A DNA stretch of 64,000 nucleotides, taken from a candidate division WOR-3 bacterium (GTDB taxonomy: Bacteria > Hydrothermota > Tepidihabitantia > Tepidihabitantales > CAIPLT01). Below are positions 1 to 64,000 of this stretch, one piece after another; positions within the stretch are counted from its first letter, which is position 1, and each line of letters starts with the position of its first letter. The notes under the pieces were generated by a model. That model was not told where the DNA came from. It saw nothing but the letters and a program-made list of their open reading frames with translations, and made no database searches. The DNA lies in NCBI GenBank assembly GCA_026418155.1, contig JAOABV010000001.1, positions 457-64,456 on the forward strand, read 5' to 3'. The translations under genes were made by a program, and so were the position numbers.

Positions 1-33
1 ACATTCAATAACAGATAGTTTAAACGATAGATT

Positions 34-61
34 TTGACTTTTAATTTAATCTAATTATAAT
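34..61 (+). promoter_or_regulatory. sigma70-like promoter (TTGACT-16-TATAAT) immediately upstream of the response regulator ATG at 68; the spacing implies a leaderless or near-leaderless transcript
   Basis: ttgact at 34-39 and tataat at 56-61; ATG at 68 with no room for an SD. Confidence 0.35.
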
Positions 62-67
62 GTTTAT

Positions 68-751
68 ATGCCAAAACTGATTGCCGTAGTTGATGACGAA
101 GAAGATATTGTCGATTTAATCACTCACCATTTGGAAAAAGAGAAATTTAAGGTTGAGCCTTTTTATGATGGTGAGGCATTATTAGAATATGTTAAAAAGA
201 CTAAACCCAATTTAATTATCTTGGATTTAATGTTGCCTGGAATTGATGGGTTAGAAGTTTGTAAATTCTTAAAGAAAGAAGAGTCAACCAGTTCAATTCC
301 AATAATTATGCTTACCGCAAAAAGCACTGAGGCCGACAAAGTGCTTGGTTTGGAGTTAGGGGCTGATGATTACATTACTAAACCATTTAGTCTTAGGGAA
401 TTGGTCGCACGAGTTAAATCCGTTTTACGCCGATTTGAGTCTAAACAACTCCAAGCGAAAATTGTTGAAATCGATGATCTAATGATTGATTTATCAAAAT
501 ATCTGGTGACAATTAATAAAAAGAAGATTAATTTGACTACCACTGAGTTTAAACTATTGTCCGCTTTAATTTCTCGACCGGGTTGGGTATTTAGTCGCCA
601 GCAATTATTAGATGAAATTTGGGAATACGACCGCGTTGTGCTTGACCGCACAATCGATGTCCATATTCGTAACTTACGAAAAAAACTGGGCAAATACGGT
701 AAATATATCAAATCAATGCGCGGTGTAGGTTATAAATTTGAAAAGGAGTAA
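68..751 (+). CDS. phoB: OmpR/PhoB-family winged-helix response regulator
   Basis: Receiver domain with phospho-acceptor Asp in ...LIILDLMLPGIDG..., K in LTAKS, C-terminal winged-helix (trans_reg_C); adjacent to a histidine kinase and the pst operon. Confidence 0.85.
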   Translation: MPKLIAVVDDEEDIVDLITHHLEKEKFKVEPFYDGEALLEYVKKTKPNLIILDLMLPGIDGLEVCKFLKKEESTSSIPIIMLTAKSTEADKVLGLELGADDYITKPFSLRELVARVKSVLRRFESKQLQAKIVEIDDLMIDLSKYLVTINKKKINLTTTEFKLLSALISRPGWVFSRQQLLDEIWEYDRVVLDRTIDVHIRNLRKKLGKYGKYIKSMRGVGYKFEKE

Positions 752-757
752 TCCATT

Positions 758-2506
758 TTGAGACTTAATCTATTCTTACGCCAATTTCTAACTTATGCGT
801 TAATTATTATTCTGACCACCTCAATTATCATTTTAATTACATCTTACGAGTATAAAAAAAACTATCTAAAAAGTTTGGAAATAGATTTACAAAAACAGGC
901 AGAGATTATCCGTGCTGAGATTAAAGACGATTTGATTAATAAAAAATACAAAAAGATTGATTCCTTTATCAATAATCTCGCACCTCAAATTAAAACCCGA
1001 ATTACGATTATCCGAAATGATGGCGTCGTCATTGCCGAATCAGATTATTCGGCTGATAAGATGGAAGACCACTCCACCCGCTCGGAATTTATCCAAGCCA
1101 TTCAAACCGGATTGGGCAAAAAAATTCGCTTTAGCAAAACTATGCAACAAAATATGCTCTATGTCGCAGTTCCCATAACTGATAATAATAAAGTGCTCGC
1201 AGTAGTTAGAACCAGTGCCTATCTCAGCCCAATACAGAAAGATTTATCGGCTGTTAATAGGAAAATTATTTATTTTGCAGCCATATTAACAATTTTAGCA
1301 TTAATTTTAGCATTTATCTTCTCAAAGAATGTAATTCAGCCAATTCGTCTTTTAACTAAAACTGCAGAGCGTATTAAAAACGGCGAATTTCAAACACATA
1401 TCATAAGTAATCGACAAGATGAAATTGGTGATTTAACAAAGGCAATTAATAAAATGGCCGATTCACTCAATACCTTATTTAACACATTACATTCCGAGCG
1501 CGAAGAGATTAAATCGGTCTTAAGCGCAATGACCGAAGGACTGTTAGTGTTAAACGATAAAGACCAAATTATTGCAACCAACGAAAGTTTCAAAACCATT
1601 GCTAATGTGAATAATGTCATTGGCCAATACTATTGGCAAATAATTAAGCACAACCTATTCAATCAGTTAGTTGCAGAACTGAGAGATAAAAAAATCTTGC
1701 GTAATCAAGAAATCGAACTTAACAACAACATCTATGCGGTAAGTGGTAAATTAATTGAAGGGCAAAACGGCCGAAATAAAGCCATTTTCGTCTTTTATGA
1801 CATCACCGAAGTCAAAAAACTTGAGAAAATTAAAGCCGATTTTATTGCCAATGTTTCCCATGAATTAAAAACCCCACTTACCAGTATTAAAGGTTTTGCT
1901 GATACTCTAACTGACGAAGTTAGCAAAAAACATCAAAAATTTGTTAGGACCATTAGTCGTAATGCTGACCGTCTCATCAACATCGTGCAAGACTTATTGG
2001 TAATTTCAGATTTAGAAAACCGAGAACAGAAACTCGAGGTCGAAAAAATTAATTTTCCCGAAATGCTGAGTAATCTTAAGAAAATGTTTAGCGCTAACCT
2101 TAAAAGCAAAAAATTAAAACTTAATCTCAAAATTGAGTCCGACGCTCAAGAATGGTTCGCAGATTATTTTTTAATTGAGCAGATGTTTACCAATTTAATT
2201 GATAATGCCATTAAATATAATCGAGAAAAGGGAGAAATTTATATTATTATTCAAAAGGTGGACGACAATCTAAAAATTATAGTTGAAGATACTGGTATTG
2301 GCATTAGCCGAGAACATTGGGATAGAATCTTTGAAAGATTTTATGTGGTTGATAAATCTCGTTCGCGTAAACTGGGCGGAACTGGACTGGGACTTGCAAT
2401 TGTCAAACACATTGTCTTAAGTCACAATGGCGAGATTAAAGTCGAAAGCGAAGTTGGTAAAGGAACAAGATTTATTGTTACACTTCCGCAATATAGTAGC
2501 GCGTAA
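758..2506 (+). CDS. phoR: sensor histidine kinase, PhoR-like (TM, HAMP, PAS, HisKA, HATPase)
   Basis: H-box ...FIANVSHELKTPLTSI..., N/G boxes (DNAIKYN, GTGLGLAI); TTG start 6 nt after phoB stop. Confidence 0.8.
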   Translation: MRLNLFLRQFLTYALIIILTTSIIILITSYEYKKNYLKSLEIDLQKQAEIIRAEIKDDLINKKYKKIDSFINNLAPQIKTRITIIRNDGVVIAESDYSADKMEDHSTRSEFIQAIQTGLGKKIRFSKTMQQNMLYVAVPITDNNKVLAVVRTSAYLSPIQKDLSAVNRKIIYFAAILTILALILAFIFSKNVIQPIRLLTKTAERIKNGEFQTHIISNRQDEIGDLTKAINKMADSLNTLFNTLHSEREEIKSVLSAMTEGLLVLNDKDQIIATNESFKTIANVNNVIGQYYWQIIKHNLFNQLVAELRDKKILRNQEIELNNNIYAVSGKLIEGQNGRNKAIFVFYDITEVKKLEKIKADFIANVSHELKTPLTSIKGFADTLTDEVSKKHQKFVRTISRNADRLINIVQDLLVISDLENREQKLEVEKINFPEMLSNLKKMFSANLKSKKLKLNLKIESDAQEWFADYFLIEQMFTNLIDNAIKYNREKGEIYIIIQKVDDNLKIIVEDTGIGISREHWDRIFERFYVVDKSRSRKLGGTGLGLAIVKHIVLSHNGEIKVESEVGKGTRFIVTLPQYSSA

Positions 2507-2592
2507 CCCATAATGGCGAAATCAAAGTCGAAAGCGAAGTTGGCAAAGGAACAAGATTTATTATTACACTTCCGCAATATAGTTGCGTGTAA
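2421..2592 (+). repeat. ~86-bp tandem duplication of the phoR 3' end; copy 2 is a decayed, non-coding copy containing the TTG at 2583
   Basis: 2421-2506 vs 2507-2592 differ only by scattered transitions; both copies end ...cacttccgcaatatagt(a/t)gcg(c/t)gtaa. Confidence 0.85.
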
Positions 2593-3071
2593 AGATTTAC
2601 GAGCATATAACCGTGAATGTGAATAAGAAAAAGGTCTTATTCATCTGTACCCATAATTCTGCACGGTCGCAAATGGCTGAAGGATTACTAAATCATTTAT
2701 ATGGCGATAGATACGAAGCATATAGCGCCGGCACTCAACCAACCATGGTAAATCCTTATGCAATTAAAGTGATGCGGGAGATTGGCATTGATATTTCACA
2801 CCATCGGTCAAAAAGTGTGCAGGAGTTTCTAAATCAAGAAATAAATTATGTAATAACTGTTTGCGACAGCGCTAAAGAAACCTGTCCATTCTTTCCGGGT
2901 GGTAAAAAACGACTACACCAAAGTTTTCAAGACCCTTCAGACTTTACTGGCAATGAAGAAGAAACCCTAAATATCTTTAGGAAAGTAAGAGATGAGATAA
3001 AAATGTGGATTGAGGAGACCTTTGCTAAAATAATCAAAGAAAATACAGAAAATTCCGAAAACCCCGCTTGA
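2583..3071 (+). CDS. arsC: thioredoxin-coupled arsenate reductase ArsC (LMW-PTP family); true start is probably GTG ~2622
   Basis: P-loop CTHNSARSQMAEG; downstream VITVCDSAKETCPFFP Cys pair as in Staphylococcus/Bacillus ArsC; C-terminal ...FRKVRDEI... Confidence 0.75.
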   Translation: MRVKIYEHITVNVNKKKVLFICTHNSARSQMAEGLLNHLYGDRYEAYSAGTQPTMVNPYAIKVMREIGIDISHHRSKSVQEFLNQEINYVITVCDSAKETCPFFPGGKKRLHQSFQDPSDFTGNEEETLNIFRKVRDEIKMWIEETFAKIIKENTENSENPA

Positions 3072-3085
3072 CTTCTTAGGTTATC

Positions 3086-3300
3086 TATTAGGCAATTTAA
3101 TCGGCAGGCTATTAGGTAATTCAAAGGTTAACACAAAAGGTATTCTAAGGGGTATACCCCCGGGCAAGCCCCTAAACAAGCCGATGGGCTATCGACTGGC
3201 TGACCCCTCGGTCTGCCCAAAGGATTGCACAAGGAACAACCCAAGTGTTTGTCCAAAGGATTGCCGATTAAACAAGTCAGGGCAATTGGTTTTAGGATTA
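3086..3300. repeat. GC-rich structured non-coding segment related in motif content (ggcaagcc, cctcgg, taggtaa) to the elements at 15002 and 50352
   Basis: Local GC spike in an AT-rich genome; internal direct repeats ccaaaggattgc x2 and ctattagg x2; no ORF. Confidence 0.4.
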
Positions 3301-3506
3301 ACAATATTAAAATTTAATTCCTGTTGCTGACGCTACATCTTGCGTCAATCCAGTCAAAACCAACTATATCTACCTTAACCAAATCTTAACAATCCGTTTA
3401 TATTCTCTTAACTGGAGGCTGGTATATTTTAGGCGTATGAATGATAATTTTATTTTGGCGTTTGCCACCAGTAAATTTCTTGAGCCACTTCGTATTGTAA
3501 AAAGTG

Positions 3507-3600
3507 TTAATCTCCGCGCTGATTTACCACATCTCCTAAAAATTCACCACATAGTGCCCTCCTTGTGGTTTTTAAATCAGCGCGGGGTTAACACAAAATA
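3507..3600. other. long imperfect hairpin (21-nt stem, ~45-nt loop with nested stem); candidate structured RNA or terminator. The overlapping ORF 3437..3751 is probably spurious
   Basis: gttaatctccgcgctgattta ... taaatcagcgcggggttaac inverted repeat; nested ccaca...tgtgg. Confidence 0.4.
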
Positions 3601-3743
3601 TGTAAAGAAAGGAGGCAAAGTCCGACAAAAACTAATAAAAGATGCCTTGGCAATAAAACCGCCATGCATCTTTAAGGTCATCACAAAATTTATGTATCAA
3701 TTATTATTAAATATATATAAAAAATTAAAGGAAGGAGATAATA

Positions 3744-4145
3744 ATGTTTAACATTGGCACAATGTTTTTGACAGTTTCAGCACTATCGTTCTCTCCTGCT
3801 AATATTACAACCGCTCAAGCGAATAAAATTTCCGAATTACGACTATATGCAGATAATGGACAAGAACTCCTTTCGGCTGAAGGGATGATGCCTGAAATCG
3901 TTGTTACTGCTGAGTATCCGCAAACGTCCTCTACAACTAATCAACCCAACAAATTTCAACAGATTAACGATTACTTCACATTTATTGTTAATGTGCTAAT
4001 TGTCCTATTCTTTATGGGAATGGGAATTACAACATTATTATCAAAATGGAAAAGACGCAAAGGTCATAAGAAAGAAAAAGGTCCATTTTCCCTTCCGCCT
4101 TTTTCTAATAAAAATATCGATTTAGGCAAGGATTATGCCTGCTAA
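3744..4145 (+). CDS. hypothetical small exported/membrane protein (N-terminal signal-like segment, C-terminal TM, basic tail)
   Basis: ORF only; hydrophobic N-terminus and IVNVLIVLFFMGMGITTLL TM segment. Confidence 0.35.
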   Translation: MFNIGTMFLTVSALSFSPANITTAQANKISELRLYADNGQELLSAEGMMPEIVVTAEYPQTSSTTNQPNKFQQINDYFTFIVNVLIVLFFMGMGITTLLSKWKRRKGHKKEKGPFSLPPFSNKNIDLGKDYAC

Positions 4146-4254
4146 TCGAAAAGATGAAAATATGAATAATAATCAACCATATTTTCATCCAAAGCCAGAA
4201 AACTATCCCCTCGATAAAGAAATTAAATTTAATCTTAATAATACCATAAAATTA

Positions 4255-4375
4255 TTTATCGGTGATAAGTTCTGGCTTGAAAAATATATCTTAAAAAACT
4301 ATATAAGAAAGAAAGCCGTTGGTAAATTCTGGTTTGATAAATATGTCATAAAAAATATATATCAAAAAGGAGTTA
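4255..4375 (+). repeat. 2 x ~57-bp tandem direct repeat just upstream of the porin start; copy 2 carries a Pho-box-like TGTCATAAAA half-site
   Basis: ggtgataagttctggcttgaaaaatatatc... vs ggtaaattctggtttgataaatatgtcataaaaaatatat... Confidence 0.5.
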
Positions 4376-4377
4376 TT

Positions 4378-5532
4378 ATGCTTAAAAAAACTGTCATCAA
4401 ATTAACTCTCTTATTTTTAACTTGGACAGTAGGGTTACAAGCCGGCGAAACCAAAGTTGCCGGTGAAATCTGGAATCGGTATATGGTATATCGGAAAGAC
4501 AACAAAACAACCCTTAATCAATTCTCGTTTGACCGCGGTTATCTCACCTTAGAACCGAAATTAAGCGATAAAATCAAGGGCCGTTTTACCCTTGATTTTT
4601 TCTCAAGCGATAAATATAATGATGGCGCTGGCATCAAAGTAAAATACGGATTTTTACAATTTGCCGAACCAATACCAATTAAAGAGAGCAACCTCGAAAT
4701 CGGTTTAGTGAAAAACTATTTTGGTCTGGTCTACGACTGGGCTTATCCAGTAATTGAGAAGGCAATTGAAGATAAAGAAAAAGTTGCGGCATCAGTTGAC
4801 TACGGAATCGCATTTACAGGCTATCTACCAAAGGGATTTGGCGAATATGCAGTCGGTTTGTATAATGGCGAAGGTTACACTAAGACCCAAAGTAAAGTTA
4901 ATACTCAATTCGCACCATTGTTCAATCTCCGGTTAACCCCAATTGCTGGTATTACCTTGGGTGGTTCAATAATCGTAGATAAGCCAGGCGTAACTGGTTT
5001 AGTGCGACAGACTACTACTACCAGTCGTGCTGAATCGCTATTCAAAAATGTCTATGATAAACGACGAGTAATTGCCGGCATTACCAAACTTGCATTTGGA
5101 CCAGTTGAAATCTGGGGTGAGTATTTAACCAATTATTATGATTCCACTATTACTAAAAAAGTGTCCCGCCCCAATATTCCGGATACCATAACGACTACAA
5201 CTTATATTTACAAAAGTAAAGGTTTTTCCTTAACTCCTATTTTCTCATTAAACCAATTAACCGGTTTGGATGTTGAACTGGTTTTTCGCTATGATTTTTG
5301 GGATAGCAACACTGATGTTAAAGACTATAAGAGTGCTTTCTCTACGATGGTAATTGGTGGTAATTACAATATCCTAAGAGGACTAAGTGCTGACCCTGTC
5401 TTAACTTTGCAAATAAACTGGCAGCGTAAAACTTTCAAAAAGGAAGATCCGTCAATTCCTGATGTCAAAAAGCCCGAGGACCAGATTGGTGTTCAATTAA
5501 AGTGGAAATATAGTTCCACAATCCTTAATTAA
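4378..5532 (+). CDS. outer-membrane beta-barrel porin, possibly phosphate-selective (OprO/P-like), in the Pho locus
   Basis: SD aaaaaggag + ATG 4378; signal peptide MLKKTVIKLTLLFLTWTVGLQA; alternating amphipathic beta-strand pattern, aromatic C-terminus; sits between phoR and pstS. Confidence 0.5.
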   Translation: MLKKTVIKLTLLFLTWTVGLQAGETKVAGEIWNRYMVYRKDNKTTLNQFSFDRGYLTLEPKLSDKIKGRFTLDFFSSDKYNDGAGIKVKYGFLQFAEPIPIKESNLEIGLVKNYFGLVYDWAYPVIEKAIEDKEKVAASVDYGIAFTGYLPKGFGEYAVGLYNGEGYTKTQSKVNTQFAPLFNLRLTPIAGITLGGSIIVDKPGVTGLVRQTTTTSRAESLFKNVYDKRRVIAGITKLAFGPVEIWGEYLTNYYDSTITKKVSRPNIPDTITTTTYIYKSKGFSLTPIFSLNQLTGLDVELVFRYDFWDSNTDVKDYKSAFSTMVIGGNYNILRGLSADPVLTLQINWQRKTFKKEDPSIPDVKKPEDQIGVQLKWKYSSTILN

Positions 5533-5622
5533 AAATGAAACACGAATCTGCGAATACTACAAAAAATAAGATTATTTATGCGGTTCGTGTTTATTTGTAT
5601 AAACAATCTCTTGGAGGTATAA

Positions 5623-6453
5623 ATGAAAAACTTATTTAATTTAGTAAAGTTTTTGTTGGTGGTCAGTTTAACTATCTTATCTACAACCAGTTTATTTGGA
5701 GCCAAGAAAAACATTACCTTGGCGGGTTCAACCACAGTCTTACCGATTGCCCAAAAATGTGCTGAAGCCTTTATGGATATTAATCCGAAAGTAAATATTT
5801 CCGTGCGCGGCGGTGGTTCGGGTGTTGGTATTGCTTCACTCATTGCTAAATCGGTTGATATTGGTATGTCTTCTCGACCAATTAAGGATAAAGAATTAGC
5901 AACTGCAAAACAGAAAGGTGTTAATCCAGTTGGTAACATCATTGCTTTAGACGGCTTAGCGATTATTGTCCACCCGCAAAATCCAATTAATGAAATTACC
6001 TTAAAGACACTTAAAGATATTTACACAGGTAAAATCACTAACTGGAAAGCCTTAGGTGGTCCGGACCGCGAAATTGTCGTTGTGTCTCGAGATGTTGCCT
6101 CAGGAACTTTTGAAGTCTTCAAAGAGAAAGTGCTGGGTGGCGATAAACCGAAGGATGACGCTTTAATGCTTGCTTCGAATAAGGCAGTTGCGACTTCGGT
6201 CCAAGAAACACCTGGCGCAATTGGCTATGTCGGGGTCGGCTATCTCTCTGAAGGAATTAAGTCTTTGAAGGTGGATGGCATTATGCCAAGCAATAAAACA
6301 GTCCAAGACGGCACTTATAAATTAGCCCGACCTTTATTTATGTACACTAACGGCTCACCAAAAGGTTTGGTCAAAGAATTTATTGATTTTATCTTATCGA
6401 ACACCGGTCAGAAATTAGTAAACGAGGCGGGCTTTGTACCGATTAATAAATAA
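5623..6453 (+). CDS. pstS: phosphate ABC transporter substrate-binding protein PstS
   Basis: SD ggagg; signal peptide; PBP fold motifs ...GSTTVLPIAQK...SVRGGGSGVG... Confidence 0.9.
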   Translation: MKNLFNLVKFLLVVSLTILSTTSLFGAKKNITLAGSTTVLPIAQKCAEAFMDINPKVNISVRGGGSGVGIASLIAKSVDIGMSSRPIKDKELATAKQKGVNPVGNIIALDGLAIIVHPQNPINEITLKTLKDIYTGKITNWKALGGPDREIVVVSRDVASGTFEVFKEKVLGGDKPKDDALMLASNKAVATSVQETPGAIGYVGVGYLSEGIKSLKVDGIMPSNKTVQDGTYKLARPLFMYTNGSPKGLVKEFIDFILSNTGQKLVNEAGFVPINK

Positions 6454-6566
6454 AACCCAGATTTCATTCGACTTTTTCTTGCTCGTTTTTCCATACGAAT
6501 TTTTCTTGCTTGTTTTTCTATACGAAAAGCCGACTTTGCTATTCTGAGCGCATGCAATGATATGAT

Positions 6567-6728
6567 TTGGTTTAAAGATGTGCCAAAGTGTCATTTTTTG
6601 TAGTAAGATTTTCTATTATTGTTTGGTAGATTTATTATTACCACTCCATATAATACGAATATATATAATACGAATATAAAAGCAAACTTAAAATAATGTC
6701 TACTCTTAAAATGAACTTTGGCACATCT
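6567..6728. repeat. 14-bp perfect inverted repeat (AGATGTGCCAAAGT / ACTTTGGCACATCT) flanking ~135 bp of AT-rich DNA between pstS and pstC; MITE-like or large stem-loop
   Basis: Inverted repeat seen directly; the interior has tandem aatacgaatata x2. Confidence 0.5.
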
Positions 6729-7271
6729 TGCCATTTTTTTGTGCTTATCCTTTATGGATAATTTGAAATACAAATTTATATATTATCTCTTCACACTTAC
6801 TTTTTCTCGGAATAGAGCCTTTTGCCACTAAAGAAACTAAATGTTTTTAAGCCTTTTGGATATTTATAGCACTTTCTCTCGTTTTTCACTTATGGAACTT
6901 CTGAAAAGGACAAATTTCTGCTCAGTAAAAACATTGAAATTATCAAATTTACTTTCTGTTCTCTTTGACATTCTTTTCGTATGGGCACTTATGAGTTCTC
7001 GGAATAAAAATAAATTTTTGCTCAAGAATTTACAGAAATCTCTTAATTTTTTGCAAGTTCCAAGACACATTTTCCGTGTTTTTGCTTAATGAGACATCTG
7101 ATAAAGTATTATCTAACTTACGTAAGCCCCAGAAAAACAAGAAATATACTCAGTGATTTCAATAACAAATTGTTTTTTTTATTCTCGCTCTTATAAAGTA
7201 TTGACAAATTTCAGTTCTTCCTGATACTTTTCTATGTAAAGTTTATTTGCGTTAACAGTTTTTAGAATTAT

Positions 7272-8150
7272 ATGATGAAATTTAAAGAATCCCTATTCAA
7301 ATATCTGGCACTTTTTGCTGCATTATGCTCGGTTATCTTTCTCTTTGGTATTATTTTTAGCATTTTTAAGGAAGGTTATCCCATCTTTAAAATCTACGGG
7401 ATTATAAAATTTCTGTTTACAACCAGTTGGCATCCGACTCATGATGAACCGAGTTATGGAATTTTGGCATTACTTGTTGGGTCATTTATTGTAACTGCTG
7501 GTTCTTTAATTGTCGCAATTCCTTTAGGTGTTGGCTCTGCAATATATTTATCGGAAATCGCTGGTTTCAAAACTCGCGAAGTCTTAAAGCCTTTTGTTGA
7601 ACTTTTGGCTGGCATTCCCTCAGTAATTTATGGCTTGTTTGGAATGGCGTTTTTAGCACCATTTGTAATGCGGTTATTTAATCTTTCAACTGGACTAAAT
7701 GCTTTTACGGCTTCAATAATTTTAGGTATTATGGTTGTGCCAATTATTGCCAGTATTTCTGAAGATGCTATCTCATCAATTCCTAATGAGTTGCGCGAGG
7801 CGTCTTATGCCTTGGGTGCAAATAAATGGGAAACAATTTATAAAGTTATTTTACCTGCAGCCAAATCGGGCATCTATGCCAGCATCATACTCGGTTTTGG
7901 TCGGGCAATTGGTGAGACGATGCTTGTGTTAATGGTGGCTGGTGGTTCGGCAATAATTCCTAAGTCAATTTTTTCTCCAGTCCGACCTATGACCGCAACG
8001 ATTGCAGCAGAAATGGGTGAGACTGTAGTAGGTAGTGAACATTATCATGCATTATTTGGCATTGCCATCGTCCTGTTTGTCATCACTTTCATCTCCAATT
8101 TAATTACTGAATCAATCAAAAGAAAAGTGATGCGGTCACAAAACCTATGA
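7272..8150 (+). CDS. pstC: phosphate ABC transporter permease PstC
   Basis: Multi-TM, EAA-like loop ...ASYALGANKWETIYKVILPAAKSGI... Confidence 0.9.
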   Translation: MMKFKESLFKYLALFAALCSVIFLFGIIFSIFKEGYPIFKIYGIIKFLFTTSWHPTHDEPSYGILALLVGSFIVTAGSLIVAIPLGVGSAIYLSEIAGFKTREVLKPFVELLAGIPSVIYGLFGMAFLAPFVMRLFNLSTGLNAFTASIILGIMVVPIIASISEDAISSIPNELREASYALGANKWETIYKVILPAAKSGIYASIILGFGRAIGETMLVLMVAGGSAIIPKSIFSPVRPMTATIAAEMGETVVGSEHYHALFGIAIVLFVITFISNLITESIKRKVMRSQNL

Positions 8151-8277
8151 GACCGAAACTAAGATTAAATTCTACGCACATCCTGTTTATCATTACTTTC
8201 ATCTCCAATTTAATTACTGAATTAATGTAATGCAGTCACAAAACCTATGAAACTGAAACGCAGATTAAATCAGGCAG
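8069..8277 (+). repeat. ~110-bp tandem duplication spanning the pstC stop / pstA start junction
   Basis: 8081-8188 vs 8191-8277 (catcactttcatctccaatttaattactgaa...); the pstA ATG lies in copy 2 and the pstC stop in copy 1. Confidence 0.85.
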
Positions 8278-9104
8278 TCTGGCTTATCTTAGTGCGCATA
8301 GCCCTTCTAATTAGTATCTTGTTTTTAATCATATTCTTAGTAATGATATTGGCTAAAGGCAGTAAGGTCTTATCGATTTCTTTCTTAACTCAACCGCCCA
8401 AAGAAGGAATGACTGCGGGTGGTATTTTCCCGGCAATTTTAGGAACTTTTTATTTAGTGCTCTTAACAATTATTGTTGCATTGCCCTTAGGCGTATTTGC
8501 GGCAATCTATTTATCCGAATATGCCCAATCTGGACATTTGGTCAATATTATCCGCACCGCAATTAATACCTTAGCCGGTGTGCCTTCGATTGTCTTTGGA
8601 CTTTTCGGCTTGGCGATATTTGTTAATATGTTCGGTTTTGGCGTATCTATCTTATCTGGTTCTTTGACCTTAGCAATTTTAATTTTACCGATTATTATCA
8701 ATGCCAGTGAAGAAGCAATTAAGATGGTACCGGATAGTTTTCGCCAAGCGGCATATGCCTTAGGTGCCACTAAAAGACAAACCATTACTAAAGTAGTATT
8801 ACCGACTGCTCTGCCGAATATTCTAACCGGTGCAATTATTAGCGTTGGGCGGGCAGCAGGTGAAACCGCACCAATTCTTTTTACCGCAGCAACATTTTAT
8901 ACCCGAAAATTGCCGACTTCAATTCTTGACGAAGTAATGGCTTTGCCTTACCATATCTATGCTTTAATGACTGAAGGCACGGCTCCTAAACAGCAAGTAC
9001 CCATTGCCTATGGCACTTCAGTTGTTTTATTGCTTTTAGTATTAACCGTTAATTTAGTCGCAATAATTATTCGATACCGAATTAGAAAGAGAAAAAAATG
9101 GTAA
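8247..9104 (+). CDS. pstA: phosphate ABC transporter permease PstA
   Basis: Multi-TM, ...[28 protein letters not shown]... Confidence 0.9.
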
Positions 9105-9886
9105 CAAATAAAAACAACCAATGTGTTGATATTTGTGATTTGTTATGTGTCAAGGACCTTAATTTGTGGTTTGGCGAAAAACATGTCTTAAAAAATATCA
9201 ATATGTCAACACCATGTAAAAAACTGACCGCAATTATTGGTCCTTCTGGTTGCGGTAAATCCACTTTAATTCGATGTTTTAATCGAATGAATGACTTGAT
9301 TCCTGAAGCCAAAATAAAAGGCAGTATTTTAATTGATGGCGTTGACATCTACTCGGATAAGATTGATATTTATGAATTACGGATGAAAGTCGGTATGGTC
9401 TTTCAAAAACCGAATCCATTTCCGAAATCTATCTTAGAAAATGTCTTATTCGGGTTAAAAATCAAAGGCAAATTATCTAAAAGTCAAATGATGGAAAAGG
9501 TAGAAAAGAGTTTGCGGGATGCTTGGTTGTGGGATGAAGTCAAAGACCGCTTACACGATAATGCGTTCAGTTTATCTGGCGGACAACAGCAACGGTTATG
9601 CATTGCTCGGGCTTTAGCCACTGACCCAGAAATCATTCTCTTAGATGAGCCAACTTCTGCTTTAGACCCACAGTCAACGGCTAAAATTGAAGATTTGCTT
9701 GTGGAATTAAAAAACAATGTCACCATAATTCAAGTCACTCATAATATTGCTCAAGCCGCTCGCATCTCGGATTATATTGCCTTTATCTATTTAGGCGAAC
9801 TGGTGGAATTCGATTTGACGGAAAAGATTATGACGACTCCCAAAGACAAAAGGACTGAGGCCTATCTTACAGGAAAGTTTGGCTAA
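9098..9886 (+). CDS. pstB: phosphate ABC transporter ATP-binding protein PstB
   Basis: Walker [10 protein letters not shown], signature LSGGQQQRL, Walker [12 protein letters not shown]. Confidence 0.95.
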
Positions 9887-9895
9887 GGAGAAATT

Positions 9896-10552
9896 ATGAT
9901 GTTATTAGATATGAAATTGTTGGCATTAAAAAAATCGTTAATCGATTATGCGACGCTGGTTGAGCATATGATTGATAAAGTAATGACCGGACTCCTGAAA
10001 AAAGAGAAATCCCTATTACAAGAACTGATTGATAAGGATGAACCCAAAACCAACCAATTAGAATTAGAAGTAGAAGAACTTGGTACTAATCTTATTGCCC
10101 AATATGAACCTAAGGCGAAAGACTTAAGAATTGTCTTGATGGTTCTGAAAATTAATAATGATTTAGAACGAATCGGTGACCATTTAGTTAATATTGCTGA
10201 AAGCGCTTTATATCTAATCGAACGACCACAGGTTAAACCTTTAATTGATATTCCGAAAATGGCTGATTTAGTAATTAAGATGCTCAAAGATAGTATCACG
10301 GCATTTGTCAATGAGGATGCAAAATTAGCCCAATCAGTATGTGAACAGGATTCAGTGGTCGATAGTTTATTAGAACAAGTGATTCGCGAATTGATAACTT
10401 ATATGACCTCGGACCCGAAAACGATTGAGCGCTCGTTGCATTTAATTCGGATTGCCCATAATCTGGAGCGCATTGCTGACCTCTCAACTAATATCAGCGA
10501 GGATGTGATATTTATTGTTGAAGGACGGGTAATTAAACACCATAAAATGTGA
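9896..10552 (+). CDS. phoU: phosphate signalling regulator PhoU
   Basis: Two PhoU repeats (...DLERIGDHLVNIAE... / ...NLERIADLSTNISE...). Confidence 0.9.
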   Translation: MMLLDMKLLALKKSLIDYATLVEHMIDKVMTGLLKKEKSLLQELIDKDEPKTNQLELEVEELGTNLIAQYEPKAKDLRIVLMVLKINNDLERIGDHLVNIAESALYLIERPQVKPLIDIPKMADLVIKMLKDSITAFVNEDAKLAQSVCEQDSVVDSLLEQVIRELITYMTSDPKTIERSLHLIRIAHNLERIADLSTNISEDVIFIVEGRVIKHHKM

Positions 10553-10906
10553 ATGTTAATTAGTAAAAATAATAGAAGATGAAACAAAGCTGCCTCCGAA
10601 GGGAAGCAAAGACTAATATACTACCACAATAAGCATAAGATAATTCTTAATTAGTTTCTGTCTTAAATTCCTATGTAAAACCTAATCTAACAAAGTATTC
10701 TGAAAAAGCGCCACTGAAGAACTTGTGGCACGCATCTGTATCGGAGAAACCGGATAAAGAACAAGAAAAATATTCAGCAAGTTTAATATACTCAATGTAA
10801 GAATCGACTTTTTCAGAGGTCTCTTTTTTCTAACAAAATACTTGACGGGATTGTGGGTTTTAGTTAAAATCCAAATATAAGAGGAATTTGTTATGGAACT
10901 AATAAT

Positions 10907-11956
10907 TTGTCGAATAGTGCTGAGATTATTATGGGAGGGTATATGAGATTAAGTGTAATTTGTTTATTATTATTTTTTTCTGCCGTCAATGCTAACCCAA
11001 TTATTATAACCTATATTAATGAAATTCAAACCGCACCAGATAATCAAGAAGCAATTGAACTTCATTTAACTCCATATGGATTTTCTTACCCAATAAATAT
11101 TGGCGGTTGGACCATTCAGTCTCGTGCTGGAATGGCAACAATTAATCCAGGAATAATAATTCCTCTTGATGGCTATGTAATTATTAATCGTTCTAACACC
11201 ACAGGGATTTTTCAATTAAACGAGACCATAGATACTATAAGCCTTTACAACAATTTCGGCTGGCTTTCGGACCGAGTTATTTGGCCCTACGACCCAACAA
11301 ATTGGCAAACGATTCCAACACCACCTTATAATGGTAGTGCGTGTCTTTATCGTAGCCCGGCTTGGAGTTCAATGTATTGGGACAGAATTAACTGGTATAT
11401 TGACTCTACTCCAACTATAGGTTTACCCAACGATAATTGGAGTTCAATTTCCGGCACAGTGCTTAATTCCCAAGGTCAGCCACTTATAAATCGTCCAGTA
11501 GAGGCAGATGGTCCTACTGGCGGAATGACTTGTTTAACTGATTCTAATGGAAATTATACTATTGCGGGTTTAGGCCAAGGCAAGTATTGGATAACAGTCT
11601 GGAACTCTTCTAATCAACCAGCAGGTAGCTATCCGGATTCGGTCTATGTCGGATATAGTCAAAATGTTTCGGGCATAAATATAACAATACCAACGATGAG
11701 TATTAAAAAAGAAGACTCTTATTTAGCCCAATCTCTTCTGTTTTCTATTCCTAATCCCATAAAAAGTAATTCTTTGATTTCTTTGCCCTTAAAGAAAAAT
11801 CTTGTTGGAAAAATCTATGATGCGAAAGGCATTTTAGTTAAAACAATACCCAATAATCAAAACCAATTCGAATTGAATCTTTCTTCGGGAATCTATTTTC
11901 TTAAGATTAATTCCGGAAAACAAACTTTTACTCGCAAGATTATCTCAATAAAGTAG
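10907..11956 (+). CDS. secreted T9SS cargo protein with N-terminal lamin-tail-like domain and carboxypeptidase-regulatory-like domain; probable start ATG 10943
   Basis: Signal peptide MRLSVICLLLFFSAVNA; LTD-like ITYINEIQTAPDNQEAIELH...GGWTIQ; C-terminal ...GIYFLKINSGKQTFTRKIISIK sorting-domain signature. Confidence 0.6.
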   Translation: MSNSAEIIMGGYMRLSVICLLLFFSAVNANPIIITYINEIQTAPDNQEAIELHLTPYGFSYPINIGGWTIQSRAGMATINPGIIIPLDGYVIINRSNTTGIFQLNETIDTISLYNNFGWLSDRVIWPYDPTNWQTIPTPPYNGSACLYRSPAWSSMYWDRINWYIDSTPTIGLPNDNWSSISGTVLNSQGQPLINRPVEADGPTGGMTCLTDSNGNYTIAGLGQGKYWITVWNSSNQPAGSYPDSVYVGYSQNVSGINITIPTMSIKKEDSYLAQSLLFSIPNPIKSNSLISLPLKKNLVGKIYDAKGILVKTIPNNQNQFELNLSSGIYFLKINSGKQTFTRKIISIK

Positions 11957-11959
11957 GAA

Positions 11960-12526
11960 ATTACGAGTTTCTCATTTCATCGGTTTCTTTTATTTGGATT
12001 AATTGTTCTTTTTACCTGCCAAACAAGAACAAGTAATCCCGTAAAATTCTTAAAGGAAAATATTATAATATCTGTCGATTCGGGAAAAGTTGCTATTTCT
12101 GGTAATTATTTTTTTAAGAACAAATCAAAACAAAGCCTCAAAGCAAAAATATTCTATCCGTTTCCAGTTGACGAGTTGCACACTTATCCTGATTCAATTA
12201 ATCTTGAGAAGTTCAATTATACAAAGACTGATTCGGGTATCTATTTTATTATGGATTTTAGACCACAAACCATTGAAACTCTAAAGGTCTTTTATCAGCA
12301 AGCGTTAAAAGGAAATCAATGTAGATATATTCTTGTAACGACAAAATATTGGCGAATTCCCTTAGAGCAAGCAAATTTTATTATTGATGTTGCGGAAAAT
12401 CTTAAAGACGTGCAGTTTTCTTATTTGCCGGATAGTGTCATCCATCAAAATAATCGGAGATATTATTATCTCTCAAAGAAAAACTTCATGCCTAAAAAAG
12501 ACCTAACTGTAAAATGGAAAAGATAG
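11960..12526 (+). CDS. hypothetical lipoprotein; start unresolved (in-frame ORF opens at 11957 with no ATG/GTG/TTG before the lipobox; the ORF track's TTG 12176 is downstream of the signal peptide)
   Basis: In-frame N-terminus ...FLLFGLIVLFTCQ (lipobox LFTC); C-terminal 116 aa matches track ORF 12176..12526. Confidence 0.3.
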   Translation: MTSFSFHRFLLFGLIVLFTCQTRTSNPVKFLKENIIISVDSGKVAISGNYFFKNKSKQSLKAKIFYPFPVDELHTYPDSINLEKFNYTKTDSGIYFIMDFRPQTIETLKVFYQQALKGNQCRYILVTTKYWRIPLEQANFIIDVAENLKDVQFSYLPDSVIHQNNRRYYYLSKKNFMPKKDLTVKWKR

Positions 12527-12656
12527 AAACTTCTGCTAAAGTCAATTTCTACTAATATTTGATTATCGCGATACTCATAGATACCAACGATAATATGTAT
12601 TTTAATATGCTGAAATCAATTTTTTATGCTGTTTCAGATTGATTGATACTCCAAGA

Positions 12657-12685
12657 TTGACACAGATATTATCGTGATTTATAAT
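12657..12685 (+). promoter_or_regulatory. consensus sigma70 promoter TTGACA-17-TATAAT upstream of the M14 peptidase gene
   Basis: ttgaca 12657-62, tataat 12680-85. Confidence 0.5.
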
Positions 12686-12707
12686 TTTATATGAAATTTT
12701 TTAATTA

Positions 12708-14966
12708 ATGGAGCAAAATATGAAGAAGAAGTTTTATATTATCGGATTATTATTAATCTTTTTTAGCATTTCTGTAGTAAATGCTAAGACAATGATTGTC
12801 CGAGTTTATGCAAAAAATTACCAAGAACTATCAAGACATATTGACTTTAAGTATACCAACATTGAAATTGCTGGGGCTAAACCACAAGAATGGTATGAAC
12901 TAATCGTAGAATCTGAAGATTACCCCACAGTACTGACATCAGGATTGAAAAGTCAAGTTATAATTGAAGATTTAGAACTCCAGAAAGCGGAAATTCTTTC
13001 CCGAGCCCAATATCGCAGTTTAGATTCAGTGAATTTAATGTTAAGAAGTTTTGTCAGTTCCGCACCTCAGATTTGTGTTTTGGAAAGCCTTGGCCTGTCT
13101 TACGAAAATCGTCAAATATACGGTGTGAAAATCTCTGATAATCCCAGTATTTCCGAACCCCAAGAACCCGGTGTCTTCTTTTGCGGGCTACATCATGCTC
13201 GAGAATGGGCAACAATAGAAATGTGCCTTTTTATTATTGATTCCATCCTTCGGGGTTATCGAACTGTTCCAGAAATTCAAAATTTAGTTAATAATCACGA
13301 AATCTGGGTCTTTCCAGTTATCAACCCTGATGGCTATTATTATGACTATCCTTTACGACGCTCGTGGCGTAAGAATCGACAACCATTTGGTGGCTCGATT
13401 GGCACAGATTTGAACCGTAACTATCTTGGCGCGTGTAATGGTGACCGATTTGGACTTTGGGGCGCTTTAACCTCTGGTGCCCAAAGTTCTCATTCACCTT
13501 CCAGCGAAACCTTTATGGGACAATTTGGTGCGTCCAGTCCGGAAATAAAAGCCCTGGTTAACTTCTTTAGAACCCATAATATCAATGCCTCTTTATCATT
13601 TCATTCTTATTCAGAACTGGTTCTCTGGCCTTGGGGTTATCAAAATATTCCAACGCCTGATAATACCTTATATCAACGAGTCGGCACGCAAATGGCAAAT
13701 ATGATTCAAAAATTATCCGGCGGCACCTATACTCCGCAACAGAGTCCTTTACTTTATCCGGTCTCCAGTGGCAGTGATGATTGGATATACGGTTGGAATA
13801 AATTTGTTAATGGTGTTCCTTGTCTGGCTTTTACTAATGAAATCGGCACTTCATTTTACCAAGCACTCACTGATGTTGACCATATCATAAGACAGAATTT
13901 CAAGGCCGTGGTCTTCTTGACAAATTTTTCTGATAGCGTCAGAATTTTAATGAAAGGTTATGTGCCACCACCACAAATAAATGTACCTGACACAAGCACC
14001 TCAAGTAATTTTGTTGTCTCTTGGAAGCCCAAAAATCCAGAGTTTAATACGCCAAATATGTGGGAACTGCAAGAATTATCAAATTACAGTGTTTTTCAAG
14101 ACCAATTTGATACGCTCTTACCAGCCTGGCAAGTTCAAGGATTTATATTAAGCAACCGAAGAGCATACTCGGGTTTAAGAAGTATGTATTCAGATTCAGC
14201 CAATAACATTTCCAACTATATTCGCACAACTTATCCTTATTTAGTTAATCCTGGCGACTCTTTGACTTTCTGGTGTTGGTATAATCTTGAAAGAAACTAT
14301 GATGTTGCAGTTGCTGAAGTCTCTTTTAATACTCGAGAATGGTTCCAATTAGGAACTCGCATGACCGATACTTCTGGTGGTTGGAGAAGAATTGCTTATT
14401 CTTTAGAGCCATATGTCGGCAAATCAATCTTCATCCAATTTAGAGTAATGACTGATGGCAGTGTTTTGAAAAATGGATTCTATCTTGATGATGTCTATCC
14501 AGTGCCGATGTTTAATAACACTCGCATCATCTCTTCTAATATAACTGACACTTTTTATTCAGTTGCTGTATCTCAACCCGGACATTACTGGTATCGAGTG
14601 CGAGGCCATAATGTAACAAATGGCTGGGGTGAATATAGTATGCTCGATGGTGTTGAGGTTTTGTCAACTGCTCTTGCCGAAACCAAAAAGAAAGATTATA
14701 TTACTTTCAATATAATGCCAAATCTTTTCTCAGACAATACCCTGATTAAATATAGTGTGCCTTATGAAAGTAAAGTTGTCTTAAAATTATATGATATTAC
14801 TGGTCGAGAGCGCGTGCAATTAGCCAATCACATCCATAAACCAGGGATGTATCAAATCAATTGGCAAAGAACCGATAACTTACGAAAGAAATTACCTTCA
14901 GGTATATACTTTCTTAAACTAAATATCGACGAAAAAAGATTCACTAAACGAATCATAGTCTTATAA
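12708..14966 (+). CDS. M14-family zinc carboxypeptidase with T9SS C-terminal sorting domain
   Basis: Signal peptide; M14 motifs ...GLHHAREWAT... (HxxE), ...NPDGY...R..NRNY..., SFHSYSEL; C-terminal ...GIYFLKLNIDEKRFTKRIIVL. Confidence 0.85.
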   Translation: MEQNMKKKFYIIGLLLIFFSISVVNAKTMIVRVYAKNYQELSRHIDFKYTNIEIAGAKPQEWYELIVESEDYPTVLTSGLKSQVIIEDLELQKAEILSRAQYRSLDSVNLMLRSFVSSAPQICVLESLGLSYENRQIYGVKISDNPSISEPQEPGVFFCGLHHAREWATIEMCLFIIDSILRGYRTVPEIQNLVNNHEIWVFPVINPDGYYYDYPLRRSWRKNRQPFGGSIGTDLNRNYLGACNGDRFGLWGALTSGAQSSHSPSSETFMGQFGASSPEIKALVNFFRTHNINASLSFHSYSELVLWPWGYQNIPTPDNTLYQRVGTQMANMIQKLSGGTYTPQQSPLLYPVSSGSDDWIYGWNKFVNGVPCLAFTNEIGTSFYQALTDVDHIIRQNFKAVVFLTNFSDSVRILMKGYVPPPQINVPDTSTSSNFVVSWKPKNPEFNTPNMWELQELSNYSVFQDQFDTLLPAWQVQGFILSNRRAYSGLRSMYSDSANNISNYIRTTYPYLVNPGDSLTFWCWYNLERNYDVAVAEVSFNTREWFQLGTRMTDTSGGWRRIAYSLEPYVGKSIFIQFRVMTDGSVLKNGFYLDDVYPVPMFNNTRIISSNITDTFYSVAVSQPGHYWYRVRGHNVTNGWGEYSMLDGVEVLSTALAETKKKDYITFNIMPNLFSDNTLIKYSVPYESKVVLKLYDITGRERVQLANHIHKPGMYQINWQRTDNLRKKLPSGIYFLKLNIDEKRFTKRIIVL

Positions 14967-15001
14967 TCTTTTCCAGAGCGGTATTGGGCATTCTCGGTTG
15001 A

Positions 15002-15240
15002 CCTATAGATAAGCCCCTCGGCAAGCCAGGGGGCAGGCCGAGGGGCATACCGGTCGGCTACCCGCCGGCATACCCTTCCGACCACCCAATCTACAAATAT
15101 TTATATCGTCCTTTAAGTGACCGAATGATTTAACCTCTGGATTATCAATAGGATAACAGAATAAGTCGCCTAATCTTTTGCTTACCCGGTCAATCAGGCC
15201 AGCAGATAAAAATCTTTAATAGGTCGGACCTGCTTTTTTA
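15002..15240 (+). repeat. GC-rich ~170-bp repeat element, copy 1 (core 15044-15200), immediately 3' of a T9SS cargo gene
   Basis: ~85% identical over >110 bp to 50470-50620 (..gcatacccttc[ct]gaccacccaatctacaaatatt..gtcctt..agt.acc.aatgatttaacc.ct.gattatcaataggata..); contains cccctcgg...ccgagggg hairpin. Confidence 0.7.
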
Positions 15241-15260
15241 TTGGGATTATATTTAACCTT

Positions 15261-16802
15261 TTACATCAAACTTCTATCAAAATTCCGATATTGGATAGCC
15301 TCAGAGATGTGGGCAGGTTTAATGTTAATACTTCCTTCTAAATCAGCAATTGTCCGGGCAACTTTTAAGATTCTATCATATGCCCGGGCAGATAACCCAA
15401 CTCGGTCAATCGCATTTTTTAATAATCCTTCACTGGTTGAATCAATCTCACAGAACTTCCGAATCTCTTTTGTCTCCATTTGGCTATTACAATAAATTGG
15501 CTTTTTCTTCTTTATCTCCTTAAACCGTTCTAATTGGATTTCTCGGGCTTTATTTACCCGCTGGCGAATCTTTTCTGATGGTTCTCCGGGCTCTTTTTTG
15601 GCTAATGACTCATATTTAATGGATGGCACTTCAATATGGACATCAATTCTATCTAAAAGTGGACCGGAAATCTTGGCTCGGTATTTTTTTATCATATGAA
15701 TCGTGCAAGTGCATTCTTTATGTGGGTCTGAGAAAAATCCACAAGGACAAGGATTCATTGAAGCAATTAACATAAACCGGGCCGGATAAGTGATAGTTGA
15801 TTTTGCCCGACCAATGGTAACAAAGCCATCTTCTAATGGTTGACGCAATGATTCTAAAACATCACGGTGAAATTCCGGCAACTCATCTAAAAATAGAACT
15901 CCGTTATTTGCTAAAGATACCTCACCTGGCCTGGGATAAGCACCACCACCAATTAATCCGGCTTCAGAAATTGAATGGTGCGGTGAACGAAACGGACGAG
16001 TCGCAACAATTGGTTGATTCGGCGCTAAAGTGCCAGCAACACTGTGAATTTTAGTTGTTTCTAACGATTCTTCCAATTCCATTTTAGGAAGAATTGTCGG
16101 TAATCTTCGAGCCAACATTGTCTTACCAGTTCCCGGTGGACCTAACATTAAAATATTATGACCGCCAGCCGCGGCTACTTCTAATGCCCTTTTAGCGTGT
16201 TCTTGTCCTTTCACTTCAGCAAAATCGACACTATAATCTGATGCGGACTGAAAAACATCTTCAAAATCGGATTTCAATGGTTCAATTGTCTTTGTGCCAG
16301 ACAAGAATTGAATTACTTCAACTAAATTTTCTGCGGGATAAACATTTGCGCCCTTTACTAATGCTGCTTCTGGTCCGTTTTCTTTAGGTAAAATAATACC
16401 CGAAAAATTCATATCTCTTGCTGCCATTGCCATTGAGATTGCTCCTCGGATTGGACGCAAAGTTCCATCAAGGGAGAGTTCGCCAAGAATTAAAAATTTT
16501 GAGAGAATGTTAGAACGAAACACACCTAAGGCTAATAGCATTCCAATGGCAATTGGTAAATCAAAGATTGCGCCTTCTTTTTTAATGTCGGCTGGAGCTA
16601 AATTAACTGTAATTCTGCGCACCGGAAGTTTATATCCGGAATTTTTTATTGCTGCGGTTACTCGATGTTGCGACTCTTTGACCGCATTATCTGGTAAGCC
16701 CACAATCACAAAAGAATGCAACCCATAACTCATATCAACTTCCACATCAACAATATAAGCATCAATGCCAAAAATGCTGGCTGAATAGACTTTTGCTAAC
16801 AT
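15261..16802 (-). CDS. comM: YifB/ComM-family Mg-chelatase-like AAA+ ATPase
   Basis: Walker A GPPGTGKT; ChlI/MCM-like sensor motifs; N-terminal Lon-like domain. Confidence 0.9.
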   Translation of the reverse strand: MLAKVYSASIFGIDAYIVDVEVDMSYGLHSFVIVGLPDNAVKESQHRVTAAIKNSGYKLPVRRITVNLAPADIKKEGAIFDLPIAIGMLLALGVFRSNILSKFLILGELSLDGTLRPIRGAISMAMAARDMNFSGIILPKENGPEAALVKGANVYPAENLVEVIQFLSGTKTIEPLKSDFEDVFQSASDYSVDFAEVKGQEHAKRALEVAAAGGHNILMLGPPGTGKTMLARRLPTILPKMELEESLETTKIHSVAGTLAPNQPIVATRPFRSPHHSISEAGLIGGGAYPRPGEVSLANNGVLFLDELPEFHRDVLESLRQPLEDGFVTIGRAKSTITYPARFMLIASMNPCPCGFFSDPHKECTCTIHMIKKYRAKISGPLLDRIDVHIEVPSIKYESLAKKEPGEPSEKIRQRVNKAREIQLERFKEIKKKKPIYCNSQMETKEIRKFCEIDSTSEGLLKNAIDRVGLSARAYDRILKVARTIADLEGSINIKPAHISEAIQYRNFDRSLM

Positions 16803-16961
16803 TTCTTAATACCAATATAAGGCAAAATTCAGATTAGTCAATACTGTTAAAAATGGATTATTGATATGTTCGATTTTTATATTTTATTTACTTAACAGTT
16901 TCTATTTTATTTACTTAAAACTCCTATTAAGACGCCTTCCATTTATGGGTAGTCAATACGA

Positions 16962-17342
16962 TTAAAAGGCATTTTTAATATGCTCAATCTTTTCATCCCT
17001 ATCACTACTAACAATACTTAAGACATCAAATCTTATTTCACAATTTTCCCAATCTTTTTCTGCCAGATAATGCTCGGCTAAATTTCTTAATTTCATTTGT
17101 TTTTTCCTGCCAACACTTTCAAATGGTTCGGCAATAAAATCTGAATGTCGGGTTTTTACTTCAATGAATACAATCGTATCTTGTTCTTTAGCAATAATAT
17201 CAATTTCACCTAAAGGACAGCGATAATTCTTGGCTAAGATCTTAAAACCCTGTTTTTCCAGATACTTTTCGGCTAAAGATTCTCCTTTTTTACCCAGTTC
17301 CTTCATTTTAGCGTCTTTTCCATGCAAAAACGCAGTGAACAA
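16962..17342 (-). CDS. yraN: YraN-family (UPF0102) endonuclease
   Basis: ...GEIDIIAKE.DTIVFIEVKTR... PD-(D/E)xK core. Confidence 0.75.
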   Translation of the reverse strand: MFTAFLHGKDAKMKELGKKGESLAEKYLEKQGFKILAKNYRCPLGEIDIIAKEQDTIVFIEVKTRHSDFIAEPFESVGRKKQMKLRNLAEHYLAEKDWENCEIRFDVLSIVSSDRDEKIEHIKNAF

Positions 17343-17393
17343 TGAAAGTTAATTCAATCACTATTTCTGTGAAAATCTTATGTCGTAGTTTTC

Positions 17394-18020
17394 TTACTTA
17401 ATCGATTCATAAAACTGAAATTTTTCTAACACCAAACGCACTGGAGTAAAACCTTTCCGATGAATTGCTGACGGTCCAATTTCCATCAGAACTTTTCGGT
17501 GAAATTCCGTGGGATAGCCTTTATTTTCAATAAAATTGTATGCCGGATATTTTTGGTGCAGTCTTGCCATCAGTCGGTCCCGACTAACTTTGGCAATAAT
17601 TGAGGCACAAGCAATTGAAAGACTTTTTTCGTCGCCATTAATAATTCCTTGGTTAGGAATCTCGAGATGAGGAATCGCAAATCCGTCGATTAGTGCTAAA
17701 TCAAATTTATATTTCAGGTTTTCTATTGCTCTCTGCATTGCTAAAAATGCGGCATTACGGATATTGAGTTTATCAATCTCTTTGACACTTGCTTTACCGA
17801 TTCCATAGGCTATTGCCTTTCTAATTATCATTGAATAAAATCTCTCTCGCGCTTTCGGTGTTAGTTGTTTAGAATCTTTGATTTCTGGAAAAAAAGAAAA
17901 AGGAGGTAATATTACTGCGGCGGCAAAGACTGGTCCAGCCAAAGCACCTCGGCCAACCTCATCGACACCACAAAAAATAATACCTTTCTGCCAAAGTTTC
18001 CAATCTGGGGTTGCTTTCAA
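17394..18020 (-). CDS. rnhB: ribonuclease HII
   Basis: GVDEVGRGALAGPV catalytic motif. Confidence 0.9.
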   Translation of the reverse strand: MKATPDWKLWQKGIIFCGVDEVGRGALAGPVFAAAVILPPFSFFPEIKDSKQLTPKARERFYSMIIRKAIAYGIGKASVKEIDKLNIRNAAFLAMQRAIENLKYKFDLALIDGFAIPHLEIPNQGIINGDEKSLSIACASIIAKVSRDRLMARLHQKYPAYNFIENKGYPTEFHRKVLMEIGPSAIHRKGFTPVRLVLEKFQFYESIK

Positions 18021-18100
18021 ATTAAAGGAATTTATTTCAACAATACTAATAACCTACCAAACTAATCCTTACTTGGAAAAAAATCGTAGACTGTTAGCAA

Positions 18101-18454
18101 CTATCCTTCTTTTAATTTGGCTTCTTGTCCTTTTTTCTCTCTGAGATAATAGAGTTTCGCTCGTCTGACTTTGGTCTGTTTTTTAACTTCAATTTTAGTT
18201 ATAATTGGTGAATGCAAAGGGAAAATGCGCTCAACACCGATACCGCGACTAATTTTGCGGACGGTGATGGTTTTGCTTTCACCAACCCCACGCATTTTAA
18301 TTACTGTGCCTTGAAAAGTAACTAATCGCTCTTTATCGCCTTCGACAATTTTATGAGTAACTTTTACAATTGAGCCTGGTCTAATATCTGGTGCAATGAT
18401 TCTTTCTGGTGTTTCTTTTGCCTTCTTCTCTTTAACTTTCTTTTCTTTAGCCAT
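18101..18454 (-). CDS. rplS: 50S ribosomal protein L19
   Basis: ...[17 protein letters not shown]...[19 protein letters not shown]...KLYYLR. Confidence 0.9.
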
Positions 18455-18540
18455 AATTATCTCCTTAAAAGATTAAAAGATTTCAAGATAATCTGTCCTA
18501 TTAAAAATTGTTAATCCTTTCCTAAAGACATTGATAGATT

Positions 18541-19254
18541 TTAGCATACTTCTGAACAATCGTTTTCATTCTGGCTTGTAGACTTAACCTTTAATAAGTC
18601 CGGTCGTTTTTGTTGGGTTAATTTTAATGCTTGTTGTCTTCGCCATTCTTTAATCTTTTTATGGTCACCAGAGACTAAAACATCGGGAACTTTATAGCCA
18701 CGAAAATCTTGAGGCCGAGTATAATATGGTGCATCTAATAATCCTGAACTAAAAGAATCCGAATCAACCGAGTCTCGGTCGCCAACTACACCGGGAAGGA
18801 GTCTTATTGTTGCTTCTAAGATAACTAATGCCGCAACTTCGCCGCCGGATAAGACATAGTCACCAATCGAAATCTCATCATTAACCAAATATTCACTCAC
18901 TCGATGGTCAACTCCTTTATACCGGCCGCAGATTAAAACTAAATGTTTTTTTTGCGATAATTCACAAGCCAGTTTTTGGTTGAACTGTCGTCCTTGGGGT
19001 GATAGAAGAATTACATACGAATCATCTTTTTTTACGCTTTCCACGGCCTTAAAAATTGGTTCTGGTTTTAAAATCATTCCCGGTCCGCCACCAAACGGAT
19101 AATCGTCAACCGTGCGATAATTATCCGTAGCAAAATCTCGGAGATTGATAAGTTGAATTTGGACAATATCTTTTTCTTGGGCAATTCGTAAAACGCCGCA
19201 GTTAATCGGATTAGCAAAATATTCGGGGAAAATTGTAATGATGTGGACTAGCAT
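18541..19254 (-). CDS. trmD: tRNA (guanine37-N1)-methyltransferase
   Basis: ...DYPFGGGPGM... SPOUT knot motif; conserved rpsP-trmD-rplS neighbourhood. Confidence 0.9.
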   Translation of the reverse strand: MLVHIITIFPEYFANPINCGVLRIAQEKDIVQIQLINLRDFATDNYRTVDDYPFGGGPGMILKPEPIFKAVESVKKDDSYVILLSPQGRQFNQKLACELSQKKHLVLICGRYKGVDHRVSEYLVNDEISIGDYVLSGGEVAALVILEATIRLLPGVVGDRDSVDSDSFSSGLLDAPYYTRPQDFRGYKVPDVLVSGDHKKIKEWRRQQALKLTQQKRPDLLKVKSTSQNENDCSEVC

Positions 19255-19368
19255 CAGTAGATTATAAACAATAAATATTATATTAACATCGCATCTTAAT
19301 TTTTTACGAGGTAATTAATGAATTGATACCTCGAGGGCCGGCAAATATATTGAGTGAAAGGATATTTT

Positions 19369-19599
19369 TTATTCTAAGATTTCGAGTTGAGCGCGTTTTC
19401 CTTGTTTCATTGCGGCGGCAGTAATAATCGCTCGCATTGCTTTTGCCGTGCGCCCTTCTTTTCCGATAATTTTGCCGAGGTCGCCTTCGCCAACCCTTAA
19501 TTCATAAATTAAAGTTTTTTCCCCGGCGATTTCCTTAATGGAAACCTTTTCTGGATGGTCGACAAGGGCTTTTGCCATATATTCAATCAGTTCTTTCAT
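19369..19599 (-). CDS. KH-domain RNA-binding protein (YlqC/UPF0109)
   Basis: GxxG KH motif ...IGKEGRT...; typical position next to rpsP. Confidence 0.8.
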
Positions 19600-19614
19600 A
19601 GTGTCCTCCTATGA

Positions 19615-19905
19615 CTAAATGCGGGCGTGGACATCCGTTTCGGATGAGTTTTCACCCGCATCGAGCGTTTGCGTTTGCTTTATGTATCGAGCATAGAGTC
19701 GTTTGGCAGTGTCTGTAGCCTGTGCACCTTTTGACAGCCAGTATTCGACTCGTTGTTTATTTAGGGTTAGATGCTTAGTTTTCGGATTATAGTATCCTAC
19801 GGACTCAATATATTTGCCGTCCCTCGAGCGTCGTGAATCTGCTACTACTATCCGATAAAACGGACGATTACGCTGTCCGATTCGTTTCAGTCTTATCTTT
19901 ACCAA
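19615..19905 (-). CDS. rpsP: 30S ribosomal protein S16
   Basis: [25 protein letters not shown]... Confidence 0.9.
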
Positions 19906-19932
19906 TTTTGCACCTCGTCGTTAAATATTAAA

Positions 19933-19962
19933 TATAATAATAAAAAAACCCCAAACTGTCAA
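19933..19962 (-). promoter_or_regulatory. sigma70-like promoter (TTGACA-17-TATTAT on minus strand) for the rpsP operon
   Basis: Reverse complement reads cTTGACAgtttggggtttttttatTATTAT. Confidence 0.35.
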
Positions 19963-20001
19963 TAGTTAATTTTCTTATTAAAATTATCTGTGTTATCATA
20001 T

Positions 20002-20070
20002 CATAGGAGGATACACCTTTATTTTTAACATATCAAGCCTAAATTTACACAAAATATTATACACTACCTT
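20002..20070. repeat. dispersed ~70-bp repeat family, copy A
   Basis: ataggaggata.a.ctttatttttaacata.caag.ctaaatttacacaaaatattatac.ctacc shared with 48346-48424, 48650-48698, 29535-29725. Confidence 0.7.
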
Positions 20071-20205
20071 TTCTTTTTACTAATACATTTCTGTATTCCG
20101 TATCTTCCTTCTTCTTTATAAGAATGCTTCAGAAAATTGCTTCTAAACAAAACCCCAAATTAGTTATTTTAGTGACTTCAGGAAGAGAAAATAATTTCCC
20201 GGACC

Positions 20206-21300
20206 TTATGTCAGTTTTTTGATGTTTTCTTCAGGACTGATTGATTCCAGACTTGATAGTTTATCGTCAAATTTAATAAGTTTCTTTTCCGCAGATTCGT
20301 ATTTTCCTTGGGCATTTCTCAAATGCGTTCCTAAGGTTTCAAAATCTTCGCGAAAACTATCAAAATCATTGGTCAGTTTTTGTAATGCTTGTAAAATCTG
20401 TTCCGCGCTCTGCTCAATTTTCAAACCGCGTAAACCAAGCACAATTGCTTGAAGATAAGCATAAAGACTATTCGGCGAAACCGGAATCACTTTCCGCTCT
20501 AAGGCATATTTAGCAACACTCTTCTCCTCTGGATTTTCTTTGATAATTACTTCATAATAGACATTTTCTGCTGGGATATACATCAGCGCAAAGTCATAAG
20601 TTCCCTCATCCGGTAGAATATATTTATTGGCAATATCATCAATATGTTTTCTCACATCTTTTAAGAATTCCTTACGGAATCGCGCTCTTTCGTCATCACT
20701 TGAACTTTCGATGATGCGAGAAAAGTTTTCTAAGGGAAATTTGGCATCTATGGGAACTAATTTCGGACCGAGTTTTACTACTGCATCCACTTTAGCCGAC
20801 TTAAACGGATATTGTAATTCATAATAATCCTGAGGTAAAATCTGGCTCAATAAATCGTTTAGAAAAAATTCACCTAAAAGCCCTCGAGTTTTCGGTGCTT
20901 TCAGAATTTCTGATAATTTAGCAATATCCTTACCCACATCAAATATCTGTTTCGATGCTTGAGCAAGTCCGCCGATTTCTTTTTTAACATCCGAAATCAC
21001 TGTTGCGGCTTTATCTAACCGTTCACCAATATGACCCGTGGTCATTGAAAGTTGCTGAACAATTGTCTGCAGTTGTTGATTAATTTGTGATGTAATTTGT
21101 GCCAGTTGCTGATTAATTAACTGCTGTTGTTTTGTTAAACTATCACTGGTCTGATTTCTTAAACTCTCAATTTGATTCTGTAGCATCATTAAACTCTGTT
21201 CAGCCTGAGGTCTTTGTGGTCGCAACAGCAAATAGATAAGCAATCCAATAATAACAACTGATAGAACTAAGACAACAATATTCATACGAGAAAAATACAC
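20206..21300 (-). CDS. rmuC: DNA recombination protein RmuC
   Basis: N-terminal TM, long coiled coil, RmuC core ...PIDAKFPLENF...DVRKHIDDIANKYI... Confidence 0.75.
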   Translation of the reverse strand: MYFSRMNIVVLVLSVVIIGLLIYLLLRPQRPQAEQSLMMLQNQIESLRNQTSDSLTKQQQLINQQLAQITSQINQQLQTIVQQLSMTTGHIGERLDKAATVISDVKKEIGGLAQASKQIFDVGKDIAKLSEILKAPKTRGLLGEFFLNDLLSQILPQDYYELQYPFKSAKVDAVVKLGPKLVPIDAKFPLENFSRIIESSSDDERARFRKEFLKDVRKHIDDIANKYILPDEGTYDFALMYIPAENVYYEVIIKENPEEKSVAKYALERKVIPVSPNSLYAYLQAIVLGLRGLKIEQSAEQILQALQKLTNDFDSFREDFETLGTHLRNAQGKYESAEKKLIKFDDKLSSLESISPEENIKKLT

Positions 21301-21692
21301 CTATTTTTATGAAATGTCAAGAACAAAAGAACCTTTTGACAAGATTTTTTGTAGGCCTATTAGGAAGGCGTTTTCAAGATTTCTATGTTAAGGGGCTAGG
21401 GTGGGGCTAACCCGTTTTTAGCATTGGGAAAGGCAATATCTGACTTATATGCGGTAGAGAAGGTCGCTTATCAGGTAGAAAACGCTTAAAAAGATTATTC
21501 GTTGTCTTAGATATATTTTATCTTAGATCCTATTGTCTTGTAGGATGTAATCAATATAGTAAATATTTGCCCTGATAAGTGTCTTTGCTTCTTATCTTGT
21601 TAATAATCCAACGAGATTTAAGGCGTTATAATTTATCAGGAATTATAATAATTTTTACTAAAGGTTGTGTGCTAAGAAAGAAATTAAAACAT

Positions 21693-22090
21693 ATGAGAAA
21701 AACTTTTGTCTAAATCTTTAATTTAGACTACACTTCCTTCATCTCAATCGTGTTTTCTTCTTATCATATAGTTACCCAATATTAACAAAATAAGGTATTA
21801 TAAATATATCAATTGAAGTGTATGAGAAAACTCGTTGTCTAAATCTTTAATTTAGACCTCACTTCCTTCATCTCAATCGTGTTTTCTTCTTATCATATAT
21901 TTACTCAGTGTTAATAAAATAAGATATTATAAATATACCAATTGAGGCTTATGTGAAAACTCGTTATCTAAATCTTTAACTTAGATTAGACATCACTGAT
22001 TCCGACCGTGTTTTCTTCTTATTGTTCTTGTTATCCTTTACTGTTGACAGATAAGATATTATAGTTATAAATTATAAATATAAAGTTAAT
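21693..22090. repeat. 3 x ~129-bp degenerate tandem array, each unit carrying a 21-bp palindrome GTCTAAATctttaATTTAGAC (third copy degenerate)
   Basis: Palindromes at 21707-21727, 21836-21856, 21986-22006; units share atgagaaaac...gtgttttcttcttat... Confidence 0.8.
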
Positions 22091-22318
22091 TTGAAGACTA
22101 AATAGTTTGTGTACCTGCGGGACTGTAATGTCACTATCTTTTAATATGAAGATCGTTTGCTACGCATAGTATGATAATTATAAATAGATCTGACGATTTA
22201 ATTTGATGACTAAATATTACCGAGTATTCGAAAAACGATAATGTTGTTATTGGGGGCATAGAGATTATTTGCTACGCTCAACAAAATGATATGACCTTTT
22301 AAGCAAAGACTACATATT

Positions 22319-23293
22319 TTGAAAATCTCGTTTATCTATACTTCACCAATTCCAGACCGATGGCGGGCATTAGATGTTTTACGCGGAGTTGCGCTCTTCT
22401 TTATGATACTGGGAAATTTTCTTGCCTACTATAAAACTCTACCTTCTTGGTTTTGGCATGCTTCTTGGAATGGTCTTACTATTGCTGACTTAGGTGTTCC
22501 AATTTTTCTTTTTGCCCTTGGTATTTCTTATCAACTCTCTTGGCATAAAAGAATTAGATATAATACCAAACTTTCTGCTGTTCTCCATTTCTTAAAAAGA
22601 TACTTTATCCTCTTTGCGTTTGGTTTCTTGGGCTATTTTGTCGCAATGGGCAAATTCCAATGGGAAGTATTACAACTAATCGGTGCAGTTGGAATTTTGG
22701 CTTTGGGCTTTATGTTTATGAAACCATTTCTCCGCATAATTATTGCTCTGTTATTGCTTATCGTTTATCAAATTACAATTCTTAATGGCGCGCACAATTG
22801 GGTTATGAATTTTATAGAAACCGGTTTAGCCGGTCCTTATGCCATTCTTGCCTGGAATTTTGTTCTTATTACGGGTTCAGTGCTGGCGTATTTACTCAAA
22901 TCAAAACAAAAGAAAGATCCCTTTGGTATTTTAGCCATCTGGGCATTAATCTATCTCTTTGTTGGCGCATTACTCTCTTTGCTTATTCCTTTTAATAAAC
23001 ATCTGGTCTCAATCTCTTATATTATATTTTCTACTGGAGTTGCCATCGTGGGATTATTCCTTTTCCACATTATTACTGAAATTGGACATCACCGCATCTT
23101 TATTTTCGAGACCTTAGGTAAAAACGCTTTAGTCGGCTATATTACCAGTCAACTTCTAAGTGTAATTATCTACAAGGTATTACCTAATTTTCAGAATGGA
23201 GCCTTGCTTATCTTTATCTCATTCATAATTTTGTTTATCTGTATTCTCCTTGCTAGTTTTCTGGATACAAGAAAAGTTTATTTTTGGCTTTAA
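22319..23293 (+). CDS. polytopic membrane protein, DUF1624/HGSNAT-like acyltransferase family
   Basis: N-terminal ...RWRALDVLRGVALFFMIL... motif; ~9 TM segments; TTG start. Confidence 0.55.
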   Translation: MKISFIYTSPIPDRWRALDVLRGVALFFMILGNFLAYYKTLPSWFWHASWNGLTIADLGVPIFLFALGISYQLSWHKRIRYNTKLSAVLHFLKRYFILFAFGFLGYFVAMGKFQWEVLQLIGAVGILALGFMFMKPFLRIIIALLLLIVYQITILNGAHNWVMNFIETGLAGPYAILAWNFVLITGSVLAYLLKSKQKKDPFGILAIWALIYLFVGALLSLLIPFNKHLVSISYIIFSTGVAIVGLFLFHIITEIGHHRIFIFETLGKNALVGYITSQLLSVIIYKVLPNFQNGALLIFISFIILFICILLASFLDTRKVYFWL

Positions 23294-23350
23294 GCGAACC
23301 ATTCAGAATAAAATATCCGGGACGATGGTCTTTTGTGAAATTAATCCTGA

Positions 23351-23944
23351 TTATTGAAATTCTTTTCTGCCTTCAAATGCTTCAGAAATAGTTGTTTCGT
23401 CGGCTAAATCTAAATCACTGCCAATGGGTAAGCCCCGAGCAATACGGGTTATTTTAACACCTAACGGTTTTAGCACTTTAACTAAATAATGGGCTGTGGC
23501 TTCACCTTCGCGAGTGGGATTAGTTGCAATGATAACTTCAGCGAATTTCTCTTTAGTTAATCTTTGCACCAGTTCTTTTATTTTTAACTCCTCTGGTCCG
23601 ATATCATCAATTGGTGAAAGCGCTCCGCCTAAGACATGATACAAACCGTTGTATTTATGACTCCTTTCAATGGAAAGAATATCTGCCGGGTCTTCAACCA
23701 CACATATTATAGTTCGGTCACGGTCAGGTGCTTGACAGATCTCACAGAGTTCATTCTCTGTGAGATTAAAACACACCGGACAGAAATGAAGTTTTCTTTT
23801 GGCTTCAATGATGGCTTGAGCCAAGTCTTCGACTTCTTCGGTTTTGGCTTTAAGCAGATAGAAACTTATGCGCTGAGCAGTTTTTCGGCCAATACTCGGT
23901 AATTTCATCAGTTGTTCAATGAGATTATTAAGAACCTTGGTCAT
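23351..23944 (-). CDS. recR: recombination protein RecR
   Basis: HhH, C4 zinc finger CPVCFNLTENELCEIC, Toprim. Confidence 0.9.
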   Translation of the reverse strand: MTKVLNNLIEQLMKLPSIGRKTAQRISFYLLKAKTEEVEDLAQAIIEAKRKLHFCPVCFNLTENELCEICQAPDRDRTIICVVEDPADILSIERSHKYNGLYHVLGGALSPIDDIGPEELKIKELVQRLTKEKFAEVIIATNPTREGEATAHYLVKVLKPLGVKITRIARGLPIGSDLDLADETTISEAFEGRKEFQ

Positions 23945-24036
23945 ATTTTTATTCAGAATGATATATTTCGATTTTCAAGTAGAAATTTAATCCTCTTGCT
24001 GATTTTACGATTTCATTAAGCAAGATGCAAGTAGTT

Positions 24037-24336
24037 TCACACCTGAGGAAATGGTGGTAAGGGAAATCCAATGATTCTTTCAATTTCCTTTTGGACTTCT
24101 TCTTTTGCTTTATTTTTGGCTTCATTAACTGCGGCTACGATTAAGTCTTGTAACATCTCAAGGTCTAAATCTTTTAGCAGTTCCGGCTCAATTTTAATTG
24201 AGACAATATTGCCATATCCGTCAGCAACTGCTTTTACCATATCGCCGCCGGCTGAGGCTTCAGCTTTAACTTTAGCCATTGCTTGATTGATAGTTTCTTG
24301 AATTTTTGCCAGTTTCTTAAAATCGAAATTCATCAT
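24037..24336 (-). CDS. ybaB: YbaB/EbfC nucleoid-associated protein
   Basis: ~100 aa, conserved position between dnaX and recR. Confidence 0.85.
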   Translation of the reverse strand: MMNFDFKKLAKIQETINQAMAKVKAEASAGGDMVKAVADGYGNIVSIKIEPELLKDLDLEMLQDLIVAAVNEAKNKAKEEVQKEIERIIGFPLPPFPQV

Positions 24337-24468
24337 ACTAAAATGCTATTCTTAAAAATCTTGCAGTAGTTAATACAAACAGATTAAGACTTTCCGTGAC
24401 TTTGTCTTTGGCACCAAAGGAGCGCATATTCTTTAGAATTATAGTCCTTTTGCAAAGGGCATTTTAAA

Positions 24469-26211
24469 TTATTTTATGCGTTTGCCATTAGGAAAGACCG
24501 ACTTAAAAATTGCTTCTGGGTCAGTTAACGGTTGGTTTTTATCTGCTCGAATTGATTGGTTTACCTGTTCGGTATCTGAGGTTAGGGGTTCTTTTTCTTT
24601 TAGGGTATCATTACTAACACAAACTTGAGAAATTTGCAAAGCAATGCGTATGGGCTTTTTTAGCATCTCCGACAAGCGACGTTCAATATCGGATTTTTCT
24701 TGTTCAATAAAATCCTTATGGTCTGAAGCCGATTTTTGGTCTAAGATGAGTATTATTGTATTGTTGACCATTTTATCAACTGAGACCATTGCCAAACATT
24801 GGGCTAAATACGGCCGGCAATTCTTTAACTCAGAAATTAAACATTGCCATAACATTAATAAGGCTGAAGCGTCTGAAACATCAATTTGTTCCCAAGACGT
24901 ATTTGTTTCCGAGAGAGATTGAGGAACCCTTTCGCCGATTAAATTTGAAGTAGGTTCTGAGATTGTCTCAATAGTTTGAGCATCATTAGAATTTCGGTTA
25001 CTGAGTTTCGAATTCACTTCATTGATGGTCTCAGTAGTCTTGGGAGTATTAGTATTTCTGGTAGTGAATTTTGCATTCACTTCGTTTTTCGAAAGACTTA
25101 GACATTTGGTGGTATCAACTGATAAATCCAGCAGTCGCAAAGAAAGAATTTCAAAAAGAATCTTTGGCTCTGTACTTCTTTTTACTTCGTTCTCATTATC
25201 CGCAATAAATTTCATTATGGCTAAGATTTTTTCCTGACTGAATTTTTGGGCTTGTTCTGCTAACTTCGGATAATCACTGGGAAGTATTCCCAATATATGT
25301 TTTTTAACGCCTAATTTCACCATTAACAATAACCGAAAGTGCTCTAACAATCCAGAGAAAAATTCCATAAAATCATAACCAGTCGAAAAGATTCGGTCGA
25401 TAAATTCTAACATTTTCCGTTCTGGATTACTATCATTAGTCAAAATCAGTTCGGTATACTCAAAGAAGACGGATGACGAGATAATGCCTAAAAGGTCTTC
25501 CACATCTTTTAATTCAATGCCTTCAGGTTTATATGCTCGCAGTTGGTCCAGGATGCTTTCCGCATCGCGTATTGAGCCGTCAGCGCGTTTACCAATAGCA
25601 AATAGTGCTTCTTCGCTGACTTTAATATTTTCTTTTTCTGCAATCCATTGTAATCGTTTAACAATTTCTTCAACTGTTGCTCGGTGGAAATCAAATCGTT
25701 GGCAACGCGATAAAATTGTGCTGGGTACTTTATGAGGTGCGGTCGTGGCAAAAATAAACTTTACATGTTTGGGCGGTTCTTCTAAGGTTTTAAGCAAAGC
25801 ATTAAATGCCTGTTCGGTTAACATATGGACTTCGTCAATAATATAGATTTTATAGGGGCACGCGGTTGGCAAATATTTTATATTCTCGCGCAGTTCGCGA
25901 ATTTGGTCAATGCCTCGATTAGATGCACCGTCAATTTCAATTACATCTAAACTCTGGGAATTAGTAATTTCTTGGCAAACCGAACATTTTTGACAAGGGG
26001 TTAAAGTTGGACCCTTAACACAATTCAGACTCTTTGCCAAAATTCGAGCAGTAGTTGTTTTGCCGACGCCTCGTGGACCAGCAAAAAGATAAGCATGGGC
26101 TACTCGATTATCTTTAATTGCCTTTTTGAGTGTTGTTTTAATATGTTCTTGAATCCATAATTCGTCCAAAGTTTGGGGTCGGTATTTTAGCGGTAAAACC
26201 TGATAATCCAT
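24469..26211 (-). CDS. dnaX: DNA polymerase III subunit gamma/tau
   Basis: Walker A GPRGVGKTT, zinc module C..C.C..C, clamp-loader sensor motifs. Confidence 0.9.
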   Translation of the reverse strand: MDYQVLPLKYRPQTLDELWIQEHIKTTLKKAIKDNRVAHAYLFAGPRGVGKTTTARILAKSLNCVKGPTLTPCQKCSVCQEITNSQSLDVIEIDGASNRGIDQIRELRENIKYLPTACPYKIYIIDEVHMLTEQAFNALLKTLEEPPKHVKFIFATTAPHKVPSTILSRCQRFDFHRATVEEIVKRLQWIAEKENIKVSEEALFAIGKRADGSIRDAESILDQLRAYKPEGIELKDVEDLLGIISSSVFFEYTELILTNDSNPERKMLEFIDRIFSTGYDFMEFFSGLLEHFRLLLMVKLGVKKHILGILPSDYPKLAEQAQKFSQEKILAIMKFIADNENEVKRSTEPKILFEILSLRLLDLSVDTTKCLSLSKNEVNAKFTTRNTNTPKTTETINEVNSKLSNRNSNDAQTIETISEPTSNLIGERVPQSLSETNTSWEQIDVSDASALLMLWQCLISELKNCRPYLAQCLAMVSVDKMVNNTIILILDQKSASDHKDFIEQEKSDIERRLSEMLKKPIRIALQISQVCVSNDTLKEKEPLTSDTEQVNQSIRADKNQPLTDPEAIFKSVFPNGKRIK

Positions 26212-26246
26212 ACTTATTAACCAACAGAGTCGATAATATCAAACAT

Positions 26247-26527
<281 letters not shown>

Positions 26528-26650
26528 TAACAGGTTTCATTGGGTAAATTAACTTAGTTCTAATGTCCCATTAAAAGAACCAGTATAATTTGCTTTCTCA
26601 TATTAAAAGAACTAAAGTAAATTCCTTCATCTGATGTTTGTTAACTGACT

Positions 26651-27622
26651 CTATTGTTTGAATTGTGCTGGTTCAGGAAACAAGGGCTGAATGTCAAATG
26701 AATTCATCAAAACGCCGGCTTCCACCATTCTGCTCATTAAAGTAATCACAGCGCCTTTATTGATTTCAACCAGTTTTTGAAATTGTGGTAAGTAGACATT
26801 TTGATAGCGGTTCGGGTCTAAATTATAGAACTTCAAAAACATTTTCCGCGAATCTTCCACATTAGCATCAACAAAAGCAACCGTTGCATCAAGTAATACT
26901 TTCAGTTTAGTTGCAATTCTTTTCTGGTTCTTAATTAGTTTAGCGGTTATCGTATAGGCTGAGCCGGGAAATGGTGCTACGATATTTTTCGGCAGAACTG
27001 CTTCAACTAATGCAACCAGACCTTGATTCAAAGCCGAAGTTCGCTCTGGTTCTAAGACTAAGATTGCATCCAGTTGATTTTGGCTCAATGCAGAAACTAA
27101 TGCGGAATTAGGCATTTCAATTAATTTAATTTCTGTCTCTTTAATGCCTAATTGTTTCAACACCACTGGTATTAGTTCTCGCACCTGAGGCGGATAACCG
27201 AATCTTTTATTTTTTAGTCCTTTTAAGTCTTTAATTTTCGTCTTATTAACTGGATTAATAAAGATGGCATCAATCGGAATGGAAACGCGGAATTCAACAG
27301 AACTTAACACTTTGAATGAATCTGATGTAATAGGAACATATTTCAGTAAAGTTGGCCAAGGCACAATGGCACAGTGGATTTTTGCTAAAGTCAAATCATT
27401 TAGCATTAGGTTCGGGTCAGAATAATAAACAAATTCTGGAATTATCCGTTCGTTCTTAAAAAAGTTTTTTTCTTGAGTAACTGCAAACACTACTGAACTA
27501 ACCGTGCTATCACACCCGATTCGGACAGTAACGGGACGACTTTCCTGCCACTGCGGATAGACAATAATAAATATCAAAACTAATGTTAAAATCGCAATAA
27601 TAGCATTAAGTAATTTCGTCAT
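26651..27622 (-). CDS. ABC-transporter substrate-binding protein, NMT1/SsuA-like (nitrate/sulfonate/bicarbonate family)
   Basis: N-terminal TM/signal anchor; periplasmic-binding fold pattern; weak family assignment. Confidence 0.5.
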   Translation of the reverse strand: MTKLLNAIIAILTLVLIFIIVYPQWQESRPVTVRIGCDSTVSSVVFAVTQEKNFFKNERIIPEFVYYSDPNLMLNDLTLAKIHCAIVPWPTLLKYVPITSDSFKVLSSVEFRVSIPIDAIFINPVNKTKIKDLKGLKNKRFGYPPQVRELIPVVLKQLGIKETEIKLIEMPNSALVSALSQNQLDAILVLEPERTSALNQGLVALVEAVLPKNIVAPFPGSAYTITAKLIKNQKRIATKLKVLLDATVAFVDANVEDSRKMFLKFYNLDPNRYQNVYLPQFQKLVEINKGAVITLMSRMVEAGVLMNSFDIQPLFPEPAQFKQ

Positions 27623-27715
27623 TTTTCACCCCTTATCTTGCCACAGAGTTTTAGCATCCACTTCTCAGTCGGACTGAAGAAAATGTTACTGCAGTCAAAC
27701 ATTGAACCCTGTAGC

Positions 27716-27975
27716 ATATTTTATTTAAGGTTGTTTTTTGATACTTTTTACCTTTTGGGAATATCTCATACATTTTTTGTTCATTTTTTCCGATTAGAAA
27801 TTTGCCTTCTTAAGGTTGCCTTTTGATTCTTTCACCTTTTGGGAGTATCTCATACACTTTTCTGTTCTGTTCACTTTTTTCCGATTAGAAATTGTTTTCT
27901 TAAGGTTGTTTTTTAATTCTTTCCCCTTCTTGAAGTATCTCGTAGGCTTTTTTCTGTTCACCTTTTTCCCGGTAA
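27716..27975. repeat. 3 x ~93-bp tandem repeat; the innermost copy is the coding 3' end of the TPR gene (minus strand), the outer two are decayed copies with stops
   Basis: cttaaggttg.tttt.a..ctttc.cc.t.t.g.agtatctc.ta...tttt.tgttca at 27716, 27807, 27900. Confidence 0.8.
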
Positions 27976-29456
27976 CAAACTGCTAAATTTCGATAAGCGG
28001 ATTGATTTTTCGGATTTAAGGCTAAAACTGTATTAAACGAGACAATTGCAGAATCATACTTTTTAAGATTAGTTTGGACTGCGCCATAAAACAACATCAA
28101 TTCTTCAACTGCTACTGGGTCTAATCCGCTGACAAAAACCTTTGATAAATTAGAAGCCAGTTCAGCCGGTGTTGTATTCTTTAGACTTGGAAAGTATAAA
28201 TACCAGTAGCCGGTCTTAAAAGTCTTTCTCTTATCAAGTTCTTGTTCCACATCTTTAATCAATTCTGTTTTAATTTCCCAATAGCCTTTTTTCATATCAT
28301 CAACTCCTGCAATCAGACTACGAGCCAAAGATTCTTTTAATGATGACAATGGCAATAGAGCTAATTGCGTGATTGAACTGAAAATCTTTTCGGCTTCAGT
28401 ATCAGCGCCGGAGCGATATTGGGTAAAGCCTAAATTAAACAACGCATCATAATCTAAGGGATTATAGCGCAGGACTTCATTAAAATAATTACTGGCGAGA
28501 CTAAGATATTGTTTTTGCTGGGTTTCGGTGGTAAAAGTATTTGCTTTTTGTAATGCGGATGAGCCGGCATAGAAATAACTGCTACTAAGCAGATTAATAA
28601 TCAGATAAATCTCGTTACTCATACCGGCTAATTTTGTCATTTTCGGTTTGGCTTTTAACGATTCGGCAATATAACTTTCAAGTTGTTTTGTGCCGCGCAA
28701 TTCTGATAACTTAATTAAGACCGTTTCGGTTTTAGGCGAGTCGATTTTTAATTCCGTGCTTAACAAATCTTTGGCTTTATTAAGGCTATTAGTGAATTGT
28801 TTGACCGATTTTTCATAATAAAACAAAGAAGAATCCCAGTCCTGCTTTTTAAAGAAATATTTCCCTAAAATGACATTAATTTGTGGGTTGAGCGAATCTA
28901 ATTGAAAAAGTTTATCCGCAATCCCTTTAATTTTTGCGACACTGTCGACTGTGCTATAAATCTGGGCTAATTGTAAATAACCTTGAATATTTTTCGGGTC
29001 AGATTCTGTTGCCCGAGTAAAATATTTAATTGCCAGGTCGTAATTGCCCTTTTGATTCATAATATTACCTGCTCGGGTGAACGCATTAAACACCGTATAT
29101 TGAATATTATTATCCTTAAGCATCTTATCAACATAATCTCGAGCATCGATAAAACAAGTATCAAAATTCTCGGCTGATTCAACTGATTTACCTAACTTTT
29201 CTAAACTCAATGCTAACCAGAACCGGGCTTCAGGATTTCCTGGATAACTATTTAGTGCCGATTGAAATTGCTGAAAGGCTCTTTCATACCGGCCACCTTG
29301 AAAATGGATTCTACCCCCGCGCAGAAGGGCATCCAAAGGTGTTGCACTATAAGCCCAGTTAAAAACGATTCCTAAAAGCCAAAGGCAAATTATCCATCGC
29401 CAAGACTTCATTAACACCTCCAAAATTGAGATTATGGGCAATGATGAAAACTGCAT
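27900..29456 (-). CDS. TPR-repeat protein with N-terminal signal/TM
   Basis: Multiple 34-aa TPR-like units (..AYRNLAVCYREKGEQKKAYE..). Confidence 0.7.
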   Translation of the reverse strand: MQFSSLPIISILEVLMKSWRWIICLWLLGIVFNWAYSATPLDALLRGGRIHFQGGRYERAFQQFQSALNSYPGNPEARFWLALSLEKLGKSVESAENFDTCFIDARDYVDKMLKDNNIQYTVFNAFTRAGNIMNQKGNYDLAIKYFTRATESDPKNIQGYLQLAQIYSTVDSVAKIKGIADKLFQLDSLNPQINVILGKYFFKKQDWDSSLFYYEKSVKQFTNSLNKAKDLLSTELKIDSPKTETVLIKLSELRGTKQLESYIAESLKAKPKMTKLAGMSNEIYLIINLLSSSYFYAGSSALQKANTFTTETQQKQYLSLASNYFNEVLRYNPLDYDALFNLGFTQYRSGADTEAEKIFSSITQLALLPLSSLKESLARSLIAGVDDMKKGYWEIKTELIKDVEQELDKRKTFKTGYWYLYFPSLKNTTPAELASNLSKVFVSGLDPVAVEELMLFYGAVQTNLKKYDSAIVSFNTVLALNPKNQSAYRNLAVCYREKGEQKKAYEILQEGERIKKQP

Positions 29457-29534
29457 TCTGATATTTCATTAAACAAGCAAAATCAATCTTTTCCAAATTC
29501 GATACTAAAAAATTAAGATTATTATAATTTAACA

Positions 29535-29725
29535 TATCTTTAAAGTCAACTATATTTAACATATTATGTCTAAATTTACCCAGAATATTATATGCTACCA
29601 TAAGCAGACACATCTTTATCTTTAACATACCAAGTCTATATTTAACCAGAACATATACATTACCATTAAAAGAGCATCATTTATCTTTAACATAGCAAGT
29701 CTAAATTTATTCAAAGTATTTATGC
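29535..29725. repeat. dispersed ~70-bp repeat family, locus D (two tandem partial copies)
   Basis: ctttaacata[cg]caagtcta[ta]atttaa.. at 29621 and 29684. Confidence 0.65.
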
Positions 29726-29740
29726 TATCTTTTTATTTAC

Positions 29741-30643
29741 TCACATCTGTAATTGCATTAGTCGTTGGATACGCTTTTCTATTGGTGGGTGGGTTGCAAA
29801 AAGATTAGAGATGGAACTCCGGTCTGAACCAAAAGGATTAGCAATAAAAAGATGGGCCGTGGCATCTGATGCGGACCGGAGTTTGCCTTGATAATTTTTG
29901 ATTTTGGCTAAGGCTGAGGCTAAACCATTTGGATAACGCAACAGATAAGCACCAGAAGCATCTGCCAGATATTCTCGCTCGCGCGATATTGCGGCACGGA
30001 TCAACCAGACTAAAATTGGTGCAATAATTGCTAACGCAATTCCCACTATTATTAAAACGCCACCGCCACTGCGTCGTTCTCGGTCTCTGCCTTTAGGCAT
30101 AAAAAACATTGATCGCAAAAATATATCTCGAAATAAGATAATCAGACCACCGATAATCGCAGCCACGGTCATAATCAGAATGTCATAATTTCTAATATGC
30201 GAAATCTCATGCGCAATCACACCTTGAAGTTCTTCACGATTCATCATTGATAAAAGCCCGGTAGTTACAGCCACCGAAGCCTTTTGGGGATTACGGCCAG
30301 TAGCAAAGGCATTAGGCATTGGGTCAGCGATAATATAAACTTTCGGTTTAGGAATACCCGCGGCAATAGCGCATTCTTCAACAACATTATGAAGTTGGGG
30401 ATATTTATCTGCAGAAGCAACTTGGGCTGATGAAAAGGCTAAGGCAATTTTATCCGAATTGTAATATAACAGAATATTATAAAAGATGATAAACAATCCG
30501 AAAAAGATATAACCTGCAGTTCCCCAGTGAAAGATTTGAACTAAGACATAACCGACGACACCTAAGATTAAACTAAAAGCAACAATAAAAAGACCTGTGC
30601 GGATTTTATTCTTATTAATTAAATCATACAGAGTTTGTCTCAT
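29741..30643 (-). CDS. htpX: M48 zinc metalloprotease HtpX
   Basis: HEISH motif ([12 protein letters not shown]), 4 TM, ..ATHPP..EKRIQRL. Confidence 0.9.
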
Positions 30644-30672
30644 ACCTTAAAACTGCTATCCGCGATTTGCTA

Positions 30673-31224
30673 TTAGTCTTGTGTAAACGATACTTTAACA
30701 GGTGCTTTTTCTGTTTCTGGAATCGTATAAAATTCTTCGGGTCGGAATCGGAAGATGCCGGCAACTATATTAGAGGGAAACCGTTCGATTATAATTTTAT
30801 ACGCCATTGCCTCATCATTATAAAATTGTCGGGCAAAGGCGATTTTATTTTCTGTAGCCGAAAGTTCTTCTTGAAGTCTTAAGAAATTCTCATTAGCTTT
30901 AAGTGTGGGGTAATTTTCTGCAACCGCAAACAAGGATTTCAGGGTTTCGGAGAGCGCATTATTGGCTTTAGCGGTCTCACCGACTGTTTTAGCCGAAAGG
31001 GCTTGGGCTCGTGCTTGCGTAACTTTTTCCAACAATTCCCGTTCGTGTTGGGCATAACCTTTAACTGTTTCAACTAAATTCGGAATCAAATCATATCGGC
31101 GCTTTAACTGAACATCAATCTGTGCCCAGGCATTTTTAACTCGATTCTTTCGACTGACTAAAACATTATAAGTGCTAACTAACCAAACAACAATAATCGC
31201 AATAACTATTAACAGAATAATCAT
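30673..31224 (-). CDS. lemA: LemA-family membrane protein
   Basis: N-terminal TM + LemA core ...[30 protein letters not shown]...; classic lemA-htpX pair. Confidence 0.85.
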
Positions 31225-31471
31225 AAATTACTCCTTATGCTGAATTCATCCAACCAATTAAAACACAAATTATAAACATAATGTTTGCGCTGATAATGTA
31301 TCTGACAATAATATTAATAATACCTTTCATTTTTAAGAATGTCAATACCGAATGCAATGTGTCCAAGAGATACTATACAGTTTATGAGATTTAATTATAA
31401 TGGATATGTGAAACAGGTCTTGAAATTAGCAAAAATTAATTTTAAACGTTTATTCAAAAACATAAAGCAAT

Positions 31472-31777
31472 ATGCAAAATATACCCCTTATCAATTATAA
31501 AGAATTAAGAAAAATCAACCCACAAAACGCCAGTCAATCTGTAATCGAATATCTTAAATCCACCGGTAATAATATCTCTCATACCGCAAAAGCATTCGGC
31601 ATCAACCGCTCTGTAGTCTATGATATTATTGATAAATTCCGCCAAGGCAACTTAAAAGACCGTCCTAAAACACCTCTTCATCAACTAAGAAAAACAGATC
31701 CGGAAATCGAAACTAAAGTAGTCGCAATGAAAACTAAAATCCATCTCGGACCAAAAAGACTCTCCAGATATCTGTAA
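31472..31777 (+). CDS. IS transposase N-terminal HTH segment (orfA)
   Basis: HTH ...ISHTAKAFGINRSVVYDIIDKFRQ... Confidence 0.6.
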   Translation: MQNIPLINYKELRKINPQNASQSVIEYLKSTGNNISHTAKAFGINRSVVYDIIDKFRQGNLKDRPKTPLHQLRKTDPEIETKVVAMKTKIHLGPKRLSRYL

Positions 31778-32564
31778 TGTCTCCGCCAGGACAATCCGAC
31801 ACATCTTGCGAAGACATCAAGCCCAAATTAAAGAACTTATCCGTTCGAAGAAAAGAAAGAAGGAGAAAAGAGAATGTGTTGACTGGTATTCAGCCAAACC
31901 TTTTGAGATTGTCCAAATTGATGTCAAACACATCCGTGACCAAAAAGCCTTAACCATCGAGCAGATTATCCATCTTGATACTTTTAAGATACCTAATTAT
32001 CAGTGGAGTGCGTTGGATGTGAACTCGCGTTTTAAGTTGATTGCTTATTCGCAAGAGAAGTCCTGGATCAACGGGTTATTTTTTTATTTTTGGGTGATAT
32101 CGTGGTTACGCTCGCATAGGGTGAAGTGTCAGATTATCTTTACGGTGGATAATGGTGAAGAATTTGGTGGTCGGTCGTGGTTAAAAGTAAAAGAGTTGCG
32201 GAAATTACTGATTGGTTTTGGTTGTCGGTTGGTTCAGAATCACAAAGGGCATCCGGAAGAGAGCGCCCATTTAGAACGGTCGCATCGGACCGATGATGAA
32301 GAGTTCTATATTCCGAGAGTGTTTAAAATCAAATCCGAAGCCGAGCTTCTGACTGAAGGGTTAAGATACAATTACTATTACAACAATTATCGGGAGCATT
32401 CAGCACTTGACTTTAAGACACCATTTGAGTATCTTAAAGAGCAGATGCCGGATATTGATGATAATATTCGTAAGGTTGTACCGATAATGTTAGATAAAGT
32501 AGCGGTAGAATTAGGTCCTTGGAGTGGATACCATGTCTTGGCGCCGCACCGAAAATGTATGTAG
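31731..32564 (+). pseudogene. IS transposase DDE (rve integrase-core) segment (orfB), in the +1 frame relative to orfA; frameshifted or disrupted
   Basis: D (IVQIDVKH), D (FTVDNGEEF), E (LERSHRTDDEEFY), ...YNNYREHSALDFKTP; frames overlap 31731-31777 around CCAAAAAG (31751-31758). Confidence 0.55.
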
Positions 32565-33016
32565 TTCTATTCTAAATCTTGCACTACCAAGAAGTTTACC
32601 CTTAAATCTTTGTACCTTTGAACTTTTGCACCTTTGTACCATAGTCTTTCTGGAAAATCTTCCCCAAAATCTTGACACTACCCAAATGACCTTTTGCAAT
32701 GTCCCCATAGAGTTGAAATAACCGAAAGGGCTTAAACAAAATCTCCAGAATTAAAAATCACAAATTCTTGCCGTATCAGCGCTGTCTGCACCAGATATGC
32801 TTCTTTTCTGGGATTGGGGAATCTCTTGACTTACAGCAGGATTTAATGTATTATTTATTCAAAATTATGTAACTTTACATAATAAAATATCTCTGATAAA
32901 GATGTATGTCGCACAAACGCAAAACTGCAATTAATTGATTAGTAGCAAAATATGGCTGAACTCAGGCAGATTATCTTAATGTTAGTAAAATATCCTAATG
33001 TCAACCACTTGAAAAA

Positions 33017-34117
33017 ATGAATCAGTTTAGACCCTCAAAAGAACCTTATAAATCTCGGCTAATGCAAGTCAAACATTACCTTACTCAACATAAACTTGAT
33101 GCCTTCTTAATTACAGATTTATCTAATCTTTTCTATTTAGTTAACTACACCGGCTCTAACGGCATGCTTTTAATAAAGAAAAATCAAGCCCTACCGATTT
33201 TCTACACTGATTTTCGTTATCAGACGCAAGTATATAATGAAGTCTACAATTGCCAAATAAAAATAGTTAACCGCAATCTTTTTACCCAATTTCCCACAGA
33301 AGACCTTGACCCAATCTCAATCTGTGGATTTGAAAGCAATCATCTCACTTATGCCAATTATCAAAAATTAAAACTGCAGTTAAAAAATAAAGTCAAATTA
33401 ATACCGCGGGATGATGGATTTATTGAAGAATTACGCTCAATAAAAAGTAATTTAGAATTAGAAAAAATAAAAAAAGCAGTTGCCATCACCGATAAAGTTT
33501 ATAGGAATATTTTAACTAAGATACGACCCAACGTTACCGAAAAAGACCTTGCCAATGAAATTGACTATCAATTAAAAAAAGAAGCAGATATAGCATTTCC
33601 TACGATTGTTGCTTTTGCCGAAAGGAGTGCCTTACCTCATGCTCAGCCGACAAATCGTAAATTAAAAAAAGGTGATGTCATACTTTTTGATTTTGGTGCT
33701 CGCTATGACTATTATTGTGCTGATATGACCCGCACCATAGTTTTGGGCAAAGCAACTGCAGAAATAAAGAAACTCTATGATATTGTATCCAGTGCTCAAA
33801 AAAAAGCCCAAGCCAAAATTAAAAGTGATGTCTGTTGTGCTGATATTGATAAGACTGCACGCGAATGGATTCAAAACCAAGGATACGGCGAATATTTCGG
33901 ACACGGCTTAGGTCATGGTGTTGGTATAATGGTGCACGAAAAGCCAATGTTAACCACAAAGAGCACTGACAAATTAAAAACAGGCCAGACCATAACAATC
34001 GAACCTGGAATCTATCTGCCCCAAAAATATGGTATCCGCATAGAAGATTTAGTTTTAGTTAAAAAAGATTGCGGCGAAATTTTAACCCTCAGCCCTAAAG
34101 AATTAATTGAAATCTAA
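33017..34117 (+). CDS. pepP: Xaa-Pro aminopeptidase / M24B-family peptidase
   Basis: Creatinase N-terminal + pita-bread fold motifs ...HGLGHGVGIMVHE..., ...IEPGIYLP..GIRIED. Confidence 0.85.
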   Translation: MNQFRPSKEPYKSRLMQVKHYLTQHKLDAFLITDLSNLFYLVNYTGSNGMLLIKKNQALPIFYTDFRYQTQVYNEVYNCQIKIVNRNLFTQFPTEDLDPISICGFESNHLTYANYQKLKLQLKNKVKLIPRDDGFIEELRSIKSNLELEKIKKAVAITDKVYRNILTKIRPNVTEKDLANEIDYQLKKEADIAFPTIVAFAERSALPHAQPTNRKLKKGDVILFDFGARYDYYCADMTRTIVLGKATAEIKKLYDIVSSAQKKAQAKIKSDVCCADIDKTAREWIQNQGYGEYFGHGLGHGVGIMVHEKPMLTTKSTDKLKTGQTITIEPGIYLPQKYGIRIEDLVLVKKDCGEILTLSPKELIEI

Positions 34118-34193
34118 CCCATTATGCTAAGAAAAAAATTAAAACCAAGCCGACACATTAAATTACAACAAAACCTAACCCAATAAAACTATT

Positions 34194-34751
34194 ATGATTA
34201 CACCTAATGATTTTCGACCTGGACTTTTAGTTCGATATCGCGATGACATTTGGGAAATAGTCGAATACCAACGCGTAAAAATTGCCCAACGCCGTGCCTT
34301 TGTCCGAACTACCTTTCGCCACCTACTAACCGGCAAGACAATTGAAGAAAATCTCTCTTCCGAAGAAAAACTGGAAGAACTACAAGTCGAGCGCAGAAAA
34401 TGCCAGTATCTATATAACGATGGCGAAAACTATCACTTTATGGAACTTGAGCACTACGACCAATTTGCCCTATCAAAAGAGATTTTAGGTGATAAGGTTC
34501 TCTATCTTACAGAAAACACCATCGTCGACATTCTATATGTTGAAGCCAAACCCCTAACAATAGAAGTACCCAACTTTGTAGAACTAACCGTGGTCGAAAC
34601 CGAACCTGACTACAAAGGCGATACCGCAACCGGTGGTGGCAAACCCGCAAAATTAGAAACCGGTCTTGTAATATCAGTCCCTTTCTTTATTAAAGTTGGT
34701 GATAAAATCCGAATCGATACCAGGTCTAATTCATATGTGGAAAGAGTCTAA
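34194..34751 (+). CDS. efp: elongation factor P
   Basis: 185 aa KOW/OB architecture; ...KPGKG.AF.R.. Confidence 0.9.
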   Translation: MITPNDFRPGLLVRYRDDIWEIVEYQRVKIAQRRAFVRTTFRHLLTGKTIEENLSSEEKLEELQVERRKCQYLYNDGENYHFMELEHYDQFALSKEILGDKVLYLTENTIVDILYVEAKPLTIEVPNFVELTVVETEPDYKGDTATGGGKPAKLETGLVISVPFFIKVGDKIRIDTRSNSYVERV

Positions 34752-34902
34752 AGAATTTTACACCTAAAGATAATCTAACTCTTATGGAGAAAGAGTCTAA
34801 AGATTTTGCAACTAAAGGCAATCTAATTATTATTAAGAAAGAATCTAAAGATTTGTGTCTGAAAGAGTCTAAAAAATTTGCAATTAAAGGTAATTGTTAT
34901 CA
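34738..34902 (+). repeat. 4 decaying tandem copies (~40-50 bp) of the efp 3' end including its stop codon
   Basis: gtggaaagagtctaaagaatttta... / ggagaaagagtctaaagattttgca... / aaagaatctaaagatttgtg... / aaagagtctaaaaaatttgca... Confidence 0.8.
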
Positions 34903-34955
34903 GTTAAGGATATTTCCATCCAATAAAGCAATTACTTTCGTTGATATGTTATTTT

Positions 34956-36329
34956 ATGTTTAAGAAGATACTGATTGCTAATCGTGGTGAAATTGCCATA
35001 AGAATCATTCGCACTTGTCATGAACTAGGCATTAAAGCGGTTGTCGTCTATTCTGAAGCAGACAAAGATTCTTTGCCAGTTAAACTCAGTGACGAAGCAA
35101 TCTGCATCGGTCCGCCTTCGGCTGAAAACAGTTATCTCAATATTCCCCGCATTCTCTCTGCAGCTGAAATTACCGGTTGCGATGCCATACATCCTGGTTA
35201 CGGCTTTTTAGCCGAAAACCCTGACTTTGCTGAACAATGCGAAGCCTGTAATCTTCGATTTATTGGTCCAAAATCATCTATTATCCGCTTAATGGCTGAT
35301 AAATTGCTAGCAAGAAAAAAAATGCAAGAAGCCGGCTTAAAAGTTGTGCCCGGCTCGCCAGATGCAATTGAATCCATTAAACAAGCCCGGCAAATTGCTC
35401 ACGCTCTCGGTTATCCCATAATATTAAAATCTGCTGCTGGTGGTGGTGGTAAAGGAATGAGGATCGTAAGACAAGAACGCGATTTAGAAACCAACTTCCG
35501 TTTAGCCCAAGCTGAAGCCCAAGCCAGTTTTAATGATGCTCGTGTATATATGGAAAAATATTTTGATAATGCGCGTCATATTGAAGTCCAAATCTTGGCT
35601 GACTCATACGGAAATGTAATTCATCTCTTCGAACGCGAGTGCTCCATTCAAAGACGTCATCAAAAACTTATTGAAGAAACTCCATCACCTTTATTAGATG
35701 AAACATCTCGTCTTAAAATCTGCCAAGACGCGGTATTAGGTGCCTCGGCTATTAATTATGAAAATGCCGGCACTATGGAATTCCTTATCGTTCCCCGGAC
35801 TGATGACCCTAATAACTTTGATTACTACTTTATGGAAATGAATACTCGTATTCAAGTAGAACATCCGATAACAGAAATCATCACCTGCGTTGATATTGTC
35901 AAACAACAGATACTCATTGCAGACAAACAAAAAATCGATACCACCTTACCATCATTAAGAAATCCCCATATCTATGCGCTGGAATGTCGAATAAATGCTG
36001 AAGATGTCTCTAAAGATTTCCAGCCAGCACCAGGAAAGATTACAGCATTACAATTTCCCCAAGGATTAGGTGTTCGCGTTGACTCGCATATATATGCCGG
36101 ATACAACATTCCCGCATATTACGATTCGCTCATATGCAAAATTATCACCTGGGATACTTCCCGGCTAAATGCAATTGTACGAATGGAACGAGCCCTAAAA
36201 GAAATGGTTGTTGAAGGTATTAAAACGACCATCCCGTTTCACCTAAAAATCTTAAGTCAGTCGGATTTTCGGCAAGGTAAATTGTCAACTTCATTAGTTG
36301 AAAAAATAAGATTAAATTCTAATGACTAA
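34956..36329 (+). CDS. accC: biotin carboxylase (acetyl-CoA carboxylase subunit), no accB adjacent; ATG 34956 preferred over TTG 34941
   Basis: ATP-grasp motifs; ...MEMNTRIQVEHPITE... Confidence 0.9.
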   Translation: MFKKILIANRGEIAIRIIRTCHELGIKAVVVYSEADKDSLPVKLSDEAICIGPPSAENSYLNIPRILSAAEITGCDAIHPGYGFLAENPDFAEQCEACNLRFIGPKSSIIRLMADKLLARKKMQEAGLKVVPGSPDAIESIKQARQIAHALGYPIILKSAAGGGGKGMRIVRQERDLETNFRLAQAEAQASFNDARVYMEKYFDNARHIEVQILADSYGNVIHLFERECSIQRRHQKLIEETPSPLLDETSRLKICQDAVLGASAINYENAGTMEFLIVPRTDDPNNFDYYFMEMNTRIQVEHPITEIITCVDIVKQQILIADKQKIDTTLPSLRNPHIYALECRINAEDVSKDFQPAPGKITALQFPQGLGVRVDSHIYAGYNIPAYYDSLICKIITWDTSRLNAIVRMERALKEMVVEGIKTTIPFHLKILSQSDFRQGKLSTSLVEKIRLNSND

Positions 36330-36382
36330 CATTGAACTGATTAAAAATTTAGACTGTTTATTGATTACACCTGGCTGGCATT

Positions 36383-38296
36383 TTGTCATTATCAGTATCT
36401 ATCTGTGTTGCAGTTTTGGTGTTAACTGATATTACACCATCTGTTTTGCGTATGAATGACTATACGCCTTCTACTTCTAAGATAAGTACAGCTGTCTCTT
36501 TTTCTTCATTTCTTAAATCTGTTATTCGTCAATCTGATAAGGAATTATTAGATTATGCTCAACGCTTTGCGAAGTATTTACTTGGTGTGGATGATATCTT
36601 GATGCACACTATGCCTTATGAACAAAAGTCTTTGGCAAATCTTTCGACTTTTCCGCATCATTCTTTTCGCTTTTGCTCAAAAACCCTGTCCAAAGAATGG
36701 CAGATGCCACTCTATTTTTTTGATGATGTCTTATTGCGTTATACTGAAAGTGAATTCAATTCGCTTTCTCCTTTACAAAAACATCTTGAGATTCTTCGTG
36801 CTGAATCTGAGGCACGATTAATCCATCATAAATTAAATTTTTCTCGGCTCTCAGATTGGGAATACCAACAAGCAATCTGTCGAGCCTTAGGAATTTTGCC
36901 TATGTATCTTGAAGACCAAATAGAAGAATTATTAACCTGTCCCGGTTTTCGCACACCTACAGAACGAGCAGTTGATTATGATAATATCGACCAATTTATC
37001 AATAACTTGGATATGCTCAAAAAAGAATTGGGCACAGCCTTAGAACTGACTTATGCGGTCCTTTTGTTAAATGGTGTTAAATCGAATACAAAATTTTTTT
37101 ATTATGCTCAGAAGCTTGATGTATTGTTATCCCGAATCTCCAATCTACCTGTAGTTTCCAATCAACTTAAACATTGGCAAAGTACAGATAGTCTTGATGC
37201 CCAATTGACATTTCTTTCGATTCTACGCAATCAAATGGCAAAGACATTGCCGGCTCGTAATTTTGATGAAGATAACTTTTTATTTACTAACTTATTAGAC
37301 CAGAATTGGCAACGATCAAAATCAATTAAAGGTTCAAAAGATGTCTTTGCAATATTAGACACTATCTTACTTACCCATTGGGGGTTTACTGTTTATATTG
37401 TCATAACTGAAAAAGATGAATACCTTTTAGAAATTGTCTTTCCGACAATAAATGTCTGGTGGCAGATTGCTGATAGTTCACAAATTTTATTTGTGCCGCC
37501 GGCAGTGAAATATCATTACGACTATCGGTTCTTAATTGCAAAAACAATCACTAATATTGCTGATATGCATATGAAAATTGGCCGAGAAATTGACCAGGCG
37601 CACAAGATGTATTACAGTGCAGTAAAATTATATCCCAATTATCCAATTTTTCTCAACAAATTAGTTCAACTCTATCTTAAAACCGGACAGGTCCATTCAG
37701 CCCTTCATCAGATTAAAGAAATTTCTCAACATTATCCTGATGCGGTTGAGATAAACCATCTGTTGGGTCTTACATATTGTTTACTTAAAGATTATGATAA
37801 CGCCATCCCCTATTTAGAAAAAGTTATCGCCATAAAACCTGACCTTATTGAGGCTTACAACAACCTTGCCAATTGCTATTATCAGAATGGAAAATTAGAA
37901 CAAGCACAAAAAATTTATTCCCGACTTTTAATACGACAACCAGATTATTTTGAAGGTGTCTTTGGTTTAGGAAATGTCTATTTTCAATTAAAGCAATATG
38001 CGCAAGCCTTACACTATTTTGAAAAAGCCTTAAGAATTACTATGCATAATCAACTTGAACCGCAAGAGAAAGAGTCGCAATTGATTCGGACTTTATATAA
38101 TCTCGCTCAAACTTATTATGAATTAGGTGAAATCGAAACCAGTATCAAAACATATAAAGAAATCTTAAAATTAAAACCAGACCATGCCTCTGCTTGGTAT
38201 AATCTCGGCATCATCTATCGAGACCAAGGCGAGACCAAACAAGCCATCGAATGTATTGCCCGAGCCATTCGCATAAACCCTAATCTAATGCGATAA
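36383..38296 (+). CDS. hypothetical protein: novel N-terminal ~400 aa + C-terminal TPR array (start uncertain)
   Basis: C-terminal 6-7 TPR units (..AYNNLANCYYQNGKLEQAQKIY..); N-terminal region unrecognised. Confidence 0.55.
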   Translation: MSLSVSICVAVLVLTDITPSVLRMNDYTPSTSKISTAVSFSSFLKSVIRQSDKELLDYAQRFAKYLLGVDDILMHTMPYEQKSLANLSTFPHHSFRFCSKTLSKEWQMPLYFFDDVLLRYTESEFNSLSPLQKHLEILRAESEARLIHHKLNFSRLSDWEYQQAICRALGILPMYLEDQIEELLTCPGFRTPTERAVDYDNIDQFINNLDMLKKELGTALELTYAVLLLNGVKSNTKFFYYAQKLDVLLSRISNLPVVSNQLKHWQSTDSLDAQLTFLSILRNQMAKTLPARNFDEDNFLFTNLLDQNWQRSKSIKGSKDVFAILDTILLTHWGFTVYIVITEKDEYLLEIVFPTINVWWQIADSSQILFVPPAVKYHYDYRFLIAKTITNIADMHMKIGREIDQAHKMYYSAVKLYPNYPIFLNKLVQLYLKTGQVHSALHQIKEISQHYPDAVEINHLLGLTYCLLKDYDNAIPYLEKVIAIKPDLIEAYNNLANCYYQNGKLEQAQKIYSRLLIRQPDYFEGVFGLGNVYFQLKQYAQALHYFEKALRITMHNQLEPQEKESQLIRTLYNLAQTYYELGEIETSIKTYKEILKLKPDHASAWYNLGIIYRDQGETKQAIECIARAIRINPNLMR

Positions 38297-38322
38297 ACAA
38301 ATGCTACAACCGAAATTATCAT

Positions 38323-39219
38323 ATGAACTGGAGAGACTTTTATAAAAAGAATTTTCTAAGAAAATCCTATCTGCTCCAGACAAAATCAAAAGCAAGTGAA
38401 ACAAACCATAAGTTTCTTCGACAACCTTTTACCTTTGATTACAAAATCTATTATGACACTAATAGCGCATCACCATCAAACCGGCTGACCGTAGAAATCC
38501 TGAGCGGTCCGTTAAAAGATAAGCAGTTAGAAATAGAGCAAGAAATAACTGATTGTAAAATGAATCTCTTTTTGAAATCAAAAGACGAAACCATCGCCCG
38601 GTCATTAATTGACCGCAACCTTCACACTAGTGAGATAATCTATTGGGATGTAATGGTAAATCCTAAATACCGAATGAAAGGCTTGGCATCTTTTATGACC
38701 AGATATATGCTACGAGAATTACTGCTCCTTCAAAAAAAAGTTAAATTTATGATTCGAATGATAAGAATCTATCAACCAACTGATACTACGATTAGATTAC
38801 AGAATCTGGGAATCTGCATCATTGCCCATCGCTTAGGTCTTACTTGTGAATTTGATTTACCTAAACTGCTCAACCCGCAAAATATTATTAAAGTCGAAGT
38901 CATTCCACCTGAAATGGAGACCGTTCATACTGAAGTTACCTTACCACCATGTTATAAAATTGACTTACAATCTTACCCTTATGTGCTTATCGGATTTATC
39001 CTTGACCCCAAAACTAAAAAACCGATTACAAATTATGATACTTATCTCCAAATCAAATATTCGCCTGAAGTGATGGCGCAATGGATTAAAAGCAAAGCTA
39101 TTGTAATTGGTAATGGCAATTATCTCTTAAAAAAAGATGGCTTTGATGATTTTGTCAAATGTCTGGCTGAAGATTCTTATGAAGCCGAAGTTTTCCGCAA
39201 AAAACTTCAGAGCTACTAA
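38323..39219 (+). CDS. hypothetical protein (weak GNAT-like motif A)
   Basis: ORF only; ...NPKYRMKGLASFMTRYMLREL... Confidence 0.45.
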   Translation: MNWRDFYKKNFLRKSYLLQTKSKASETNHKFLRQPFTFDYKIYYDTNSASPSNRLTVEILSGPLKDKQLEIEQEITDCKMNLFLKSKDETIARSLIDRNLHTSEIIYWDVMVNPKYRMKGLASFMTRYMLRELLLLQKKVKFMIRMIRIYQPTDTTIRLQNLGICIIAHRLGLTCEFDLPKLLNPQNIIKVEVIPPEMETVHTEVTLPPCYKIDLQSYPYVLIGFILDPKTKKPITNYDTYLQIKYSPEVMAQWIKSKAIVIGNGNYLLKKDGFDDFVKCLAEDSYEAEVFRKKLQSY

Positions 39220-39292
39220 ATGCTAAAAAAATTAATCACTGTTAGCCGTTTTTCCCTTCACGATAAACTGGCATCTGGGCGAAATGTAAACT

Positions 39293-39949
39293 ATGGTGTC
39301 TAATTTACGCATTGTTAAAAATTGGTATCTTGTGATTGACAAGAATCTCTTAAATCCTAAAATTGGCTGTGGGTTGGTTTTATCCCATATTCGCCGTTAT
39401 CACAATATCAGTGAGATGTTGCAAAAAGCACTCAATGTCTATCATATCCGAACTCTTTTCGCCGATAAACCTGCACAAGCACTTTTAGAAGATGACGCTA
39501 TCGTCAAAGAATTCTGTAAAAATGCGTTATCTATGATGCCCCTGCATAGTAATTTACAAAATTCTTTTAGCATTCAGCAGGTATTCCTTCTCATCGACCC
39601 ATCGGAAGACACTGGTTGGCTTTTAGGTGCTGCGGAAAATCGTCTGCAGTTTCTGAACTACTATAAAGATGTTGTCCCGGTGTTAATGAAAAAATTTGGC
39701 ATTCTCCTTAGCGGTTCAACCCCAAGACTCCTGCCTTTAGGCTGGCAAAATCTTTATGATGTCTTTGATGAAGAGTTTATCAAAAGCCACCCGGAAATCA
39801 AAAGTATTGAAATCTTATCGGTCTTAACCGACACGCGCTTTCGCTATCCTGTTTTAAGTATCGGTATAAACCTGTTGAATATAAAAACTGCAGATGCGGT
39901 GCGAGAAAAAGTGTTGGAAGTCCTAAAACCACCTTGCCAATTAAAATGA
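39293..39949 (+). CDS. hypothetical protein
   Basis: ORF only. Confidence 0.45.
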   Translation: MVSNLRIVKNWYLVIDKNLLNPKIGCGLVLSHIRRYHNISEMLQKALNVYHIRTLFADKPAQALLEDDAIVKEFCKNALSMMPLHSNLQNSFSIQQVFLLIDPSEDTGWLLGAAENRLQFLNYYKDVVPVLMKKFGILLSGSTPRLLPLGWQNLYDVFDEEFIKSHPEIKSIEILSVLTDTRFRYPVLSIGINLLNIKTADAVREKVLEVLKPPCQLK

Positions 39950-40260
39950 AAATTGCTTACTGCCTGACTTTTATGCTGCAAAAAGATAAATACCTTATAA
40001 TTCAAACGAGCAAAACCATATTACTATCAATTAAAATAAAAATTGCTGACTGATTATATGCTGTTATTAATATCAAGTAAAATAGAAAATTGCTTCCAAG
40101 TATGATTGCAAACTATTCTCAAGGACTGATGAAAAGAACTCTTAAGAGAAAATCGCTTTCAAATATGATTGCGGTAGAATCTTAAAAATGGATAAAGAGA
40201 AAATTACTTACAAATACGATTACAGAACAATCTCAAAGATGGATAAAAAGAATTCTCTCG
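39935..40260 (+). repeat. 5-6 decaying ~35-50-bp tandem units spanning the stop of the 39293 gene and the start of nnr
   Basis: aaaatgaaaattgcttactgcctgac... / aaaataaaaattgctgactgatta... / aaatagaaaattgcttccaagtatgattgc... / gagaaaatcgctttcaaatatgattgcgg... / gagaaaattacttacaaatacgattacag... Confidence 0.75.
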
Positions 40261-41957
40261 ATTTATTACAAATAACATCTCTCTTAGAGCCAGTGGTTAC
40301 TAATCAGCAAATGCGTAGTCTTGATATGGCAATTAATAGCCAATTTGGTATACCCTTAATTTTGCTGATGGAAAATGCCGGTCGCGCGGTTGCAGAATGT
40401 GCGATTGAATATCTTCAAGTCCATAATATTGTCGCGCCCAAAATTCTTATCTTGGCTGGTCCAGGTAATAACGGCGGCGATGCTATTGTCAGCGTCCGAT
40501 ATTTGGTAAATCGATTCCCTAAAATACAGATTATCCTTTTGATTCTGCCCAAAGCAAACTATCATAATGATGCCTTAATAAACTATGAAATCATTAATAA
40601 ATTTATTAGTCAAAGCCAACCTCTGGCATCAATAATCAAAATCATTGAAGTTACCCATACCAGAAAATTATCCCTGATAAAAAATTTTAATCCCGACCTT
40701 ATCATTGACGGCATATTTGGCACTGGTTTTAGAGGCACTCCTGAAGGTGTTTTTCGTGAGGCGATCGAATTAATTAATCAATCTAATGCATATAAAATTG
40801 CCATTGATATACCCTCAGGAGTAAATGGCGATACCGGTGAAATTTGGAACCTTGCCGTTAAAGCCCATCAAACTGTCTCAATGGGTTTATATAAAAGAGG
40901 ACATTGGCTTTATCCTGGTAAGTCGTATTGTGGTATGGTCAAAATTGCTGACCTGGGCGTTGCCTATAATAATCTCTTTACTACGATAATCAGTTCAAAC
41001 AAACCGCCAAAACTTAAATCGCTGTTCTCAACAGAAACTTACCTTTTAACTTCTCGGTTTATTAAACAAATTTTTCCGGCACGAAGACCAAATGGCCATA
41101 AAGGAACTTTTGGTTCAGTCACCGTCCTTGCTGGTGGTAAAGGCTATTCTGGTGCTGCTTGTCTTACCAGCCTGAGTGCCTTAAAATCTGGCGTTGGTTT
41201 AGTTCGCTTATGTTTTCCCATAAGCATTAATTCCGCGGTAGAGAAAAAATTAACTGAAGTGATTAAAGTGCCCCTACCAACCACTTCAGAAGGAACCTTA
41301 GCTTTATCAGGCTTTGACCAAATAAAAAAACTCCTTGACCAAACAGATGTTCTAATAATTGGTCCAGGCATTACAACCCATCCCGAAACTAAGGCATTGA
41401 TTCAAAAGGTCATGGTCTCGTCTAAAAAAATACCGATCGTGCTTGATGCTGATGGCATAAATAATATTACAATTCCAATGTTATTAAAGTTACCGGCAAA
41501 CCAAAGGGCCCATATAGTCCTTACGCCACATCCGGGCGAATTCAGTCGACTCATCGGAATCGCTCCAGAAATAATTAATCGCGAAAGAATCGATTTGTGT
41601 GAACTCTGGGCAAAAAAACTTGGCACCAACATAGTCTTAAAAGGTGCCCCAACTGTAATCGGAACACCTGACGGAAAAGTTTTTATTAATCCAACAGGTA
41701 ATTCCGGACTTGCCAAAGGTGGTAGTGGTGATGTCTTAACTGGCCTTATTGCTGGTTTTATTGCCCAAGGCGCCACACCAATATATGCATCTTGTCTTGG
41801 TGTCTATCTTCACGGACTAAGTGCTGACTTGAAGGTAAAATCCACAACGGAATATTGTTTAACCGCCTCTGACTTAATTAATCAATTGCCCAAAGCCATT
41901 AAACAGATCTTAAGCCCTGAAAATTCTCAAAAAGATATAAAAAATTGCAAGCCGTAA
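40188..41957 (+). CDS. nnr: bifunctional NAD(P)H-hydrate repair enzyme (epimerase YjeF_N + ADP-dependent dehydratase)
   Basis: YjeF_N ...ILILAGPGNNGGDAIV...; C-terminal carbohydrate-kinase ...GSGDVLTGLIAGF... Confidence 0.85.
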   Translation: MDKEKITYKYDYRTISKMDKKNSLDLLQITSLLEPVVTNQQMRSLDMAINSQFGIPLILLMENAGRAVAECAIEYLQVHNIVAPKILILAGPGNNGGDAIVSVRYLVNRFPKIQIILLILPKANYHNDALINYEIINKFISQSQPLASIIKIIEVTHTRKLSLIKNFNPDLIIDGIFGTGFRGTPEGVFREAIELINQSNAYKIAIDIPSGVNGDTGEIWNLAVKAHQTVSMGLYKRGHWLYPGKSYCGMVKIADLGVAYNNLFTTIISSNKPPKLKSLFSTETYLLTSRFIKQIFPARRPNGHKGTFGSVTVLAGGKGYSGAACLTSLSALKSGVGLVRLCFPISINSAVEKKLTEVIKVPLPTTSEGTLALSGFDQIKKLLDQTDVLIIGPGITTHPETKALIQKVMVSSKKIPIVLDADGINNITIPMLLKLPANQRAHIVLTPHPGEFSRLIGIAPEIINRERIDLCELWAKKLGTNIVLKGAPTVIGTPDGKVFINPTGNSGLAKGGSGDVLTGLIAGFIAQGATPIYASCLGVYLHGLSADLKVKSTTEYCLTASDLINQLPKAIKQILSPENSQKDIKNCKP

Positions 41958-42084
41958 AGCATAATTGTTTCAGACCCCTCAGTCCATCTTTATTCTTTTA
42001 AGTGAGTTGAACTTATGATATCCACCCTAAAGTATGACAAATAATAAAAATGCCTTTGGGAAAAAGGTTGATTATTTGTCTCGA

Positions 42085-42837
42085 TTATTTACCTAATGCT
42101 AAACGATGGGCAAGGATTGATGGCAGTCCTGATTTTAATATCTTTTGCTGGGCCAATTTAATATTATATTCGATGCGTTCACATCTAATACCATTGGTCT
42201 CATTATCAATGATGACAACACACGCTCGACAGTCACCATCGCGTGGTTGGCCAACACTACCGACATTAATCAGATACCGGCAATCGATATTAAATCTTGA
42301 TACCTGGTGTGTTTGGATTGCTTGAATCTGTTTTCGTTCGATGTTCTGCTCAATAATTATTGGATAATGAGAATGCCCAATCAAGCCAATTGGCTGGTTA
42401 AAATATTGAAATTGTGCCTCTGCTTGATTTAACCGATATATATAATGCCAGTCTGCTGGTTCTTTAGGCGTGGCGTGAACCAAAAAGAACTTTTCCCATT
42501 CTACTTTGAGTGGAAGTTTGGCTAAATACTCCCTGCTCTCTTTATTCAACCTGTGTTTTGTCCATAGTAATGCAACTTGGGCAGGTTCATTAAAATTTGC
42601 AATGTCCGTTTTATCTAAAACCCCCCAATCGTGATTGCCGGCAACACAGAGACAATTAAGATTTTTAATCATTTCCACGCATTCATTAGGATTCGCCCCA
42701 TAGCCGACAATATCCCCTAAACATAAAAACTGGTCAATTTTTTCTCGGCTTAGAAAATCTAGCACTGCTTGTAATGCTTCTAAATTAGAATGAATGTCCG
42801 AAAAAACGGCTATGCGCATAAAATCAAAGTCGACCAC
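42085..42837 (-). CDS. calcineurin-like metallophosphoesterase (YfcE/MPP family); probable start ~42819
   Basis: MRIAVFSDIHSN...LCLGDIVGYG...GNHD motifs. Confidence 0.8.
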   Translation of the reverse strand: MVDFDFMRIAVFSDIHSNLEALQAVLDFLSREKIDQFLCLGDIVGYGANPNECVEMIKNLNCLCVAGNHDWGVLDKTDIANFNEPAQVALLWTKHRLNKESREYLAKLPLKVEWEKFFLVHATPKEPADWHYIYRLNQAEAQFQYFNQPIGLIGHSHYPIIIEQNIERKQIQAIQTHQVSRFNIDCRYLINVGSVGQPRDGDCRACVVIIDNETNGIRCERIEYNIKLAQQKILKSGLPSILAHRLALGK

Positions 42838-42892
42838 CTATATCTTTTTTTAGGCTGTGCTGAATATCTAAAAATTGCGGTTCGTTTAATCC

Positions 42893-43819
42893 TTAAAATC
42901 TTCCTAATAAGTAGAGCAAGATGGCTCGTTGGATATGAAGACGATTTTCCGCTTGGTCTAAAACAATTGAATGTGGTCCGTCAATCACATCGTCTGTAAT
43001 CTCTTCCCCTCGATGTGCCGGTAAACAATGCATTACCCAATAAACATCTGGTGCATAAGACAAAAGTTGTCGATTGACTTGAAATTTCTTAAAAATTCTT
43101 TGTCTTTTTTCCGACTCAGATTCCTGTCCCATAGAAACCCAAGTATCCGTATAAATAAATTCACTTTCCGCAACCGCAGATTCTGGTTCATTAAAGAGTT
43201 CAATTTTACTGCCACTGGTTTTAGCCAATTCTAAAGTTTTAGTTAAAATTGATGGGTTTGGCCCGTATTCTTTGGGTGTTGCGATTTTTAAGTGAACGCC
43301 TAAAAGCGCTGATGCCAGCATTAAAGAATGGCAAACATTGTTACCATCACCAACCCAAGCAATTTTTATATCTTGCAACTTACCAATTTTATCATAGATA
43401 GTTAAAAAATCGGCTAAAACTTGACAAGGATGCTCTAAATCAGAAAGCGCGTTAATAACCGGTACCGTGCTGAATTTACCTAATTCCACTACGGTATTAT
43501 GACTAAAAGTTCGAGCGCTAATCACATTTACCCATCGGCTAAGATTTCTGGCAACATCCGCCACTGACTCGCGTTTTCCTAAACCAATATCGGTAGGTCC
43601 CAAATAAATTGCTGAACCACCTAATTGACGAATCGCAACTTCAAATGTAACTCGTGTTCTTAAGGACGGTTTCTCAAAAACTAAAGCCAATATTTTTCCT
43701 TCTAAATACGGTAAAGTTGGTTCAAACTTTAGTTCGTCCCTTAAATCGATTGCCTTAAAGATTAGTTTTTGAATTGTATCTTTTGATAAATCTAAAATAC
43801 TTATTAAATCTTTTTTCAT
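42893..43819 (-). CDS. argF: ornithine carbamoyltransferase
   Basis: STRTR carbamoyl-phosphate motif, HCLPA, DTWVSMG ornithine-binding motif. Confidence 0.85.
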   Translation of the reverse strand: MKKDLISILDLSKDTIQKLIFKAIDLRDELKFEPTLPYLEGKILALVFEKPSLRTRVTFEVAIRQLGGSAIYLGPTDIGLGKRESVADVARNLSRWVNVISARTFSHNTVVELGKFSTVPVINALSDLEHPCQVLADFLTIYDKIGKLQDIKIAWVGDGNNVCHSLMLASALLGVHLKIATPKEYGPNPSILTKTLELAKTSGSKIELFNEPESAVAESEFIYTDTWVSMGQESESEKRQRIFKKFQVNRQLLSYAPDVYWVMHCLPAHRGEEITDDVIDGPHSIVLDQAENRLHIQRAILLYLLGRF

Positions 43820-44093
43820 TTATCCTTCTTTCTAAACTGCTTGGTTTTAACCACTGATTTTCATTGAGTGTTGATTGTTGCTAAGATAAGTAATTTTTTT
43901 TGGTAAAAATATTCTCTGGGTATTGATTGTTAGGGGTAATTTGTGAATTGCTTATAATTAAGAAATCTGCAAAATACATTTTTTGTTACGCCAACACCCA
44001 TCCGATAAATTCTCAAAGTGACCGATCATTTAAAAACCAGTATCTAAAGTTTCCCTTTTGTTCTTGATATCTTTGTGGTCTGTTTTCGGGTCC

Positions 44094-45527
44094 TCATAAT
44101 ATATACTTTGTTAAGTCTTTATTCTCAATAATATCTTTCAATTGACTCTGCACATAATCTCGAGTTATCTTAATCTGTTGAACATCGGGTGCAGGAAGTT
44201 TGAATAAGATATCTTCTAAGAGTGCATTCATTATTGTATGTAATCTACGGGCACCGATATTCTCCATTTGCTCATTTACTTGTGCCGCAATTTCCGCAAT
44301 CGCAGATATGGCTTCGTCATCAAATTCTAATTTGACACCTTCAGTTGCAAGTAATGCCGTATATTGTTTAATCAGCGCATTTTCTGGTTCGACTAAAATT
44401 CTCTTAAAGTCGTCTTTATTAAGTGGGTCAAGTTCAACTCGAATCGGAAAGCGTCCTTGCAATTCAGGTATTAAATCCGATGGCTTGGCGTTATGAAAAG
44501 CACCAGCAGCAATAAATAAGATATGGTCAGTCTTAATCATACCGTATTTGGTAAAGACATTAGAGCCTTCAACAATTGGTAGCAAATCCCTTTGCACTCC
44601 TTCTCGAGAAACATCTGGACCAAAAGATTTACCCGCCCCAACAATTTTATCAATTTCATCTAAAAAGACAATACCAGAATTTTCCACGCGGGTTTTGGCT
44701 TCAGATACAATTTCATCCATATCAAGAAGTTTTTGGGCTTCTTCATTAGCCAAAACACTTTTGGCTTCTTTTACCGTCATCTTTCGTTTTTTGGTAGTTT
44801 TGGGGATAGCATCGGAAAAAACTTCTTGAATCCGCATCGATATTTCTTCGGCTCCGGCTTGAGAAAAAACTTCAATAAACGGTAAAACTGGTTTTACTGT
44901 CTCAATTTTAATCAATCGGTTGTCAAGTTTTCCATTGCGTAACATTTTCCGCAGTTTTTCTTTAGTCTCAGCCATTGATTGTTCTTCTCGTTTTGAGTTA
45001 GATTTGGTCTCGTTTGTAGGCCTTTTTCTTTCGCTTTGAGGCAACAATAGTTCTAAGATTCTTTCCTCGGCTAACACTTCTGCTTTCGGTGCAATCAACT
45101 GTAACTTTTCCGATTTTACCATATTAACTCCGATTTCCATCAAATCGCGAATCATACTATCGACATCGCGGCCAACATAGCCAATTTCGGTAAATTTAGA
45201 TGCTTCAACTTTAACAAATGGGGCGCGGACTAACTTGGCTAAACGACGCGCAATCTCCGTCTTGCCAACACCTGTTGGACCAATAAGAATAATGTTATTA
45301 GGATAGATTTCTTCTTTTAATTTACCACTTACTTGCTGACGACGCCAGCGATTGCGTAGCGCAATGGCTACTGCCATCTTGGCTTTTTTCTGGCCAATAA
45401 TATAGCGGTCAAGATACTCAACAATTTCTGATGGTGTCCAAAAATTATTATCTAATTTCGTATCAACATCGCCAGCAGCAAAAAGCTCAGCATCTCTTGT
45501 GGTTTTCAAAAGATTCTCTATCGACAT
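44094..45527 (-). CDS. hslU: ATP-dependent protease ATPase subunit HslU (no hslV adjacent)
   Basis: ...[25 protein letters not shown]..., Walker [10 protein letters not shown]-domain, C-terminal ...[10 protein letters not shown]. Confidence 0.9.
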
Positions 45528-45639
45528 ATTAAAATTTTACCTTCTTGTTAACTAAAAGTCAAGCACTTTCCCGATTAAAATGCTGTTGGCGTGTAAATCA
45601 GGGAAAATCTATGTTAGTGTTGATTAAATTAGTTATCTG

Positions 45640-46320
45640 TTAGGGAAAAACACCTAAACGCCTTAATTCTTGTTCAGCTTTTTCTTTAAGTTTTCGATTC
45701 TGGGTTGTCTGATAAATTGTCTGCCAAATTTCAATTGCCATATCTTTAGCCCCACCACGGTCAAAAGCAAATGCGGCCCAGCGTTCGGTTATTGTCCAAG
45801 TCTCAGGTAATTTTGAAGCAATTTCAAAATAATATCCGGCCGAGACATAGTCTTTAGTTATCATATAATTGATAAAACCCGCATCAAATACTAACTGCCA
45901 ATTTAGGGGATTGTTTGCCATTCCGTGATAAAGTAATTTCAAGGCTTCAGTATATTGCCGAGCATCCCAAGCAATAACAATTGCACCAAAATGATAAGCA
46001 CCAATAAATCTTGGGTCCAGGGTGGTAAGAATATCAAATATATGGTCTAACCAGATAAATTTCCGGTCCGTGATTAAATGTTGGCCGTAATATTGAACTG
46101 CTCGCAACCAGACCAAATCTGCCATCGCTGTCTCATATTCAATCGTAAGTGGCTTTAAGAACTTGCCGGACGGAAAATACATCAATTCTTCGACAATACG
46201 AACTTGAAGTGATTTATGCCGAGAGGCATCGATAATACTCTGAATCTGCCAAATAAGAACAAATCCAATGGCAATAACCGGAATTACTATAACTCGTCGG
46301 ATAATCTCGTTAGTCATCAC
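45640..46320 (-). CDS. hypothetical membrane-anchored protein (single N-terminal TM)
   Basis: ORF only; downstream of an ABC-2 exporter pair. Confidence 0.45.
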   Translation of the reverse strand: MMTNEIIRRVIVIPVIAIGFVLIWQIQSIIDASRHKSLQVRIVEELMYFPSGKFLKPLTIEYETAMADLVWLRAVQYYGQHLITDRKFIWLDHIFDILTTLDPRFIGAYHFGAIVIAWDARQYTEALKLLYHGMANNPLNWQLVFDAGFINYMITKDYVSAGYYFEIASKLPETWTITERWAAFAFDRGGAKDMAIEIWQTIYQTTQNRKLKEKAEQELRRLGVFP

Positions 46321-46433
46321 TATAAGAATCTATACTGTTATCTTATTTAATAAAAAACTCTGCTTCAGAAATATCTGTCCCAAATGGCAATTGTGCAATT
46401 AGTGTTTAATTGCCAGCAATCTTTCATCCATTT

Positions 46434-47195
46434 TTAGAAGTCTTTGCGGGCTAAAATCTGACTGGCAATGAAAAGCATTAGTCCCGAATAAAAGATTGCA
46501 TAAAGCACTGTGAGGAGTAAAGCATTGGTTTCAATAATTAAGTTATGCACGACCGCAGGTTTAACATTAAAATTGGAAAAGTTGGGTAGGATATAATATA
46601 TAATATTAGCAAAAAGTTCATTGATGGGCGATTTACTCGCTTTGGCAAAAACTTTTAAGTCGCGGGTTAAATGGCCCATCACATATATTGCAAAAGTAAA
46701 GATCGAACTGGTAATCGGCGTAGAGAAAGTAGAAAAAAGAATTGCAACCGCAGTAAGTATCCACAATTGGCAAAAGGTCATAAAAATTGCCCAAAGAAGA
46801 TAGATGTTGCTGGGAATATTCAACAAGAACATTATAATATAAAAGGCACCGGTCATAATCAGAATACTTTCAAAAAGCACTAACAACAAGCCTAAGTATT
46901 TTCCTAATACAAATTGCCAGCGCGGAATGGGTCGAGAGAGAATTAGATATATTGTTCGTTTTTCAACTTCTTTATACACCAATCGTCCTCCGACTAAGAT
47001 GGCAATTAATACGGAAAAGAAAGTTATCGCATTCAATCCAATATCTTTCACCACTTTGGCTTCTTCTCCTAATGCCAAGGGTTTAATTACTCGGCCACTG
47101 CCAATTACTAAAATCGCAAAGACAATTATTGTAATAAAGACTTTATCTCGGACCGATTCCCGAAATGTATTTAAGATTATCCCGGTAATTTTCAT
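46434..47195 (-). CDS. ABC-2 family transporter permease
   Basis: 6 TM; directly downstream of the ABC ATPase. Confidence 0.7.
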   Translation of the reverse strand: MKITGIILNTFRESVRDKVFITIIVFAILVIGSGRVIKPLALGEEAKVVKDIGLNAITFFSVLIAILVGGRLVYKEVEKRTIYLILSRPIPRWQFVLGKYLGLLLVLFESILIMTGAFYIIMFLLNIPSNIYLLWAIFMTFCQLWILTAVAILFSTFSTPITSSIFTFAIYVMGHLTRDLKVFAKASKSPINELFANIIYYILPNFSNFNVKPAVVHNLIIETNALLLTVLYAIFYSGLMLFIASQILARKDF

Positions 47196-47230
47196 CCTTG
47201 CTTGATATAGTTCTATTTTATAAAGTCATA

Positions 47231-48169
47231 TTATATTTCTTTTAATCTTTCTTTCTGAATCTGGCTGATGAAGTGGTCTTCTAAGGTCTTGCGTCTTGGT
47301 TGAAGAGAGACCAATTTCGCACGGGTTTCACGAACGATGGTCAAAATCCGTTCCGCAGATGCTTCATCCGAGACAGTAATCAATGCTTTATTATCTCCTT
47401 CAATTACTTTTGTCGCAATTTTTTCTATTGCCCGAAGCGTCTTGTGGTCTAATCCTTCGGCAACAATATCTATCATTTCAACTTTCTCACCGAGAATCGT
47501 GTCCAATTGACCCGTGCTAATAAGTTTACCATTAAGAATAATGCCTACTCGGTCACAAATCATTTCCACATCGGTTAAGATATGGGTTGAGAAGAAGACC
47601 GTTTTCCCTTGTTCTTTAAGCGAGATAATAATATCGCGAAATTCTCGTCGGCCAATTGGGTCAAGCCCTCCCATTGGTTCATCTAAAATTACTAATTCCG
47701 GGTCTGTGACCATAACCTGCGCAATCCCTAATCTTTGCAACATACCCCGAGAATAGCCCCGAATAGGTAATTTAGCAAAAGGTGCCAAACGAACCAGTTC
47801 CAGCAATCGGTTAATCCGTTGACGAACATTGTCTCTAATTCCTGATACTTGACAGCAAAACTCTAAATACTCTTTAGCATTAAGATATTCATAAAAATAG
47901 GGTGATTCGGGTAAAAAGCCGATTCGCTTTTTAGTTTCAATGTGATTAGGACTTTTGCCAAATATTAAGGCTCGTCCTTTTGTGGGATGGGCTAAACCAA
48001 CTAAAATTTTAAGTGTCGTGGTCTTGCCCGCACCGTTCGGACCTAAAAAACCAAAAATTTCATGCGCAAAAACTTCTAAATTGAGATTCTCAATTGCCCG
48101 AACCTTTTGCATCCGAAAACCAGTTCGGTAATCTTTAGTAAGATTTTCTGTAAAAATTACGCGATCCAT
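47231..48169 (-). CDS. ABC transporter ATP-binding protein (ABC-2 type)
   Basis: Walker A GPNGAGKTT, signature YSRGMLQRL, Walker B ILDEPMGGLD. Confidence 0.9.
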   Translation of the reverse strand: MDRVIFTENLTKDYRTGFRMQKVRAIENLNLEVFAHEIFGFLGPNGAGKTTTLKILVGLAHPTKGRALIFGKSPNHIETKKRIGFLPESPYFYEYLNAKEYLEFCCQVSGIRDNVRQRINRLLELVRLAPFAKLPIRGYSRGMLQRLGIAQVMVTDPELVILDEPMGGLDPIGRREFRDIIISLKEQGKTVFFSTHILTDVEMICDRVGIILNGKLISTGQLDTILGEKVEMIDIVAEGLDHKTLRAIEKIATKVIEGDNKALITVSDEASAERILTIVRETRAKLVSLQPRRKTLEDHFISQIQKERLKEI

Positions 48170-48345
48170 CTGGTCTTATCTTTTACGAAAATCACTTATT
48201 AAAGTCTTATTATCAGTACCTGGTTTACAATCCAAATCTACACCTAATTAGAGCAAAACTATTGTCAATTATAACTAATAAATATTAACTGTCAACTAAA
48301 TATTTAACTGTCAACCTTACCATTGGCAGAAATTATCGTTATTTA

Positions 48346-48424
48346 CCATAGGAGGATATATCTTTATTTTTAGCATAGCAAGTCTAAATTTACACAAAAT
48401 ATTATACCCTACCATAGGTAGACA
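48346..48424. repeat. dispersed ~70-bp repeat family, copy B (flanked by accatagg direct repeats)
   Basis: ccataggaggatatatctttatttttagcatagcaagtctaaatttacacaaaatattataccctaccatagg. Confidence 0.7.
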
Positions 48425-48649
48425 GATACTATTTATTCCAACTCTGCGCTCGCAAAATTTATCAGAAATTATATATATTTTATTATTATATTATTTAATA
48501 AACATAAACTTGGTGCGATTGATTACAATTTAGTAGTATATGAAATAGTGAGATAGCAGAGTCTGATGTAAATATATATAGAGATAGCGCTAAGAATTTT
48601 GTGTAATTTCTTTTTCTTCCATACAGACTTATTCTTTCATTATCTGTTT

Positions 48650-48698
48650 TCTTTAACATATCAAACTAAAATTTACACAAAATATTATACCCTACCGA
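48650..48698. repeat. dispersed ~70-bp repeat family, partial copy C
   Basis: ctttaacatatcaaactaaaatttacacaaaatattataccctacc. Confidence 0.6.
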
Positions 48699-49015
48699 GA
48701 AAGATTATTAGCAACTTCTATTTCTCATTGTTGACTTGGGCTAAATAATACTTATAATCAATGTAAAATGGAATCATTTTTAGGTCGCTTTTATCCTTTA
48801 TTCCTCGAATTCTTGCGCAATCTTTTTGGACAAAACATCAGAATAGTCCAGTCCTTGATATTAAACTACCAAACCTAATGACAGATTCAAGTCAGTGTAA
48901 CGGCGCTAATTAAAAACCTTAATCAGTTAAAGTGTAACATTAAGCACTATGCCAACTGATTTATTAAACACTTATGAACAAGAGCAAAAGGTAATTTAGC
49001 GACTTTCGCATTATC

Positions 49016-50155
49016 TTGATTTTACAGCACTTGTTATTTCTTCTGCCTATTTTTATAATCGGCCAGCCTTTACAAAATCGGATACTTGTGGCAACCTCTG
49101 CTGATGGTCTTACATTTCATAAACTAAATATGATTTTTTGCGATTCGGCTGATGTGCCTGATGCTATAATTGGTCCGAATAACTCGGTCTATCTTTTTTA
49201 TCAAGGACTCATAACTCATTGGTCTGATGGTATTAAAGTGGCAATTTCTAATAATGGCATAAATAATTGGCAACACTATCAAGTTATAATTCCTGGCACA
49301 GAGAACTGGCCCGGAAAGCCTTGCGACCCTGATGTGATTATGTTTGGAGATACTTTTAGATTATATTTTACTGGTGACCCAATTAATGATATGCAACCAG
49401 AAACTTATTCTGCATTCTCATTAGACGGTATTCATTTCAATTTGGAAAACGGTATCAGATTTCAAGTTGCGGGTTTTCCTGTGCTTGACCCTACTTTATT
49501 ATGGACCAATGGAACTTTACAATATTTTGCTGGTGGTGCACCGGCAAATTTTAATTGGCACGCCCATTCTACTAATGGCTTACAATTTGTTCAGCAATCT
49601 AATTTTAATATCAATAACCTGATGATGGCAAATGGTATTTCTGCAATTACCAGTGGTTATCGTTTTTATTGTTTTAGCAACAATCCCAATGACCGTAATA
49701 TTAGGTCTATTTATTCTTCTGATGGAGAGAACTGGATACTTGAAAATGGATTTCGGCTTCAACACGACTCAACCAATCCTTTAGAATATCTTTATGTTAA
49801 AGACCCAGCAATCGTTTATAAAGATAGTTGCTATATTATGTATTATGTTACGCGCAAGCGACCAAATTGTCTTGAAGAAACGCCAGACAATTCTCAAAAA
49901 ATAATTATCTATCCTAACCCATTTTCAATTACAGTTCAAATTCGGTTAGGTTGTGACATAAAAAATATTAATATTTATGATAAAACCGGCAGGTTAATTA
50001 AATCGTTTGGGTCTGAACACTACATCTATTGGAACGGAAGAGATAATTATAATAGAATAGTTCAATCTGGTATCTATTTTCTTGGTTTTGAAAAGAAAGG
50101 AAAAAAATTTGTTAGGAAAATAATAAAAATAGATAAAATATATTTTGATGAATGA
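49016..50155 (+). CDS. secreted T9SS cargo protein, beta-propeller glycoside-hydrolase-like (GH43/32/130-type fold guess); TTG start, upstream ATG 48975 out of frame
   Basis: Signal-like N-terminus; repeated aromatic/Gly blades; C-terminal ...GIYFLGFEKKGKKFVRKIIKI sorting-domain signature. Confidence 0.55.
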   Translation: MILQHLLFLLPIFIIGQPLQNRILVATSADGLTFHKLNMIFCDSADVPDAIIGPNNSVYLFYQGLITHWSDGIKVAISNNGINNWQHYQVIIPGTENWPGKPCDPDVIMFGDTFRLYFTGDPINDMQPETYSAFSLDGIHFNLENGIRFQVAGFPVLDPTLLWTNGTLQYFAGGAPANFNWHAHSTNGLQFVQQSNFNINNLMMANGISAITSGYRFYCFSNNPNDRNIRSIYSSDGENWILENGFRLQHDSTNPLEYLYVKDPAIVYKDSCYIMYYVTRKRPNCLEETPDNSQKIIIYPNPFSITVQIRLGCDIKNINIYDKTGRLIKSFGSEHYIYWNGRDNYNRIVQSGIYFLGFEKKGKKFVRKIIKIDKIYFDE

Positions 50156-50351
50156 AAGAAAATATTAAAAAAATAAGTTATCTTGAAAACATTAAAAAAT
50201 AAGTTTTATTAACACAAAAGGGATAAAGAAATAAAAATTTTAATTGTCGTGCTTAATAAAAATTTTAGCAACGATTGTAGAAATTTTGGTAAAATAAAGC
50301 CAAGATTATTCTTTTCCTCCAGATTTTTAATGTTACAGACTACTTTTTTAA

Positions 50352-50640
50352 CAGACAGTTCCTGTAATCAAGACCTATACCTTCGCTTTAACCACTCACT
50401 TCCCTGACATCCTCGGTTACCTAATAGGTAAGCCGGTCGGCAAGCCAGGAGGCAAGCCAGGAGGCAAGCCGGGGGGCATACCCCTCGGCAACCCACCGGC
50501 ATACCCTTCTGACCACCCAATCTACAAATATTCAGATTGTCCTTTTAGTAACCTAATGATTTAACCCCTCGATTATCAATAGGATAGTAGATAAAGTCAC
50601 CTAATCCTTTACCTTCTCGGTGAAACAGACCCGCGGCTCA
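50352..50640 (+). repeat. GC-rich repeat element, copy 2 (core 50470-50620), ~250 bp 3' of a T9SS cargo gene; carries (ggcaagccagga)x2.5
   Basis: See 15002..15240; embedded start-less ORF ...GKPGGKPGGKPGG..PPAYPSDHPIYKY...MI*. Confidence 0.7.
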
Positions 50641-50979
50641 TTTGATTAGCAAGGGTCGGGTTAGGCCAAAACCGGAAATATGCGCAGACTCAACCTAAAC
50701 CCACTAAAGATACTAACCTACCCAATGGAATTTACAGTGCAATATACCGGTTAATCCATTGCTTATATCTTTATTACAAAAATCCGAGTAAGTCATTCCC
50801 AACCATCCTTTATAATCAAAGCGGAGTTTACGAACCCTCAGTTATTAATAAAAAACTCCTTGATAAAACCTAATTTTCTATTTAATGTTTAGATGCTTTA
50901 TCTATCTTATTAAAATCCAATATGTTAATAACTATTAGCTCTTGTTGTCTTGTTTTGTTAAGTGACTTATGGTTAATTT

Positions 50980-52005
50980 TTAGTCAATGCAGAAAGGATT
51001 TTCGCAACCCTGACGGCAATTTCTGATTATCACATCTTTTTTGCCCTGATATAATTCTGTAGAAAAATAGCGTTCGGAACGGTCAGGTAAGACCGTTACC
51101 ACAATCTTATCTTTGCCTATTTTCTTTAACACATTAATTGCACCTAAAACATTTGCGCCTGATGAAACTCCCACCATCATGCCTGATTTCTGGCATATTT
51201 CTCTTGCCATTTTAACTGCATCAATGCTTTTTATGGGTTCACACCAGTCGATAAGATTAATATCAACTAATGCCGGAACAAAACCTGTACCGATGCCAAA
51301 TATCTGATGGGGCATAGGCTTTTTACATCCAGTTAATACCGCAGATTCTTCGGGTTCTACCGCGATAATTTTACATTCAGGATTTATTTCTTTTAATTTC
51401 CTACCAACACCAGTTAAAGTGCTGCCAGTGCCTACTCCGGCGACAAAAGCATCTATTCTTTTATTTTCCATTTGCTTGCTTATTTCTTCGCCGGTGGTTT
51501 TATAATGGCAAGCAATGTCTTCAGGATTCTCAAATTGTTTAGGTAAAAATACTTTGGGATTATTGTCTGCAATTTTGCGTGTTCTGGTTAATGCACCTTG
51601 ATAAAATTCTTCTTGCGGAGTAAGACATATTTCTGCGCCTAACATAGTTAATATTTTCTGTCGTTCAATACTAACATTTTCTGGCATGACTATAATACAC
51701 TTATATCCTTTAACTGCACAAACCATTGCAAAACTAATACCTGTATTACCACTGGTGGCTTCAACTATTATTGAATTAGGACTTAATTCGTGTCGACTTT
51801 CTGCTTGCTCAATAACATATTTAGCAATACGGTCTTTAATACTGCCAGTTGGATTTAAGAATTCCAGTTTAGCAAAAATCCGCCAGTTTTCGTTCTCATA
51901 TTTAATGTTTAATTCAATTAATGGAGTGTTGCCTATAGCATCTAATACTGTGGAGATCGGTTCGGTGCGTATGAAATTTTCTAACATAGAAACGATTATA
52001 GCCAA
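50980..52005 (-). CDS. PLP-dependent cysteine synthase family protein (CysK/CysM-like) with Cys-rich C-terminal tail
   Basis: PLP lysine ...NPTGSIKDR..., ...ATSGNTGIS..., ...GVGTGST...; extra C-terminal ...NCRQGCENPFCID (C-x3-C-x4-C). Confidence 0.75.
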   Translation of the reverse strand: MAIIVSMLENFIRTEPISTVLDAIGNTPLIELNIKYENENWRIFAKLEFLNPTGSIKDRIAKYVIEQAESRHELSPNSIIVEATSGNTGISFAMVCAVKGYKCIIVMPENVSIERQKILTMLGAEICLTPQEEFYQGALTRTRKIADNNPKVFLPKQFENPEDIACHYKTTGEEISKQMENKRIDAFVAGVGTGSTLTGVGRKLKEINPECKIIAVEPEESAVLTGCKKPMPHQIFGIGTGFVPALVDINLIDWCEPIKSIDAVKMAREICQKSGMMVGVSSGANVLGAINVLKKIGKDKIVVTVLPDRSERYFSTELYQGKKDVIIRNCRQGCENPFCID

Positions 52006-52039
52006 ACATTTTCTCTCGTCAAGAGTAAATACTTCCTTT

Positions 52040-52306
52040 TAAATAAAATCTGTTTTAAGGTTTAACAAGGTAGAGCAATTAAAAATATATAATTTTAATA
52101 ATATTATTAAGATAAAAACTATTATTATTTATTATGTGGATAACTAAAGAATACCTAAAATACATAATAAACATATATAAACTTAATCCACATCCGATAA
52201 AATCTTTTTTGTTATTTGTGGATAAGAAAGATCAAACAGACAAATTTACTTTCTTTGTAGTGGATAATTACTACATTTTCAACAAGTTTTCCACAACTTA
52301 TCCACC
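52040..52306. other. oriC part 1: DnaA-box cluster downstream of dnaA
   Basis: TGTGGATAA 52136-44, AATCCACA 52185-92, TGTGGATAA 52218-26, AGTGGATAA 52259-67, TTTTCCACA 52287-95, TTATCCACC 52298-306. Confidence 0.7.
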
Positions 52307-53665
52307 GTTTATTAACATTAGAACCTTTTGAATTTTTTGGGCAATATCCGGGTTTGATTTTTTAAGTTCTGTTATTTTTTCAATAGCGTGAATGACTGTA
52401 GAATGGTCCTTACCACCAAAAATTGACCCGATTTCTTTAAGCGACATTCCTAATAAGGTGCGTAAAAGATACATTGCAACCTGCCTGCCTAAAGCCAAAT
52501 TCGCAGTCCGCTCTTTAGATTGCAACTGTTCAACAGTAACCCCAAATTGTTTCGCAACTACATCAATGATTTTCAATGGCTTAGGTTTTTCATAGGTGAT
52601 ATGTAGGTCTGAAAGAACCTGTTTACAGACATCTAAGGTTAGCGGAGTATTGGTTAAGGATGCGTAGCCGGCTAAGCGAATCAAACAGCCTTCTAATTCC
52701 CGGATATTGGTTTTTATGTTTTCTGCGATAAAGTAGATGATTTCCGGGTCAATGTTTATCGATTCAGTTTTGGCTTTATTATTTAGAATGGCAATCCTTG
52801 TTTCTAAATCTGGTGGTTTTAAGTCGCAGACTAAACCTGACAATAACCGTGAAACTAAACGCTCTTCTAAGGTAGGAATTTCTCGAGGCGGTCGGTCTGA
52901 GGTGAAAACAATCTGTTTACCCATTCCCTGAAGGTAATTAAAGAGATGAAAGACTTCTTCTTGTAACCGTTCTTTGCCTTTAAGATAGTGAATATCATCA
53001 ATTAATAATAAATCTAAGTTGCGGTATTTATTATTAAAGGCGAATTGGTTTCTTTCTTGGATTGATTGGATAAGGTCTAAAAAGAAGAGTTCTGCGGGCG
53101 TGTAGCAAATCTTTGCTTGGGGATTGTTATTTTTGACATAATTGCCAATAGCGTGCAAAAGGTGAGTTTTACCTAATCCCACTCCGCCATAGATAAATAG
53201 TGGATTATAAGTTTTGGCAGGTGCTGTTGCTACTGCTTTACAAGCAGCATAAGCAAATCGGTTCGATTCTCCGATAATAAAATTATCAAAGGTATATCGC
53301 TCAATAAGTCGTGATTGATTGGTAAGTCGATTTGAGGTCTGATTATGAGTAGAGATATGTTTGGCTGCTGTAGTATTATTGGAATAAGTATTTTCTGTGT
53401 TGGTCGATTCAGGCGAAGACTCTTCAGGTATTACTGTGAAATTTATCTTTAGATTTAATTGAGTAAGAACCTGAGATAAAGCATTTGAATAATATTCAGA
53501 AATCCATTCAATAAAGAATTGATTTGGAGCTCCAACTTCTAAAGAACCGTCATCAAGATTAAGTGGTCTTAAAGGACGAAACCAAGCAGTAATCGCATCT
53601 TGATTAATTAATTCACTCAGACCGGAAATAATTTTTGACCAGACTTGCTCTTTCAATTCGCTCAT
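52298..53665 (-). CDS. dnaA: chromosomal replication initiator DnaA
   Basis: AAA+ ...GGVGLGKTHLLHAIGN..., ...LLIDDIH..., C-terminal HTH ...SKERTANLALGRQVAMYL... Confidence 0.95.
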   Translation of the reverse strand: MSELKEQVWSKIISGLSELINQDAITAWFRPLRPLNLDDGSLEVGAPNQFFIEWISEYYSNALSQVLTQLNLKINFTVIPEESSPESTNTENTYSNNTTAAKHISTHNQTSNRLTNQSRLIERYTFDNFIIGESNRFAYAACKAVATAPAKTYNPLFIYGGVGLGKTHLLHAIGNYVKNNNPQAKICYTPAELFFLDLIQSIQERNQFAFNNKYRNLDLLLIDDIHYLKGKERLQEEVFHLFNYLQGMGKQIVFTSDRPPREIPTLEERLVSRLLSGLVCDLKPPDLETRIAILNNKAKTESINIDPEIIYFIAENIKTNIRELEGCLIRLAGYASLTNTPLTLDVCKQVLSDLHITYEKPKPLKIIDVVAKQFGVTVEQLQSKERTANLALGRQVAMYLLRTLLGMSLKEIGSIFGGKDHSTVIHAIEKITELKKSNPDIAQKIQKVLMLINGG

Positions 53666-54100
53666 CGACTACTTATCCACTTCATAAAAAGTTTTCCACA
53701 AAGTTTTCCACAAAACTTAATTTTATAAATGTTTGTAAAATAAAAACTTACCATAAACAAGCTAATTTTTCCACAAATCTATAATAATAATTTTTAATAA
53801 ATTAACTAATTCTCGTCAACAACTTTCTGTATCGCGCAAATGCTCGCATCAATTTTATTAAAGTTTAGAGTTAAGTCAAGATATTTTTTAATTTTGGGAG
53901 TAAAAAATTTTTTCTGTTGCCAAAACCTATTTTGGGAATTGAAAGAATAAATTCGGTTGTTTAATTTTGTCTCTATTTTTTCAATTAATTTTGTGTCTAT
54001 TTTTTCAATTGGTTCTACTTGGGAAAAGAATATATATGACTTTTCTCTGCTCTCATTTTAAGATATTTAATTAAACCTTGTCTGATTAATCGAGAATTTT
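53666..54100. other. oriC part 2: DnaA boxes plus AT-rich unwinding region upstream of dnaA
   Basis: TTATCCACT 53672-80, TTTTCCACA at 53692, 53704, 53767; >85% AT stretch 53740-53830. Confidence 0.65.
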
Positions 54101-54110
54101 GGGTGCGGAC

Positions 54111-56639
54111 CTAAATCTTTTTACCAGCGACTACAGCTTGACCTAATGCAATTCCACCGTCATTGATTGGAACGGTTCGATTAAAATAGACATCAAATCC
54201 GGAGTTTTCAAGCAAGGAGACAATGCCGTTAAGAATTATTCGATTCTGAAAGACTCCGCCCGCAAGACAGACCTGAGATATTTTTGTTTGTTGAGATATT
54301 TTTTTTACGACTTCAACTGAAGTTTGAATCACCCATTGATGAAATAGATAGGACAACCTATTAGTTTCAACCCCTGAATCTCTTTGTTTAATGAGAAATT
54401 CAAAAATTGGTTTTGGTTCAATTATAAAAGTATCATATTGATAAACATCGTGGCTTGGTAAAGAACCTTTATTAGATTGTCTTATTAAATTTTCTTTAGG
54501 GTTATTTAAACTCAGCGCTGGTTGATAAATTTGTTTTGAGCGCGAGTCAATACGGTTATTAACTAATGAAATCGAATTTTGAATTATCTCATATCTTATT
54601 CTTTCTTTTGTTTTAGTGCTGGATGCAAAATTTATTGCTTCGGCCTCTAAACTTATCGGCGCCTCGGCTTCGTAAGTTTGTAAGGAGCAAGTGCCCAACA
54701 GATAAGCGACTGCATCAAATAGCCGTGCAAAACTTGATGTGAATATTTGATTATGAGTAAAAACCTTAGGTCTTTTTTTTAATAACTCTAATTCAATAAG
54801 ATATGCTTCACAGATCATTTTCGGATTGGTAATTGCGCTATCACCACCAATCAGGGGTAAATATCGTAAATGTGCTAAGCGCTGGTAGTTTTGATAACTG
54901 ACCAACATAAATTCACTGCCCCAAATATTACCATCAGGACCAAATCCAGTTCCATCAAAACTTAAGCCGATAACCGGAGGTTTTAGATTATGCTCAGCCA
55001 TAACGCTCACAAGATGGGCAAAATGATGCTGGATTTTTAATAAAGGAATTTTGTGTTTTTCAGCAAATGCTTCAGCCAATCGAAAAGAAACATAATTTGG
55101 ATGTAAATCACACGCGACAATCTCAGGCTTAATACTAAACCACTTCTGATACTTTGTTAGCATCTCCCAAAAGAAATCGATGCTCTCATTAGAACCAAAA
55201 TCGCCAATATAAGGACTTAAGTAGACTTTTTTATCTTCACCTAAAGCAAAACAATTCTTTAAGTCAGAACCGAATGCCAAAACTGGTTTTAGATTAACAT
55301 TTTTTAGTTCAATCGGTGAAGGCACATAACCCCTTGAGCGCCTTATTAAAATTTGCCCCTGATAATTAAATACTACAGAATCATCGCACCGGGATTCAAT
55401 TTTACGATTATGGTCAAGAATATAATCAACACATTTAGAAAGACGATTTTTTATATCTATAGCATTTGTGATAATCGGTGCATCTTTAGGGTTAGCACTG
55501 GTCATTACTAGTACTTTTAATTGACCAGAAGTTTTTTTTATAGTTTTATGCTTGTTATTGCCGAATGTTTCATGTGAAACATTTTTAGTCTCAAATAATA
55601 GTTTATGTAGTGGTGTATATGGTAACATTATGCCTAAATAAGCATTATTGGGCGCAACAGATTCTGCTATTTTTAATTTAGGATTTAGGCGCTTTTTTAG
55701 AAGCACGATTGGTGCAATATTAGATTTCAGCAAATTTTCTTCTTCTTTGTTAATAGTGCATAATTGCTTTATAGTCTTAATGTCTTTGCACATTAAGGCA
55801 AAAGGTTTTCGGGGTCGATTTTTTCTTTTTCTTAGTCTTCGGACTGCGGATTCATTTTGAGCATCAACTGCTAAAAGAAAACCGCCAATAGATTTTATAC
55901 ATAGTATTTTTCCTTGGTTTAATAATGAGACTGCCTTTTTAATAATTTCTTGGGAGTTTGCTTTTTTAATACCGAGAAGTTTGATTTTTTCTTGGCTTAG
56001 TAATGAGATTTCGTTTTTAATAATCTTTTGGCTGTTTTCTTTTTTAATCGTAAGTGGTTGGGAAATCGGGCTTAGGGTAAGATGGGGTCCACAGATATGG
56101 CAGGCATTAGGTTGGGCGTGGAATCTTCGGTCCTGAGGATTTTTATACTCTTTTTCGCAATCCGGACACATCTTAAACATAGCCATTGTCGTTCGAGGTC
56201 GGTCATAAGGGGTATCTAAGATTATGGAATACCTTGGTCCGCATTGCGTGCAGTTAGTAAAAGGATAATAAAACCGACGGTTTTTAGGCATTAGGATTTC
56301 AGCAATACATTCCTGGCAGATTGCTAAATCAGGCATTATGGAGACAGCACAGATATTGTTTTTAGTTTTAGGTTGACTGGCAACAATAGTAAAATCTGTA
56401 TAGATTTTTGTATTGATTGATTTTACAATAATGCTGTCAATTTTGGCTAATTTAGGCGGCGAGGTTTTTAGGATACTTAAAAATTTTCGGCTATTTTTTC
56501 CTTGGCAGAAAATTAAGACACCTTGTTTTGTGTTTTTGACTATACCACTAAGATTTAATTTTTTAGCAACATTATAAACATAGGGTCTAAAACCAATACC
56601 TTGAACCTGTCCTTTAACTAAAATTGAGAGAGTTTTCAT
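54111..56639 (-). CDS. hypF: [NiFe]-hydrogenase maturation carbamoyltransferase HypF
   Basis: Acylphosphatase N-terminus (VKGQVQGIGFRPYVYN), two C-x2-C-x18-C-x2-C zinc fingers, YrdC-like and Kae1/YgjD-like C-terminal domains. Confidence 0.85.
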   Translation of the reverse strand: MKTLSILVKGQVQGIGFRPYVYNVAKKLNLSGIVKNTKQGVLIFCQGKNSRKFLSILKTSPPKLAKIDSIIVKSINTKIYTDFTIVASQPKTKNNICAVSIMPDLAICQECIAEILMPKNRRFYYPFTNCTQCGPRYSIILDTPYDRPRTTMAMFKMCPDCEKEYKNPQDRRFHAQPNACHICGPHLTLSPISQPLTIKKENSQKIIKNEISLLSQEKIKLLGIKKANSQEIIKKAVSLLNQGKILCIKSIGGFLLAVDAQNESAVRRLRKRKNRPRKPFALMCKDIKTIKQLCTINKEEENLLKSNIAPIVLLKKRLNPKLKIAESVAPNNAYLGIMLPYTPLHKLLFETKNVSHETFGNNKHKTIKKTSGQLKVLVMTSANPKDAPIITNAIDIKNRLSKCVDYILDHNRKIESRCDDSVVFNYQGQILIRRSRGYVPSPIELKNVNLKPVLAFGSDLKNCFALGEDKKVYLSPYIGDFGSNESIDFFWEMLTKYQKWFSIKPEIVACDLHPNYVSFRLAEAFAEKHKIPLLKIQHHFAHLVSVMAEHNLKPPVIGLSFDGTGFGPDGNIWGSEFMLVSYQNYQRLAHLRYLPLIGGDSAITNPKMICEAYLIELELLKKRPKVFTHNQIFTSSFARLFDAVAYLLGTCSLQTYEAEAPISLEAEAINFASSTKTKERIRYEIIQNSISLVNNRIDSRSKQIYQPALSLNNPKENLIRQSNKGSLPSHDVYQYDTFIIEPKPIFEFLIKQRDSGVETNRLSYLFHQWVIQTSVEVVKKISQQTKISQVCLAGGVFQNRIILNGIVSLLENSGFDVYFNRTVPINDGGIALGQAVVAGKKI

Positions 56640-56689
56640 TTGAGAATAGAGTAGTTGTTCGCTAAAAGAATGCTTTTAATTCTTGGATT

Positions 56690-56830
56690 AGGTGTGATTT
56701 GATTCTTGTGTTTTGATTTGAAGTCTTCAAAGTTTGGGAGAACGGTCACAAAACCGTTCTTCTCCAAAAGGTGAGCAATTTTATTCTTATGTTTTGATTT
56801 GAAGTCCTCAAAGAGTAAGTCCTTGGTGGC
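56690..56830. repeat. 2 x ~62-bp tandem repeat with central GGAGAACGG/CCGTTCTTCTCC hairpin; the overlapping 90-aa ORF (56636..56908) is probably a repeat artefact
   Basis: ttcttgtgttttgatttgaagtcttcaaag / ttcttatgttttgatttgaagtcctcaaag. Confidence 0.6.
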
Positions 56831-56864
56831 AATAATGCGAAACCGGGTTAGGTATATTTTATTC

Positions 56865-58121
56865 TTAGGTTTTAAGTGGTTTTTTTTGGGCTGCAGGAAA
56901 CAAGACATTGTTTAATATTAGTCGATAGCCAGGAGAGTTTTTATGCAATTCTAAATTAGTCTGAGGGTCGCCAATGCGATGTGCGAAATCTTCAGGGTCA
57001 TGACCACCTAAAAAAGTAAATGTGCCTTTACCAAATTTTCCGTGGATGTATTTAACTTCTTCGGTATTAGGAACTTCACCTAATATCAAGACATTTTTCT
57101 TTATTTTATCTCGCCGGAATCCGCAGTTTTGTCCCAGAAATTCTTTGACCAAAGCAACATGGTTTTGAACCAGCATTGTTGGAACTGGGTCATACTTAGC
57201 CGAAAAATCGAAGAGCGAGAAGTAGACATTTGGTCCCCGAGCCGAAGATTCAATATAGGTATCAATATCAGAATGTTCATAGACATAAGGGTCAATGACG
57301 ACAGTGAAATTTTCAAATGCCAAACAGTTAGCATAATTGAGTTTAGACATATAATTAGGGTCAACCGGGTCGCCATCAAACTCCTTAGGAACGATGTCTG
57401 TATTTTCTGCGGCCAAAGCGATATCAGGAGTATCAGTCGAAGAACACATTGCAAAGACCATCCCACCATCTTCTATATACTTTTTAATCTCTTTTACTAC
57501 TGCCAATTTTAATTTAGATACTTTTTTGAATCCCAATGACTTAGCCATAGCAGTATTCAATATAACATCTTCTTGATACCAGTCGGCATGTCCGTGTCCT
57601 GCGAGAAATTTGCCATATTGTCCAGTAAAGTCTTCGTGGTGTAGGTGAAGCCAGTCGTATTCTTTTAATTTGCCTTGGAGCACTTCTTTATCCCAGATGC
57701 GGTCATAAGGTATCTTGGCGTATTCTAAGGCTAGTCTTACTGCGTCGTCCCAGGGCTCGTGATTTGGTGGCACATAGACCGCAATTTTGGGTGCTTTTTC
57801 TAAAAGCATTGCGTCCATATTCTCTTTTTCAATTGTCTGTCTAATGGTTATTTCTTGGCTGGGAGAGATTACTTCATAACGAACACCCCGAAGATTGCAA
57901 AGTTTTCTAATTGCTGGATTGTCAGCCATCAGAAACGAACCGCCTCGATAATTCAATAACCACTCAACATTTTCACCTGCTAAAAGACAATTATACGCAA
58001 TTCCATAAGCCATTAAATGGTCGGTTTGAGTCAAGTCCATAGGAATCAATATCTTAGCATGGGTAAAAGTAAAAGAAAGAAAGGTTGAGAAAAGAAGGAT
58101 TAATTTAGTGGTTCTGTGCAT
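56865..58121 (-). CDS. hypothetical secreted protein (signal peptide; His-rich HLHHEDF...GHGHADWY segment)
   Basis: ORF + signal peptide MHRTTKLILLFSTFLSFTFTHA. Confidence 0.55.
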   Translation of the reverse strand: MHRTTKLILLFSTFLSFTFTHAKILIPMDLTQTDHLMAYGIAYNCLLAGENVEWLLNYRGGSFLMADNPAIRKLCNLRGVRYEVISPSQEITIRQTIEKENMDAMLLEKAPKIAVYVPPNHEPWDDAVRLALEYAKIPYDRIWDKEVLQGKLKEYDWLHLHHEDFTGQYGKFLAGHGHADWYQEDVILNTAMAKSLGFKKVSKLKLAVVKEIKKYIEDGGMVFAMCSSTDTPDIALAAENTDIVPKEFDGDPVDPNYMSKLNYANCLAFENFTVVIDPYVYEHSDIDTYIESSARGPNVYFSLFDFSAKYDPVPTMLVQNHVALVKEFLGQNCGFRRDKIKKNVLILGEVPNTEEVKYIHGKFGKGTFTFLGGHDPEDFAHRIGDPQTNLELHKNSPGYRLILNNVLFPAAQKKPLKT

Positions 58122-58325
58122 ATTTTAGCTTGTGTCTCATTATTATAGTAATTATAGTAATTGTTTTGTTGGTTCTGTTTGTATTTTAGCCTTGTGTTTA
58201 TTCTCATTGTATTGTTTTGTTGGTTCTGTTTATATTTTAGTCTTGTGTCACATTATTGTAGTAATTGTTTTTATTGGTTCTGTTTGTATTTTAGCCTTGT
58301 GTTTCATTATCTGTAGTAACATTTA
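58108..58325. repeat. 3.5 x ~60-bp tandem repeat that includes the start-codon region of the 56865..58121 gene (copies have lost the ATG)
   Basis: ggttctgt(gca/ttg)tattttagc.ttgtgt.t.att... x4; ORF 58132..58329 is a repeat artefact. Confidence 0.8.
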
Positions 58326-58404
58326 TTAATTCTATTCGTATCTTATCTCAATTTTATTCGTATCTTATTACAGCATTAATCGTCCTACCGATTAATTATT
58401 AGTG

Positions 58405-59394
58405 CTATTCGTATACAATCCGTGTGCCGATAGTGTTGTTGGTTAATGCAGTGGCAATATTGCTCGGGTTGGTAATAATACCAAATCGAGAACGGTCCTT
58501 TTCAATAAACTTAATTAATGCTTGGATTTTCGGCTTCATACTGCCTTCAGCAAAATGTCCTTGATTTAAATATTCAATTGCTTGCTTTAAGTTTATGGTA
58601 TTTAATGGGATTTGATTGTTGGTATTGAAGTTGAGATAGACTTTATCAATGCTTGTTGATATGATGAGGCAGTTAGCGTCGATTAAATCGGCTAAGAGTG
58701 CTGAAGTTAGGTCTTTATCAATTACTGCGGGTATTGGTTTAAGGTGATTGTTTTCTTGAATTACCGGAATACCGCCGCCACCAGCAGCGATTACGATATG
58801 GTTGTCTTCGATTAAAGATTTTATAATGTTGATTTCAACAATTGATTTTGGTTTGGGAGATGCGACCATTCGGCGAAAACCTCTGCCAGCGTCTTCTTTC
58901 ATAATCCAGTTTCGTTCTGCTTGTAATGCAAAGGCTTCTTTTTGGGAATAAAACGGACCAACGGGTTTTGTGTAATTAGAGAAACCGGGGTCATCTTTAT
59001 CTACTAAGACTTGAGTAATAACAGTGACAATATTAAAAGGACATTTGCATTTAGTTGATTCGTTTTTCAGATTGGGTTGAATCATATCCTTGTGTTTAGC
59101 CAATTCGTTTTTCAGGCTGAGTTGAATCATATAACCAATTTCTGCCTGAGTTAGCGCCGTAGCAATTTCTAAAGGAATTTCTGGTAAGTGGTTGCGGGTT
59201 AAATAAGAACGAATTAATGCAGTTCCTACTTGGGGTCCATTGCCATGGGTTATGACTACCTGATTGTGATGACAGACAATTTCAGCAATATTGGCACAGG
59301 TTTCCTGCACAGTTTCAAACTGGTCAAAGAAAGACGGTGGTTTATTACCATTGCGGAGCAAAGAATTACCGCCGATAGCAATTACAATGCGCAT
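58405..59394 (-). CDS. arcC: carbamate kinase family protein
   Basis: MRIVIAIGGNSLL... amino-acid-kinase fold, ~310-330 aa; ...VITHGNGPQVG..., ...IAAGGGGIPV... Confidence 0.75.
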   Translation of the reverse strand: MRIVIAIGGNSLLRNGNKPPSFFDQFETVQETCANIAEIVCHHNQVVITHGNGPQVGTALIRSYLTRNHLPEIPLEIATALTQAEIGYMIQLSLKNELAKHKDMIQPNLKNESTKCKCPFNIVTVITQVLVDKDDPGFSNYTKPVGPFYSQKEAFALQAERNWIMKEDAGRGFRRMVASPKPKSIVEINIIKSLIEDNHIVIAAGGGGIPVIQENNHLKPIPAVIDKDLTSALLADLIDANCLIISTSIDKVYLNFNTNNQIPLNTINLKQAIEYLNQGHFAEGSMKPKIQALIKFIEKDRSRFGIITNPSNIATALTNNTIGTRIVYE

Positions 59395-59697
59395 ATGCGT
59401 TTAGCCCTTCTTTAAAAGTGATATTCACAGGTGTTTGTCGCTTTCATATAAAATTTTAAGCAATATATTGATTAATGTCAAGACAGTAAGATACCAGCAA
59501 AGATGCTGGCAGTATCGAGTCTTCTGAAAAAGTAATTTTCTGCTAATGACCAAAGAGTAATATGAGAGTATTGCAAAAGTTTTCAATAAGACAGCAACAC
59601 CTTTTTTCGCCATTTTATACTTGTAGTATGAGAGTATTGCAAGCATCCTTTCTTCCAATAAGAGCATTTTTCACTATTTCGTTCTTTTCGGATTTTT

Positions 59698-59890
59698 TCC
59701 GAACTTTAATGTAATTGATAACTTTTTCTTCAACCTATGATGTTCTTATGCCGAACTTTTCCCTATAATGTAATTGATACCTTTTTTCTTCAACCTATAA
59801 TGTTCTTATGCATAACTTTTCCCTATAATGTAATTGACAACTCTTTTCTTCAACCTATAATGTTCTTATGCTGAAACTTAATAATCAGGA
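59698..59890 (+). repeat. 3 x ~60-bp tandem repeat, each unit with a TATAAT -10-like hexamer; the last unit contains the selA ATG
   Basis: (aatgtaattga.a.ct.tttcttcaacctat.atgttcttatgc..aactttt ccctat) x3; cttatgccgaac / cttatgcataac / cttATGctgaaac. Confidence 0.8.
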
Positions 59891-61274
59891 AGTGTTAAAA
59901 AACATTCCATCGGTTGATAAGATTCTTAACTGGCAGGATGTTAAGGTGTTTGAAAAGAAAATTAAGACTTCTTATTTAACTGAGATTGTTCGGTATAAGA
60001 CTGATGAGTTTAGACAAAAACTACTTGGAGGTGAAAGACTTAGTCCTGACGATTTGAAACAGATGGTCGTCGCAGAACTAAAATTCCTGACCGAACGATA
60101 TTTTACTTATGCGATTAATGCCTTAGGAGTTATTCTCCATACTGGATTGGGCCGGGCTCCTTTTGCTCAAGGCATTGACAAGATTCTGCAAGATGTTAGT
60201 CAGGCTTATGCTCGGTTACAGATTGATGACGAAGGTAAACGCGATGACCGGTATAAAAAGATTAGTAAACTGCTTAGAGTCTTAACAGGTTGTGAAGCAG
60301 GAATTATCGTTAATAATAATGCCGGGGCGACGCTTTTGGTCCTATCCGCAATCGCCAAAGGAAAAGAGGTTGTGGTCTCCCGCGGTCAATTAATTGAAAT
60401 TGGTGGTTCTTTTCGCCTGCCTGAAATTATGGCACAATCTGGTTGTATTCTCCGGGAAGTCGGCACAACTAACCGCACACATCTTAAAGATTATGAACAA
60501 GTTATCAATGAGAACACCGGCGCAATTTTAAGAGTTCATCAATCTAATTATCGGATTATCGGTTTTACCTCTGAGGTCCCTTTAGCCGAATTGGTGTCTT
60601 TGGGAAAAAAGTATCAGGTTCCGGTAATTGATGATTTGGGTAGTGGTGCTTTAATTGATTTCTCTAAATACGGTTTACCCAAAGAGCCAATGGCACAAGA
60701 AAGTATTGCGCTTGGTGCCGATATTGTCTGTTTTAGCGGTGATAAATTGATTGGCGGACCACAATGCGGTATCATTATTGGCAAAAAAGCCTATCTGGAA
60801 AAGATTAAAAAGCATCCTTTAACTCGGGCACTAAGGTGTGATAAATTAACTAACGCGGTTTTAGAAGCAACCTTACAAAAGTTTTTACTACCAGAAGAAG
60901 ATTTGATTAATGAACATACTGTGTATCAACTTATGCTGAAACCATTAAATGAAATCAAAAGACAGGCGAATTGGTTCGCACGGAAATTAAAAAAGGAACA
61001 CAGTTCTCAATTGACCTGTGAAGTAAAACCATCACATAGTGAAATTGGTGGTGGTTCGTTAAGCACCGAACAACTACCAACTTTTGTAGTCATAATAAAA
61101 CCGAACAATCTCTCATCCCAAGATTTAGCCAAAAGACTTCGGCAATACCAACCACCAATCTTTGGTCGGATTCACGAAGATTCATTAATCCTTGATTTTA
61201 GAACCGTGCTGAAAGGCGAAGAAAAAATAATTTTACAAGCATTGCAAGAAAACTTAAAGAGTAATGATAAATAA
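59868..61274 (+). CDS. selA: L-seryl-tRNA(Sec) selenium transferase
   Basis: PLP lysine context ...CFSGDKLIGGPQCGIIIGKK... (cf. E. coli FSGDKLLGGPQAGIIVGKK); 468 aa. Confidence 0.9.
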   Translation: MLKLNNQEVLKNIPSVDKILNWQDVKVFEKKIKTSYLTEIVRYKTDEFRQKLLGGERLSPDDLKQMVVAELKFLTERYFTYAINALGVILHTGLGRAPFAQGIDKILQDVSQAYARLQIDDEGKRDDRYKKISKLLRVLTGCEAGIIVNNNAGATLLVLSAIAKGKEVVVSRGQLIEIGGSFRLPEIMAQSGCILREVGTTNRTHLKDYEQVINENTGAILRVHQSNYRIIGFTSEVPLAELVSLGKKYQVPVIDDLGSGALIDFSKYGLPKEPMAQESIALGADIVCFSGDKLIGGPQCGIIIGKKAYLEKIKKHPLTRALRCDKLTNAVLEATLQKFLLPEEDLINEHTVYQLMLKPLNEIKRQANWFARKLKKEHSSQLTCEVKPSHSEIGGGSLSTEQLPTFVVIIKPNNLSSQDLAKRLRQYQPPIFGRIHEDSLILDFRTVLKGEEKIILQALQENLKSNDK

Positions 61275-61372
61275 TACGATAAATACTTTACAAGCAATGC
61301 AAGAAATCTTAAAGAGCAAAAATAAATAATACGATAAGCATTGCAAATACGCAAAATGTAAATATTATCTAA
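61228..61372 (+). repeat. 2.5 decaying ~55-bp tandem copies of the selA 3' end including its stop codon
   Basis: ttttacaagcattgcaagaaaacttaaagagtaatgataaataatacgataaatac / tttacaagcaatgcaagaaatcttaaagagcaaaaataaataatacgataagc / attgcaaatacgcaaaatg. Confidence 0.8.
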
Positions 61373-61379
61373 ATTTTCC

Positions 61380-63392
61380 ATGTCTAATACTAAAAAACGG
61401 CATATAGTTATTGGCACTGCTGGTCATATTGACCATGGTAAAAGTGCTTTAATCAAAGCATTAACCGGAGTTGACCCTGACAGATTAAAAGAAGAAAAAG
61501 AACGGGGGATGACCACAGATTTAGGATTCGTTTTTTATGGTGATAATGCCACGCTCATCGATGTCCCGGGTCATGAAAAATTTGTCCGTCATATGGTTGC
61601 TGGTGCGTCAACGATAGATATCGTGCTATTGGTGATTGCTGCTGATGATGGCATTATGCCACAAACCCGAGAACACCTTGAGATATTGAAACTTTTAGGT
61701 ATTAAAAAGGGTGTTGTCGTCATCACCAAAAAAGATTTAGTCAGCACAGAACGCTTACAAATTGTTATTGAAGAAATTAAAAATTTAGTTAAAGACTCTT
61801 TTCTAAAAAAAGCGCCCGTAATTGCAGTTTCTAATGTCACAAAAGAAGGAATCAATGAATTAAAGAGCCTGCTGGATAGATTGATTGCAGAAACCGAAAG
61901 TAAAATTGACCAAGGTATTTTTCGCATGCCCATTGACCGTTGTTTTACCATCAAAGGTTTTGGTACAGTTGTTGCTGGCACAGTCTTGTCCGGGAAAATA
62001 AAAGTAGGCGATGAAGTTGAAGTTCTTCCCCAAAAGCGAAAAGTCAAAATTAGAAGAATTGAAGTCCATAATAAACCAGTAGATGAAGTCAGCACAGGTT
62101 TTCGGGCGGCAATCAATCTTATTGGTGTGGAAAAAGACGAGATTAACCGCGGGGATGTCTTAAGCCAAATCGGTTTTTTCCATCCTTCACTATTTCTCAA
62201 TGCGTCGCTCTATCTTCTGCCTAATGCCGAAAGACCATTAAAAAACTTTGAACGAGTAAGAATTCATTTAGGCACTAAAGAAGTTTTAGGTCGGGTAGTT
62301 ATTTTAGGTAAAAAAGAGATTTCAGCAAAACTACCCCTTTCCGAGAAAACAAATACTCAAGGCACGGATATGACAAAAAGGATACTTTTACCTAAAGAAA
62401 AGGCATTGGTTCAGTTTCGATTGGAAGAACCAGTAGTAACAAATATCAATGACCGATATGTCATCCGAACCTATTCGCCCCAAACGACCATCGGTGGCGG
62501 TATAATTCTTGACCCTAAAGCAACTAAAGTCAAAGGATATGACGAAGAACTGCTAACTCATTTAGCCCGCACCGAATCAGGTGAACCTATTGATTTAGTT
62601 GAAGAAGATTTATTATGCAATTTTCAAATAGCCAAAAAGCCGACAGAAATTGCTCAAGATATAAATCTACCGGTTAACGAAGTTATAGAATTATTAAAAC
62701 AACTCGTGCAACAGAAAAAAGTGCTCTGTTTAGATGAAAATAGAGCGTTGAATTACCATTCCCAAAACTTATTTTATCATTCCCAAAATGCCGAAAAATT
62801 GCAACAACAAATAATTGAGAAAATAAAAGAATACCATCAGCAAAACCCCACAAGCATTGGCATAACTCCATTAGCATTATTAAAGACAGTGAGTGTCGGA
62901 TTAGATAAAATACTTTTAGATTGGGCAATAGACCAATTACAGACCCAAGGAAAAATTCAGGTCTCTTCAGAACAGAAAATTCGTCTATCCGATTTCAAAA
63001 TGGTGGTGGAAAAAAATATTGCCGAATATGTCGAAAAAATTGAAAAACTACTCTTATCTTGTGGATATGAACCGCTCACATTTAGTGAAATAAAAAGCAA
63101 AATTAGCGGAAAAGAGACCGAAATAAAACAAAGTTATCAATATCTACTTGACCAAAAGATTTTAATAAACATTGGCGAAGGGCTAGTCTTACATCAAAAA
63201 TATATAAAACAAGCCGAAATAATATTGGTTGATTTCTTAAAGAAAAATGGTTCAATCCGAGTATCCCAATTTAGAGATTTACTCAAAGCCAGCCGAAGAA
63301 CCGCTTTGCCACTACTAATCTTTTTTGACAACAAAGGCATCACAATCCGAAAAGATGATATAAGAGTGCTGTCAAAAAAATTTAAAGATTAA
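61380..63392 (+). CDS. selB: selenocysteine-specific translation elongation factor SelB
   Basis: N-terminal GTPase ...[38 protein letters not shown]...; three to four C-terminal winged-helix domains; 670 aa. Confidence 0.9.
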
Positions 63393-63547
63393 ATTCATAC
63401 AGAGAGACTAAAAATATTAAGTCTTGTAACAGCCGATGGCGACAGTAAAACTAAACCCAGAAATATTTTTGCTTAATTTTTATGATCTGGTTTTTGATTT
63501 CAATTAAAATGAAGAGGACCGCTATTTAATTTTTATATTAAATCAAT

Positions 63548-63641
63548 GGCGGAGGCGTGTAGGAATCGAACCTACCGTTCTTCTTTCGAAGAACACCTGG
63601 ATTTGAAGTCCAGTAGGCACACCAGCACCTATCCGCCTCCA
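63548..63641 (-). tRNA. selC: tRNA-Sec (anticodon UCA), selC
   Basis: Reverse complement GGAGGCGG-ATAGGTGCTGGTGTGCCTA-CTGGACTTCAAATCCAG-GTGTTCTTCGAAAGAAGAACG-GTAGGTTCGATTCCTAC-ACGCCTCC-G-CCA; anticodon arm identical to E. coli selC; 8-nt acceptor strands, long variable arm, encoded CCA. Confidence 0.85.
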
Positions 63642-63809
63642 ATAGTTCCATATAAAATATAATAAAATTTTAGAGAATACGCAAGTAAAATTAAAAAAGG
63701 CAGTGTCAAGCTTTTAATGTGGTTTCTCTTTACTTCCATAAAGACTTGTCTTATATTGTTGGTTTAGCATATTGACAGGAAGGTTTAATTTTTTATATAA
63801 TTAATTTAT

Positions 63810-64000
63810 GGAAGGATAGGTCGGGCGGTCGCTCTAATTCTTACGATTGTAAGAGTTAGGGAGGAAAGTCCGAACTCATCCAGACAAAGTGCTTGCTAAC
63901 CGCAAGACATGGTTTTTGTGAAAAAACCATGATGGAAAGTGTCACAGAAACAATACCGCCCAACACGGGTACGCCCGAATTGGACTATCCCGCTTTGGGT
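63810..64000 (+). ncRNA. rnpB: RNase P RNA (bacterial type A), 5' portion; runs off the window end
   Basis: P4 strand GGGAGGAAAGUCCGAACUC (cf. GAGGAAAGUCCGGGCUCC), P3 hairpin CUUACGAUUGUAAG, upstream TTGACA-17/18-TATAAT at 63772-63801. Confidence 0.7.

Follow-up and report, generated by a model that had tools for sequence, protein, structure and literature searches.

Short tandem duplications at gene borders in a candidate division WOR-3 bacterium probably reflect untargeted duplication and purifying selection

Results

Tandem arrays in the window

In the 64-kb stretch of a candidate division WOR-3 genome analysed here (hereafter, the window), genes are repeatedly flanked by decaying copies of their own ends. 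The original prediction attributed this pattern to a single mechanism acting at transcription-unit borders, raising the question of whether the duplications are made at gene borders or merely persist there. The EF-P and DnaA proteins of the window match a 70.7-kb NCBI WOR-3 contig at 100%, the relatives sharing selA are all WOR-3 metagenome-assembled genomes (MAGs), and an IS3-like transposase is encoded within the window. We examined ~64 kb of the window genome and ~70 kb of the sister genome JBDRUT01, its nearest relative.

Using TRF, self-BLAST and copy-by-copy alignment, we found 15 tandem arrays in the window, with periods of 27-129 bp, 2-5 copies and copy identities of 71-95% (Table 1). 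TRF (period >=20, score >=80) yielded 11 of these and the addition of self-BLAST brought the number to 15, far above chance. All loci listed in the original prediction carried diverged, head-to-tail copies by these methods, so that the arrays at gene ends are real; its list had missed the arrays within dnaX and hypF and those at 21692-22073 and 29551-29741. Nine arrays extend across a stop or start codon, four are wholly intergenic and two are intragenic, and three genes bear arrays at both ends: selA (5' and 3'), the TPR gene (upstream and 3') and the gene at 56865..58121.

Table 1. Tandem arrays in the window and in the sister genome JBDRUT01
Feature	Position	Strand	Unit and copies	Details
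phoR-like histidine kinase gene (758..2506), 3' end	2423..2592	+	86 bp x2	~92-94% identity, E=2e-27
Intergenic	4255..4366	+	about 62 bp x2	80% identity; ends 13 nt before start 4379
Intergenic	6465..6526	+	27 bp x2.3	begins 12 nt past pstS stop
pstC/pstA junction	8071..8270	+	110 bp x2	81% identity
Intergenic	21692..22073	.	129 bp x3	90% and 73% identity
dnaX, intragenic	24961..25086	-	63-bp (21-aa) tandem duplication	in frame; variable linker
TPR gene (27900..29456), 3' end	27725..27985	-	about 88 bp x3	
Intergenic, upstream of TPR gene	29551..29741	-	about 65 bp, three copies	dispersed promoter-like motif
efp (34194..34751), 3' end	34725..34892	+	48 bp x about 3.5	decaying copies, 84% and 78%
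218-aa gene/nnr junction	39935..40260	+	period 51-90 bp, 4-5 copies	
hypF, intragenic	55906..56048	-	78-bp (26-aa) tandem duplication	in frame
Gene 56865..58121, 3' end and downstream sequence	56697..56873	-	about 81 bp x2.4	
Gene 56865..58121, 5' end	58104..58383	-	51-56 bp x4-5	
selA, 5' end	59695..59875	+	60 bp x3 and decayed fourth copy	
selA, 3' end	61232..61350	+	55 bp x2 and partial third copy (x2.3)	
JBDRUT01, M24 peptidase start			58 bp x7	96% identity; includes palindromic operator-like site and start codon
JBDRUT01, M48 peptidase start			90 bp x2	spans start codon
JBDRUT01, upstream of dnaX			47 bp x2	

Gene-end copies are relics with single-copy relatives

As had been predicted, the outer copies are non-coding relics, containing stops, indels and frameshifts. 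At the 3' end of the phoR-like gene, the stop codon (TAA, 2504-2506) lies in copy 1 and the relic occupies 2509-2592. JBDRUT01 (L023) has an orthologous relic that shares the CCCAT junction; L025, with a 22-nt spacer, lacks it. The two copies are 94% identical to each other in the window, as compared with 81-86% to their orthologues, a sign of concerted evolution or re-duplication. Downstream of the TPR gene there are two relics, each with stops and frameshifts; the relative L019 has one, which shares the left boundary (ATCGG) and is recorded in that genome as an 83-aa gene. For efp, the spacer in L019 measures 123 nt and contains a weak possible relic.

In other cases the duplicated segment contains parts of two genes. 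The first copy at the pstC/pstA junction carries the live pstC stop (8148-8150) and a dead pstA start, and the second a dead pstC tail and the live pstA start (8247); these genes overlap by 4 nt (ATGA) in L023-L026, versus a 96-nt spacer in the window. Upstream of nnr, the repeated unit is the entire junction, comprising the stop of the 218-aa gene, the spacer and the nnr start, and the final 51-bp copy is in frame with nnr, whose likely start is 40239 and not 40188 as previously assigned. This spacer spans 238 nt in the window as compared with 39 nt (L019) and 88 nt (L021), and the selA-selB spacer, occupied by the selA 3' array, spans 105 nt as compared with 3 nt in L001. At the 5' end of the gene at 56865..58121, the unit consists of the start codon and about 35 nt upstream, its copies covering 58104-58348, and positions 58333-58383 hold short relics of the 3' end of the upstream amino-acid-kinase gene, which overlaps the counterpart of 56865..58121 in JBDRUT01 (L001, L027). 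Each unit of the selA 5' array contains TTGACA-N16-TATAAT followed by ATG and three codons. The array had been proposed to multiply a promoter, and it does so with a full sigma-70 promoter (12/12 and 11/12 matches), present in 3-4 copies in the window versus one in L001 and L002; among the relics the -35 element has changed from TTGACA to TTGATA, and the proximal copy best matches the relatives.

Comparing orthologous junctions, as suggested with the original prediction, thus gave two kinds of outcome: older relics at the TPR and phoR 3' ends are common to the window and JBDRUT01 or other relatives, and relatives show a single copy, the ancestral state, at the selA promoter and the selA-selB, pstC/pstA, nnr and kinase-gene junctions. 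As a consequence of the arrays, genes that overlapped or abutted now lie 100-280 nt apart, promoters are multiplied, and short upstream ORFs and spurious annotated ORFs have arisen. There is indeed an ORF at 58132..58329, and it is an artefact of the repeats, as claimed; the same holds for a 90-aa ORF (56636..56908) created by the 56697..56873 array and its flanks, for which tblastn gave no match in any of L001, L002 and L007.

The source of the window being a MAG, strain variants might have been stitched in tandem during assembly. We regard such an artefact as exceedingly improbable: it would produce near-identical copies, whereas those observed are 5-29% apart and differ by indels; the genes are intact and the intragenic duplications exactly in frame; and the proximal selA copy is the one most similar to relatives. 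Moreover, relics at orthologous sites share their boundaries across MAGs of different projects, and a 120-bp duplication over another start codon in JBDRUT01 recurs without a single base difference in an independent Logan assembly.

Arrays within genes and spacers

Both intragenic duplications are exact, in-frame, lineage-specific insertions: DnaX is 580 aa long in the window versus 559 aa in its L019 orthologue, and HypF exceeds its counterparts in L001 and L002 by exactly the 26 inserted residues. For the four intergenic arrays (4255-4366, 6465-6526, 21692-22073 and 29551..29741) an origin from a gene terminus was sought and could not be shown, so that the two previously included among them, at 4255-4375 and 6462-6535, stand as tandem, intergenic arrays and not as copied gene ends. 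The first precedes the true start, 4379, of a 384-aa gene within the ORF 4135..5532, as set by a 384-aa orthologue in L023. The second lies within an 818-nt non-coding stretch that relatives do not have, the pstS-pstC spacer being 59 nt in L023 and 17 nt in L025. The array at 21692..22073 is located in the 1-kb spacer that separates the divergent rmuC and acyltransferase genes; a suspected derivation from the acyltransferase start was not significant.

Array placement points to selection at gene borders

Simulated placement in the window supported the predicted enrichment at gene borders and spacers, with 13/15 arrays outside gene interiors as compared with 3.4 expected (P<5e-5), and with no out-of-frame intragenic arrays versus 4.6 expected (P=5e-5). 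Among tolerated positions, the share of arrays spanning a terminus was 0.62-0.69, versus 0.47 under a uniform expectation, somewhat above neutral yet close to expectation. That the real stop or start lies in the terminal copy, as previously noted, follows inevitably whenever a tandem duplication spans a junction, because the first stop met and the start contiguous with the gene body are the functional ones.

A mechanism aimed at transcription-unit or translation borders, making duplications specifically at gene ends, seems unlikely in the light of these data, whether it involves stalling or collision at promoters and terminators, topoisomerase activity at supercoiling domain borders or termination-coupled events. 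It would accommodate the 9/15 arrays lying across a start or stop codon, the genes with arrays at both ends and the slight excess of the spanning share. However, the coding fraction of the repeat unit varies from about 0.07 to 0.98, its coding part ranging from 3-9 nt at the 5' ends of selA and the M24 peptidase gene to 84 of 86 nt in phoR, and breakpoints keep no fixed position relative to the codon. The 5' units include promoter sequence, which lies ahead of any transcript, and thus were not copied from RNA; in-frame intragenic duplications of the same size class occur; four arrays are away from any codon boundary; and repeat units show no hairpin or terminator excess over control boundary segments (P=0.43). 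A border-targeted mechanism is not needed. The unanchored breakpoints, the in-frame-only intragenic survivors and the near-uniform spanning share suggest instead an untargeted process under purifying selection: a duplication at a gene end does not disrupt the gene, and this is the main reason why survivors lie there. A similar distribution would also arise from a mutational preference for AT-rich, non-coding or transcription-boundary DNA.

Duplication is abundant in this lineage

In addition to the few shared relics, JBDRUT01 has younger arrays of its own, located at other junctions; duplication is ongoing and independent in this genome. Array density declines with phylogenetic distance, from ~2.3 per 10 kb in the window to ~1 per 10 kb in the 70 kb of JBDRUT01. 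More distant WOR-3 loci, 162.6 kb in total, gave no TRF array at period >=20 and score >=80, and self-BLAST found no repeat pair with an offset below 540 bp; a lower TRF threshold gave only a few weak rows (period 15-24, score 53-69). It is the abundance of arrays in this lineage, and not their location, that is unusual, and any genome-wide reach is an extrapolation from the ~64 kb and ~70 kb examined.

The explanation we favour, and consider probable, is that short tandem duplications accumulate at a high net rate specifically in this clade, that the arrays then expand and decay, and that selection eliminates disruptive events. In this subclade, short duplications (about 27-130 bp) of any local sequence would be fixed at a high net rate. 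A replication- or repair-associated event may make a head-to-tail copy of a short segment at a more or less random site. As the pattern shows, purifying selection then purges intragenic duplications unless in frame and tolerated, whereas those over a stop, a start, an overlapping junction or a spacer keep all genes intact and survive, with the live stop provided by the first copy, the live start by the last, and the remaining copies automatically becoming relics. Once formed, duplicates grow to 3-7 copies, are sometimes homogenised, and then decay by substitutions and indels. The clade-specific excess may stem from higher formation, lower deletion or drift.

In the youngest arrays, junction microhomology is 0-2 nt and never above 2 nt, and hairpins are not in excess. 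Such scant microhomology is atypical of simple slippage and makes the initiating step suggested above a weak part of the explanation; near-blunt joining (by fill-in of staggered breaks or by lagging-strand flap ligation) is a candidate that fits at least as well as classical microhomology slippage.

Adaptive and mobile origins

It is decidedly unlikely that the arrays are adaptive regulatory devices, in which multiplied promoters or operators raise or tune expression and relic upstream ORFs uncouple or re-couple translation of neighbours. The selA unit carries a complete consensus promoter whose next copy matches at 11/12 positions, and a 27-codon ORF begins at the relic pstA start and stops about 18 nt short of the live one; this ORF, however, is no longer than chance (open-frame probability about 0.14, a rough estimate). 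Most relics are decaying, as the selA -35 substitution illustrates, the coding-sequence relics at 3' ends contain nothing obviously regulatory, and the affected genes are unrelated in function. The M24 peptidase array of JBDRUT01 (58 bp x7, 96% homogeneous), with its palindromic operator-like site, also speaks for regulation, and such highly homogeneous promoter arrays could reflect selective maintenance instead of neutrality.

Footprints of mobile or integrating DNA, such as long target-site duplications, att-like gene-end duplications or a MIRU-like repeat at start and stop codons, are a highly improbable source. MIRUs have been reported to insert at start codons with -4 coupling (PMC12548453). 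In JBDRUT01, a 57-nt copy of the 5' end of the LMWPc phosphatase gene flanks a 1.6-kb two-gene insertion beside the phoR relic, and the window has its IS3-like transposase. IS3 elements, however, generate target duplications of 3-5 bp, and the window periods, varying from 27 to 129 bp, do not resemble a fixed enzymatic stagger. The window arrays are strictly head to tail without foreign DNA separating the copies, every unit derives from its own flanking genes, and self-BLAST between arrays at different loci found no similarity except for the promoter-like motif.

Discussion

Under the favoured reading of untargeted duplication filtered by selection, the closest known counterparts are the microhomology-mediated tandem duplications (MTDs) and replication-slippage duplications mapped in S. 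pombe, S. cerevisiae and E. coli; yeast MTDs are depleted in essential genes, biased towards in-frame events and survive near 3' ends, and their detection is ~20-fold lower in E. coli than in S. pombe (PMC8639346). Like the WOR-3 arrays, MTDs are short, local head-to-tail duplications that arise anywhere in the genome and pass the same selection filter, with haploid depletion in important genes, an in-frame bias and tolerance at 3' ends and in intergenic regions. Unlike them, MTDs are defined by flanking microhomology, as opposed to the 0-2 nt at young WOR-3 junctions, are usually transient and subclonal, whereas the WOR-3 arrays are fixed, multi-copy and 5-29% diverged, and show that lower detection in E. 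coli, as compared with ~1-2 fixed arrays per 10 kb in the WOR-3 clade.

Internal tandem duplications also result from yeast rad27/FEN1 defects and 3'-flap-based Okazaki maturation (PMC12633238). These resemble the WOR-3 arrays in being local, head to tail and tens to about 100 bp in size, and in constituting a genome-wide rather than site-specific phenotype; the relevant WOR-3 repair genes lie outside the examined sequence. E. coli polA 5'-exonuclease mutants have a comparable duplication mutator signature. The rad27 duplications are classically bordered by direct repeats of 3-12 bp, which are not seen at the WOR-3 junctions.

Two further systems share the position of the repeats. MIRU-VNTR loci consist of 40-100 bp tandem units in operon spacers, involving start and stop codons, and contain short ORFs able to stay translationally coupled to a neighbouring gene (PMC12548453), as may be the case here for short ORFs adjoining a gene; MIRUs, however, form one dispersed, apparently mobile family, whereas the WOR-3 arrays are locus-specific and share no sequence. 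Gene-end duplications at att sites likewise leave a relic terminus beside an intact tRNA or protein gene, and the one JBDRUT01 case has 1.6 kb of inserted genes between the copies, but the window arrays contain no inserted DNA, reach up to five copies and occur at 5' ends, 3' ends and gene interiors alike.

Tandem arrays in the window

Combining Tandem Repeats Finder (TRF), self-BLAST of the window and direct reading of the sequence, we detected 15 arrays in which local sequence is repeated head to tail. Local alignment, copy by copy, gave periods between 27 and 129 bp, 2-5 copies per array and 71-95% identity with the copy nearest the gene. Nine of them span a stop or start codon, four are intergenic and two lie inside genes. 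The arrays listed in the original prediction were confirmed by TRF, self-BLAST and direct reading; the two intragenic ones had been missed. With a head-to-tail unit, a period above ~10 bp and at least two copies (TRF, self-BLAST), the arrays are of the minisatellite (VNTR) type, and their extra copies account for 2.6% of all window sequence and 13% of the non-coding part.

Tandem arrays and other features of the window, with window-based positions
Feature	Position	Remarks
phoR-like kinase 3' end	2423-2592	array, spans codon
pstC/pstA junction	8071-8270	array, spans codons; 110-bp duplication
TPR gene 3' end	27725-27985	array, spans codon
efp 3' end	34725-34892	array, spans codon
218-aa gene/nnr junction	39935-40260	array, spans codons
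gene 56865..58121, 3' end	56697-56873	array, spans codon
gene 56865..58121, 5' end	58104-58383	array, spans codon
selA 5' end	59695-59875	array, spans codon
selA 3' end	61232-61350	array, spans codon
intergenic array	4255-4366	
intergenic array	6465-6526	
intergenic array	21692-22073	129-bp period
intergenic array	29551-29741	
intragenic array, dnaX	24961-25086	63 bp; in frame
intragenic array, hypF	55906-56048	78 bp; in frame
dispersed motif GGTAGGGTATAATATTTTGTGTAAATTTAGACTTGNTATGTTAAAGATAAAG	19981-20081, 29551-29741, 48330-48427, 48641-48696	~75 nt, gene-sense
pstS-pstC stretch	6454-7271	818 nt, AT-rich, non-coding
inverted repeat GATGTGCCAAAG	6578-6589, complement 6717-6728	perfect, 12 bp
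15-bp x2 repeat	6648-6678	in pstS-pstC stretch
GGCAAGCC-type repeats	15020-15203, 50451-50634	184-bp stretches
long SRP RNA	26249-26521	minus strand
HTH_28/rve_3 ORF pair	31472-32564	IS3-family-like transposase suggested
dnaA	52298..53665	minus strand
probable replication origin	52135-53775	

Arrays at different loci share no sequence: self-BLAST of the window found no array-to-array similarity across loci, the exception being the promoter-like motif GGTAGGGTATAATATTTTGTGTAAATTTAGACTTGNTATGTTAAAGATAAAG. An origin from mobile elements or MIRU-like repeats is therefore very improbable, since the units of MIRU, REP and MITE-like repeats are homologous across loci. The arrays also differ from CRISPR arrays, whose repeats alternate with unique spacers, in that the copies abut and the whole unit is repeated; an Rfam scan of the window returned no CRISPR-type family and no family overlapping any array. 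Derivation of the 129-bp array from the acyltransferase gene start found no support, its alignment score lying below the shuffle mean.

Two open reading frames, 58132..58329 (65 aa) and 56636..56908 (90 aa), run across relics, that is, extra non-functional copies of a gene end. The former had already been called a repeat artefact, in agreement with its course through the relic copies, and the latter had no match by tblastn in three loci of relatives (L001, L002, L007).

Orthologous junctions in related genomes

All selA relatives were MAGs of candidate division WOR-3, the closest having ~83% identity, and scans of genomes and metagenomes found none closer. The closest retrievable genome (GCA_039801465.1, contig JBDRUT010000001.1; hereafter JBDRUT01) is syntenic with the window and shares 89% identity in EF-P, 93% in PstC and 86% in DnaA; ~70 kb were compared (L023, L019, L027, L001). 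This comparison, which had been proposed with the original prediction, found the relatives unduplicated at five junctions. The selA-selB spacer measures 3 nt in relatives and 105 nt in the window; pstC and pstA overlap as ATGA in four relatives and are separated by a 96-nt spacer in the window; the distance from the 218-aa gene to nnr is 39 nt or 88 nt in relatives and 238 nt in the window; and the amino-acid-kinase gene overlaps its downstream gene in relatives, as compared with 283 nt between them in the window. At the fifth, the selA promoter, relatives carry one TTGACA-N16/17-TATAAT directly before the ATG, and the window carries 3-4 copies (the proximal scoring 12/12, the next 11/12), bearing out the earlier claim of -10-like hexamers repeated upstream of selA.

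In the pstC/pstA duplication, the live pstC stop lies in copy 1 and the live pstA start in copy 2, and the two remaining halves are decaying. The arrays inside genes correspond to exact in-frame insertions, of +26 aa in hypF (versus L001 and L002) and in dnaX (580 aa in the window versus 559 aa in L019). Relatives lack the selA, pstC/pstA and nnr arrays, the window lacks those of L019, and copy number differs between genomes (two TPR 3' relics in the window, one in L019).

The selA -10 box, TATAAT, is conserved in the window and in relatives and ends ~6-7 nt before the ATG (window 59856-59870; L001 about 9990-10003), a distance that suggests a near-leaderless or leaderless mRNA. In three more distant relatives (L011, L012, L018), selA is longer and contains an internal direct repeat offset by ~546-571 bp; the tblastn alignments there extend over 525-558 versus 468 aa.

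Selection as the probable reason for the position of the arrays

In simulations placing duplications of the observed sizes randomly on the collapsed window sequence, border-spanning events were expected 1.6 times and observed 8 times under the coding used for the simulation (9 after later reclassification), and intergenic events 1.8 and 5 times (4 after reclassification). Inside genes, 7.0 in-frame and 4.6 out-of-frame events were expected, as against 2 and 0 observed. At least 13 non-intragenic arrays had a probability below 5 x 10-5, in line with the enrichment over random expectation anticipated earlier (13/15 are non-intragenic); the spanning share among non-intragenic events, 0.62-0.69 versus 0.47 expected, is close to what a uniform distribution over tolerated sites would give. 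Depletion inside genes and in-frame survivors (insertions of 63 bp and 78 bp) are the marks of selection known from microhomology-mediated tandem duplications (MTDs); the periods of the decayed non-intragenic arrays are too imprecise to serve as modulo-3 evidence.

In a compact genome, most positions at which a 30-130 bp duplication is harmless include a gene end, and the geometry of any duplication spanning a junction puts the functional stop in copy one and the functional start in the final copy. The original prediction had proposed a single border-linked mechanism. Its observation was confirmed and extended, and its mechanistic reading gained only partial support. A mechanism making duplications specifically at gene ends appears unlikely: breakpoints show no anchoring at the codon (coding sequence contributes from 3-9 nt of the unit at the M24 peptidase and selA 5' ends to 84/86 nt at phoR), in-frame events occur inside genes, and some units include promoters upstream of any transcript. 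Arrays adaptive as promoters or junctions might explain individual homogeneous 5' arrays; as an account of the whole set this is quite improbable, because it leaves the decaying 3' coding relics unexplained. Once selection is considered, the pattern of locations is ordinary; the abundance of arrays, confined to one WOR-3 subclade, is not.

Formation of the duplications

The process we propose comprises local head-to-tail duplication, repeated expansion to 3-7 copies with occasional homogenisation, and decay of relic copies, which acquire stops and indels and lose the -35 box, each of these steps being observed; the events themselves would arise at arbitrary sites during replication or repair. 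Offset self-comparison of the youngest arrays (47x2, 90x2 and 58x7 in L019; 86x2 and 78x2 in the window) revealed only 0-2 nt of microhomology at the junctions. The flanking short direct repeat of slippage or MTD formation (m-X-m-X-m) was not seen, and the 4-8% divergence between copies could mask only very short microhomology. At the selA 5' end, what looked like CCGAAC microhomology proved to be a further decayed copy. The best stems in the units were no longer than those in control boundary segments, and slippage driven by hairpins or terminators is not supported, there being no excess of either over controls. Scant microhomology and the lack of a hairpin excess thus disfavour classical slippage between direct repeats. 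The initial duplicate may instead form by a near-blunt route, for example fill-in and joining of a staggered break or ligation of a flap; flaps that stay unprocessed in lagging-strand maturation and are then ligated have been described as a route to duplication (PMC12633238).

In JBDRUT01 (L023), the 5' end of the LMWPc phosphatase gene (~57 nt) occurs twice, at 5743-5800 and 7341-7400, flanking an insertion of 1.6 kb directly after the phoR relic; of the two inserted genes, one has a Por_Secre_tail domain. Either the insertion landed in an already neutral duplicate junction, or staggered breaks sometimes capture DNA. This is the sole case of copies flanking inserted DNA; att-type duplications of gene ends flank foreign DNA with an integrase or cargo, unlike the window arrays, which have no intervening DNA.

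Duplication is clade-wide and ongoing

JBDRUT01 carries arrays of its own, younger than those of the window and located elsewhere. Seven 58-bp copies (96% identity) end on the M24 peptidase start codon, two 90-bp copies straddle the start of the M48 peptidase gene, two 47-bp copies lie in the spacer from the SRP RNA gene to dnaX, and a further start codon is spanned by a 120-bp duplication. Across this last one, L023 and an independent Logan assembly (L024) are identical. An assembly artefact is extremely improbable in view of this identity, of the divergence between copies (71-95% identical), of the intact reading frames and of relics common to MAGs from different projects.

The two genomes have some relics in common. 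That of the TPR 3' end starts from one and the same base in the window and in JBDRUT01, where the relic, interrupted by ~80 nt, is annotated as an 83-aa gene between the TPR and NMT1-like genes (L019 3364-3615), almost certainly in error. In the window, the ORFs of 65 and 90 aa and an nnr start that makes the gene too long are further false calls of this kind. The phoR 3' duplication has a CCCAT junction in both genomes; its window copies are 94% alike and only 81-86% like their orthologues, indicating homogenisation or re-duplication. The ancestral phoR stop CAATAG (L025 about 7100) has become CAATAT in the window (2489-2506), extending the protein by 4 codons into the former spacer, and in JBDRUT01 phoR is extended differently, by 8 residues, up to the duplication junction.

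Array density declines with phylogenetic distance, from ~2.3 per 10 kb in the window to ~1 per 10 kb in JBDRUT01 and a few arrays in the next outgroup, CAYYPG01. In more distant WOR-3 loci totalling 162.6 kb, no array passed the thresholds (TRF period at least 20 and score at least 80; self-BLAST offset below 540 bp), and TRF gave a few weak short-period rows. A related MAG has, at a contig end (L002 1-192), an array of ~6 copies of GAAAATTGCGACTCATGAAAATCTGCATCCCCA with a 33-nt period.

Other sequence features

The GGTAGGGTATAATATTTTGTGTAAATTTAGACTTGNTATGTTAAAGATAAAG motif occurs also in L002, L007, L023 and L024, always upstream of genes (among them rpsP, the TPR gene and genes for an ABC ATPase and a T9SS-sorted protein); it has neither an Rfam match nor conserved RNA structure and looks like a promoter or leader. 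The pstS-pstC stretch is replaced in relatives by 17-59 nt with a GC-rich hairpin. The two GGCAAGCC stretches (12-nt repeats) are 84% identical, 35 kb apart and just downstream of two secreted-protein genes, at least one with a Por_Secre_tail domain. The SRP RNA gene lies directly upstream of dnaX in an ffs-dnaX-ybaB arrangement; the model that fitted it best was that of archaeal SRP RNA, at 98 bits, slightly over the gathering threshold. Two adjoining ORFs with HTH_28 and rve_3 (integrase core) domains suggest an IS3-family-like transposase, and the pair is absent at the corresponding position in JBDRUT01. The dnaA region is probably the replication origin: it holds 6/11 of the window's DnaA-box matches (TTWTNCACA), on both sides of the gene, and the window's cumulative GC skew has its minimum at ~52 kb.

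Discussion

These junctions offer a clean natural example of how tandem duplication can create spacers, upstream ORFs, multiple promoters and non-overlapping junctions in one step. Overlapping genes were pulled apart, promoters multiplied and proteins lengthened, and sister genomes keep the ancestral overlapping state for comparison. Repeat enrichment at gene borders can be purely an artefact of selection, which calls for caution in similar scans. The same selection filter is seen in MTDs of yeast, which are depleted in important genes, biased towards in-frame events and tolerated near 3' ends (PMC8639346).

In the literature searched, we found the pattern described neither in WOR-3 nor as a bacterial genome signature, and abundance of this kind, apparently independent of microhomology, apparently has not been described there. 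So heavy a duplication burden in this uncultured clade suggests that its replication or repair phenotype is unusual. We tentatively raise the possibility, itself rather doubtful, that the WOR-3 subclade is a natural "tandem duplicator" lineage, in which a heritable change in replication or repair produces microhomology-free duplications of 30-130 bp at a rate that remodels spacers; candidate changes would be altered flap processing, an end-joining activity directed at staggered breaks, or the loss of an exonuclease by which the intermediates are normally cleared. Such a lineage would parallel, in bacteria, the rad27/FEN1 or cancer tandem-duplicator phenotypes, fixed over evolutionary time.

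What the first reader, a model, noticed from the sequence alone, without database searches (positions are those of the whole stretch)
15002..15240. GC-rich ~170-bp element repeated 3' of two T9SS cargo genes (second copy 50352-50640; related segment 3086-3300)
Two copies are ~85% identical over more than 110 bp, in the same orientation, each just downstream of a gene for a T9SS-sorted secreted enzyme.

Both contain a start-less reading frame ending ...PPAYPSDHPIYKY..P.S..MI* and preceded by GKPGG-type repeats. Conservation continues ~50 bp past the stop. Copy 1 contains a CCCCTCGG...CCGAGGGG hairpin.

The element is a strong local GC spike in a 33% GC genome, like the SRP RNA locus here. It could be a small RNA, a MITE, or the relic of a gene fragment that travels with T9SS cargo genes.
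Basis: seen in the sequence. Interest (0 to 1): 0.6.

Follow-up and report, generated by a model that had tools for sequence, protein, structure and literature searches.

The report
GC-rich palindromic intergenic repeat family
A roughly 230-bp non-coding, GC-rich, hairpin-forming repeat occurs three times in this window and in two closely related WOR-3 genomes; it is a lineage-specific small dispersed intergenic repeat, not a gene fragment, and it is not tied to T9SS cargo genes.

Summary
The repeat is real. Copy 1 (14985-15225) and copy 2 (50405-50655) are 83.7% identical over 184 nt (E 5e-53). The 'related segment' is a third, degenerate copy, but on the minus strand (3053-3273). These three are the only GC spikes of at least 55% in the 36%-GC window.

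The family also occurs in a sister WOR-3 MAG, where I found six loci including the orthologous M14-ComM spacer. A degenerate copy lies 3' of ComM in a third genome. I found it nowhere else: not in other relatives, JGI metagenomes, viral contigs, plasmids, phages or Rfam.

Each unit has two parts. The first is a roughly 100-nt GC-rich imperfect palindrome built from 12-nt GGCAAGCC units, and this array is 89% identical between genomes. The second is a roughly 120-nt non-palindromic tail that is 56-71% identical.

The element does not look coding. Frames lack starts or are broken, the variable part shows no codon periodicity, and 1.84 billion representative proteins contain no parent gene.

Copies lie only in spacers that hold at least one gene's 3' end (4 convergent, 5 tandem, 0 divergent). 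They cluster by genome. Neighbours vary, so the T9SS link is coincidental.

Best reading: an ERIC/REP/MITE-like dispersed palindromic repeat that probably acts as a 3'-end stem-loop. I could not establish how it is copied.

The parts
14985..15225 (+). Copy 1 of the repeat, full unit. It fills the convergent spacer between the M14 T9SS peptidase (12708-14966, +) and ComM/YifB (15261-16802, -).
   Evidence: blastn to copy 2. nhmmer gives 14982-15237 at E 1e-74 and 14987-15221. An orthologous copy lies in the sister genome at L022 11555-11795.
14996..15086 (.). Copy 1: GC-rich imperfect palindrome, made of outer arms plus the internal unit array.
   Evidence: Corresponds to alignment A7 columns 27-130. 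The fold has z -3.1 on the + strand and -2.9 on the - strand.
15020..15074 (+). Copy 1: array of about five 12-nt units (GGCAAGCC, GGCAGGCC, GGCATACC, GGCTACCC, GGCATACC). This is the most conserved part of the family.
   Evidence: Tandem Repeats Finder. Period-12 autocorrelation is 0.56. The array is 50-51/54 identical to paralogues in the sister genome.
15037..15058 (.). Copy 1: apical hairpin GCCGAGGGG-CATA-CCGGTCGGC, with an internal GG/GG mismatch.
   Evidence: 5 of 9 pairs show a change on both sides somewhere in the family, against 0/500 shuffles. The hairpin is perfect in copy 2 and in the K-genome copy.
15087..15225 (+). Copy 1: non-palindromic tail that defines the element's orientation.
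   Evidence: Alignments. The tail block is 71.5% identical between genomes, versus 56-59% for the neighbouring segments.
50405..50655 (+). Copy 2 of the repeat, full unit. It lies in the convergent spacer between a 379-aa T9SS-tail protein (49016-50155, +) and cysteine synthase (50980-52005, -). It has one extra 12-nt unit.
   Evidence: blastn. nhmmer gives 50413-50668 at E 7.5e-70. The orthologous spacer in the sister genome lacks both the element and the T9SS gene.
50415..50517 (.). Copy 2: GC-rich imperfect palindrome. It includes the unit array 50427-50505 and a perfect 9-bp apical hairpin (GCCGGGGGG 50468-50476, CATA 50477-50480, CCCCTCGGC 50481-50489).
   Evidence: z -4.0 on the + strand, -3.9 on the - strand. 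Period-12 autocorrelation is 0.65.
3053..3273 (-). Copy 3: a degenerate, inverted copy with a 12-nt insertion, a 12-16-nt deletion and an in-frame stop. It lies between an ArsC-like gene (2583-3071, +) and an unknown 104-aa ORF (3437-3751, +).
   Evidence: nhmmer with a profile that excludes it gives E 9.3e-9 on the minus strand. Period-12 autocorrelation is 0.48. GC spike at 3131-3260.

Best explanation
This is a non-coding, lineage-restricted, low-copy dispersed repeat of about 230 bp, found in a narrow clade of candidate division WOR-3.

**Anatomy.** Each unit has a roughly 100-nt GC-rich imperfect palindrome followed by a roughly 120-nt AT-richer, non-palindromic tail. The palindrome is an array of 12-nt GGCAAGCC-type units. 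Because that unit is nearly its own reverse complement, the array folds back on itself.

**History.** The unit has been copied to new intergenic sites within genomes, and some copies are decaying.

**Likely effect.** It is found only in spacers that contain at least one gene's 3' end. The most likely effect is therefore in cis: once transcribed into the 3' untranslated region of either flanking gene, the -37 to -65 kcal/mol stem-loop would act as a barrier to read-through or to 3'-exonucleases, as described for REP, ERIC and Correia elements.

**Shown here**
- It is a repeat family.
- It lacks the features of a coding gene.
- It has a palindrome and an apical hairpin with compensatory changes.
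- Its genomic placement.
- It is retained at one orthologous site.
- Its sites differ between sister genomes.

**Inferred, not shown**
- That it is transcribed.
- The terminator or stabiliser role.
- That it is mobile rather than spread by segmental duplication or gene conversion. The copying mechanism is unknown.
For: **Family and distribution**
- Three copies in the window.
- Six loci in the sister MAG JBDRUT01 / GCA_965649255.1.
- One degenerate copy in GCA_964473505.1.
- None in about 100 kb from relatives whose ComM is 87-89% identical.
- None among true hits in the metagenome, viral, plasmid or phage collections.

**Non-coding features**
- Missing starts, a frameshift and premature stops.
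- No codon-position bias in the variable 60 nt: 103/112/119 differences at positions 1/2/3.
- The exhaustive protein searches return only ORFs called on the element itself.

**Structure**
- Inverted arms of up to 26 nt.
- Outer palindrome plus apical hairpin: 9 pairs with double changes versus 3.6 in shuffles, 0/500.
- Apical hairpin alone: 5 of 9 pairs, 0/500.
- Folding z-scores of -2 to -5.5 on both strands in nine of ten folds; the degenerate K-genome copy gave -0.6.

**Placement**
- 4 convergent, 5 tandem and 0 divergent spacers.

**Constraint**
- The M14-ComM spacer aligns inside a single 81% HSP between the two genomes, while other spacers between 5 and 26 kb do not align.
- The unit array is 89% identical across genomes, against 56-71% for the rest of the element.

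**Turnover**
- The copy-2 site is empty in the sister genome.
- Copies cluster by genome: copy 1 vs copy 2 is 78%, copy 1 vs its positional orthologue is 70%, and the sister-genome copies L001/4/5/6 are 77-89%.

**Comparison class**
- Location at gene 3' ends, long RNA stem-loops and incidental open frames are described as typical of MITE/ERIC/REP elements in PMC3184786.
Against: - No terminal inverted repeats at the unit's ends and no target-site duplication were found. No clean filled-versus-empty site pair exists: the empty copy-2 site is rearranged.
- No transposase or RAYT was linked to the element. I did not scan every ORF of the window for one.
- Only about half of the unit is palindromic.
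- Minimum-free-energy folds differ in register between copies.
- No U-tract follows the hairpin.
- Canonical intrinsic terminators are not enriched in this genome at all: 13 found versus 14.6 expected in 20 kb.
- The near-invariance of the unit array, including a positional orthologue that is less consensus-like than the paralogues, could instead mean a sequence-specific binding site.
- No expression data exist.
Confidence: 0.55

Rival explanations
1. A family of small RNA genes. Each copy would be an independently transcribed, structured RNA of about 230 nt (trans-acting or protein-sequestering), with the repeated GGCAAGCC / GCC-NNNN-GGC mini-hairpins as binding motifs.
For: - The copies are the only GC spikes in an AT-rich window.
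- Folds are stable and the apical hairpin shows compensatory changes.
- There are almost no indels over 220 nt.
- The element is retained at an orthologous site while other spacers diverged.
- Orientation is independent of the neighbours, and three copies face a gene start on their 5' side, so they would need their own promoter.
- TATAAT-like boxes lie upstream of copy 1 and of L005/L006.
Against: - No promoter or terminator motif is shared by the copies. The TATAAT of copy 1 is absent from its orthologue.
- G.U and A.C mismatches in the palindrome are 19:19, so neither strand is preferred.
- No Rfam match, even at E of 10 or less.
- Folds differ between copies.
- Degenerate copies exist.
Confidence: 0.17
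2. A DNA-level protein-binding array. The five to seven GGCAAGCC units, phased every 12 bp, would be bound cooperatively by a sequence-specific protein, for example a nucleoid or partition-type factor, a recombinase, or a regulator connected with DNA-uptake genes.
For: - The unit array is 89% identical across genomes, while the spacers between units and the rest of the element vary.
- In the orthologue L022 one unit changed from GGCATACC to the consensus GGCAAGCC, while hairpin pairs were broken.
- Period-12 signal persists even in the degenerate copy 3.
- No strand preference.
- GGCAAGCC occurs nowhere else in the 64 kb.
- Three independent loci adjoin ComM, a ComF-family gene and a ComEA-like gene.
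Against: - The same pattern is expected from tandem slippage and gene conversion within an array.
- The K-genome copy keeps the hairpin through compensatory changes but not the unit sequence: GGTATACC instead of GGCAAGCC.
- No candidate binding protein was identified.
- The competence-gene association is post hoc and rests on 9 loci.
Confidence: 0.12
3. A relic or functional small protein-coding sequence: the C-terminal fragment of a (GKPx)n-repeat protein gene, or a small ORF, duplicated along with neighbouring genes.
For: - An open frame runs through most copies and ends at a conserved TAA.
- Unit length and indels are multiples of 3 in copies 2 and 3.
- Differences are mildly enriched at third positions in the 5' part: 48/33/79.
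- NCBI annotates 80-aa and 47-aa ORFs on two sister-genome copies.
Against: - No ATG/GTG/TTG start in either window copy. There is a TGA just upstream in copy 1, a TAG inside copy 3, a 1-nt insertion in L004 and an early TGA in L005.
- No periodicity in the variable 60 nt.
- Four-fold degenerate sites in the array are nearly invariant, while protein-changing substitutions occur in L022.
- Conservation continues past the stop.
- The minus strand is equally open.
- No parent protein in 1.84 billion representatives.
Confidence: 0.03

Closest known systems
ERIC / IRU (enterobacterial repetitive intergenic consensus, ~127 bp)
   Same: - Low-to-moderate copy number.
- An imperfect palindrome in transcribed intergenic regions, often 3' of genes.
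- Copy sets differ between related species.
- Contains incidental open frames.
- Reported to alter stability of the upstream mRNA (PMC3184786).
   Different: - No sequence similarity.
- About twice as long.
- Only the 5' half is palindromic.
- The palindrome is built from 12-nt tandem units.
- ERIC-type elements are described with TIRs, target duplications and flanking TA, none of which I could find here.
REP / BIME (repetitive extragenic palindromes) and their RAYT transposases
   Same: - GC-rich stem-loops in intergenic regions, frequently between convergent genes.
- Act at mRNA 3' ends (PMC3184786, and my own knowledge).
   Different: - REPs are 20-40 nt single hairpins present in hundreds of copies and associated with a RAYT gene (my own knowledge).
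- This unit is about 230 bp, with a handful of copies per genome as far as sampled.
- No RAYT was looked for genome-wide.
Canonical bacterial MITEs (Correia/NEMIS, RUP, Nezha)
   Same: - Under 400 bp with no transposase.
- Multi-copy and intergenic.
- Fold into long stem-loops.
- Often co-transcribed at gene 3' ends.
- Filled and empty sites differ between relatives.
   Different: - Terminal inverted repeats at the element's ends and target-site duplications, the defining marks, were not found.
- The inverted arms are internal and leave a 120-nt unpaired tail.
Rickettsia palindromic elements (RPE) and GC clusters of yeast mitochondrial DNA (from my own knowledge, not tested)
   Same: - Palindromic repeats in AT-rich genomes.
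- RPEs keep open frames on insertion.
- Mitochondrial GC clusters are GC-rich islands in AT-rich spacers that spread and recombine.
   Different: - RPEs sit inside genes, and no copy here lies inside a gene.
- Mitochondrial GC clusters are 30-50 bp.
- No homology was tested or is expected.

Membership tests
MITE (miniature inverted-repeat transposable element) | Terminal inverted repeats at both ends of the unit | tested here: not met
   The repeat finder on 7 copies finds inverted arms of 14-26 nt at 77-86% only inside the 5' half (for example L001 10106-10131 / 10171-10196). None joins the two termini consistently.
MITE (miniature inverted-repeat transposable element) | Target-site duplication flanking the unit | tested here: not met
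   Flanks aligned at both boundaries of 10 copies show no direct repeat. Boundaries are only known to about +/-10 nt, so a 2-3 bp duplication could be missed.
MITE (miniature inverted-repeat transposable element) | Small (<400 bp), multi-copy, intergenic, no transposase ORF | tested here: met
   About 230 bp; 3 copies in the window and 6 or more loci in the sister genome; all intergenic; no credible ORF.
MITE (miniature inverted-repeat transposable element) | Filled versus empty orthologous sites in related genomes | tested here: inconclusive
   The copy-2 site lacks the element in JBDRUT01, but the whole spacer and the T9SS gene differ, so there is no clean empty site. The copy-1 site is filled in both genomes.
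MITE (miniature inverted-repeat transposable element) | Related autonomous IS element with matching ends | not tested
   Only 64 kb plus fetched loci were available. No similarity in the plasmid or phage collections.
REP/BIME | 20-40 nt GC-rich palindrome, hundreds of copies, RAYT gene in the genome | tested here: not met
   The unit is about 230 bp with a roughly 100-nt compound palindrome. The exact-core scan found only 5 sites in the sister genome. The RAYT gene was not searched for.
ERIC/IRU | Sequence homology to the 127-bp enterobacterial consensus | not tested
   No direct comparison with the ERIC consensus was run. The resemblance is in kind only: an intergenic imperfect palindrome at gene 3' ends.
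Small RNA gene (any Rfam family) | Match to a curated covariance model | tested here: not met
   No hit at gathering threshold on the window. Only chance miRNA-type hits with E above 0.4 on four copies.
Small RNA gene (generic) | Own promoter and terminator conserved among copies; strand-specific structure | tested here: not met
   No shared promoter or terminator. G.U: A.C mismatches are 19:19. Both strands fold equally well.
Small RNA gene (generic) | Discrete transcript | not testable with these tools
   No expression data are available.
Protein-coding gene or gene relic | Start codon, intact frame, codon-position bias, homologous proteins | tested here: not met
   The only protein hits, P0001 and P0191, are ORFs called on the element itself.
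   Only 2 of 9 independent loci fit. In L024 the copy stays 3' of ComM without any T9SS gene.

The most novel reading that the evidence does not exclude
The element is not selfish DNA but a selected functional module. Its phased array of GGCAAGCC units (12-nt period) would be a specific binding platform, on DNA or on RNA of either strand. That platform would be maintained near its consensus across species and would be connected with the DNA-uptake and recombination machinery. The suggestion comes from copies adjoining ComM (in three genomes), a ComF-family gene and a ComEA-like gene at independent loci. On this reading it would be a previously undescribed cis-element or riboregulator class in an uncultured phylum.
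Probability: 0.08. Interest if true: 0.65.

Novelty: new member of a known kind. Interest (0 to 1): 0.3.

Why it matters
If the main reading holds, this is a modest addition: a first described small dispersed repeat family for a clade of candidate division WOR-3. It would be useful in three ways.
- As an annotation fix: the 80-aa and 47-aa 'hypothetical proteins' called on it are probably not genes.
- As a marker for strain and species comparison.
- As an example of a GC-rich palindrome persisting in an AT-rich genome.

It would matter more if the near-invariant 12-nt unit array turns out to be a binding platform, or if the adjacency to ComM, ComF and ComEA-like genes holds genome-wide.

Tried and rejected
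**Known RNA families**
- Rfam at gathering threshold on the window, and at E of 10 or less on four copies: nothing.
- tRNA/tmRNA scan: only tRNA-Sec, elsewhere in the window.

**Parent gene**
- Word-indexed search of 5.8 billion protein clusters.
- Exhaustive profile search of 1.84 billion representatives.
- Both returned only ORFs called on the element, plus unrelated low-complexity tetrapeptide-repeat proteins.

**Coding test**
- Substitutions by codon position and synonymous/non-synonymous counts in six frames gave no coding signal in the variable part.

**Wider distribution**
- The 19-base core pattern in JGI metagenomes gave 15 hits. All are chance matches, 13 of them on contigs of at least 49% GC, and none is similar beyond the 22-23 nt of the pattern.
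- Viral contigs: 0.
- Plasmid and phage blastn: no match.

**Other checks**
- Terminal inverted repeats and target-site duplications: not found.
- Long-range 5' GGTTA / 3' TAACC helix: 82% paired but no covariation.
- CsrA-type GGA loops: present only in copy 2 (AGGA loops), not conserved in the other copies (sequence).
- attC-like RYYYAAC / GTTRRRY ends: only one half-site fits, so I rejected this by inspection.
- IHF consensus in the tail: does not fit, by inspection.
- Intrinsic terminator after the element: none by the scan.
- Looking up the window's own contig through its proteins failed twice, so copies outside the 64 kb could not be reached.
- Literature search for WOR-3 repeats found nothing relevant.

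Full report
**1. The observation**

The two copies exist as described. blastn aligns window 15020-15203 to 50451-50634 at 83.7% identity over 184 nt, on the same strand, with E 5e-53. No other hit in the 64 kb exceeds chance.

The upstream genes are a 752-aa M14 carboxypeptidase and a 379-aa protein, both with a Por_Secre_tail domain. The start-less frames, the shared TAA, the conservation beyond it and the copy-1 hairpin are all present. Tandem Repeats Finder reports the unit GGCAAGCCAGGA x3.3 in copy 2 and x2.1 in copy 1.

The window is 36.2% GC. In 100-nt windows, only three places reach 55% GC: 3131-3260, 14961-15120 and 50371-50550.

The third segment is not detectable by blastn. A profile HMM built from seven other copies finds it at E 9.3e-9 on the minus strand (3063-3279), against 0.005 on the plus strand. 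It is therefore a real, degenerate, inverted copy.

**2. Where else the element occurs**

A search with the translated frame found one 80-aa 'protein', P0001. It led to a copy in GCA_965649255.1.

An exact scan of one genome per species, using a 22-base core pattern, found five sites. All are in one MAG, candidate division WOR-3 JBDRUT01, which I call genome J. One of these sites is the same locus as P0001.

Other collections gave nothing:
- The core pattern in JGI metagenomes gave only chance hits, mostly on GC-rich contigs.
- Viral contigs gave none.
- Plasmids and phages gave no blastn match.
- Rfam gave nothing on the window or on four individual copies.

I then fetched orthologous loci through ComM homologues.
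- Genome J (ComM 95% identical) carries the element in the same M14-ComM spacer, in the same orientation (L022 11555-11795, E 4e-51).
- A third genome, K (GCA_964473505.1, ComM 91%), has a degenerate copy about 650 nt 3' of ComM although the M14 gene is absent.
- Loci from genomes with 87-89% ComM identity, about 100 kb in all, have none.

The orthologue of the copy-2 site in J, the cysteine synthase-ABC transporter spacer, contains neither the element nor the T9SS gene.

A profile built from all ten copies finds no further members in 366 kb of fetched sequence.

**3. Anatomy**

The unit is about 220-250 bp and is almost free of indels.

The 5' part (alignment A7 columns 27-130; window 14996-15086 and 50415-50517) is a GC-rich imperfect palindrome. 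Its features are:
- Outer arms of up to 26 nt at 77% complementarity.
- An internal array of five to seven 12-nt units of the form GGCAAGCC-NNNN. This unit is nearly its own reverse complement (GGCTTACC closes the array).
- An apical hairpin, GCCGAGGGG-CATA-CCGGTCGGC.

Period 12 is the strongest autocorrelation in all three window copies, including the degenerate one.

Conservation is uneven. Between the window genome and J, the unit array is 88.7% identical, the arms are 71%, the next 48 nt are 56%, a tail block around ATYTAACC...ATCAA.AGGATAGCAGA is 71.5%, and the end is 59%. GGCAAGCC occurs nowhere else in the window.

**4. Coding?**

The evidence is against it.
- Neither window copy has ATG, GTG or TTG in the open frame.
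- Copy 1 has a TGA just upstream of the conserved part. Copy 3 has an internal TAG. J copy L004 has a 1-nt insertion. L005 stops three codons early.
- Pairwise differences by codon position are 103/112/119 in the last 60 nt of the frame and 138/141/116 after the stop, so there is no periodicity. Only the 12-nt-unit part shows a mild third-position excess, 48/33/79.
- In the array, four-fold degenerate sites are almost invariant, while the positional orthologue L022 carries K>M, R>T and I>K changes.
- The minus strand is equally open in most copies.
- An exhaustive HMMER search of 1.84 billion representative proteins returned only P0001 and P0191 (the ORF on J copy L005), then unrelated low-complexity repeat proteins.

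There is no parent gene on record.

**5. Structured RNA?**

Nine of the ten folds (strands of six copies) are well below dinucleotide shuffles, with z from -2.1 to -5.5; the degenerate K copy is not (z -0.6). The strands tested on four copies fold about equally well, and the best register differs between copies.

Pair counts give modest support for real pairing.
- Outer palindrome plus apical hairpin: 9 pairs with changes on both sides, against 3.6 +/- 1.5 in shuffles (0/500) and at most 7 in slid controls.
- Apical hairpin alone: 5 of 9 pairs (0/500; at most 3 when slid).
- The consensus has a GG/GG internal mismatch. This becomes GG/CC in copy 2, and the whole stem is rewritten as CCCCUAGG-UAUA-CCUGGGG in K.

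These structures were derived from the same sequences, so the numbers lean in their favour.

Mismatches that would be G.U on the plus strand and those that would be G.U on the minus strand are equal, 19:19. No promoter or terminator motif is shared. The TATAAT upstream of copy 1 is not kept in its orthologue.

So pairing is conserved, but nothing points to one transcribed strand.

**6. Genomic behaviour**

Counting orthologues once, there are nine independent loci, falling in three spacer types.

| Spacer type | Count | Loci |
|---|---|---|
| Convergent | 4 | M14 / ComM; T9SS protein / CysK; NrdD / ComF-family; ComM / Tricorn-like in K |
| Tandem | 5 | ArsC-like / unknown; unknown / LptD; FTHFS / ferritin-like; PorQ-like / ComEA-like; unknown / response regulator |
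| Divergent | 0 | none |

Every copy therefore lies 3' of at least one gene. Orientation relative to the neighbours is not fixed, and only two loci follow T9SS cargo genes.

Copies cluster by genome: copy 1 vs copy 2 is 78%, copy 1 vs its positional orthologue is 70%, and J copies L001/4/5/6 are 77-89%. This indicates copying or gene conversion within genomes after the species split.

Between the window and J, the stretch 12654-16802 (M14, spacer, ComM) aligns as one 81% HSP. The other intergenic spacers between 5 and 26 kb drop out of the alignment. The element thus diverges more slowly than ordinary spacers.

**7. Interpretation**

The features fit the general class of small dispersed intergenic palindromic repeats (ERIC, REP/BIME, MITEs). 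A review describes that class as under 400 bp, lacking a transposase, folding into long stem-loops, commonly sitting at gene 3' ends where they are co-transcribed and affect mRNA stability, and often carrying incidental open frames that get annotated as small proteins (PMC3184786).

I therefore read the element as a new, lineage-restricted member of that class. Its likely cis effect is as a stem-loop barrier at the 3' ends of the flanking transcripts, on either strand.

It fails the strict MITE definition. There are no terminal inverted repeats at the unit ends, no target-site duplication and no clean empty site. It is not REP-like in size or copy number. The way it is copied is unknown.

The terminator or stabiliser role is inference. 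No U-tract follows the hairpin, and canonical terminators are not enriched in this genome at all (13 found versus 14.6 +/- 4.1 expected).

**8. What remains odd**

The unit array is closer to the family consensus in paralogues across species (50-51 of 54) than in the positional orthologue (44 of 54). In that orthologue, a unit changed toward GGCAAGCC while pairs were broken. This could reflect gene conversion, or selection on the unit sequence as a binding site.

Three independent loci adjoin genes of the DNA-uptake and processing type: ComM, a ComF-family gene and a ComEA-like HHH_3 protein. With nine loci and a post hoc grouping, this is a lead and not a result.

**9. Verdict**

The gene-relic option and the T9SS link are not supported. 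The sRNA option is unproven.

This is a new member of a known kind and of modest interest (0.3). There is a small chance, about 8%, that the phased unit array is a selected binding platform, which would be more interesting.

Noticed in passing
window 26249-26521 (-): The SRP RNA of this WOR-3 bacterium scores best against the archaeal SRP model RF01857 (98.4 bits, gathering 96.5). That implies a long, Alu-domain-containing SRP RNA. It does not reach 55% GC per 100 nt, unlike the repeat.
   Followed up: no
window 63547-63640 (-): A tRNA-Sec gene (anticodon TCA; 79 bits) is present, so the organism probably makes selenoproteins. I did not look for the sel genes or for in-frame TGA codons.
   Followed up: no
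window 52135-52295 and 53692-53775, flanking dnaA (52298-53665, -): Two clusters of three DnaA-box matches each (TTWTCCACA) flank dnaA, so the chromosomal origin is probably in this window. Repeat copy 2 lies about 1.5 kb from the nearer cluster.
   Followed up: partly
window 21692-22022, 27725-27969, 29551-29727, 58151-58319, 59707-59875, 34725-34854, 2426-2592: There are unusually many long-period tandem repeats, mostly in spacers: 129 nt x2.6, 90 nt x2.8, 65 nt x2.7, 51 nt x3.2, 60 nt x2.8, 48 nt x2.7 and 86 nt x1.9. They are unrelated in sequence to the finding.
   Followed up: no
window 15261-16802; L003 3538-4281 (-); L005 5807-7678 (+): Three independent copies of the repeat adjoin genes of the DNA-uptake type: ComM/YifB, a ComF-family phosphoribosyltransferase and a 623-aa ComEA-like HHH_3 protein. 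This grouping is post hoc and rests on nine loci.
   Followed up: partly
L001 10040-10500, L005 5288-5832, L006 5100-5650 (sister genome): Three sister-genome copies share 450-550 nt, not just the 230-bp unit. The shared stretch includes the first ~15 codons (MSIFKLTKFSQTL...) of the ComEA-like gene, yet only L005 has the full gene. This suggests segmental duplication of the element plus a gene start.
   Followed up: partly
L001 10001-10243 (P0001) and L005 (P0191): The public annotations-aa and 47-aa hypothetical proteins that consist of the element's open frame. They are probably spurious gene calls.
   Followed up: yes
window 12657-12685 (+): A perfect sigma-70 consensus (TTGACA-17-TATAAT) lies 23 nt upstream of the M14 peptidase start. 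If it is used, copy 1 would be transcribed as that gene's 3' tail.
   Followed up: no
window 48170-50979 vs L034 11003-11950: Between the ABC transporter and cysteine synthase, the window genome has 2.8 kb (a T9SS-tail gene plus repeat copy 2) where the sister genome has an unrelated 950-bp spacer. An rve integrase fragment lies about 8 kb upstream of dnaA (roughly 10 kb from cysteine synthase) in the sister genome.
   Followed up: partly

Follow-up and report, generated by a model that had tools for sequence, protein, structure and literature searches.

The requirement of [NiFe] centres for carbamoyl phosphate (CP) is established by the studies of Paschos (2001) and Reissmann (2003), as they are cited in PMC13260591. 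The source of the CP that ends up in the cyanide ligands of the hydrogenases has been settled only in E. coli, where it is CarAB, and, since 2026, in T. kodakarensis, where CP is derived from arginine via ArcE and ArcB and not from carbamate kinase (CK), the deletion of arcC having little effect on hydrogenase-dependent growth (PMC13260591). Whether a CK can operate anabolically in vivo has been debated ever since the Pyrococcus enzyme (PDB 1E19) was described as a CK-like CP synthetase, and the equilibrium of the reaction lies on the side of ATP formation, which counts against an anabolic CK (PMC6022934). In candidate division WOR-3, a survey of 181 MAGs has reported widespread [NiFe] enzymes of the Mvh and sulfhydrogenase types, with co-occurring hypA-F sets (PMC12542636).

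The window considered here, a stretch of 64,000 nucleotides from a candidate division WOR-3 bacterium, carries on its minus strand, in this order, a CK gene, an intervening gene (gene X), hypF, and dnaA. A previous sequence-only reading had located the first three correctly, in both position and strand, and had put forward the CK as a possible dedicated CP source for an orphan hypF. It had also noted that the window holds no further hyp or hydrogenase genes, in agreement with our Pfam and NCBIfam scans of about 50 open reading frames of at least 100 amino acids, in which none was found. Likewise, tblastn searches of the window with WOR-3 HypC and with a DUF89 protein gave no match.

The CK gene (58405..59394, minus strand, 329 aa) is the first of the cluster. 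Its product belongs to the AA_kinase family (PF00696) and scores 332.2 bits against the subfamily model NF009007 "carbamate kinase", above the cutoff of 266, and 343.9 bits against the stricter equivalog TIGR00746 (arcC), just below the cutoff of 358.25. The best solved relative is the CK of Pyrococcus furiosus (1E19, E = 1.6e-74, 254 bits), and the comparison with 1B7B gives E = 3.4e-63, the similarity to both structures spanning residues 2-326. The THGNGPQVG, GGGGIPV, and IDKD stretches align with those of solved carbamate kinases.

The hypF gene (54111..56639, minus strand) encodes an 842-aa carbamoyltransferase for [NiFe]-hydrogenase maturation, with a score of 689.6 bits against TIGR00143 (equivalog cutoff 466.1). 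The domains follow in the order Acylphosphatase (PF00708), zf-HYPF (PF07503, two stretches), Sua5_yciO_yrdC (PF01300), HypF_C (PF17788), and HypF_C_2 (PF22521). The translated sequence retains the acylphosphatase loop (GxVQGxGFR) as well as the HHFAH motif and four CxxC motifs, and it contains two insertions specific to this lineage, at aa 210-235 and at aa 684-723. The acylphosphatase domain, which constitutes the CP-binding site, is thus intact, and this counts in favor of a CP supply to this enzyme. The gene is flanked by X and dnaA and is not contiguous with other hyp genes, unlike in a canonical hypABCDEF operon. The designation "orphan" is therefore appropriate as regards position, but not as an oddity, since hypF is flanked by dnaA and separated from the other hyp genes throughout WOR-3 (it adjoins dnaA in L001, L003, L006, L007, L170, and L086-L088). 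The hypF of E. coli is also separate from hypCDE, and a positionally orphan hypF is in that respect normal. The downstream neighbor dnaA (52298..53665, minus strand) is separated from hypF by a spacer (53666..54110) in which the DnaA box TTTTCCACA occurs three times without mismatch (53692, 53704, and 53767). The spacer is probably part of oriC, and a sign change of the GC skew is seen around 52-54 kb.

The synteny check that the sequence-only reading had proposed turns out positive. The order CK-X-hypF-dnaA is found in seven distinct WOR-3 genomes (the window, L001/L002, L003, L006, L007, L008, and L170), whose HypF proteins are only 47-65% identical to that of the window, and because the arrangement recurs in related genomes it is not a matter of chance. 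Eleven distinct sister genomes have hypC instead, either as CK-X-DUF89-hypC (L004/L005, L011, L013, L017, L018, L091, and L172) or without the DUF89 gene (L012, L014, L015, and L077). All the HypC proteins of these loci begin with the canonical MCLAIP-type N-terminus, and the DUF89 (ARMT1-like) gene pairs with hypC at a 1-nt gap. Within the hypF-type clade, none of the contigs gave a match in the HypC search. Of the 23 distinct CK-X genomes whose sequence extends far enough downstream, 18 have a hyp gene that follows CK-X at a distance of one or two genes. The linkage between CK and hyp genes is thus real and conserved, and apparently undescribed.

The same comparison bears on an alternative in which the CK-X(-DUF89) module serves a function of its own, unrelated to hydrogenase, and has come to adjoin hyp genes through shared descent and operon packing, with a CK that is catabolic or balances CP against ATP and with CP provided by an ornithine carbamoyltransferase (OTC) elsewhere. 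We regard this as a tentative but genuine possibility. It would account for the fact that CK is coupled to X in all of the at least 24 loci while a hyp gene follows in only the 18 of 23 genomes mentioned above, the order CK-X-DUF89 being found with no adjoining hyp gene in L010, L019, L035, L089, and L090. Moreover, the deepest CK branches of a neighbor-joining tree (L019, L024, and L035) show CK-X-DUF89 without a hyp gene. On the L086/L089 contig, CK-X and hypF are 35 kb apart, which counts against the reading that we favor. What such a module does not readily explain is that hypF and hypC each occur directly behind CK-X in different subclades, although both hypF-dnaA and DUF89-hypC are also found on their own: DUF89-hypC occurs without CK-X in L171, and hypF-dnaA in L086-L088, among the more distant WOR-3. 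Such hyp genes lacking CK-X also count against the favored reading. Since distant WOR-3 have hypF-dnaA without CK-X, the CK-X/hypF and CK-X/hypC associations represent separate juxtapositions.

In the relatives, the junctions of the cluster are mostly gaps or overlaps of 1-8 nt. CK and X overlap by 8 nt in the closest relative, L001 (CK end at 10008, X start at 10001), and by 4 nt in both L003 and L170, while the gap between X and hypF is 3 nt in L003 and 1 nt in L170. Both junctions of the window have been opened by repeat insertions, which counts against the explanation that we favor. The CK-X spacer (58122..58404, 283 nt) is filled with 3.2 tandem copies of a 51-nt unit (58151-58319) and is a recent insertion, as judged from the overlap of the two genes in L001. 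The X-hypF spacer (56640..56864) is 225 nt long, compared to only 1-12 nt in L003, L006, and L170, and holds a 36-nt direct repeat; a 90-aa open reading frame in this repeat-filled region (56636-56908) has no family match and is probably spurious. From CK to hypF, the minus strand shows no terminator-like hairpin. The best promoter-like site upstream of the cluster, and the strongest one of the region, is a sigma-70-like TTGACA-17-TAAAAT match (59453..59481, minus strand, 11/12) located upstream of CK, the -10 hexamer ending 59 nt ahead of the start codon. It is a consensus match only, and promoter-like sites in the region are in total no more numerous than expected from shuffled sequence. On balance, we give about even chances to CK, X, and hypF forming one transcription unit that has been inherited and kept by the WOR-3 lineage.

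Clustering of the CK gene with arcA/arcB, which the sequence-only reading had named as evidence against its proposal, is seen neither in the window nor in any WOR-3 relative. There is no carbamoyltransferase gene near CK in the 24 WOR-3 loci, and the Pfam and NCBIfam scans of the window gave no deiminase gene. In a control set of 78 other metagenomic CK loci, an OTC-like gene is beside CK in 39, whereas hypF or hypC is beside it in none. This contrast speaks for the reading that we favor, as does the separate clade formed by the X-linked CKs in the neighbor-joining tree, and the carbamoyltransferase neighbors in half of the control loci also argue against the self-contained CK-X(-DUF89) module discussed above. 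The window does contain an OTC gene outside the cluster, 14.6 kb from CK (42893..43819, minus strand; 411.3 bits against NF001986, cutoff 306, and 396.9 bits against TIGR00658, cutoff 280.85). It provides an alternative route to or from CP and could supply CP from citrulline in place of CK; its presence, like the genetic results in T. kodakarensis, which speak against a supply of CP by CK (PMC13260591), thus fits the view that CK-X(-DUF89) has its own function.

The OTC gene can also be taken in another way, as an enzyme that needs or makes CP in a small genome that would lack carAB, with CK being the sole or general anabolic source of CP for pyrimidines, arginine, and HypF, and thus feeding the latter without being dedicated to it. 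No carAB is present in the window, the only CPSase_L_D2 match being a biotin carboxylase, and the Pyrococcus CK, to which the kinase is closest among solved structures, was once proposed to be a CK-like CP synthetase (PMC6022934), a point that equally speaks for the reading that we favor. However, a general source would be expected to have pyr or arg neighbors at least sometimes, while CK always adjoins X, and hyp or DUF89 genes adjoin wherever downstream sequence exists. We therefore consider this scenario rather unlikely.

Gene X (56865..58121, minus strand) encodes an exported protein of 418 aa with a core like that of the class-I glutamine amidotransferases (ThuA-like), as found by fold comparison. 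The protein has no match in Pfam or NCBIfam, including the Pfam GATase and ThuA models, but it is not the unrecognised product that it had been taken for: it is a member of a large and highly conserved family of the FCB group. The NCBI name of this family, "asparagine synthetase B", is a misnomer, since there is no Pfam or NCBIfam match to the Ntn-glutaminase or Asn_synthase domains and the fold is not that of AsnB. The fold is instead the flavodoxin-like one of the class-I glutamine amidotransferase-like superfamily, and the best matches are non-catalytic or ThuA-like members. The core resembles those of ThuA-like and class-I GATase-like proteins (PDB 1T0B, 4JQS, 3RHT, and 2GK3), from which X differs in its length of 418 aa, an extra N-terminal α/β domain, a long insertion, and its export. 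No solved structure covers X in a Foldseek search (TM-score normalised to the query ≤0.38).

The earlier description of X as a His-rich secreted protein holds for the secretion but not for the composition, the His content being only 3.6%, compared to 1.7-2.6% in five neighboring proteins. A signal-like segment is present at the N-terminus in 13 of 13 aligned homologues, and a T9SS Por_Secre_tail sorting domain is present in six divergent members of the family, each about 500 aa long, which indicates that the family is extracytoplasmic. The X of the window has no such C-terminal domain and ends in ...KKPLKT.

Two residues of X suggest a further possibility, namely that X takes part in the pathway as an exported Cys-His amidohydrolase that frees ammonia outside the cytoplasm, which together with CO2 would give carbamate for CK, in a manner similar to CP synthetase but with the glutaminase and the kinase in separate proteins and compartments. 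Cys226 is located between the strand 221-225 and the helix 231-237, like the nucleophile elbow, and His374 comes after the last core strand (366-371); both are at least 90% conserved, whereas Glu377 falls below that level in the wider alignment. The translational coupling of CK and X would also fit. Nevertheless, X is exported while CK is cytoplasmic, the best fold matches are those non-catalytic or ThuA-like proteins, and X is equally conserved in Cloacimonadota, Ignavibacteria, Zixibacteria, and Bacteroidota, with no CK or hyp genes nearby. We thus consider this proposal quite improbable. An exported protein with a GATase-like core is unlikely to have a role in cyanide-ligand chemistry, and we rather see X as an FCB-group housekeeping protein and a passenger that is unlikely to take part in any step of the CP or cyanide chemistry. 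With an exported protein in the middle of the cluster, membership of the operon does not by itself imply a shared pathway.

The clustering of CK with hyp genes suggests, rather than proves, that the kinase makes CP for the cyanide ligands. In the mechanism that we favor, NH3 and CO2 would spontaneously form carbamate, which CK would phosphorylate with ATP in the anabolic direction. The resulting CP would be taken up by co-expressed HypF, bound and cleaved at the acylphosphatase domain, converted to carbamoyl-AMP at the YrdC domain, and used at the Kae1 domain for the carbamoylation of HypE, which would start the synthesis of both CN ligands in cytoplasmic [NiFe]-hydrogenases. The CK gene would have become translationally coupled to X, an exported FCB-group housekeeping gene. 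An anabolic CK passing CP to co-expressed HypF, with X as a passenger, is the best reading of the data and one that we would put at even weight, where both the direction of the reaction and the delivery of CP are what we infer. A role of CK in CP supply is accordingly plausible, with the balance for and against it roughly level, but the term "dedicated" is not borne out in view of the CK-X-DUF89 loci lacking hyp genes, the OTC gene 14.6 kb away, and the arcC result in T. kodakarensis. More speculative is the generalization that the [NiFe]-hydrogenases of WOR-3 are matured with CP from an anabolic CK encoded within the maturation neighborhood, which would also add accessory genes not yet counted as hyp, namely DUF89 and perhaps X.

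The individual genes are ordinary and it is their association that appears to be new, as no description of a hyp cluster that includes a CK gene was found in the searchable literature. Two uncharacterised players are pointed out as well, the DUF89 protein tightly paired with hypC and the misnamed, FCB-wide family of X. Compared to the arcA-arcB-arcC clusters and the catabolic carbamoyltransferase-CK pairs, the WOR-3 loci have a CK of the same enzyme family, with neither a carbamoyltransferase nor a deiminase adjoining it. The E. coli system (hydN-hypF and hypABCDE, with CP from CarAB) has a HypF of the same domain architecture; unlike there, the hypF of WOR-3 is preceded by a CK gene and followed by dnaA. 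With the enzymes of Pyrococcus and Thermococcus, the WOR-3 CK shares the question of whether such a kinase can make CP in vivo for anabolism, including hydrogenase maturation. A lineage in which CK is tightly clustered with hypF or hypC is a concrete and testable candidate for CK-fed maturation; if true, it would be the first genome-context tie of a CK to cyanide-ligand synthesis and a natural counter-example to the dispensable CK of Thermococcus, the gene of which is not clustered with hyp genes, while the CK of WOR-3 is bacterial and resides in a hyp-containing cluster.

In the window, a carbamate kinase gene (CK; 58405-59394, 329 aa) is transcribed first in a minus-strand cluster and is followed by a gene for a 418-aa protein, here called X (56865-58121), then by hypF (54111-56639) and by dnaA (52298-53665). 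The layout of CK, X, and hypF agrees in positions and strand with the sequence-only reading, which had described an orphan hypF with CK two genes upstream and proposed the latter as a dedicated source of carbamoyl phosphate (CP). That reading had also found no other hyp or hydrogenase gene in the window, and our searches bear this out: among the approximately 50 open reading frames of at least 100 aa, none matches a hydrogenase subunit or a further hyp gene in Pfam or NCBIfam, and tblastn with a WOR-3 HypC gives no match to the window. The separation of hypF from hypCDE is a normal arrangement.

Neither HypF nor CK departs from what is usual in its family. HypF scores 689.6 bits on TIGR00143 (cutoff 466.1), the profile search matches all of its domains in the correct order, and the acylphosphatase loop, four CxxC motifs, and the HHFAH motif are readable in the translation. 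At 842 aa it is longer than the HypF proteins of its relatives (746-799 aa) and carries two lineage-specific insertions, one at residues 210-235 (55935-56012) that resembles an incomplete copy of the helix next to it, ahead of the YrdC domain, and one at residues 684-723 (54471-54590) that falls in the Kae1-like domain. The kinase scores 332.2 bits on NF009007 (cutoff 266) and 343.9 bits on TIGR00746, slightly below the cutoff of 358.25, while its best solved relatives are the carbamate kinases of Pyrococcus furiosus (1E19, E = 1.6e-74) and Enterococcus faecalis (1B7B, E = 3.4e-63). Judged by these matches, it is a genuine carbamate kinase.

The genes of the cluster are separated in the window by spacers of 283 nt (CK-X) and 225 nt (X-hypF), which contain a 51-nt unit in 3.2 copies (58151-58319) and a 36-nt repeat (56697-56813), respectively; a third repeat, of 60-nt units, lies nearby at 59707-59875. 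The three repeats, tandem or direct, are local and mutually different, and none of them recurs elsewhere in the window; those between the genes have widened the two junctions. They give rise to spurious open reading frames of 80-90 aa, and the two in the spacers (90 and 80 aa) were rejected as genes because they match no family, are built from the repeats, and are missing in relatives. In the closest relative (L001), whose X is 90% identical, CK and X overlap and the CK-X spacer is absent, which indicates that the spacers of the window are recent. From CK to hypF, the minus strand has no terminator-like hairpin, and the Rfam search of the cluster spacers returned nothing relevant. The top promoter-like site, an 11/12 match located 59 nt upstream of the CK start codon, is a consensus match rather than functional evidence. 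It is likely, by inference, that CK, X, and hypF are co-transcribed.

The replication origin probably lies in the dnaA region, with DnaA box clusters on both sides of the gene and a change of sign of the GC skew at ~52-54 kb. The hypF-dnaA spacer (53692-53775) holds three perfect TTTTCCACA boxes, and the region below dnaA (52135-52295) holds two TTATCCACA boxes and one TTTTCCACA box. The position of hypF directly beside dnaA and the origin is kept across WOR-3 (loci L003, L006, L007, L170, and L086-L088 of related genomes and metagenomes). A weak Rfam match to AsdA, an antisense RNA of dnaA mRNA, inside the dnaA coding region (53111-53191; 35 bits against a gathering score of 52) probably reflects the conservation of the dnaA sequence and not an RNA gene. 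Upstream of CK, a complete selenocysteine insertion set, consisting of selA (59868-61274, plus strand), selB (61380-63392, plus strand), and tRNA-Sec (63547-63640, minus strand), indicates that the organism makes selenoproteins. A link of selA and selB to the CK cluster was rejected, as their orientation and spacing differ in L001. Elsewhere in the window, an IS-like two-gene element (31472-32564) encodes an HTH_28 protein and, after it, an rve_3 integrase core, and C-terminal sorting domains of type IX secretion are present on two proteins (10907-11956 and 49016-50155), in keeping with an affiliation with the FCB group.

The neighbourhoods of X, HypF, and CK homologues were collected from genomes and metagenomes, and CK, X, HypF, HypC, the ARMT1-like DUF89, and ornithine carbamoyltransferase (OTC) were mapped on them. 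The synteny that the sequence-only reading had proposed to look for is found in related genomes. CK is immediately upstream of X in all of at least 24 WOR-3 loci, mostly with an overlap of 4-8 nt (e.g., L001, L003, L004, and L170). The order CK-X-hypF-dnaA recurs in the subclade nearest the window (the window itself, L001/L002, L003, L006, L007, L008, and L170), where the HypF proteins of the relatives are 47-65% identical to that of the window and the gap between X and hypF narrows to 1-3 nt. In the sister subclade, the order is either CK-X-DUF89-hypC (L004/L005, L011, L013, L017, L018, L091, and L172) or CK-X-hypC (L012, L014, L015, and L077), HypC having the canonical MCLAIP-type N-terminus throughout. 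A profile search with WOR-3 HypC placed none of its best 120 matches on known contigs of the hypF-type clade. Overall, 23 distinct CK-X genomes can be read far enough downstream, and 18 of them have a hyp gene within two genes of CK-X.

Both hypF-dnaA and DUF89-hypC occur without CK-X and are thus units of their own, which CK-X joined in different lineages. In distant WOR-3 (L086-L088), hypF-dnaA has neither CK nor X nearby and is directly preceded by a conserved polytopic membrane protein of ~385 aa (8804-9943, 8781-9971, and 8818-9975, respectively; 42-57% mutual identity, no Pfam match), and L171, a complete genome, has DUF89-hypC but lacks CK-X. The DUF89 gene (PF01937) and hypC are separated by a 1-nt gap in L171 (9091-10288), L172 (9157-10252), and L004 (11260-12364), with CK-X upstream in the latter two only. 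The DUF89 protein could be an undescribed HypC accessory; a full-text literature search for DUF89 with hydrogenase found no link. In a neighbor-joining tree of the kinases, the X-linked enzymes form a separate clade in which the hypF-type loci are one monophyletic branch.

X had been described as an unrecognised His-rich secreted protein, a description that stands only in part. Far from being an orphan, X belongs to a large conserved family: more than 8000 homologues were scored, the best 120 being 65-100% identical, and members of at least 57% identity occur in WOR-3, Zixibacteria, Cloacimonadota, Ignavibacteria, Eisenbacteria, Krumholzibacteria, and Bacteroidota, with a representative of ~47% identity in cultured Spirosoma. 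When a library of 1.84 billion representatives is clustered at 50% identity, the family shrinks to only ~15 full-length clusters. It is named 'asparagine synthetase B' at NCBI and has no such domain; X matches no Pfam or NCBIfam model, and its sequence gives only a chance-level match in the PDB. The label His-rich is overstated, histidine making up 3.6% of the residues, although several histidines are invariant. Secretion is supported: in all 13 aligned members the N-terminus is a hydrophobic, variable stretch that stops immediately ahead of LIPMD, the invariant beginning of the fold, and six divergent members (~500 aa) carry type IX sorting domains, which together argue for an extracytoplasmic family. 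An initial structure model based on 13 close homologues reached a pLDDT of only 58 and gave way to one from a 30-sequence alignment including distant representatives, in which Cys226 and His374, at least 90% conserved, occupy putative nucleophile-elbow and catalytic-histidine positions.

Outside the CK-linked WOR-3 clade, X has unrelated neighbours, with neither CK nor hyp genes nearby; one was assigned by Pfam as PTS EIIA-type, and the others were identified from their sequences as signal peptidase and HemW-, HslU-, RarA-, YceD-, and PBP4-like proteins. Since the family is exported, the idea that X partners CK in the cytoplasm was rejected; so was a role as a hydrogenase-specific His-rich metal chaperone, because X is equally conserved in lineages and contexts that lack hyp genes. 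We read X as a conserved envelope enzyme, not a step in cyanide-ligand synthesis, to which the CK gene became coupled in WOR-3. Of the exported proteins of the FCB group, the X family (the window and loci L006-L085) is one of the best conserved.

As stated in PMC6022934 and PMC13260591 (the latter citing Paschos 2001 and Reissmann 2003), HypF takes up CP, which its acylphosphatase domain cleaves; it then forms carbamoyl-AMP and transfers the carbamoyl group to HypE, and this group gives rise to the two CN ligands of the [NiFe] center. CK co-expressed with HypF would make CP, the HypF substrate, from carbamate and ATP; as HypF would need only tiny amounts of CP and use them up irreversibly, the CK reaction could be drawn forward against its unfavourable equilibrium. 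The proposal that CK supplies CP to HypF is supported by a neighbourhood with hypF or hypC that is conserved, coupled, and repeatedly re-formed, and by the lack of a catabolic partner beside CK; we give it an even chance. Mvh-type and sulfhydrogenase-type [NiFe] enzymes, like full complements of hyp genes, are found widely in WOR-3 according to a MAG survey (PMC12542636), whose supplementary tables have no rows for arcC, carA, carB, argF, or pyrB.

Several findings count against CP supply: at least five genomes (L010, L019, L035, L089, and L090) have CK-X-DUF89 with no hyp gene adjoining, the deepest branches of the kinase tree have no hyp neighbours, and the window contains an OTC gene (42893-43819), 14.6 kb from CK. 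On one WOR-3 contig, 35 kb separates hypF from CK-X. CK may equally provide CP for general use in a genome that lacks carAB, or belong to a module that simply moves along with hyp genes. In Thermococcus kodakarensis, hydrogenase-dependent growth was little affected by deletion of arcC, and CP came from citrulline through ArcB (PMC13260591). Given this result, the hyp-less loci and deep branches, and the OTC gene, the 'dedicated' role of CK is not established. The T. kodakarensis work is, to our knowledge, the only genetic test in any organism of carbamate kinase as a CP source for hydrogenase.

A full-text literature search for carbamate kinase with HypF or hydrogenase maturation returned only a review on CP, the Thermococcus study, and unrelated genome papers, and we found in this literature no description of a carbamate kinase gene lying among hydrogenase-maturation genes. 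What the WOR-3 cluster presents is a hyp neighbourhood with a candidate CP-generating enzyme in it. The linkage of CK to hyp genes bears on a recently reopened question and is directly testable. Separate attention is due to the close pairing of DUF89 with hypC and to the X family, which is exported and misnamed.

The pairing of carbamate kinase with a carbamoyltransferase is the classical catabolic one. A metagenome scan gave 80 CK loci, 78 of which are not of the WOR-3 type and served as the control set. An OTC-like carbamoyltransferase adjoins CK in 39 of these 78, and hypF or hypC in none. The arrangement in WOR-3 is thus unusual for a carbamate kinase, and clustering with arcA/arcB-type genes, which the sequence-only reading had set against its own proposal, is not what the WOR-3 CK shows.

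Follow-up and report, generated by a model that had tools for sequence, protein, structure and literature searches.

A selA-selB operon with a convergent tRNA-Sec gene: most probably a canonical selenocysteine-decoding gene set in a candidate division WOR-3 bacterium

Does a candidate division WOR-3 bacterium carry, some 6 kb away from its dnaA gene and replication origin, the genes for reading UGA as selenocysteine (Sec), and is their arrangement an ordinary one? These points were addressed in a window of 64 kb, meaning the whole stretch of DNA that was analysed (64,000 nucleotides). The locus is, very probably, the canonical bacterial Sec-decoding gene set, consisting of a selA-selB operon and a convergent tRNA-Sec gene (selC). 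Nothing specific was found in the literature on Sec in WOR-3, and the mechanism given here is the one known for E. coli and Aquifex. In short, tRNA-Sec is charged with serine by seryl-tRNA synthetase, after which SelA, a PLP enzyme, turns Ser-tRNA-Sec into Sec-tRNA-Sec with selenophosphate from SelD as the donor. SelB-GTP binds both Sec-tRNA-Sec and the SECIS hairpin that closely follows an in-frame UGA, and brings the tRNA to the ribosome. By analogy with E. coli and Aquifex, SelA, SelB and tRNA-Sec of the WOR-3 host would insert Sec at UGA, while selD and selenoprotein genes elsewhere in its genome would supply the selenophosphate and the UGA targets. The features of the sel locus are as follows.

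59707-59875, plus strand: 60-nt tandem repeat, 2.8 copies (TRF: period 60, 90% matches; family D2)
59834-59861, plus strand: selA promoter TTGACA-16-TATAAT, 12/12 hexamer matches
59868-61274, plus strand: selA, L-seryl-tRNA(Sec) selenium transferase, 468 aa (TIGR00474, Pfam SelA)
61232-61337, plus strand: 55-nt tandem duplication of the selA 3' end (TRF: period 55, 1.9 copies, 90% matches; family D4)
61380-63392, plus strand: selB, selenocysteine-specific elongation factor, 670 aa (TIGR00475, Pfam)
63547-63640, minus strand: selC, tRNA-Sec(UCA), 94 nt with encoded CCA, G73 (ARAGORN, Rfam RF01852)

SelA is full-length, N-terminal tRNA-binding domain included, and exceeds the equivalog cut-off of TIGR00474 (542.9 bits, cut-off 267.9; residues 10-461 on profile positions 1-455). 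It matched Pfam SelA with E = 2.7e-143 and aligned end to end, again including the N-terminal domain, with Aquifex aeolicus SelA 3W1H (residues 4-450, E = 7e-109). The motif around the PLP lysine, SGDKL(L/I)GGPQ, is retained, reading fsgdkliggpq where A. aeolicus has gsgdkllggpq. SelB scored 337.9 bits against TIGR00475 (cut-off 242.25) over residues 9-663, and the Pfam domains GTP_EFTU, GTP_EFTU_D2, Beta-barrel_SelB and SelB winged-helix were found. Its EF-Tu-like GTPase domains I-III carry the G1, G3 and G4 motifs, the TKKD being seen in the alignment to the best solved-structure match, E. coli SelB 5LZB (E = 2.7e-69). At the C terminus, matches to SelB-wing_3 (residues 619-664, E = 1.3e-15) and SelB-wing_2 (E = 8.7e-05) predict the SECIS-binding winged-helix extension. 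The preliminary description had placed selA and selB side by side on the plus strand, which was borne out by TIGR00474, TIGR00475 and Pfam. Both genes are under strong purifying selection, with dN/dS of about 0.1; compared with the close relatives L001 and L002, values were 0.08-0.10 for selA and 0.08-0.12 for selB.

The 60-nt repeat sits directly upstream of selA and overlaps its start. Every copy contains a sigma-70-like promoter, and a 6-codon mini-ORF follows copies 1 and 2. Since the -10 box of the selA promoter ends 6 nt before the ATG, the selA-selB mRNA is probably leaderless or nearly so. The promoter and its 6-nt spacing to the ATG are likewise kept in L002; L001 has kept the promoter, but with an 18-nt insertion between it and the ATG. 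The 105-nt spacer between selA and selB was mostly created by the 55-nt duplication, the corresponding gap in L002 being 3 nt only. In addition, L001 and L002 have the sel block in the opposite orientation. These local oddities, i.e., triplication of the selA promoter, duplication of the selA 3' end and inversion of the block, are small lineage-specific rearrangements and do not make up a new system.

The third component was identified by ARAGORN as the sole tRNA in the 64-kb window, with anticodon tca. Against Rfam RF01852 it scored 79.2 bits (E = 1.2e-14), 32 bits above the gathering score of 47, and RF01852 was the best-scoring model of the tRNA clan. Both acceptor strands are 8 nt long and the T stem has 5 bp; the D stem, of 6 bp, closes a 4-nt loop, and the variable arm measures 20 nt (7-bp stem and GAAA loop). 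Its 17-nt anticodon arm, CUGGACUUCAAAUCCAG, is the same as that of E. coli K-12 selC, and its 3' end, ...CCUCC-G-CCA, gives the discriminator G73. Across 17 WOR-3 sequences, 95.6% of cells in the cloverleaf were paired and 7 pairs showed compensatory changes. The acceptor/T helix (8/5) comprises 12 Watson-Crick or wobble pairs and one non-standard pair; at the eighth acceptor pair, 15 of the 17 sequences have G-A and 2 have U-A. The window tRNA shares 97% identity with its counterpart in L001 and L083, and all stems are kept. ARAGORN and RF01852 thus agree with the earlier account of a 94-nt tRNA with anticodon UCA, 8-nt acceptor strands and a long variable arm, the proposed identity of the anticodon arm to E. 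coli selC holds at 17/17 nt, and the suggested covariance-model check scored the tRNA as Sec type and not as non-Sec. Only the coordinates then given, 63548-63641, were off by one base from the 63547-63640 of ARAGORN.

A UCA anticodon combined with a non-Watson-Crick eighth acceptor pair could also belong to a Sec-like UGA recoder (tRNA-ReC/selC*-type, or an allo-tRNA) or to a plain suppressor, and look-alike tRNAs occur in other phyla (PMC13582414). Any identity other than a genuine tRNA-Sec is nevertheless almost certainly wrong: tRNA-ReC is defined by the discriminator U73 (PMC13582414), whereas the WOR-3 tRNA has G73; RF01852 tops the clan; acceptor, T and D arms follow the bacterial tRNA-Sec layout; and the tRNA adjoins selA/selB in more than 20 genomes. 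Directly upstream of this tRNA-Sec gene no clear consensus promoter was found, a TTGACA about 60 nt upstream being without a good -10 box. In relatives, TTGAC(A/T) and a -10-like box precede the tRNA by 10-20 nt.

For the remainder of the pathway, the window was searched for selD and for selenoprotein genes. No match was obtained in the 64 kb by tblastn with E. coli SelD, and a Pfam scan of all window ORFs of at least 100 aa yielded no AIRS/SelD domains. Scans for UGA-interrupted genes returned only read-through ORFs that either shadowed a real gene in another frame or ran through low-complexity intergenic sequence, and no gene combining an in-frame UGA with a SECIS hairpin was found within the window. 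The preliminary description had reported both absences; that of selD was confirmed by tblastn and Pfam, and that of selenoprotein ORFs by the read-through scans. An all-against-all comparison of read-through candidates (81 sequences) resulted in two real families, SelD and thioredoxin/Omp28-like UxxC proteins, neither of which is present in the window. Related loci do carry them: selD with an in-frame UGA occurs in L004, L013 and more than 20 others, the UGA lying at the catalytic Cys17 position (motif CAGUASK), and secreted UxxC selenoproteins with SECIS-like hairpins adjoin selC. The hairpins of the Sec-SelD and UxxC genes lie 17-39 nt after the UGA; the selD SECIS consensus of the relatives is weak evidence, since it amounts to a 4-bp GC stem in which hardly anything covaries. 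As both Sec-selD and the secreted UxxC selenoproteins are encoded close to the sel genes of relatives, the Sec trait appears to be active in the WOR-3 clade. The selD and selenoprotein genes of the host itself would lie elsewhere in its genome, and from its relatives we infer that the pathway is complete.

If selD and the selenoproteins had instead been lost, selA, selB and selC would be decaying leftovers. This would fit the lack of such genes in the 64 kb, the inverted sel block flanked by recent tandem duplications and the want of a clear tRNA-Sec promoter in the window. It is very unlikely in view of two intact ORFs with their catalytic motifs, the low dN/dS of both genes, a tRNA in which every stem has been preserved, the perfect, conserved promoter before selA and the occurrence of Sec-containing selD in relatives with 58-68% SelB identity. 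Judged from their sequences, the selA, selB and tRNA-Sec genes are a standard and apparently working Sec insertion set.

selB and selC are convergent, with a spacer of 154 nt between them. With selA and selB on the plus strand and selC on the minus strand, the genes do not form a same-strand selABC operon, and because of this opposite, convergent orientation selC is not expected to be co-transcribed with selA/selB. The order selA-selB followed by a reversed tRNA-Sec gene is kept in about 22 WOR-3 loci, and in ten WOR-3 relatives the selB ORF enters the reversed tRNA gene by 16 nt. A search for a terminator in the 154-nt spacer gave no fold better than shuffled sequence on either strand. Since the arrangement is WOR-3-wide, overlaps by 16 nt in ten relatives and has no predicted terminator in the spacer, it might be a regulatory device, in which the levels of SelB and tRNA-Sec would be kept in balance by transcriptional collision or antisense transcription and the triplicated, leaderless-type selA promoter could tune that balance. 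A regulatory balance by such an arrangement has been hypothesised for Shewanella (PMC8124441); as an account of the WOR-3 locus it is unlikely. The system is the textbook one, and the gene cluster is ordinary.

Two neighbours of the sel genes had also been pointed out, hypF at 3 kb and rnpB about 170 bp past the tRNA. Both were found at these distances.

54111-56639, minus strand: hypF (profile matches), 3.2 kb from selA
63772-63801, plus strand: rnpB promoter TTGACA-18-TATAAT, 12/12 hexamer matches
63813-64000, plus strand: rnpB, bacterial class-A RNase P RNA, 5' 40% (Rfam RF00010, positions 1-149 of 367)

From hypF a link to a [NiFeSe] hydrogenase had been suggested, which is conjectural. 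The genes that accompany hypF in relatives are dnaA and those for carbamate kinase and a conserved unknown protein, rather than the sel genes as such, and no other hyp genes or any hydrogenase gene were detected within the 64-kb window. The first 188 nt of rnpB fall within the window, whose end cuts the gene, and this truncation alone keeps the match to RF00010 (79.1 bits, E = 3.1e-24) under the gathering score of 100. The gene begins 173 nt past tRNA-Sec, and this proximity could suggest that selA, selB, selC and rnpB are one functional module with RNase P coupled to tRNA-Sec processing. Such coupling is exceedingly unlikely. RNase P matures the 5' ends of all tRNAs, tRNA-Sec included, and rnpB is transcribed away from the tRNA from its own promoter, which ends 11 nt 5' of the RNase P RNA. 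L002, the closest relative with long flanking sequence, has rnpB about 7 kb upstream of selA and on the opposite side, and no rnpB was found in six further related loci or in L083. Since relatives do not share the adjacency, rnpB was ruled out as part of the Sec module; it is an independently transcribed housekeeping neighbour near the replication origin, and its position next to tRNA-Sec is incidental.

The canonical Sec-decoding set described here means that a lineage of a poorly studied, uncultured phylum, WOR-3, has the genes for reading UGA as selenocysteine. As a result, gene callers will cut short its selenoprotein genes (in relatives, selD and the secreted UxxC thioredoxin-like proteins) unless UGA recoding is considered. 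Beyond correct annotation the importance of the locus is small.

Compared with known systems, the locus shares with those of E. coli and Aquifex a SelA that can be aligned over its full length to the A. aeolicus enzyme, PLP lysine included, and a SelB with the EF-Tu-like GTPase core and C-terminal winged helices of E. coli SelB; it differs in that selD is not nearby. E. coli SelB has 614 aa and the WOR-3 protein 670 aa. The tRNA agrees with E. coli selC in the lengths of acceptor strands (8 nt), T stem (5 bp) and D stem (6 bp), in its long variable arm, in G73 and in the 17-nt anticodon arm, whereas the eighth acceptor pair is C-G in E. coli and G-A in the WOR-3 tRNA. In E. coli K-12 selC is a separate locus, while it is clustered with selAB in the window. 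The adjoining rnpB corresponds to class-A RNase P RNA over the 5' 149 positions of RF00010, the conserved GAGGAAAGUCCG region included. A selC gene near selAB is the usual bacterial arrangement (Santesmasses et al. 2017, PMC5330540), and as in the selABC and selCAB clusters of that study the tRNA-Sec gene immediately adjoins selA/selB; in contrast to them, WOR-3 selC lies on the other strand and converges with selB. In Shewanella, Ferrimonas and Photobacterium, selC is reversed and either lies at the selB end or overlaps it (Mukai 2021, PMC8124441). The WOR-3 locus has the same antisense selC, convergent at the selB 3' end, but the genes in the window are 154 nt apart without overlap, and the WOR-3 lineage (FCB group) is unrelated to these Gammaproteobacteria.

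The preliminary description had placed selA and selB side by side on the plus strand, followed by a convergent tRNA-Sec(UCA) gene (selC) and the start of the RNase P RNA gene (rnpB), with hypF nearby. Database searches recovered all of these genes, and the coordinates obtained, together with those of dnaA, were as follows:
52298-53665 (-), dnaA
54111-56639 (-), hypF, encoding a complete HypF with five domains
59868-61274 (+), selA (TIGR00474, 542.9 bits; Pfam)
61380-63392 (+), selB (TIGR00475, 337.9 bits; Pfam)
63547-63640 (-), selC
63813-64000 (+), rnpB, partial (RF00010 model positions 1-149 of 367, 79.1 bits, E = 3.1e-24)

Both selA and selB scored well over the curated cut-offs. SelA could be aligned over its whole length to that of Aquifex aeolicus (3W1H; E = 7e-109) and retained the PLP-lysine motif SGDKL. 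Among solved structures, the top match of SelB was E. coli SelB; the G1, G3 and G4 motifs were intact and the C-terminal winged-helix region could be aligned. Relatives of SelB were overwhelmingly from candidate division WOR-3/Stahlbacteria, with a top identity of 72% in the close relatives L001 and L002. Using the orthologues in these two loci, dN/dS was 0.08-0.10 for selA and 0.08-0.12 for selB, and these low values indicate strong purifying selection on both genes. A perfect promoter (TTGACA-16-TATAAT) ends 6 nt 5′ of the selA ATG, a spacing which suggests that the selA-selB mRNA is leaderless. Promoter and spacing are the same in L002; in L001 the promoter is present and 18 nt are inserted between it and the ATG. 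In the window, this promoter is located in a 60-nt unit present in 2.8 copies, and most of the 105-nt spacer between selA and selB consists of a tandem duplication, 55 nt in length, of the 3′ end of selA.

The single tRNA detected in the 64 kb by ARAGORN was tRNA-SeC with anticodon tca. Its identity and strand agreed with the preliminary description, of which the coordinates were one base off. The Rfam tRNA-Sec covariance model gave 79.2 bits (gathering score 47; E = 1.2e-14), thereby supporting the proposed tRNA type. The RNA was read from the sequence as GGAGGCGG-AU-AGGUGC-UGGU-GUGCCU-A-CUGGA-CUUCAAA-UCCAG-G-UGUUCUUCGAAAGAAGAACG-GUAGG-UUCGAUU-CCUAC-ACGCCUCC-G-CCA. It has the acceptor strands of 8 nt and the long variable arm (20 nt; 7-bp stem and GAAA loop) noticed before. 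Its D arm consists of a 6-bp stem and a 4-nt loop and its T stem of 5 bp; the discriminator is G73 and the CCA end is encoded. Direct comparison showed the 17-nt anticodon arm to match that of selC from E. coli K-12 at every base, also as claimed. In an alignment of 17 WOR-3 sequences, 95.6% of the cells were paired according to this cloverleaf, compared to 44-57% when partners were slid as a control, and compensatory double changes were found at seven pairs, chiefly in the anticodon and variable stems. The sole irregularity is the eighth acceptor pair, being G-A in 15 and U-A in 2 of the 17 sequences; bacterial tRNA-Sec variants with 12 standard acceptor/T-helix pairs are already present in published surveys (PMC5330540). 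The UGA-to-Cys look-alike tRNA-ReC was ruled out because it is defined by U73 (PMC13582414) and the window tRNA carries G73. No clear promoter of its own was found for the window tRNA-Sec gene.

As rnpB is cut by the window end, a local covariance search was used. The gene is preceded by a separate 12/12 promoter, located 11 nt before the RNA 5′ end. Its inclusion in a conserved sel arrangement was rejected, since rnpB lies approximately 7 kb upstream of selA in L002 and was not found in six other related loci, nor in the related locus L083.

The order selA followed directly by selB was universal among related loci. A reversed tRNA-Sec gene downstream of selB was present in 22 of the 24 WOR-3 loci with a detected tRNA-Sec. 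In ten of these 22 the selB ORF extends 16 nt into this gene; in L018, L022, L024, L025, L028, L031, L032, L033 and L035 it ends there at a TAG, resulting in an antisense overlap. The gap is 3 nt in the related locus L003 and 154 nt in the window, where no terminator-like fold was found between selB and selC. L001 and L002 share the order selA, selB, selC(-), carbamate kinase, 418-aa protein and hypF, with dnaA next in L002, and every gene except selC is on one strand. Relative to these loci (54111-63640 compared), selA-selB-selC of the window is inverted with respect to the carbamate kinase/418-aa protein/hypF/dnaA block. The inversion junctions coincide with the intergenic tandem-repeat-rich stretches 58151-58319 and 59707-59875.

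Clusters of DnaA boxes flank dnaA (52135-52306 and 53673-53775; 6 and 4 sites, one mismatch allowed) and the cumulative GC skew reaches its minimum at approximately 52 kb. The region is thus a probable replication origin, which would place the sel locus approximately 6 kb from it.

No selD was found in the window by tblastn with E. coli SelD, a query that detected selD in 29 related loci, and a Pfam search of every window ORF of at least 100 aa found no AIRS domains. Scans for ORFs with a single in-frame TGA returned nothing other than shadow frames of real genes and intergenic frames of low complexity. With no credible candidate from these searches, the earlier statement that neither selD nor any selenoprotein gene is present in the window stands. 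In the relatives, every examined locus with selD (L004, L013, L039-L053 and others) carries a TGA at the position where E. coli SelD has its catalytic Cys17 (motif CAGUASK, U being selenocysteine); SelD itself is therefore a selenoprotein in this clade. The associated hairpin is short and almost without covariation. In more distant relatives selD directly follows selB, giving the order selA-selB-selD. All-against-all comparison of read-through candidates from the relatives yielded a second family of approximately 350 aa, with a signal peptide, an RVVVxEE...UxxC thioredoxin/Omp28/DUF1223-like domain and a T9SS sorting tail. Members were located as follows:
L003, 4226-5275
L005, 15604-16656 and 16767-17801
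L013, 1244-3178
L023, 7833-8879 and 14651-15673
also in L027, L028 and L031

Several of these genes directly adjoin selC (L003 4226-5275; L005 15604-16656). For L003 and L005, the two copies inspected, the UGA is followed after 17-39 nt by a hairpin of 7 bp with a GUG loop. Judged from their predicted layout, these proteins would be extracellular or outer-membrane selenoproteins. Neither the UGA-containing selD nor the UxxC family occurs in the window.

Several other features of the window were recorded. A carbamate kinase gene and, after it, the gene for the 418-aa protein occupy 56865-59394 (-). The 418-aa protein, named ‘asparagine synthetase B’ by NCBI, has no match in Pfam or NCBIfam, more than 8000 homologues and 100% identity to an NCBI WOR-3 protein. 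Its identity to L001/L002 (90-91%) exceeds that of SelA (~81-83%), carbamate kinase (~81%) and HypF. The pair is conserved, and overlapping (translationally coupled) in the related loci L084 and L085, followed 3′ by hypF-dnaA in L084 and by an ARMT1-like gene and hypC, with hycI nearby, in L085. An N-terminal hydrophobic helix, invariant Cys226 and several invariant His were seen, and the AlphaFold model (pLDDT 70.8) shows a weak resemblance to class-I glutamine-amidotransferase-like folds (STM3548, GH42 middle domain). The protein may be a helper for carbamoyl-phosphate supply or hydrogenase maturation.

Short diverged tandem duplications (24-130 nt, 74-96% matches) are unusually dense (2426-2592, 6465-6526, 21692-22022, 27725-27969, 29551-29727, 34725-34854, 40144-40252, 53961-54010, 58151-58319, 59045-59132, 59707-59875 and 61232-61337). 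Many span gene starts or ends and one lies in frame within the carbamate kinase gene. Arrays with a TRF score of at least 80 numbered approximately 11 in the 64-kb window, none in L002 and the related locus L006 (22 kb each) and one, at the contig end, in L001; this density looks like a lineage-specific tendency. A long SRP RNA (273 nt; 26249-26521, -) in this bacterium matched best the archaeal model RF01857 (98.4 bits; gathering score 96.5), which appears to fit it better than the other SRP models of Rfam. Two neighbouring ORFs with HTH_28 and integrase-core (rve_3) domains at 31472-32564 (+) are probably an insertion sequence.

The sel locus consists entirely of canonical components, all of which a standard annotation pipeline would name; the preliminary description was correct, and the locus is ordinary and of a kind already known. 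No literature specifically on selenocysteine in WOR-3 was found. In bacteria, selC usually clusters with selA and selB (PMC5330540). Regulatory interference between the convergent selB and selC is unlikely. In Gammaproteobacteria, for which an antisense-regulation hypothesis was proposed, a reversed selC lies at, or overlaps, the selB end (PMC8124441), and the WOR-3 loci resemble these in having selC reversed downstream of selB, with overlap in ten of them.
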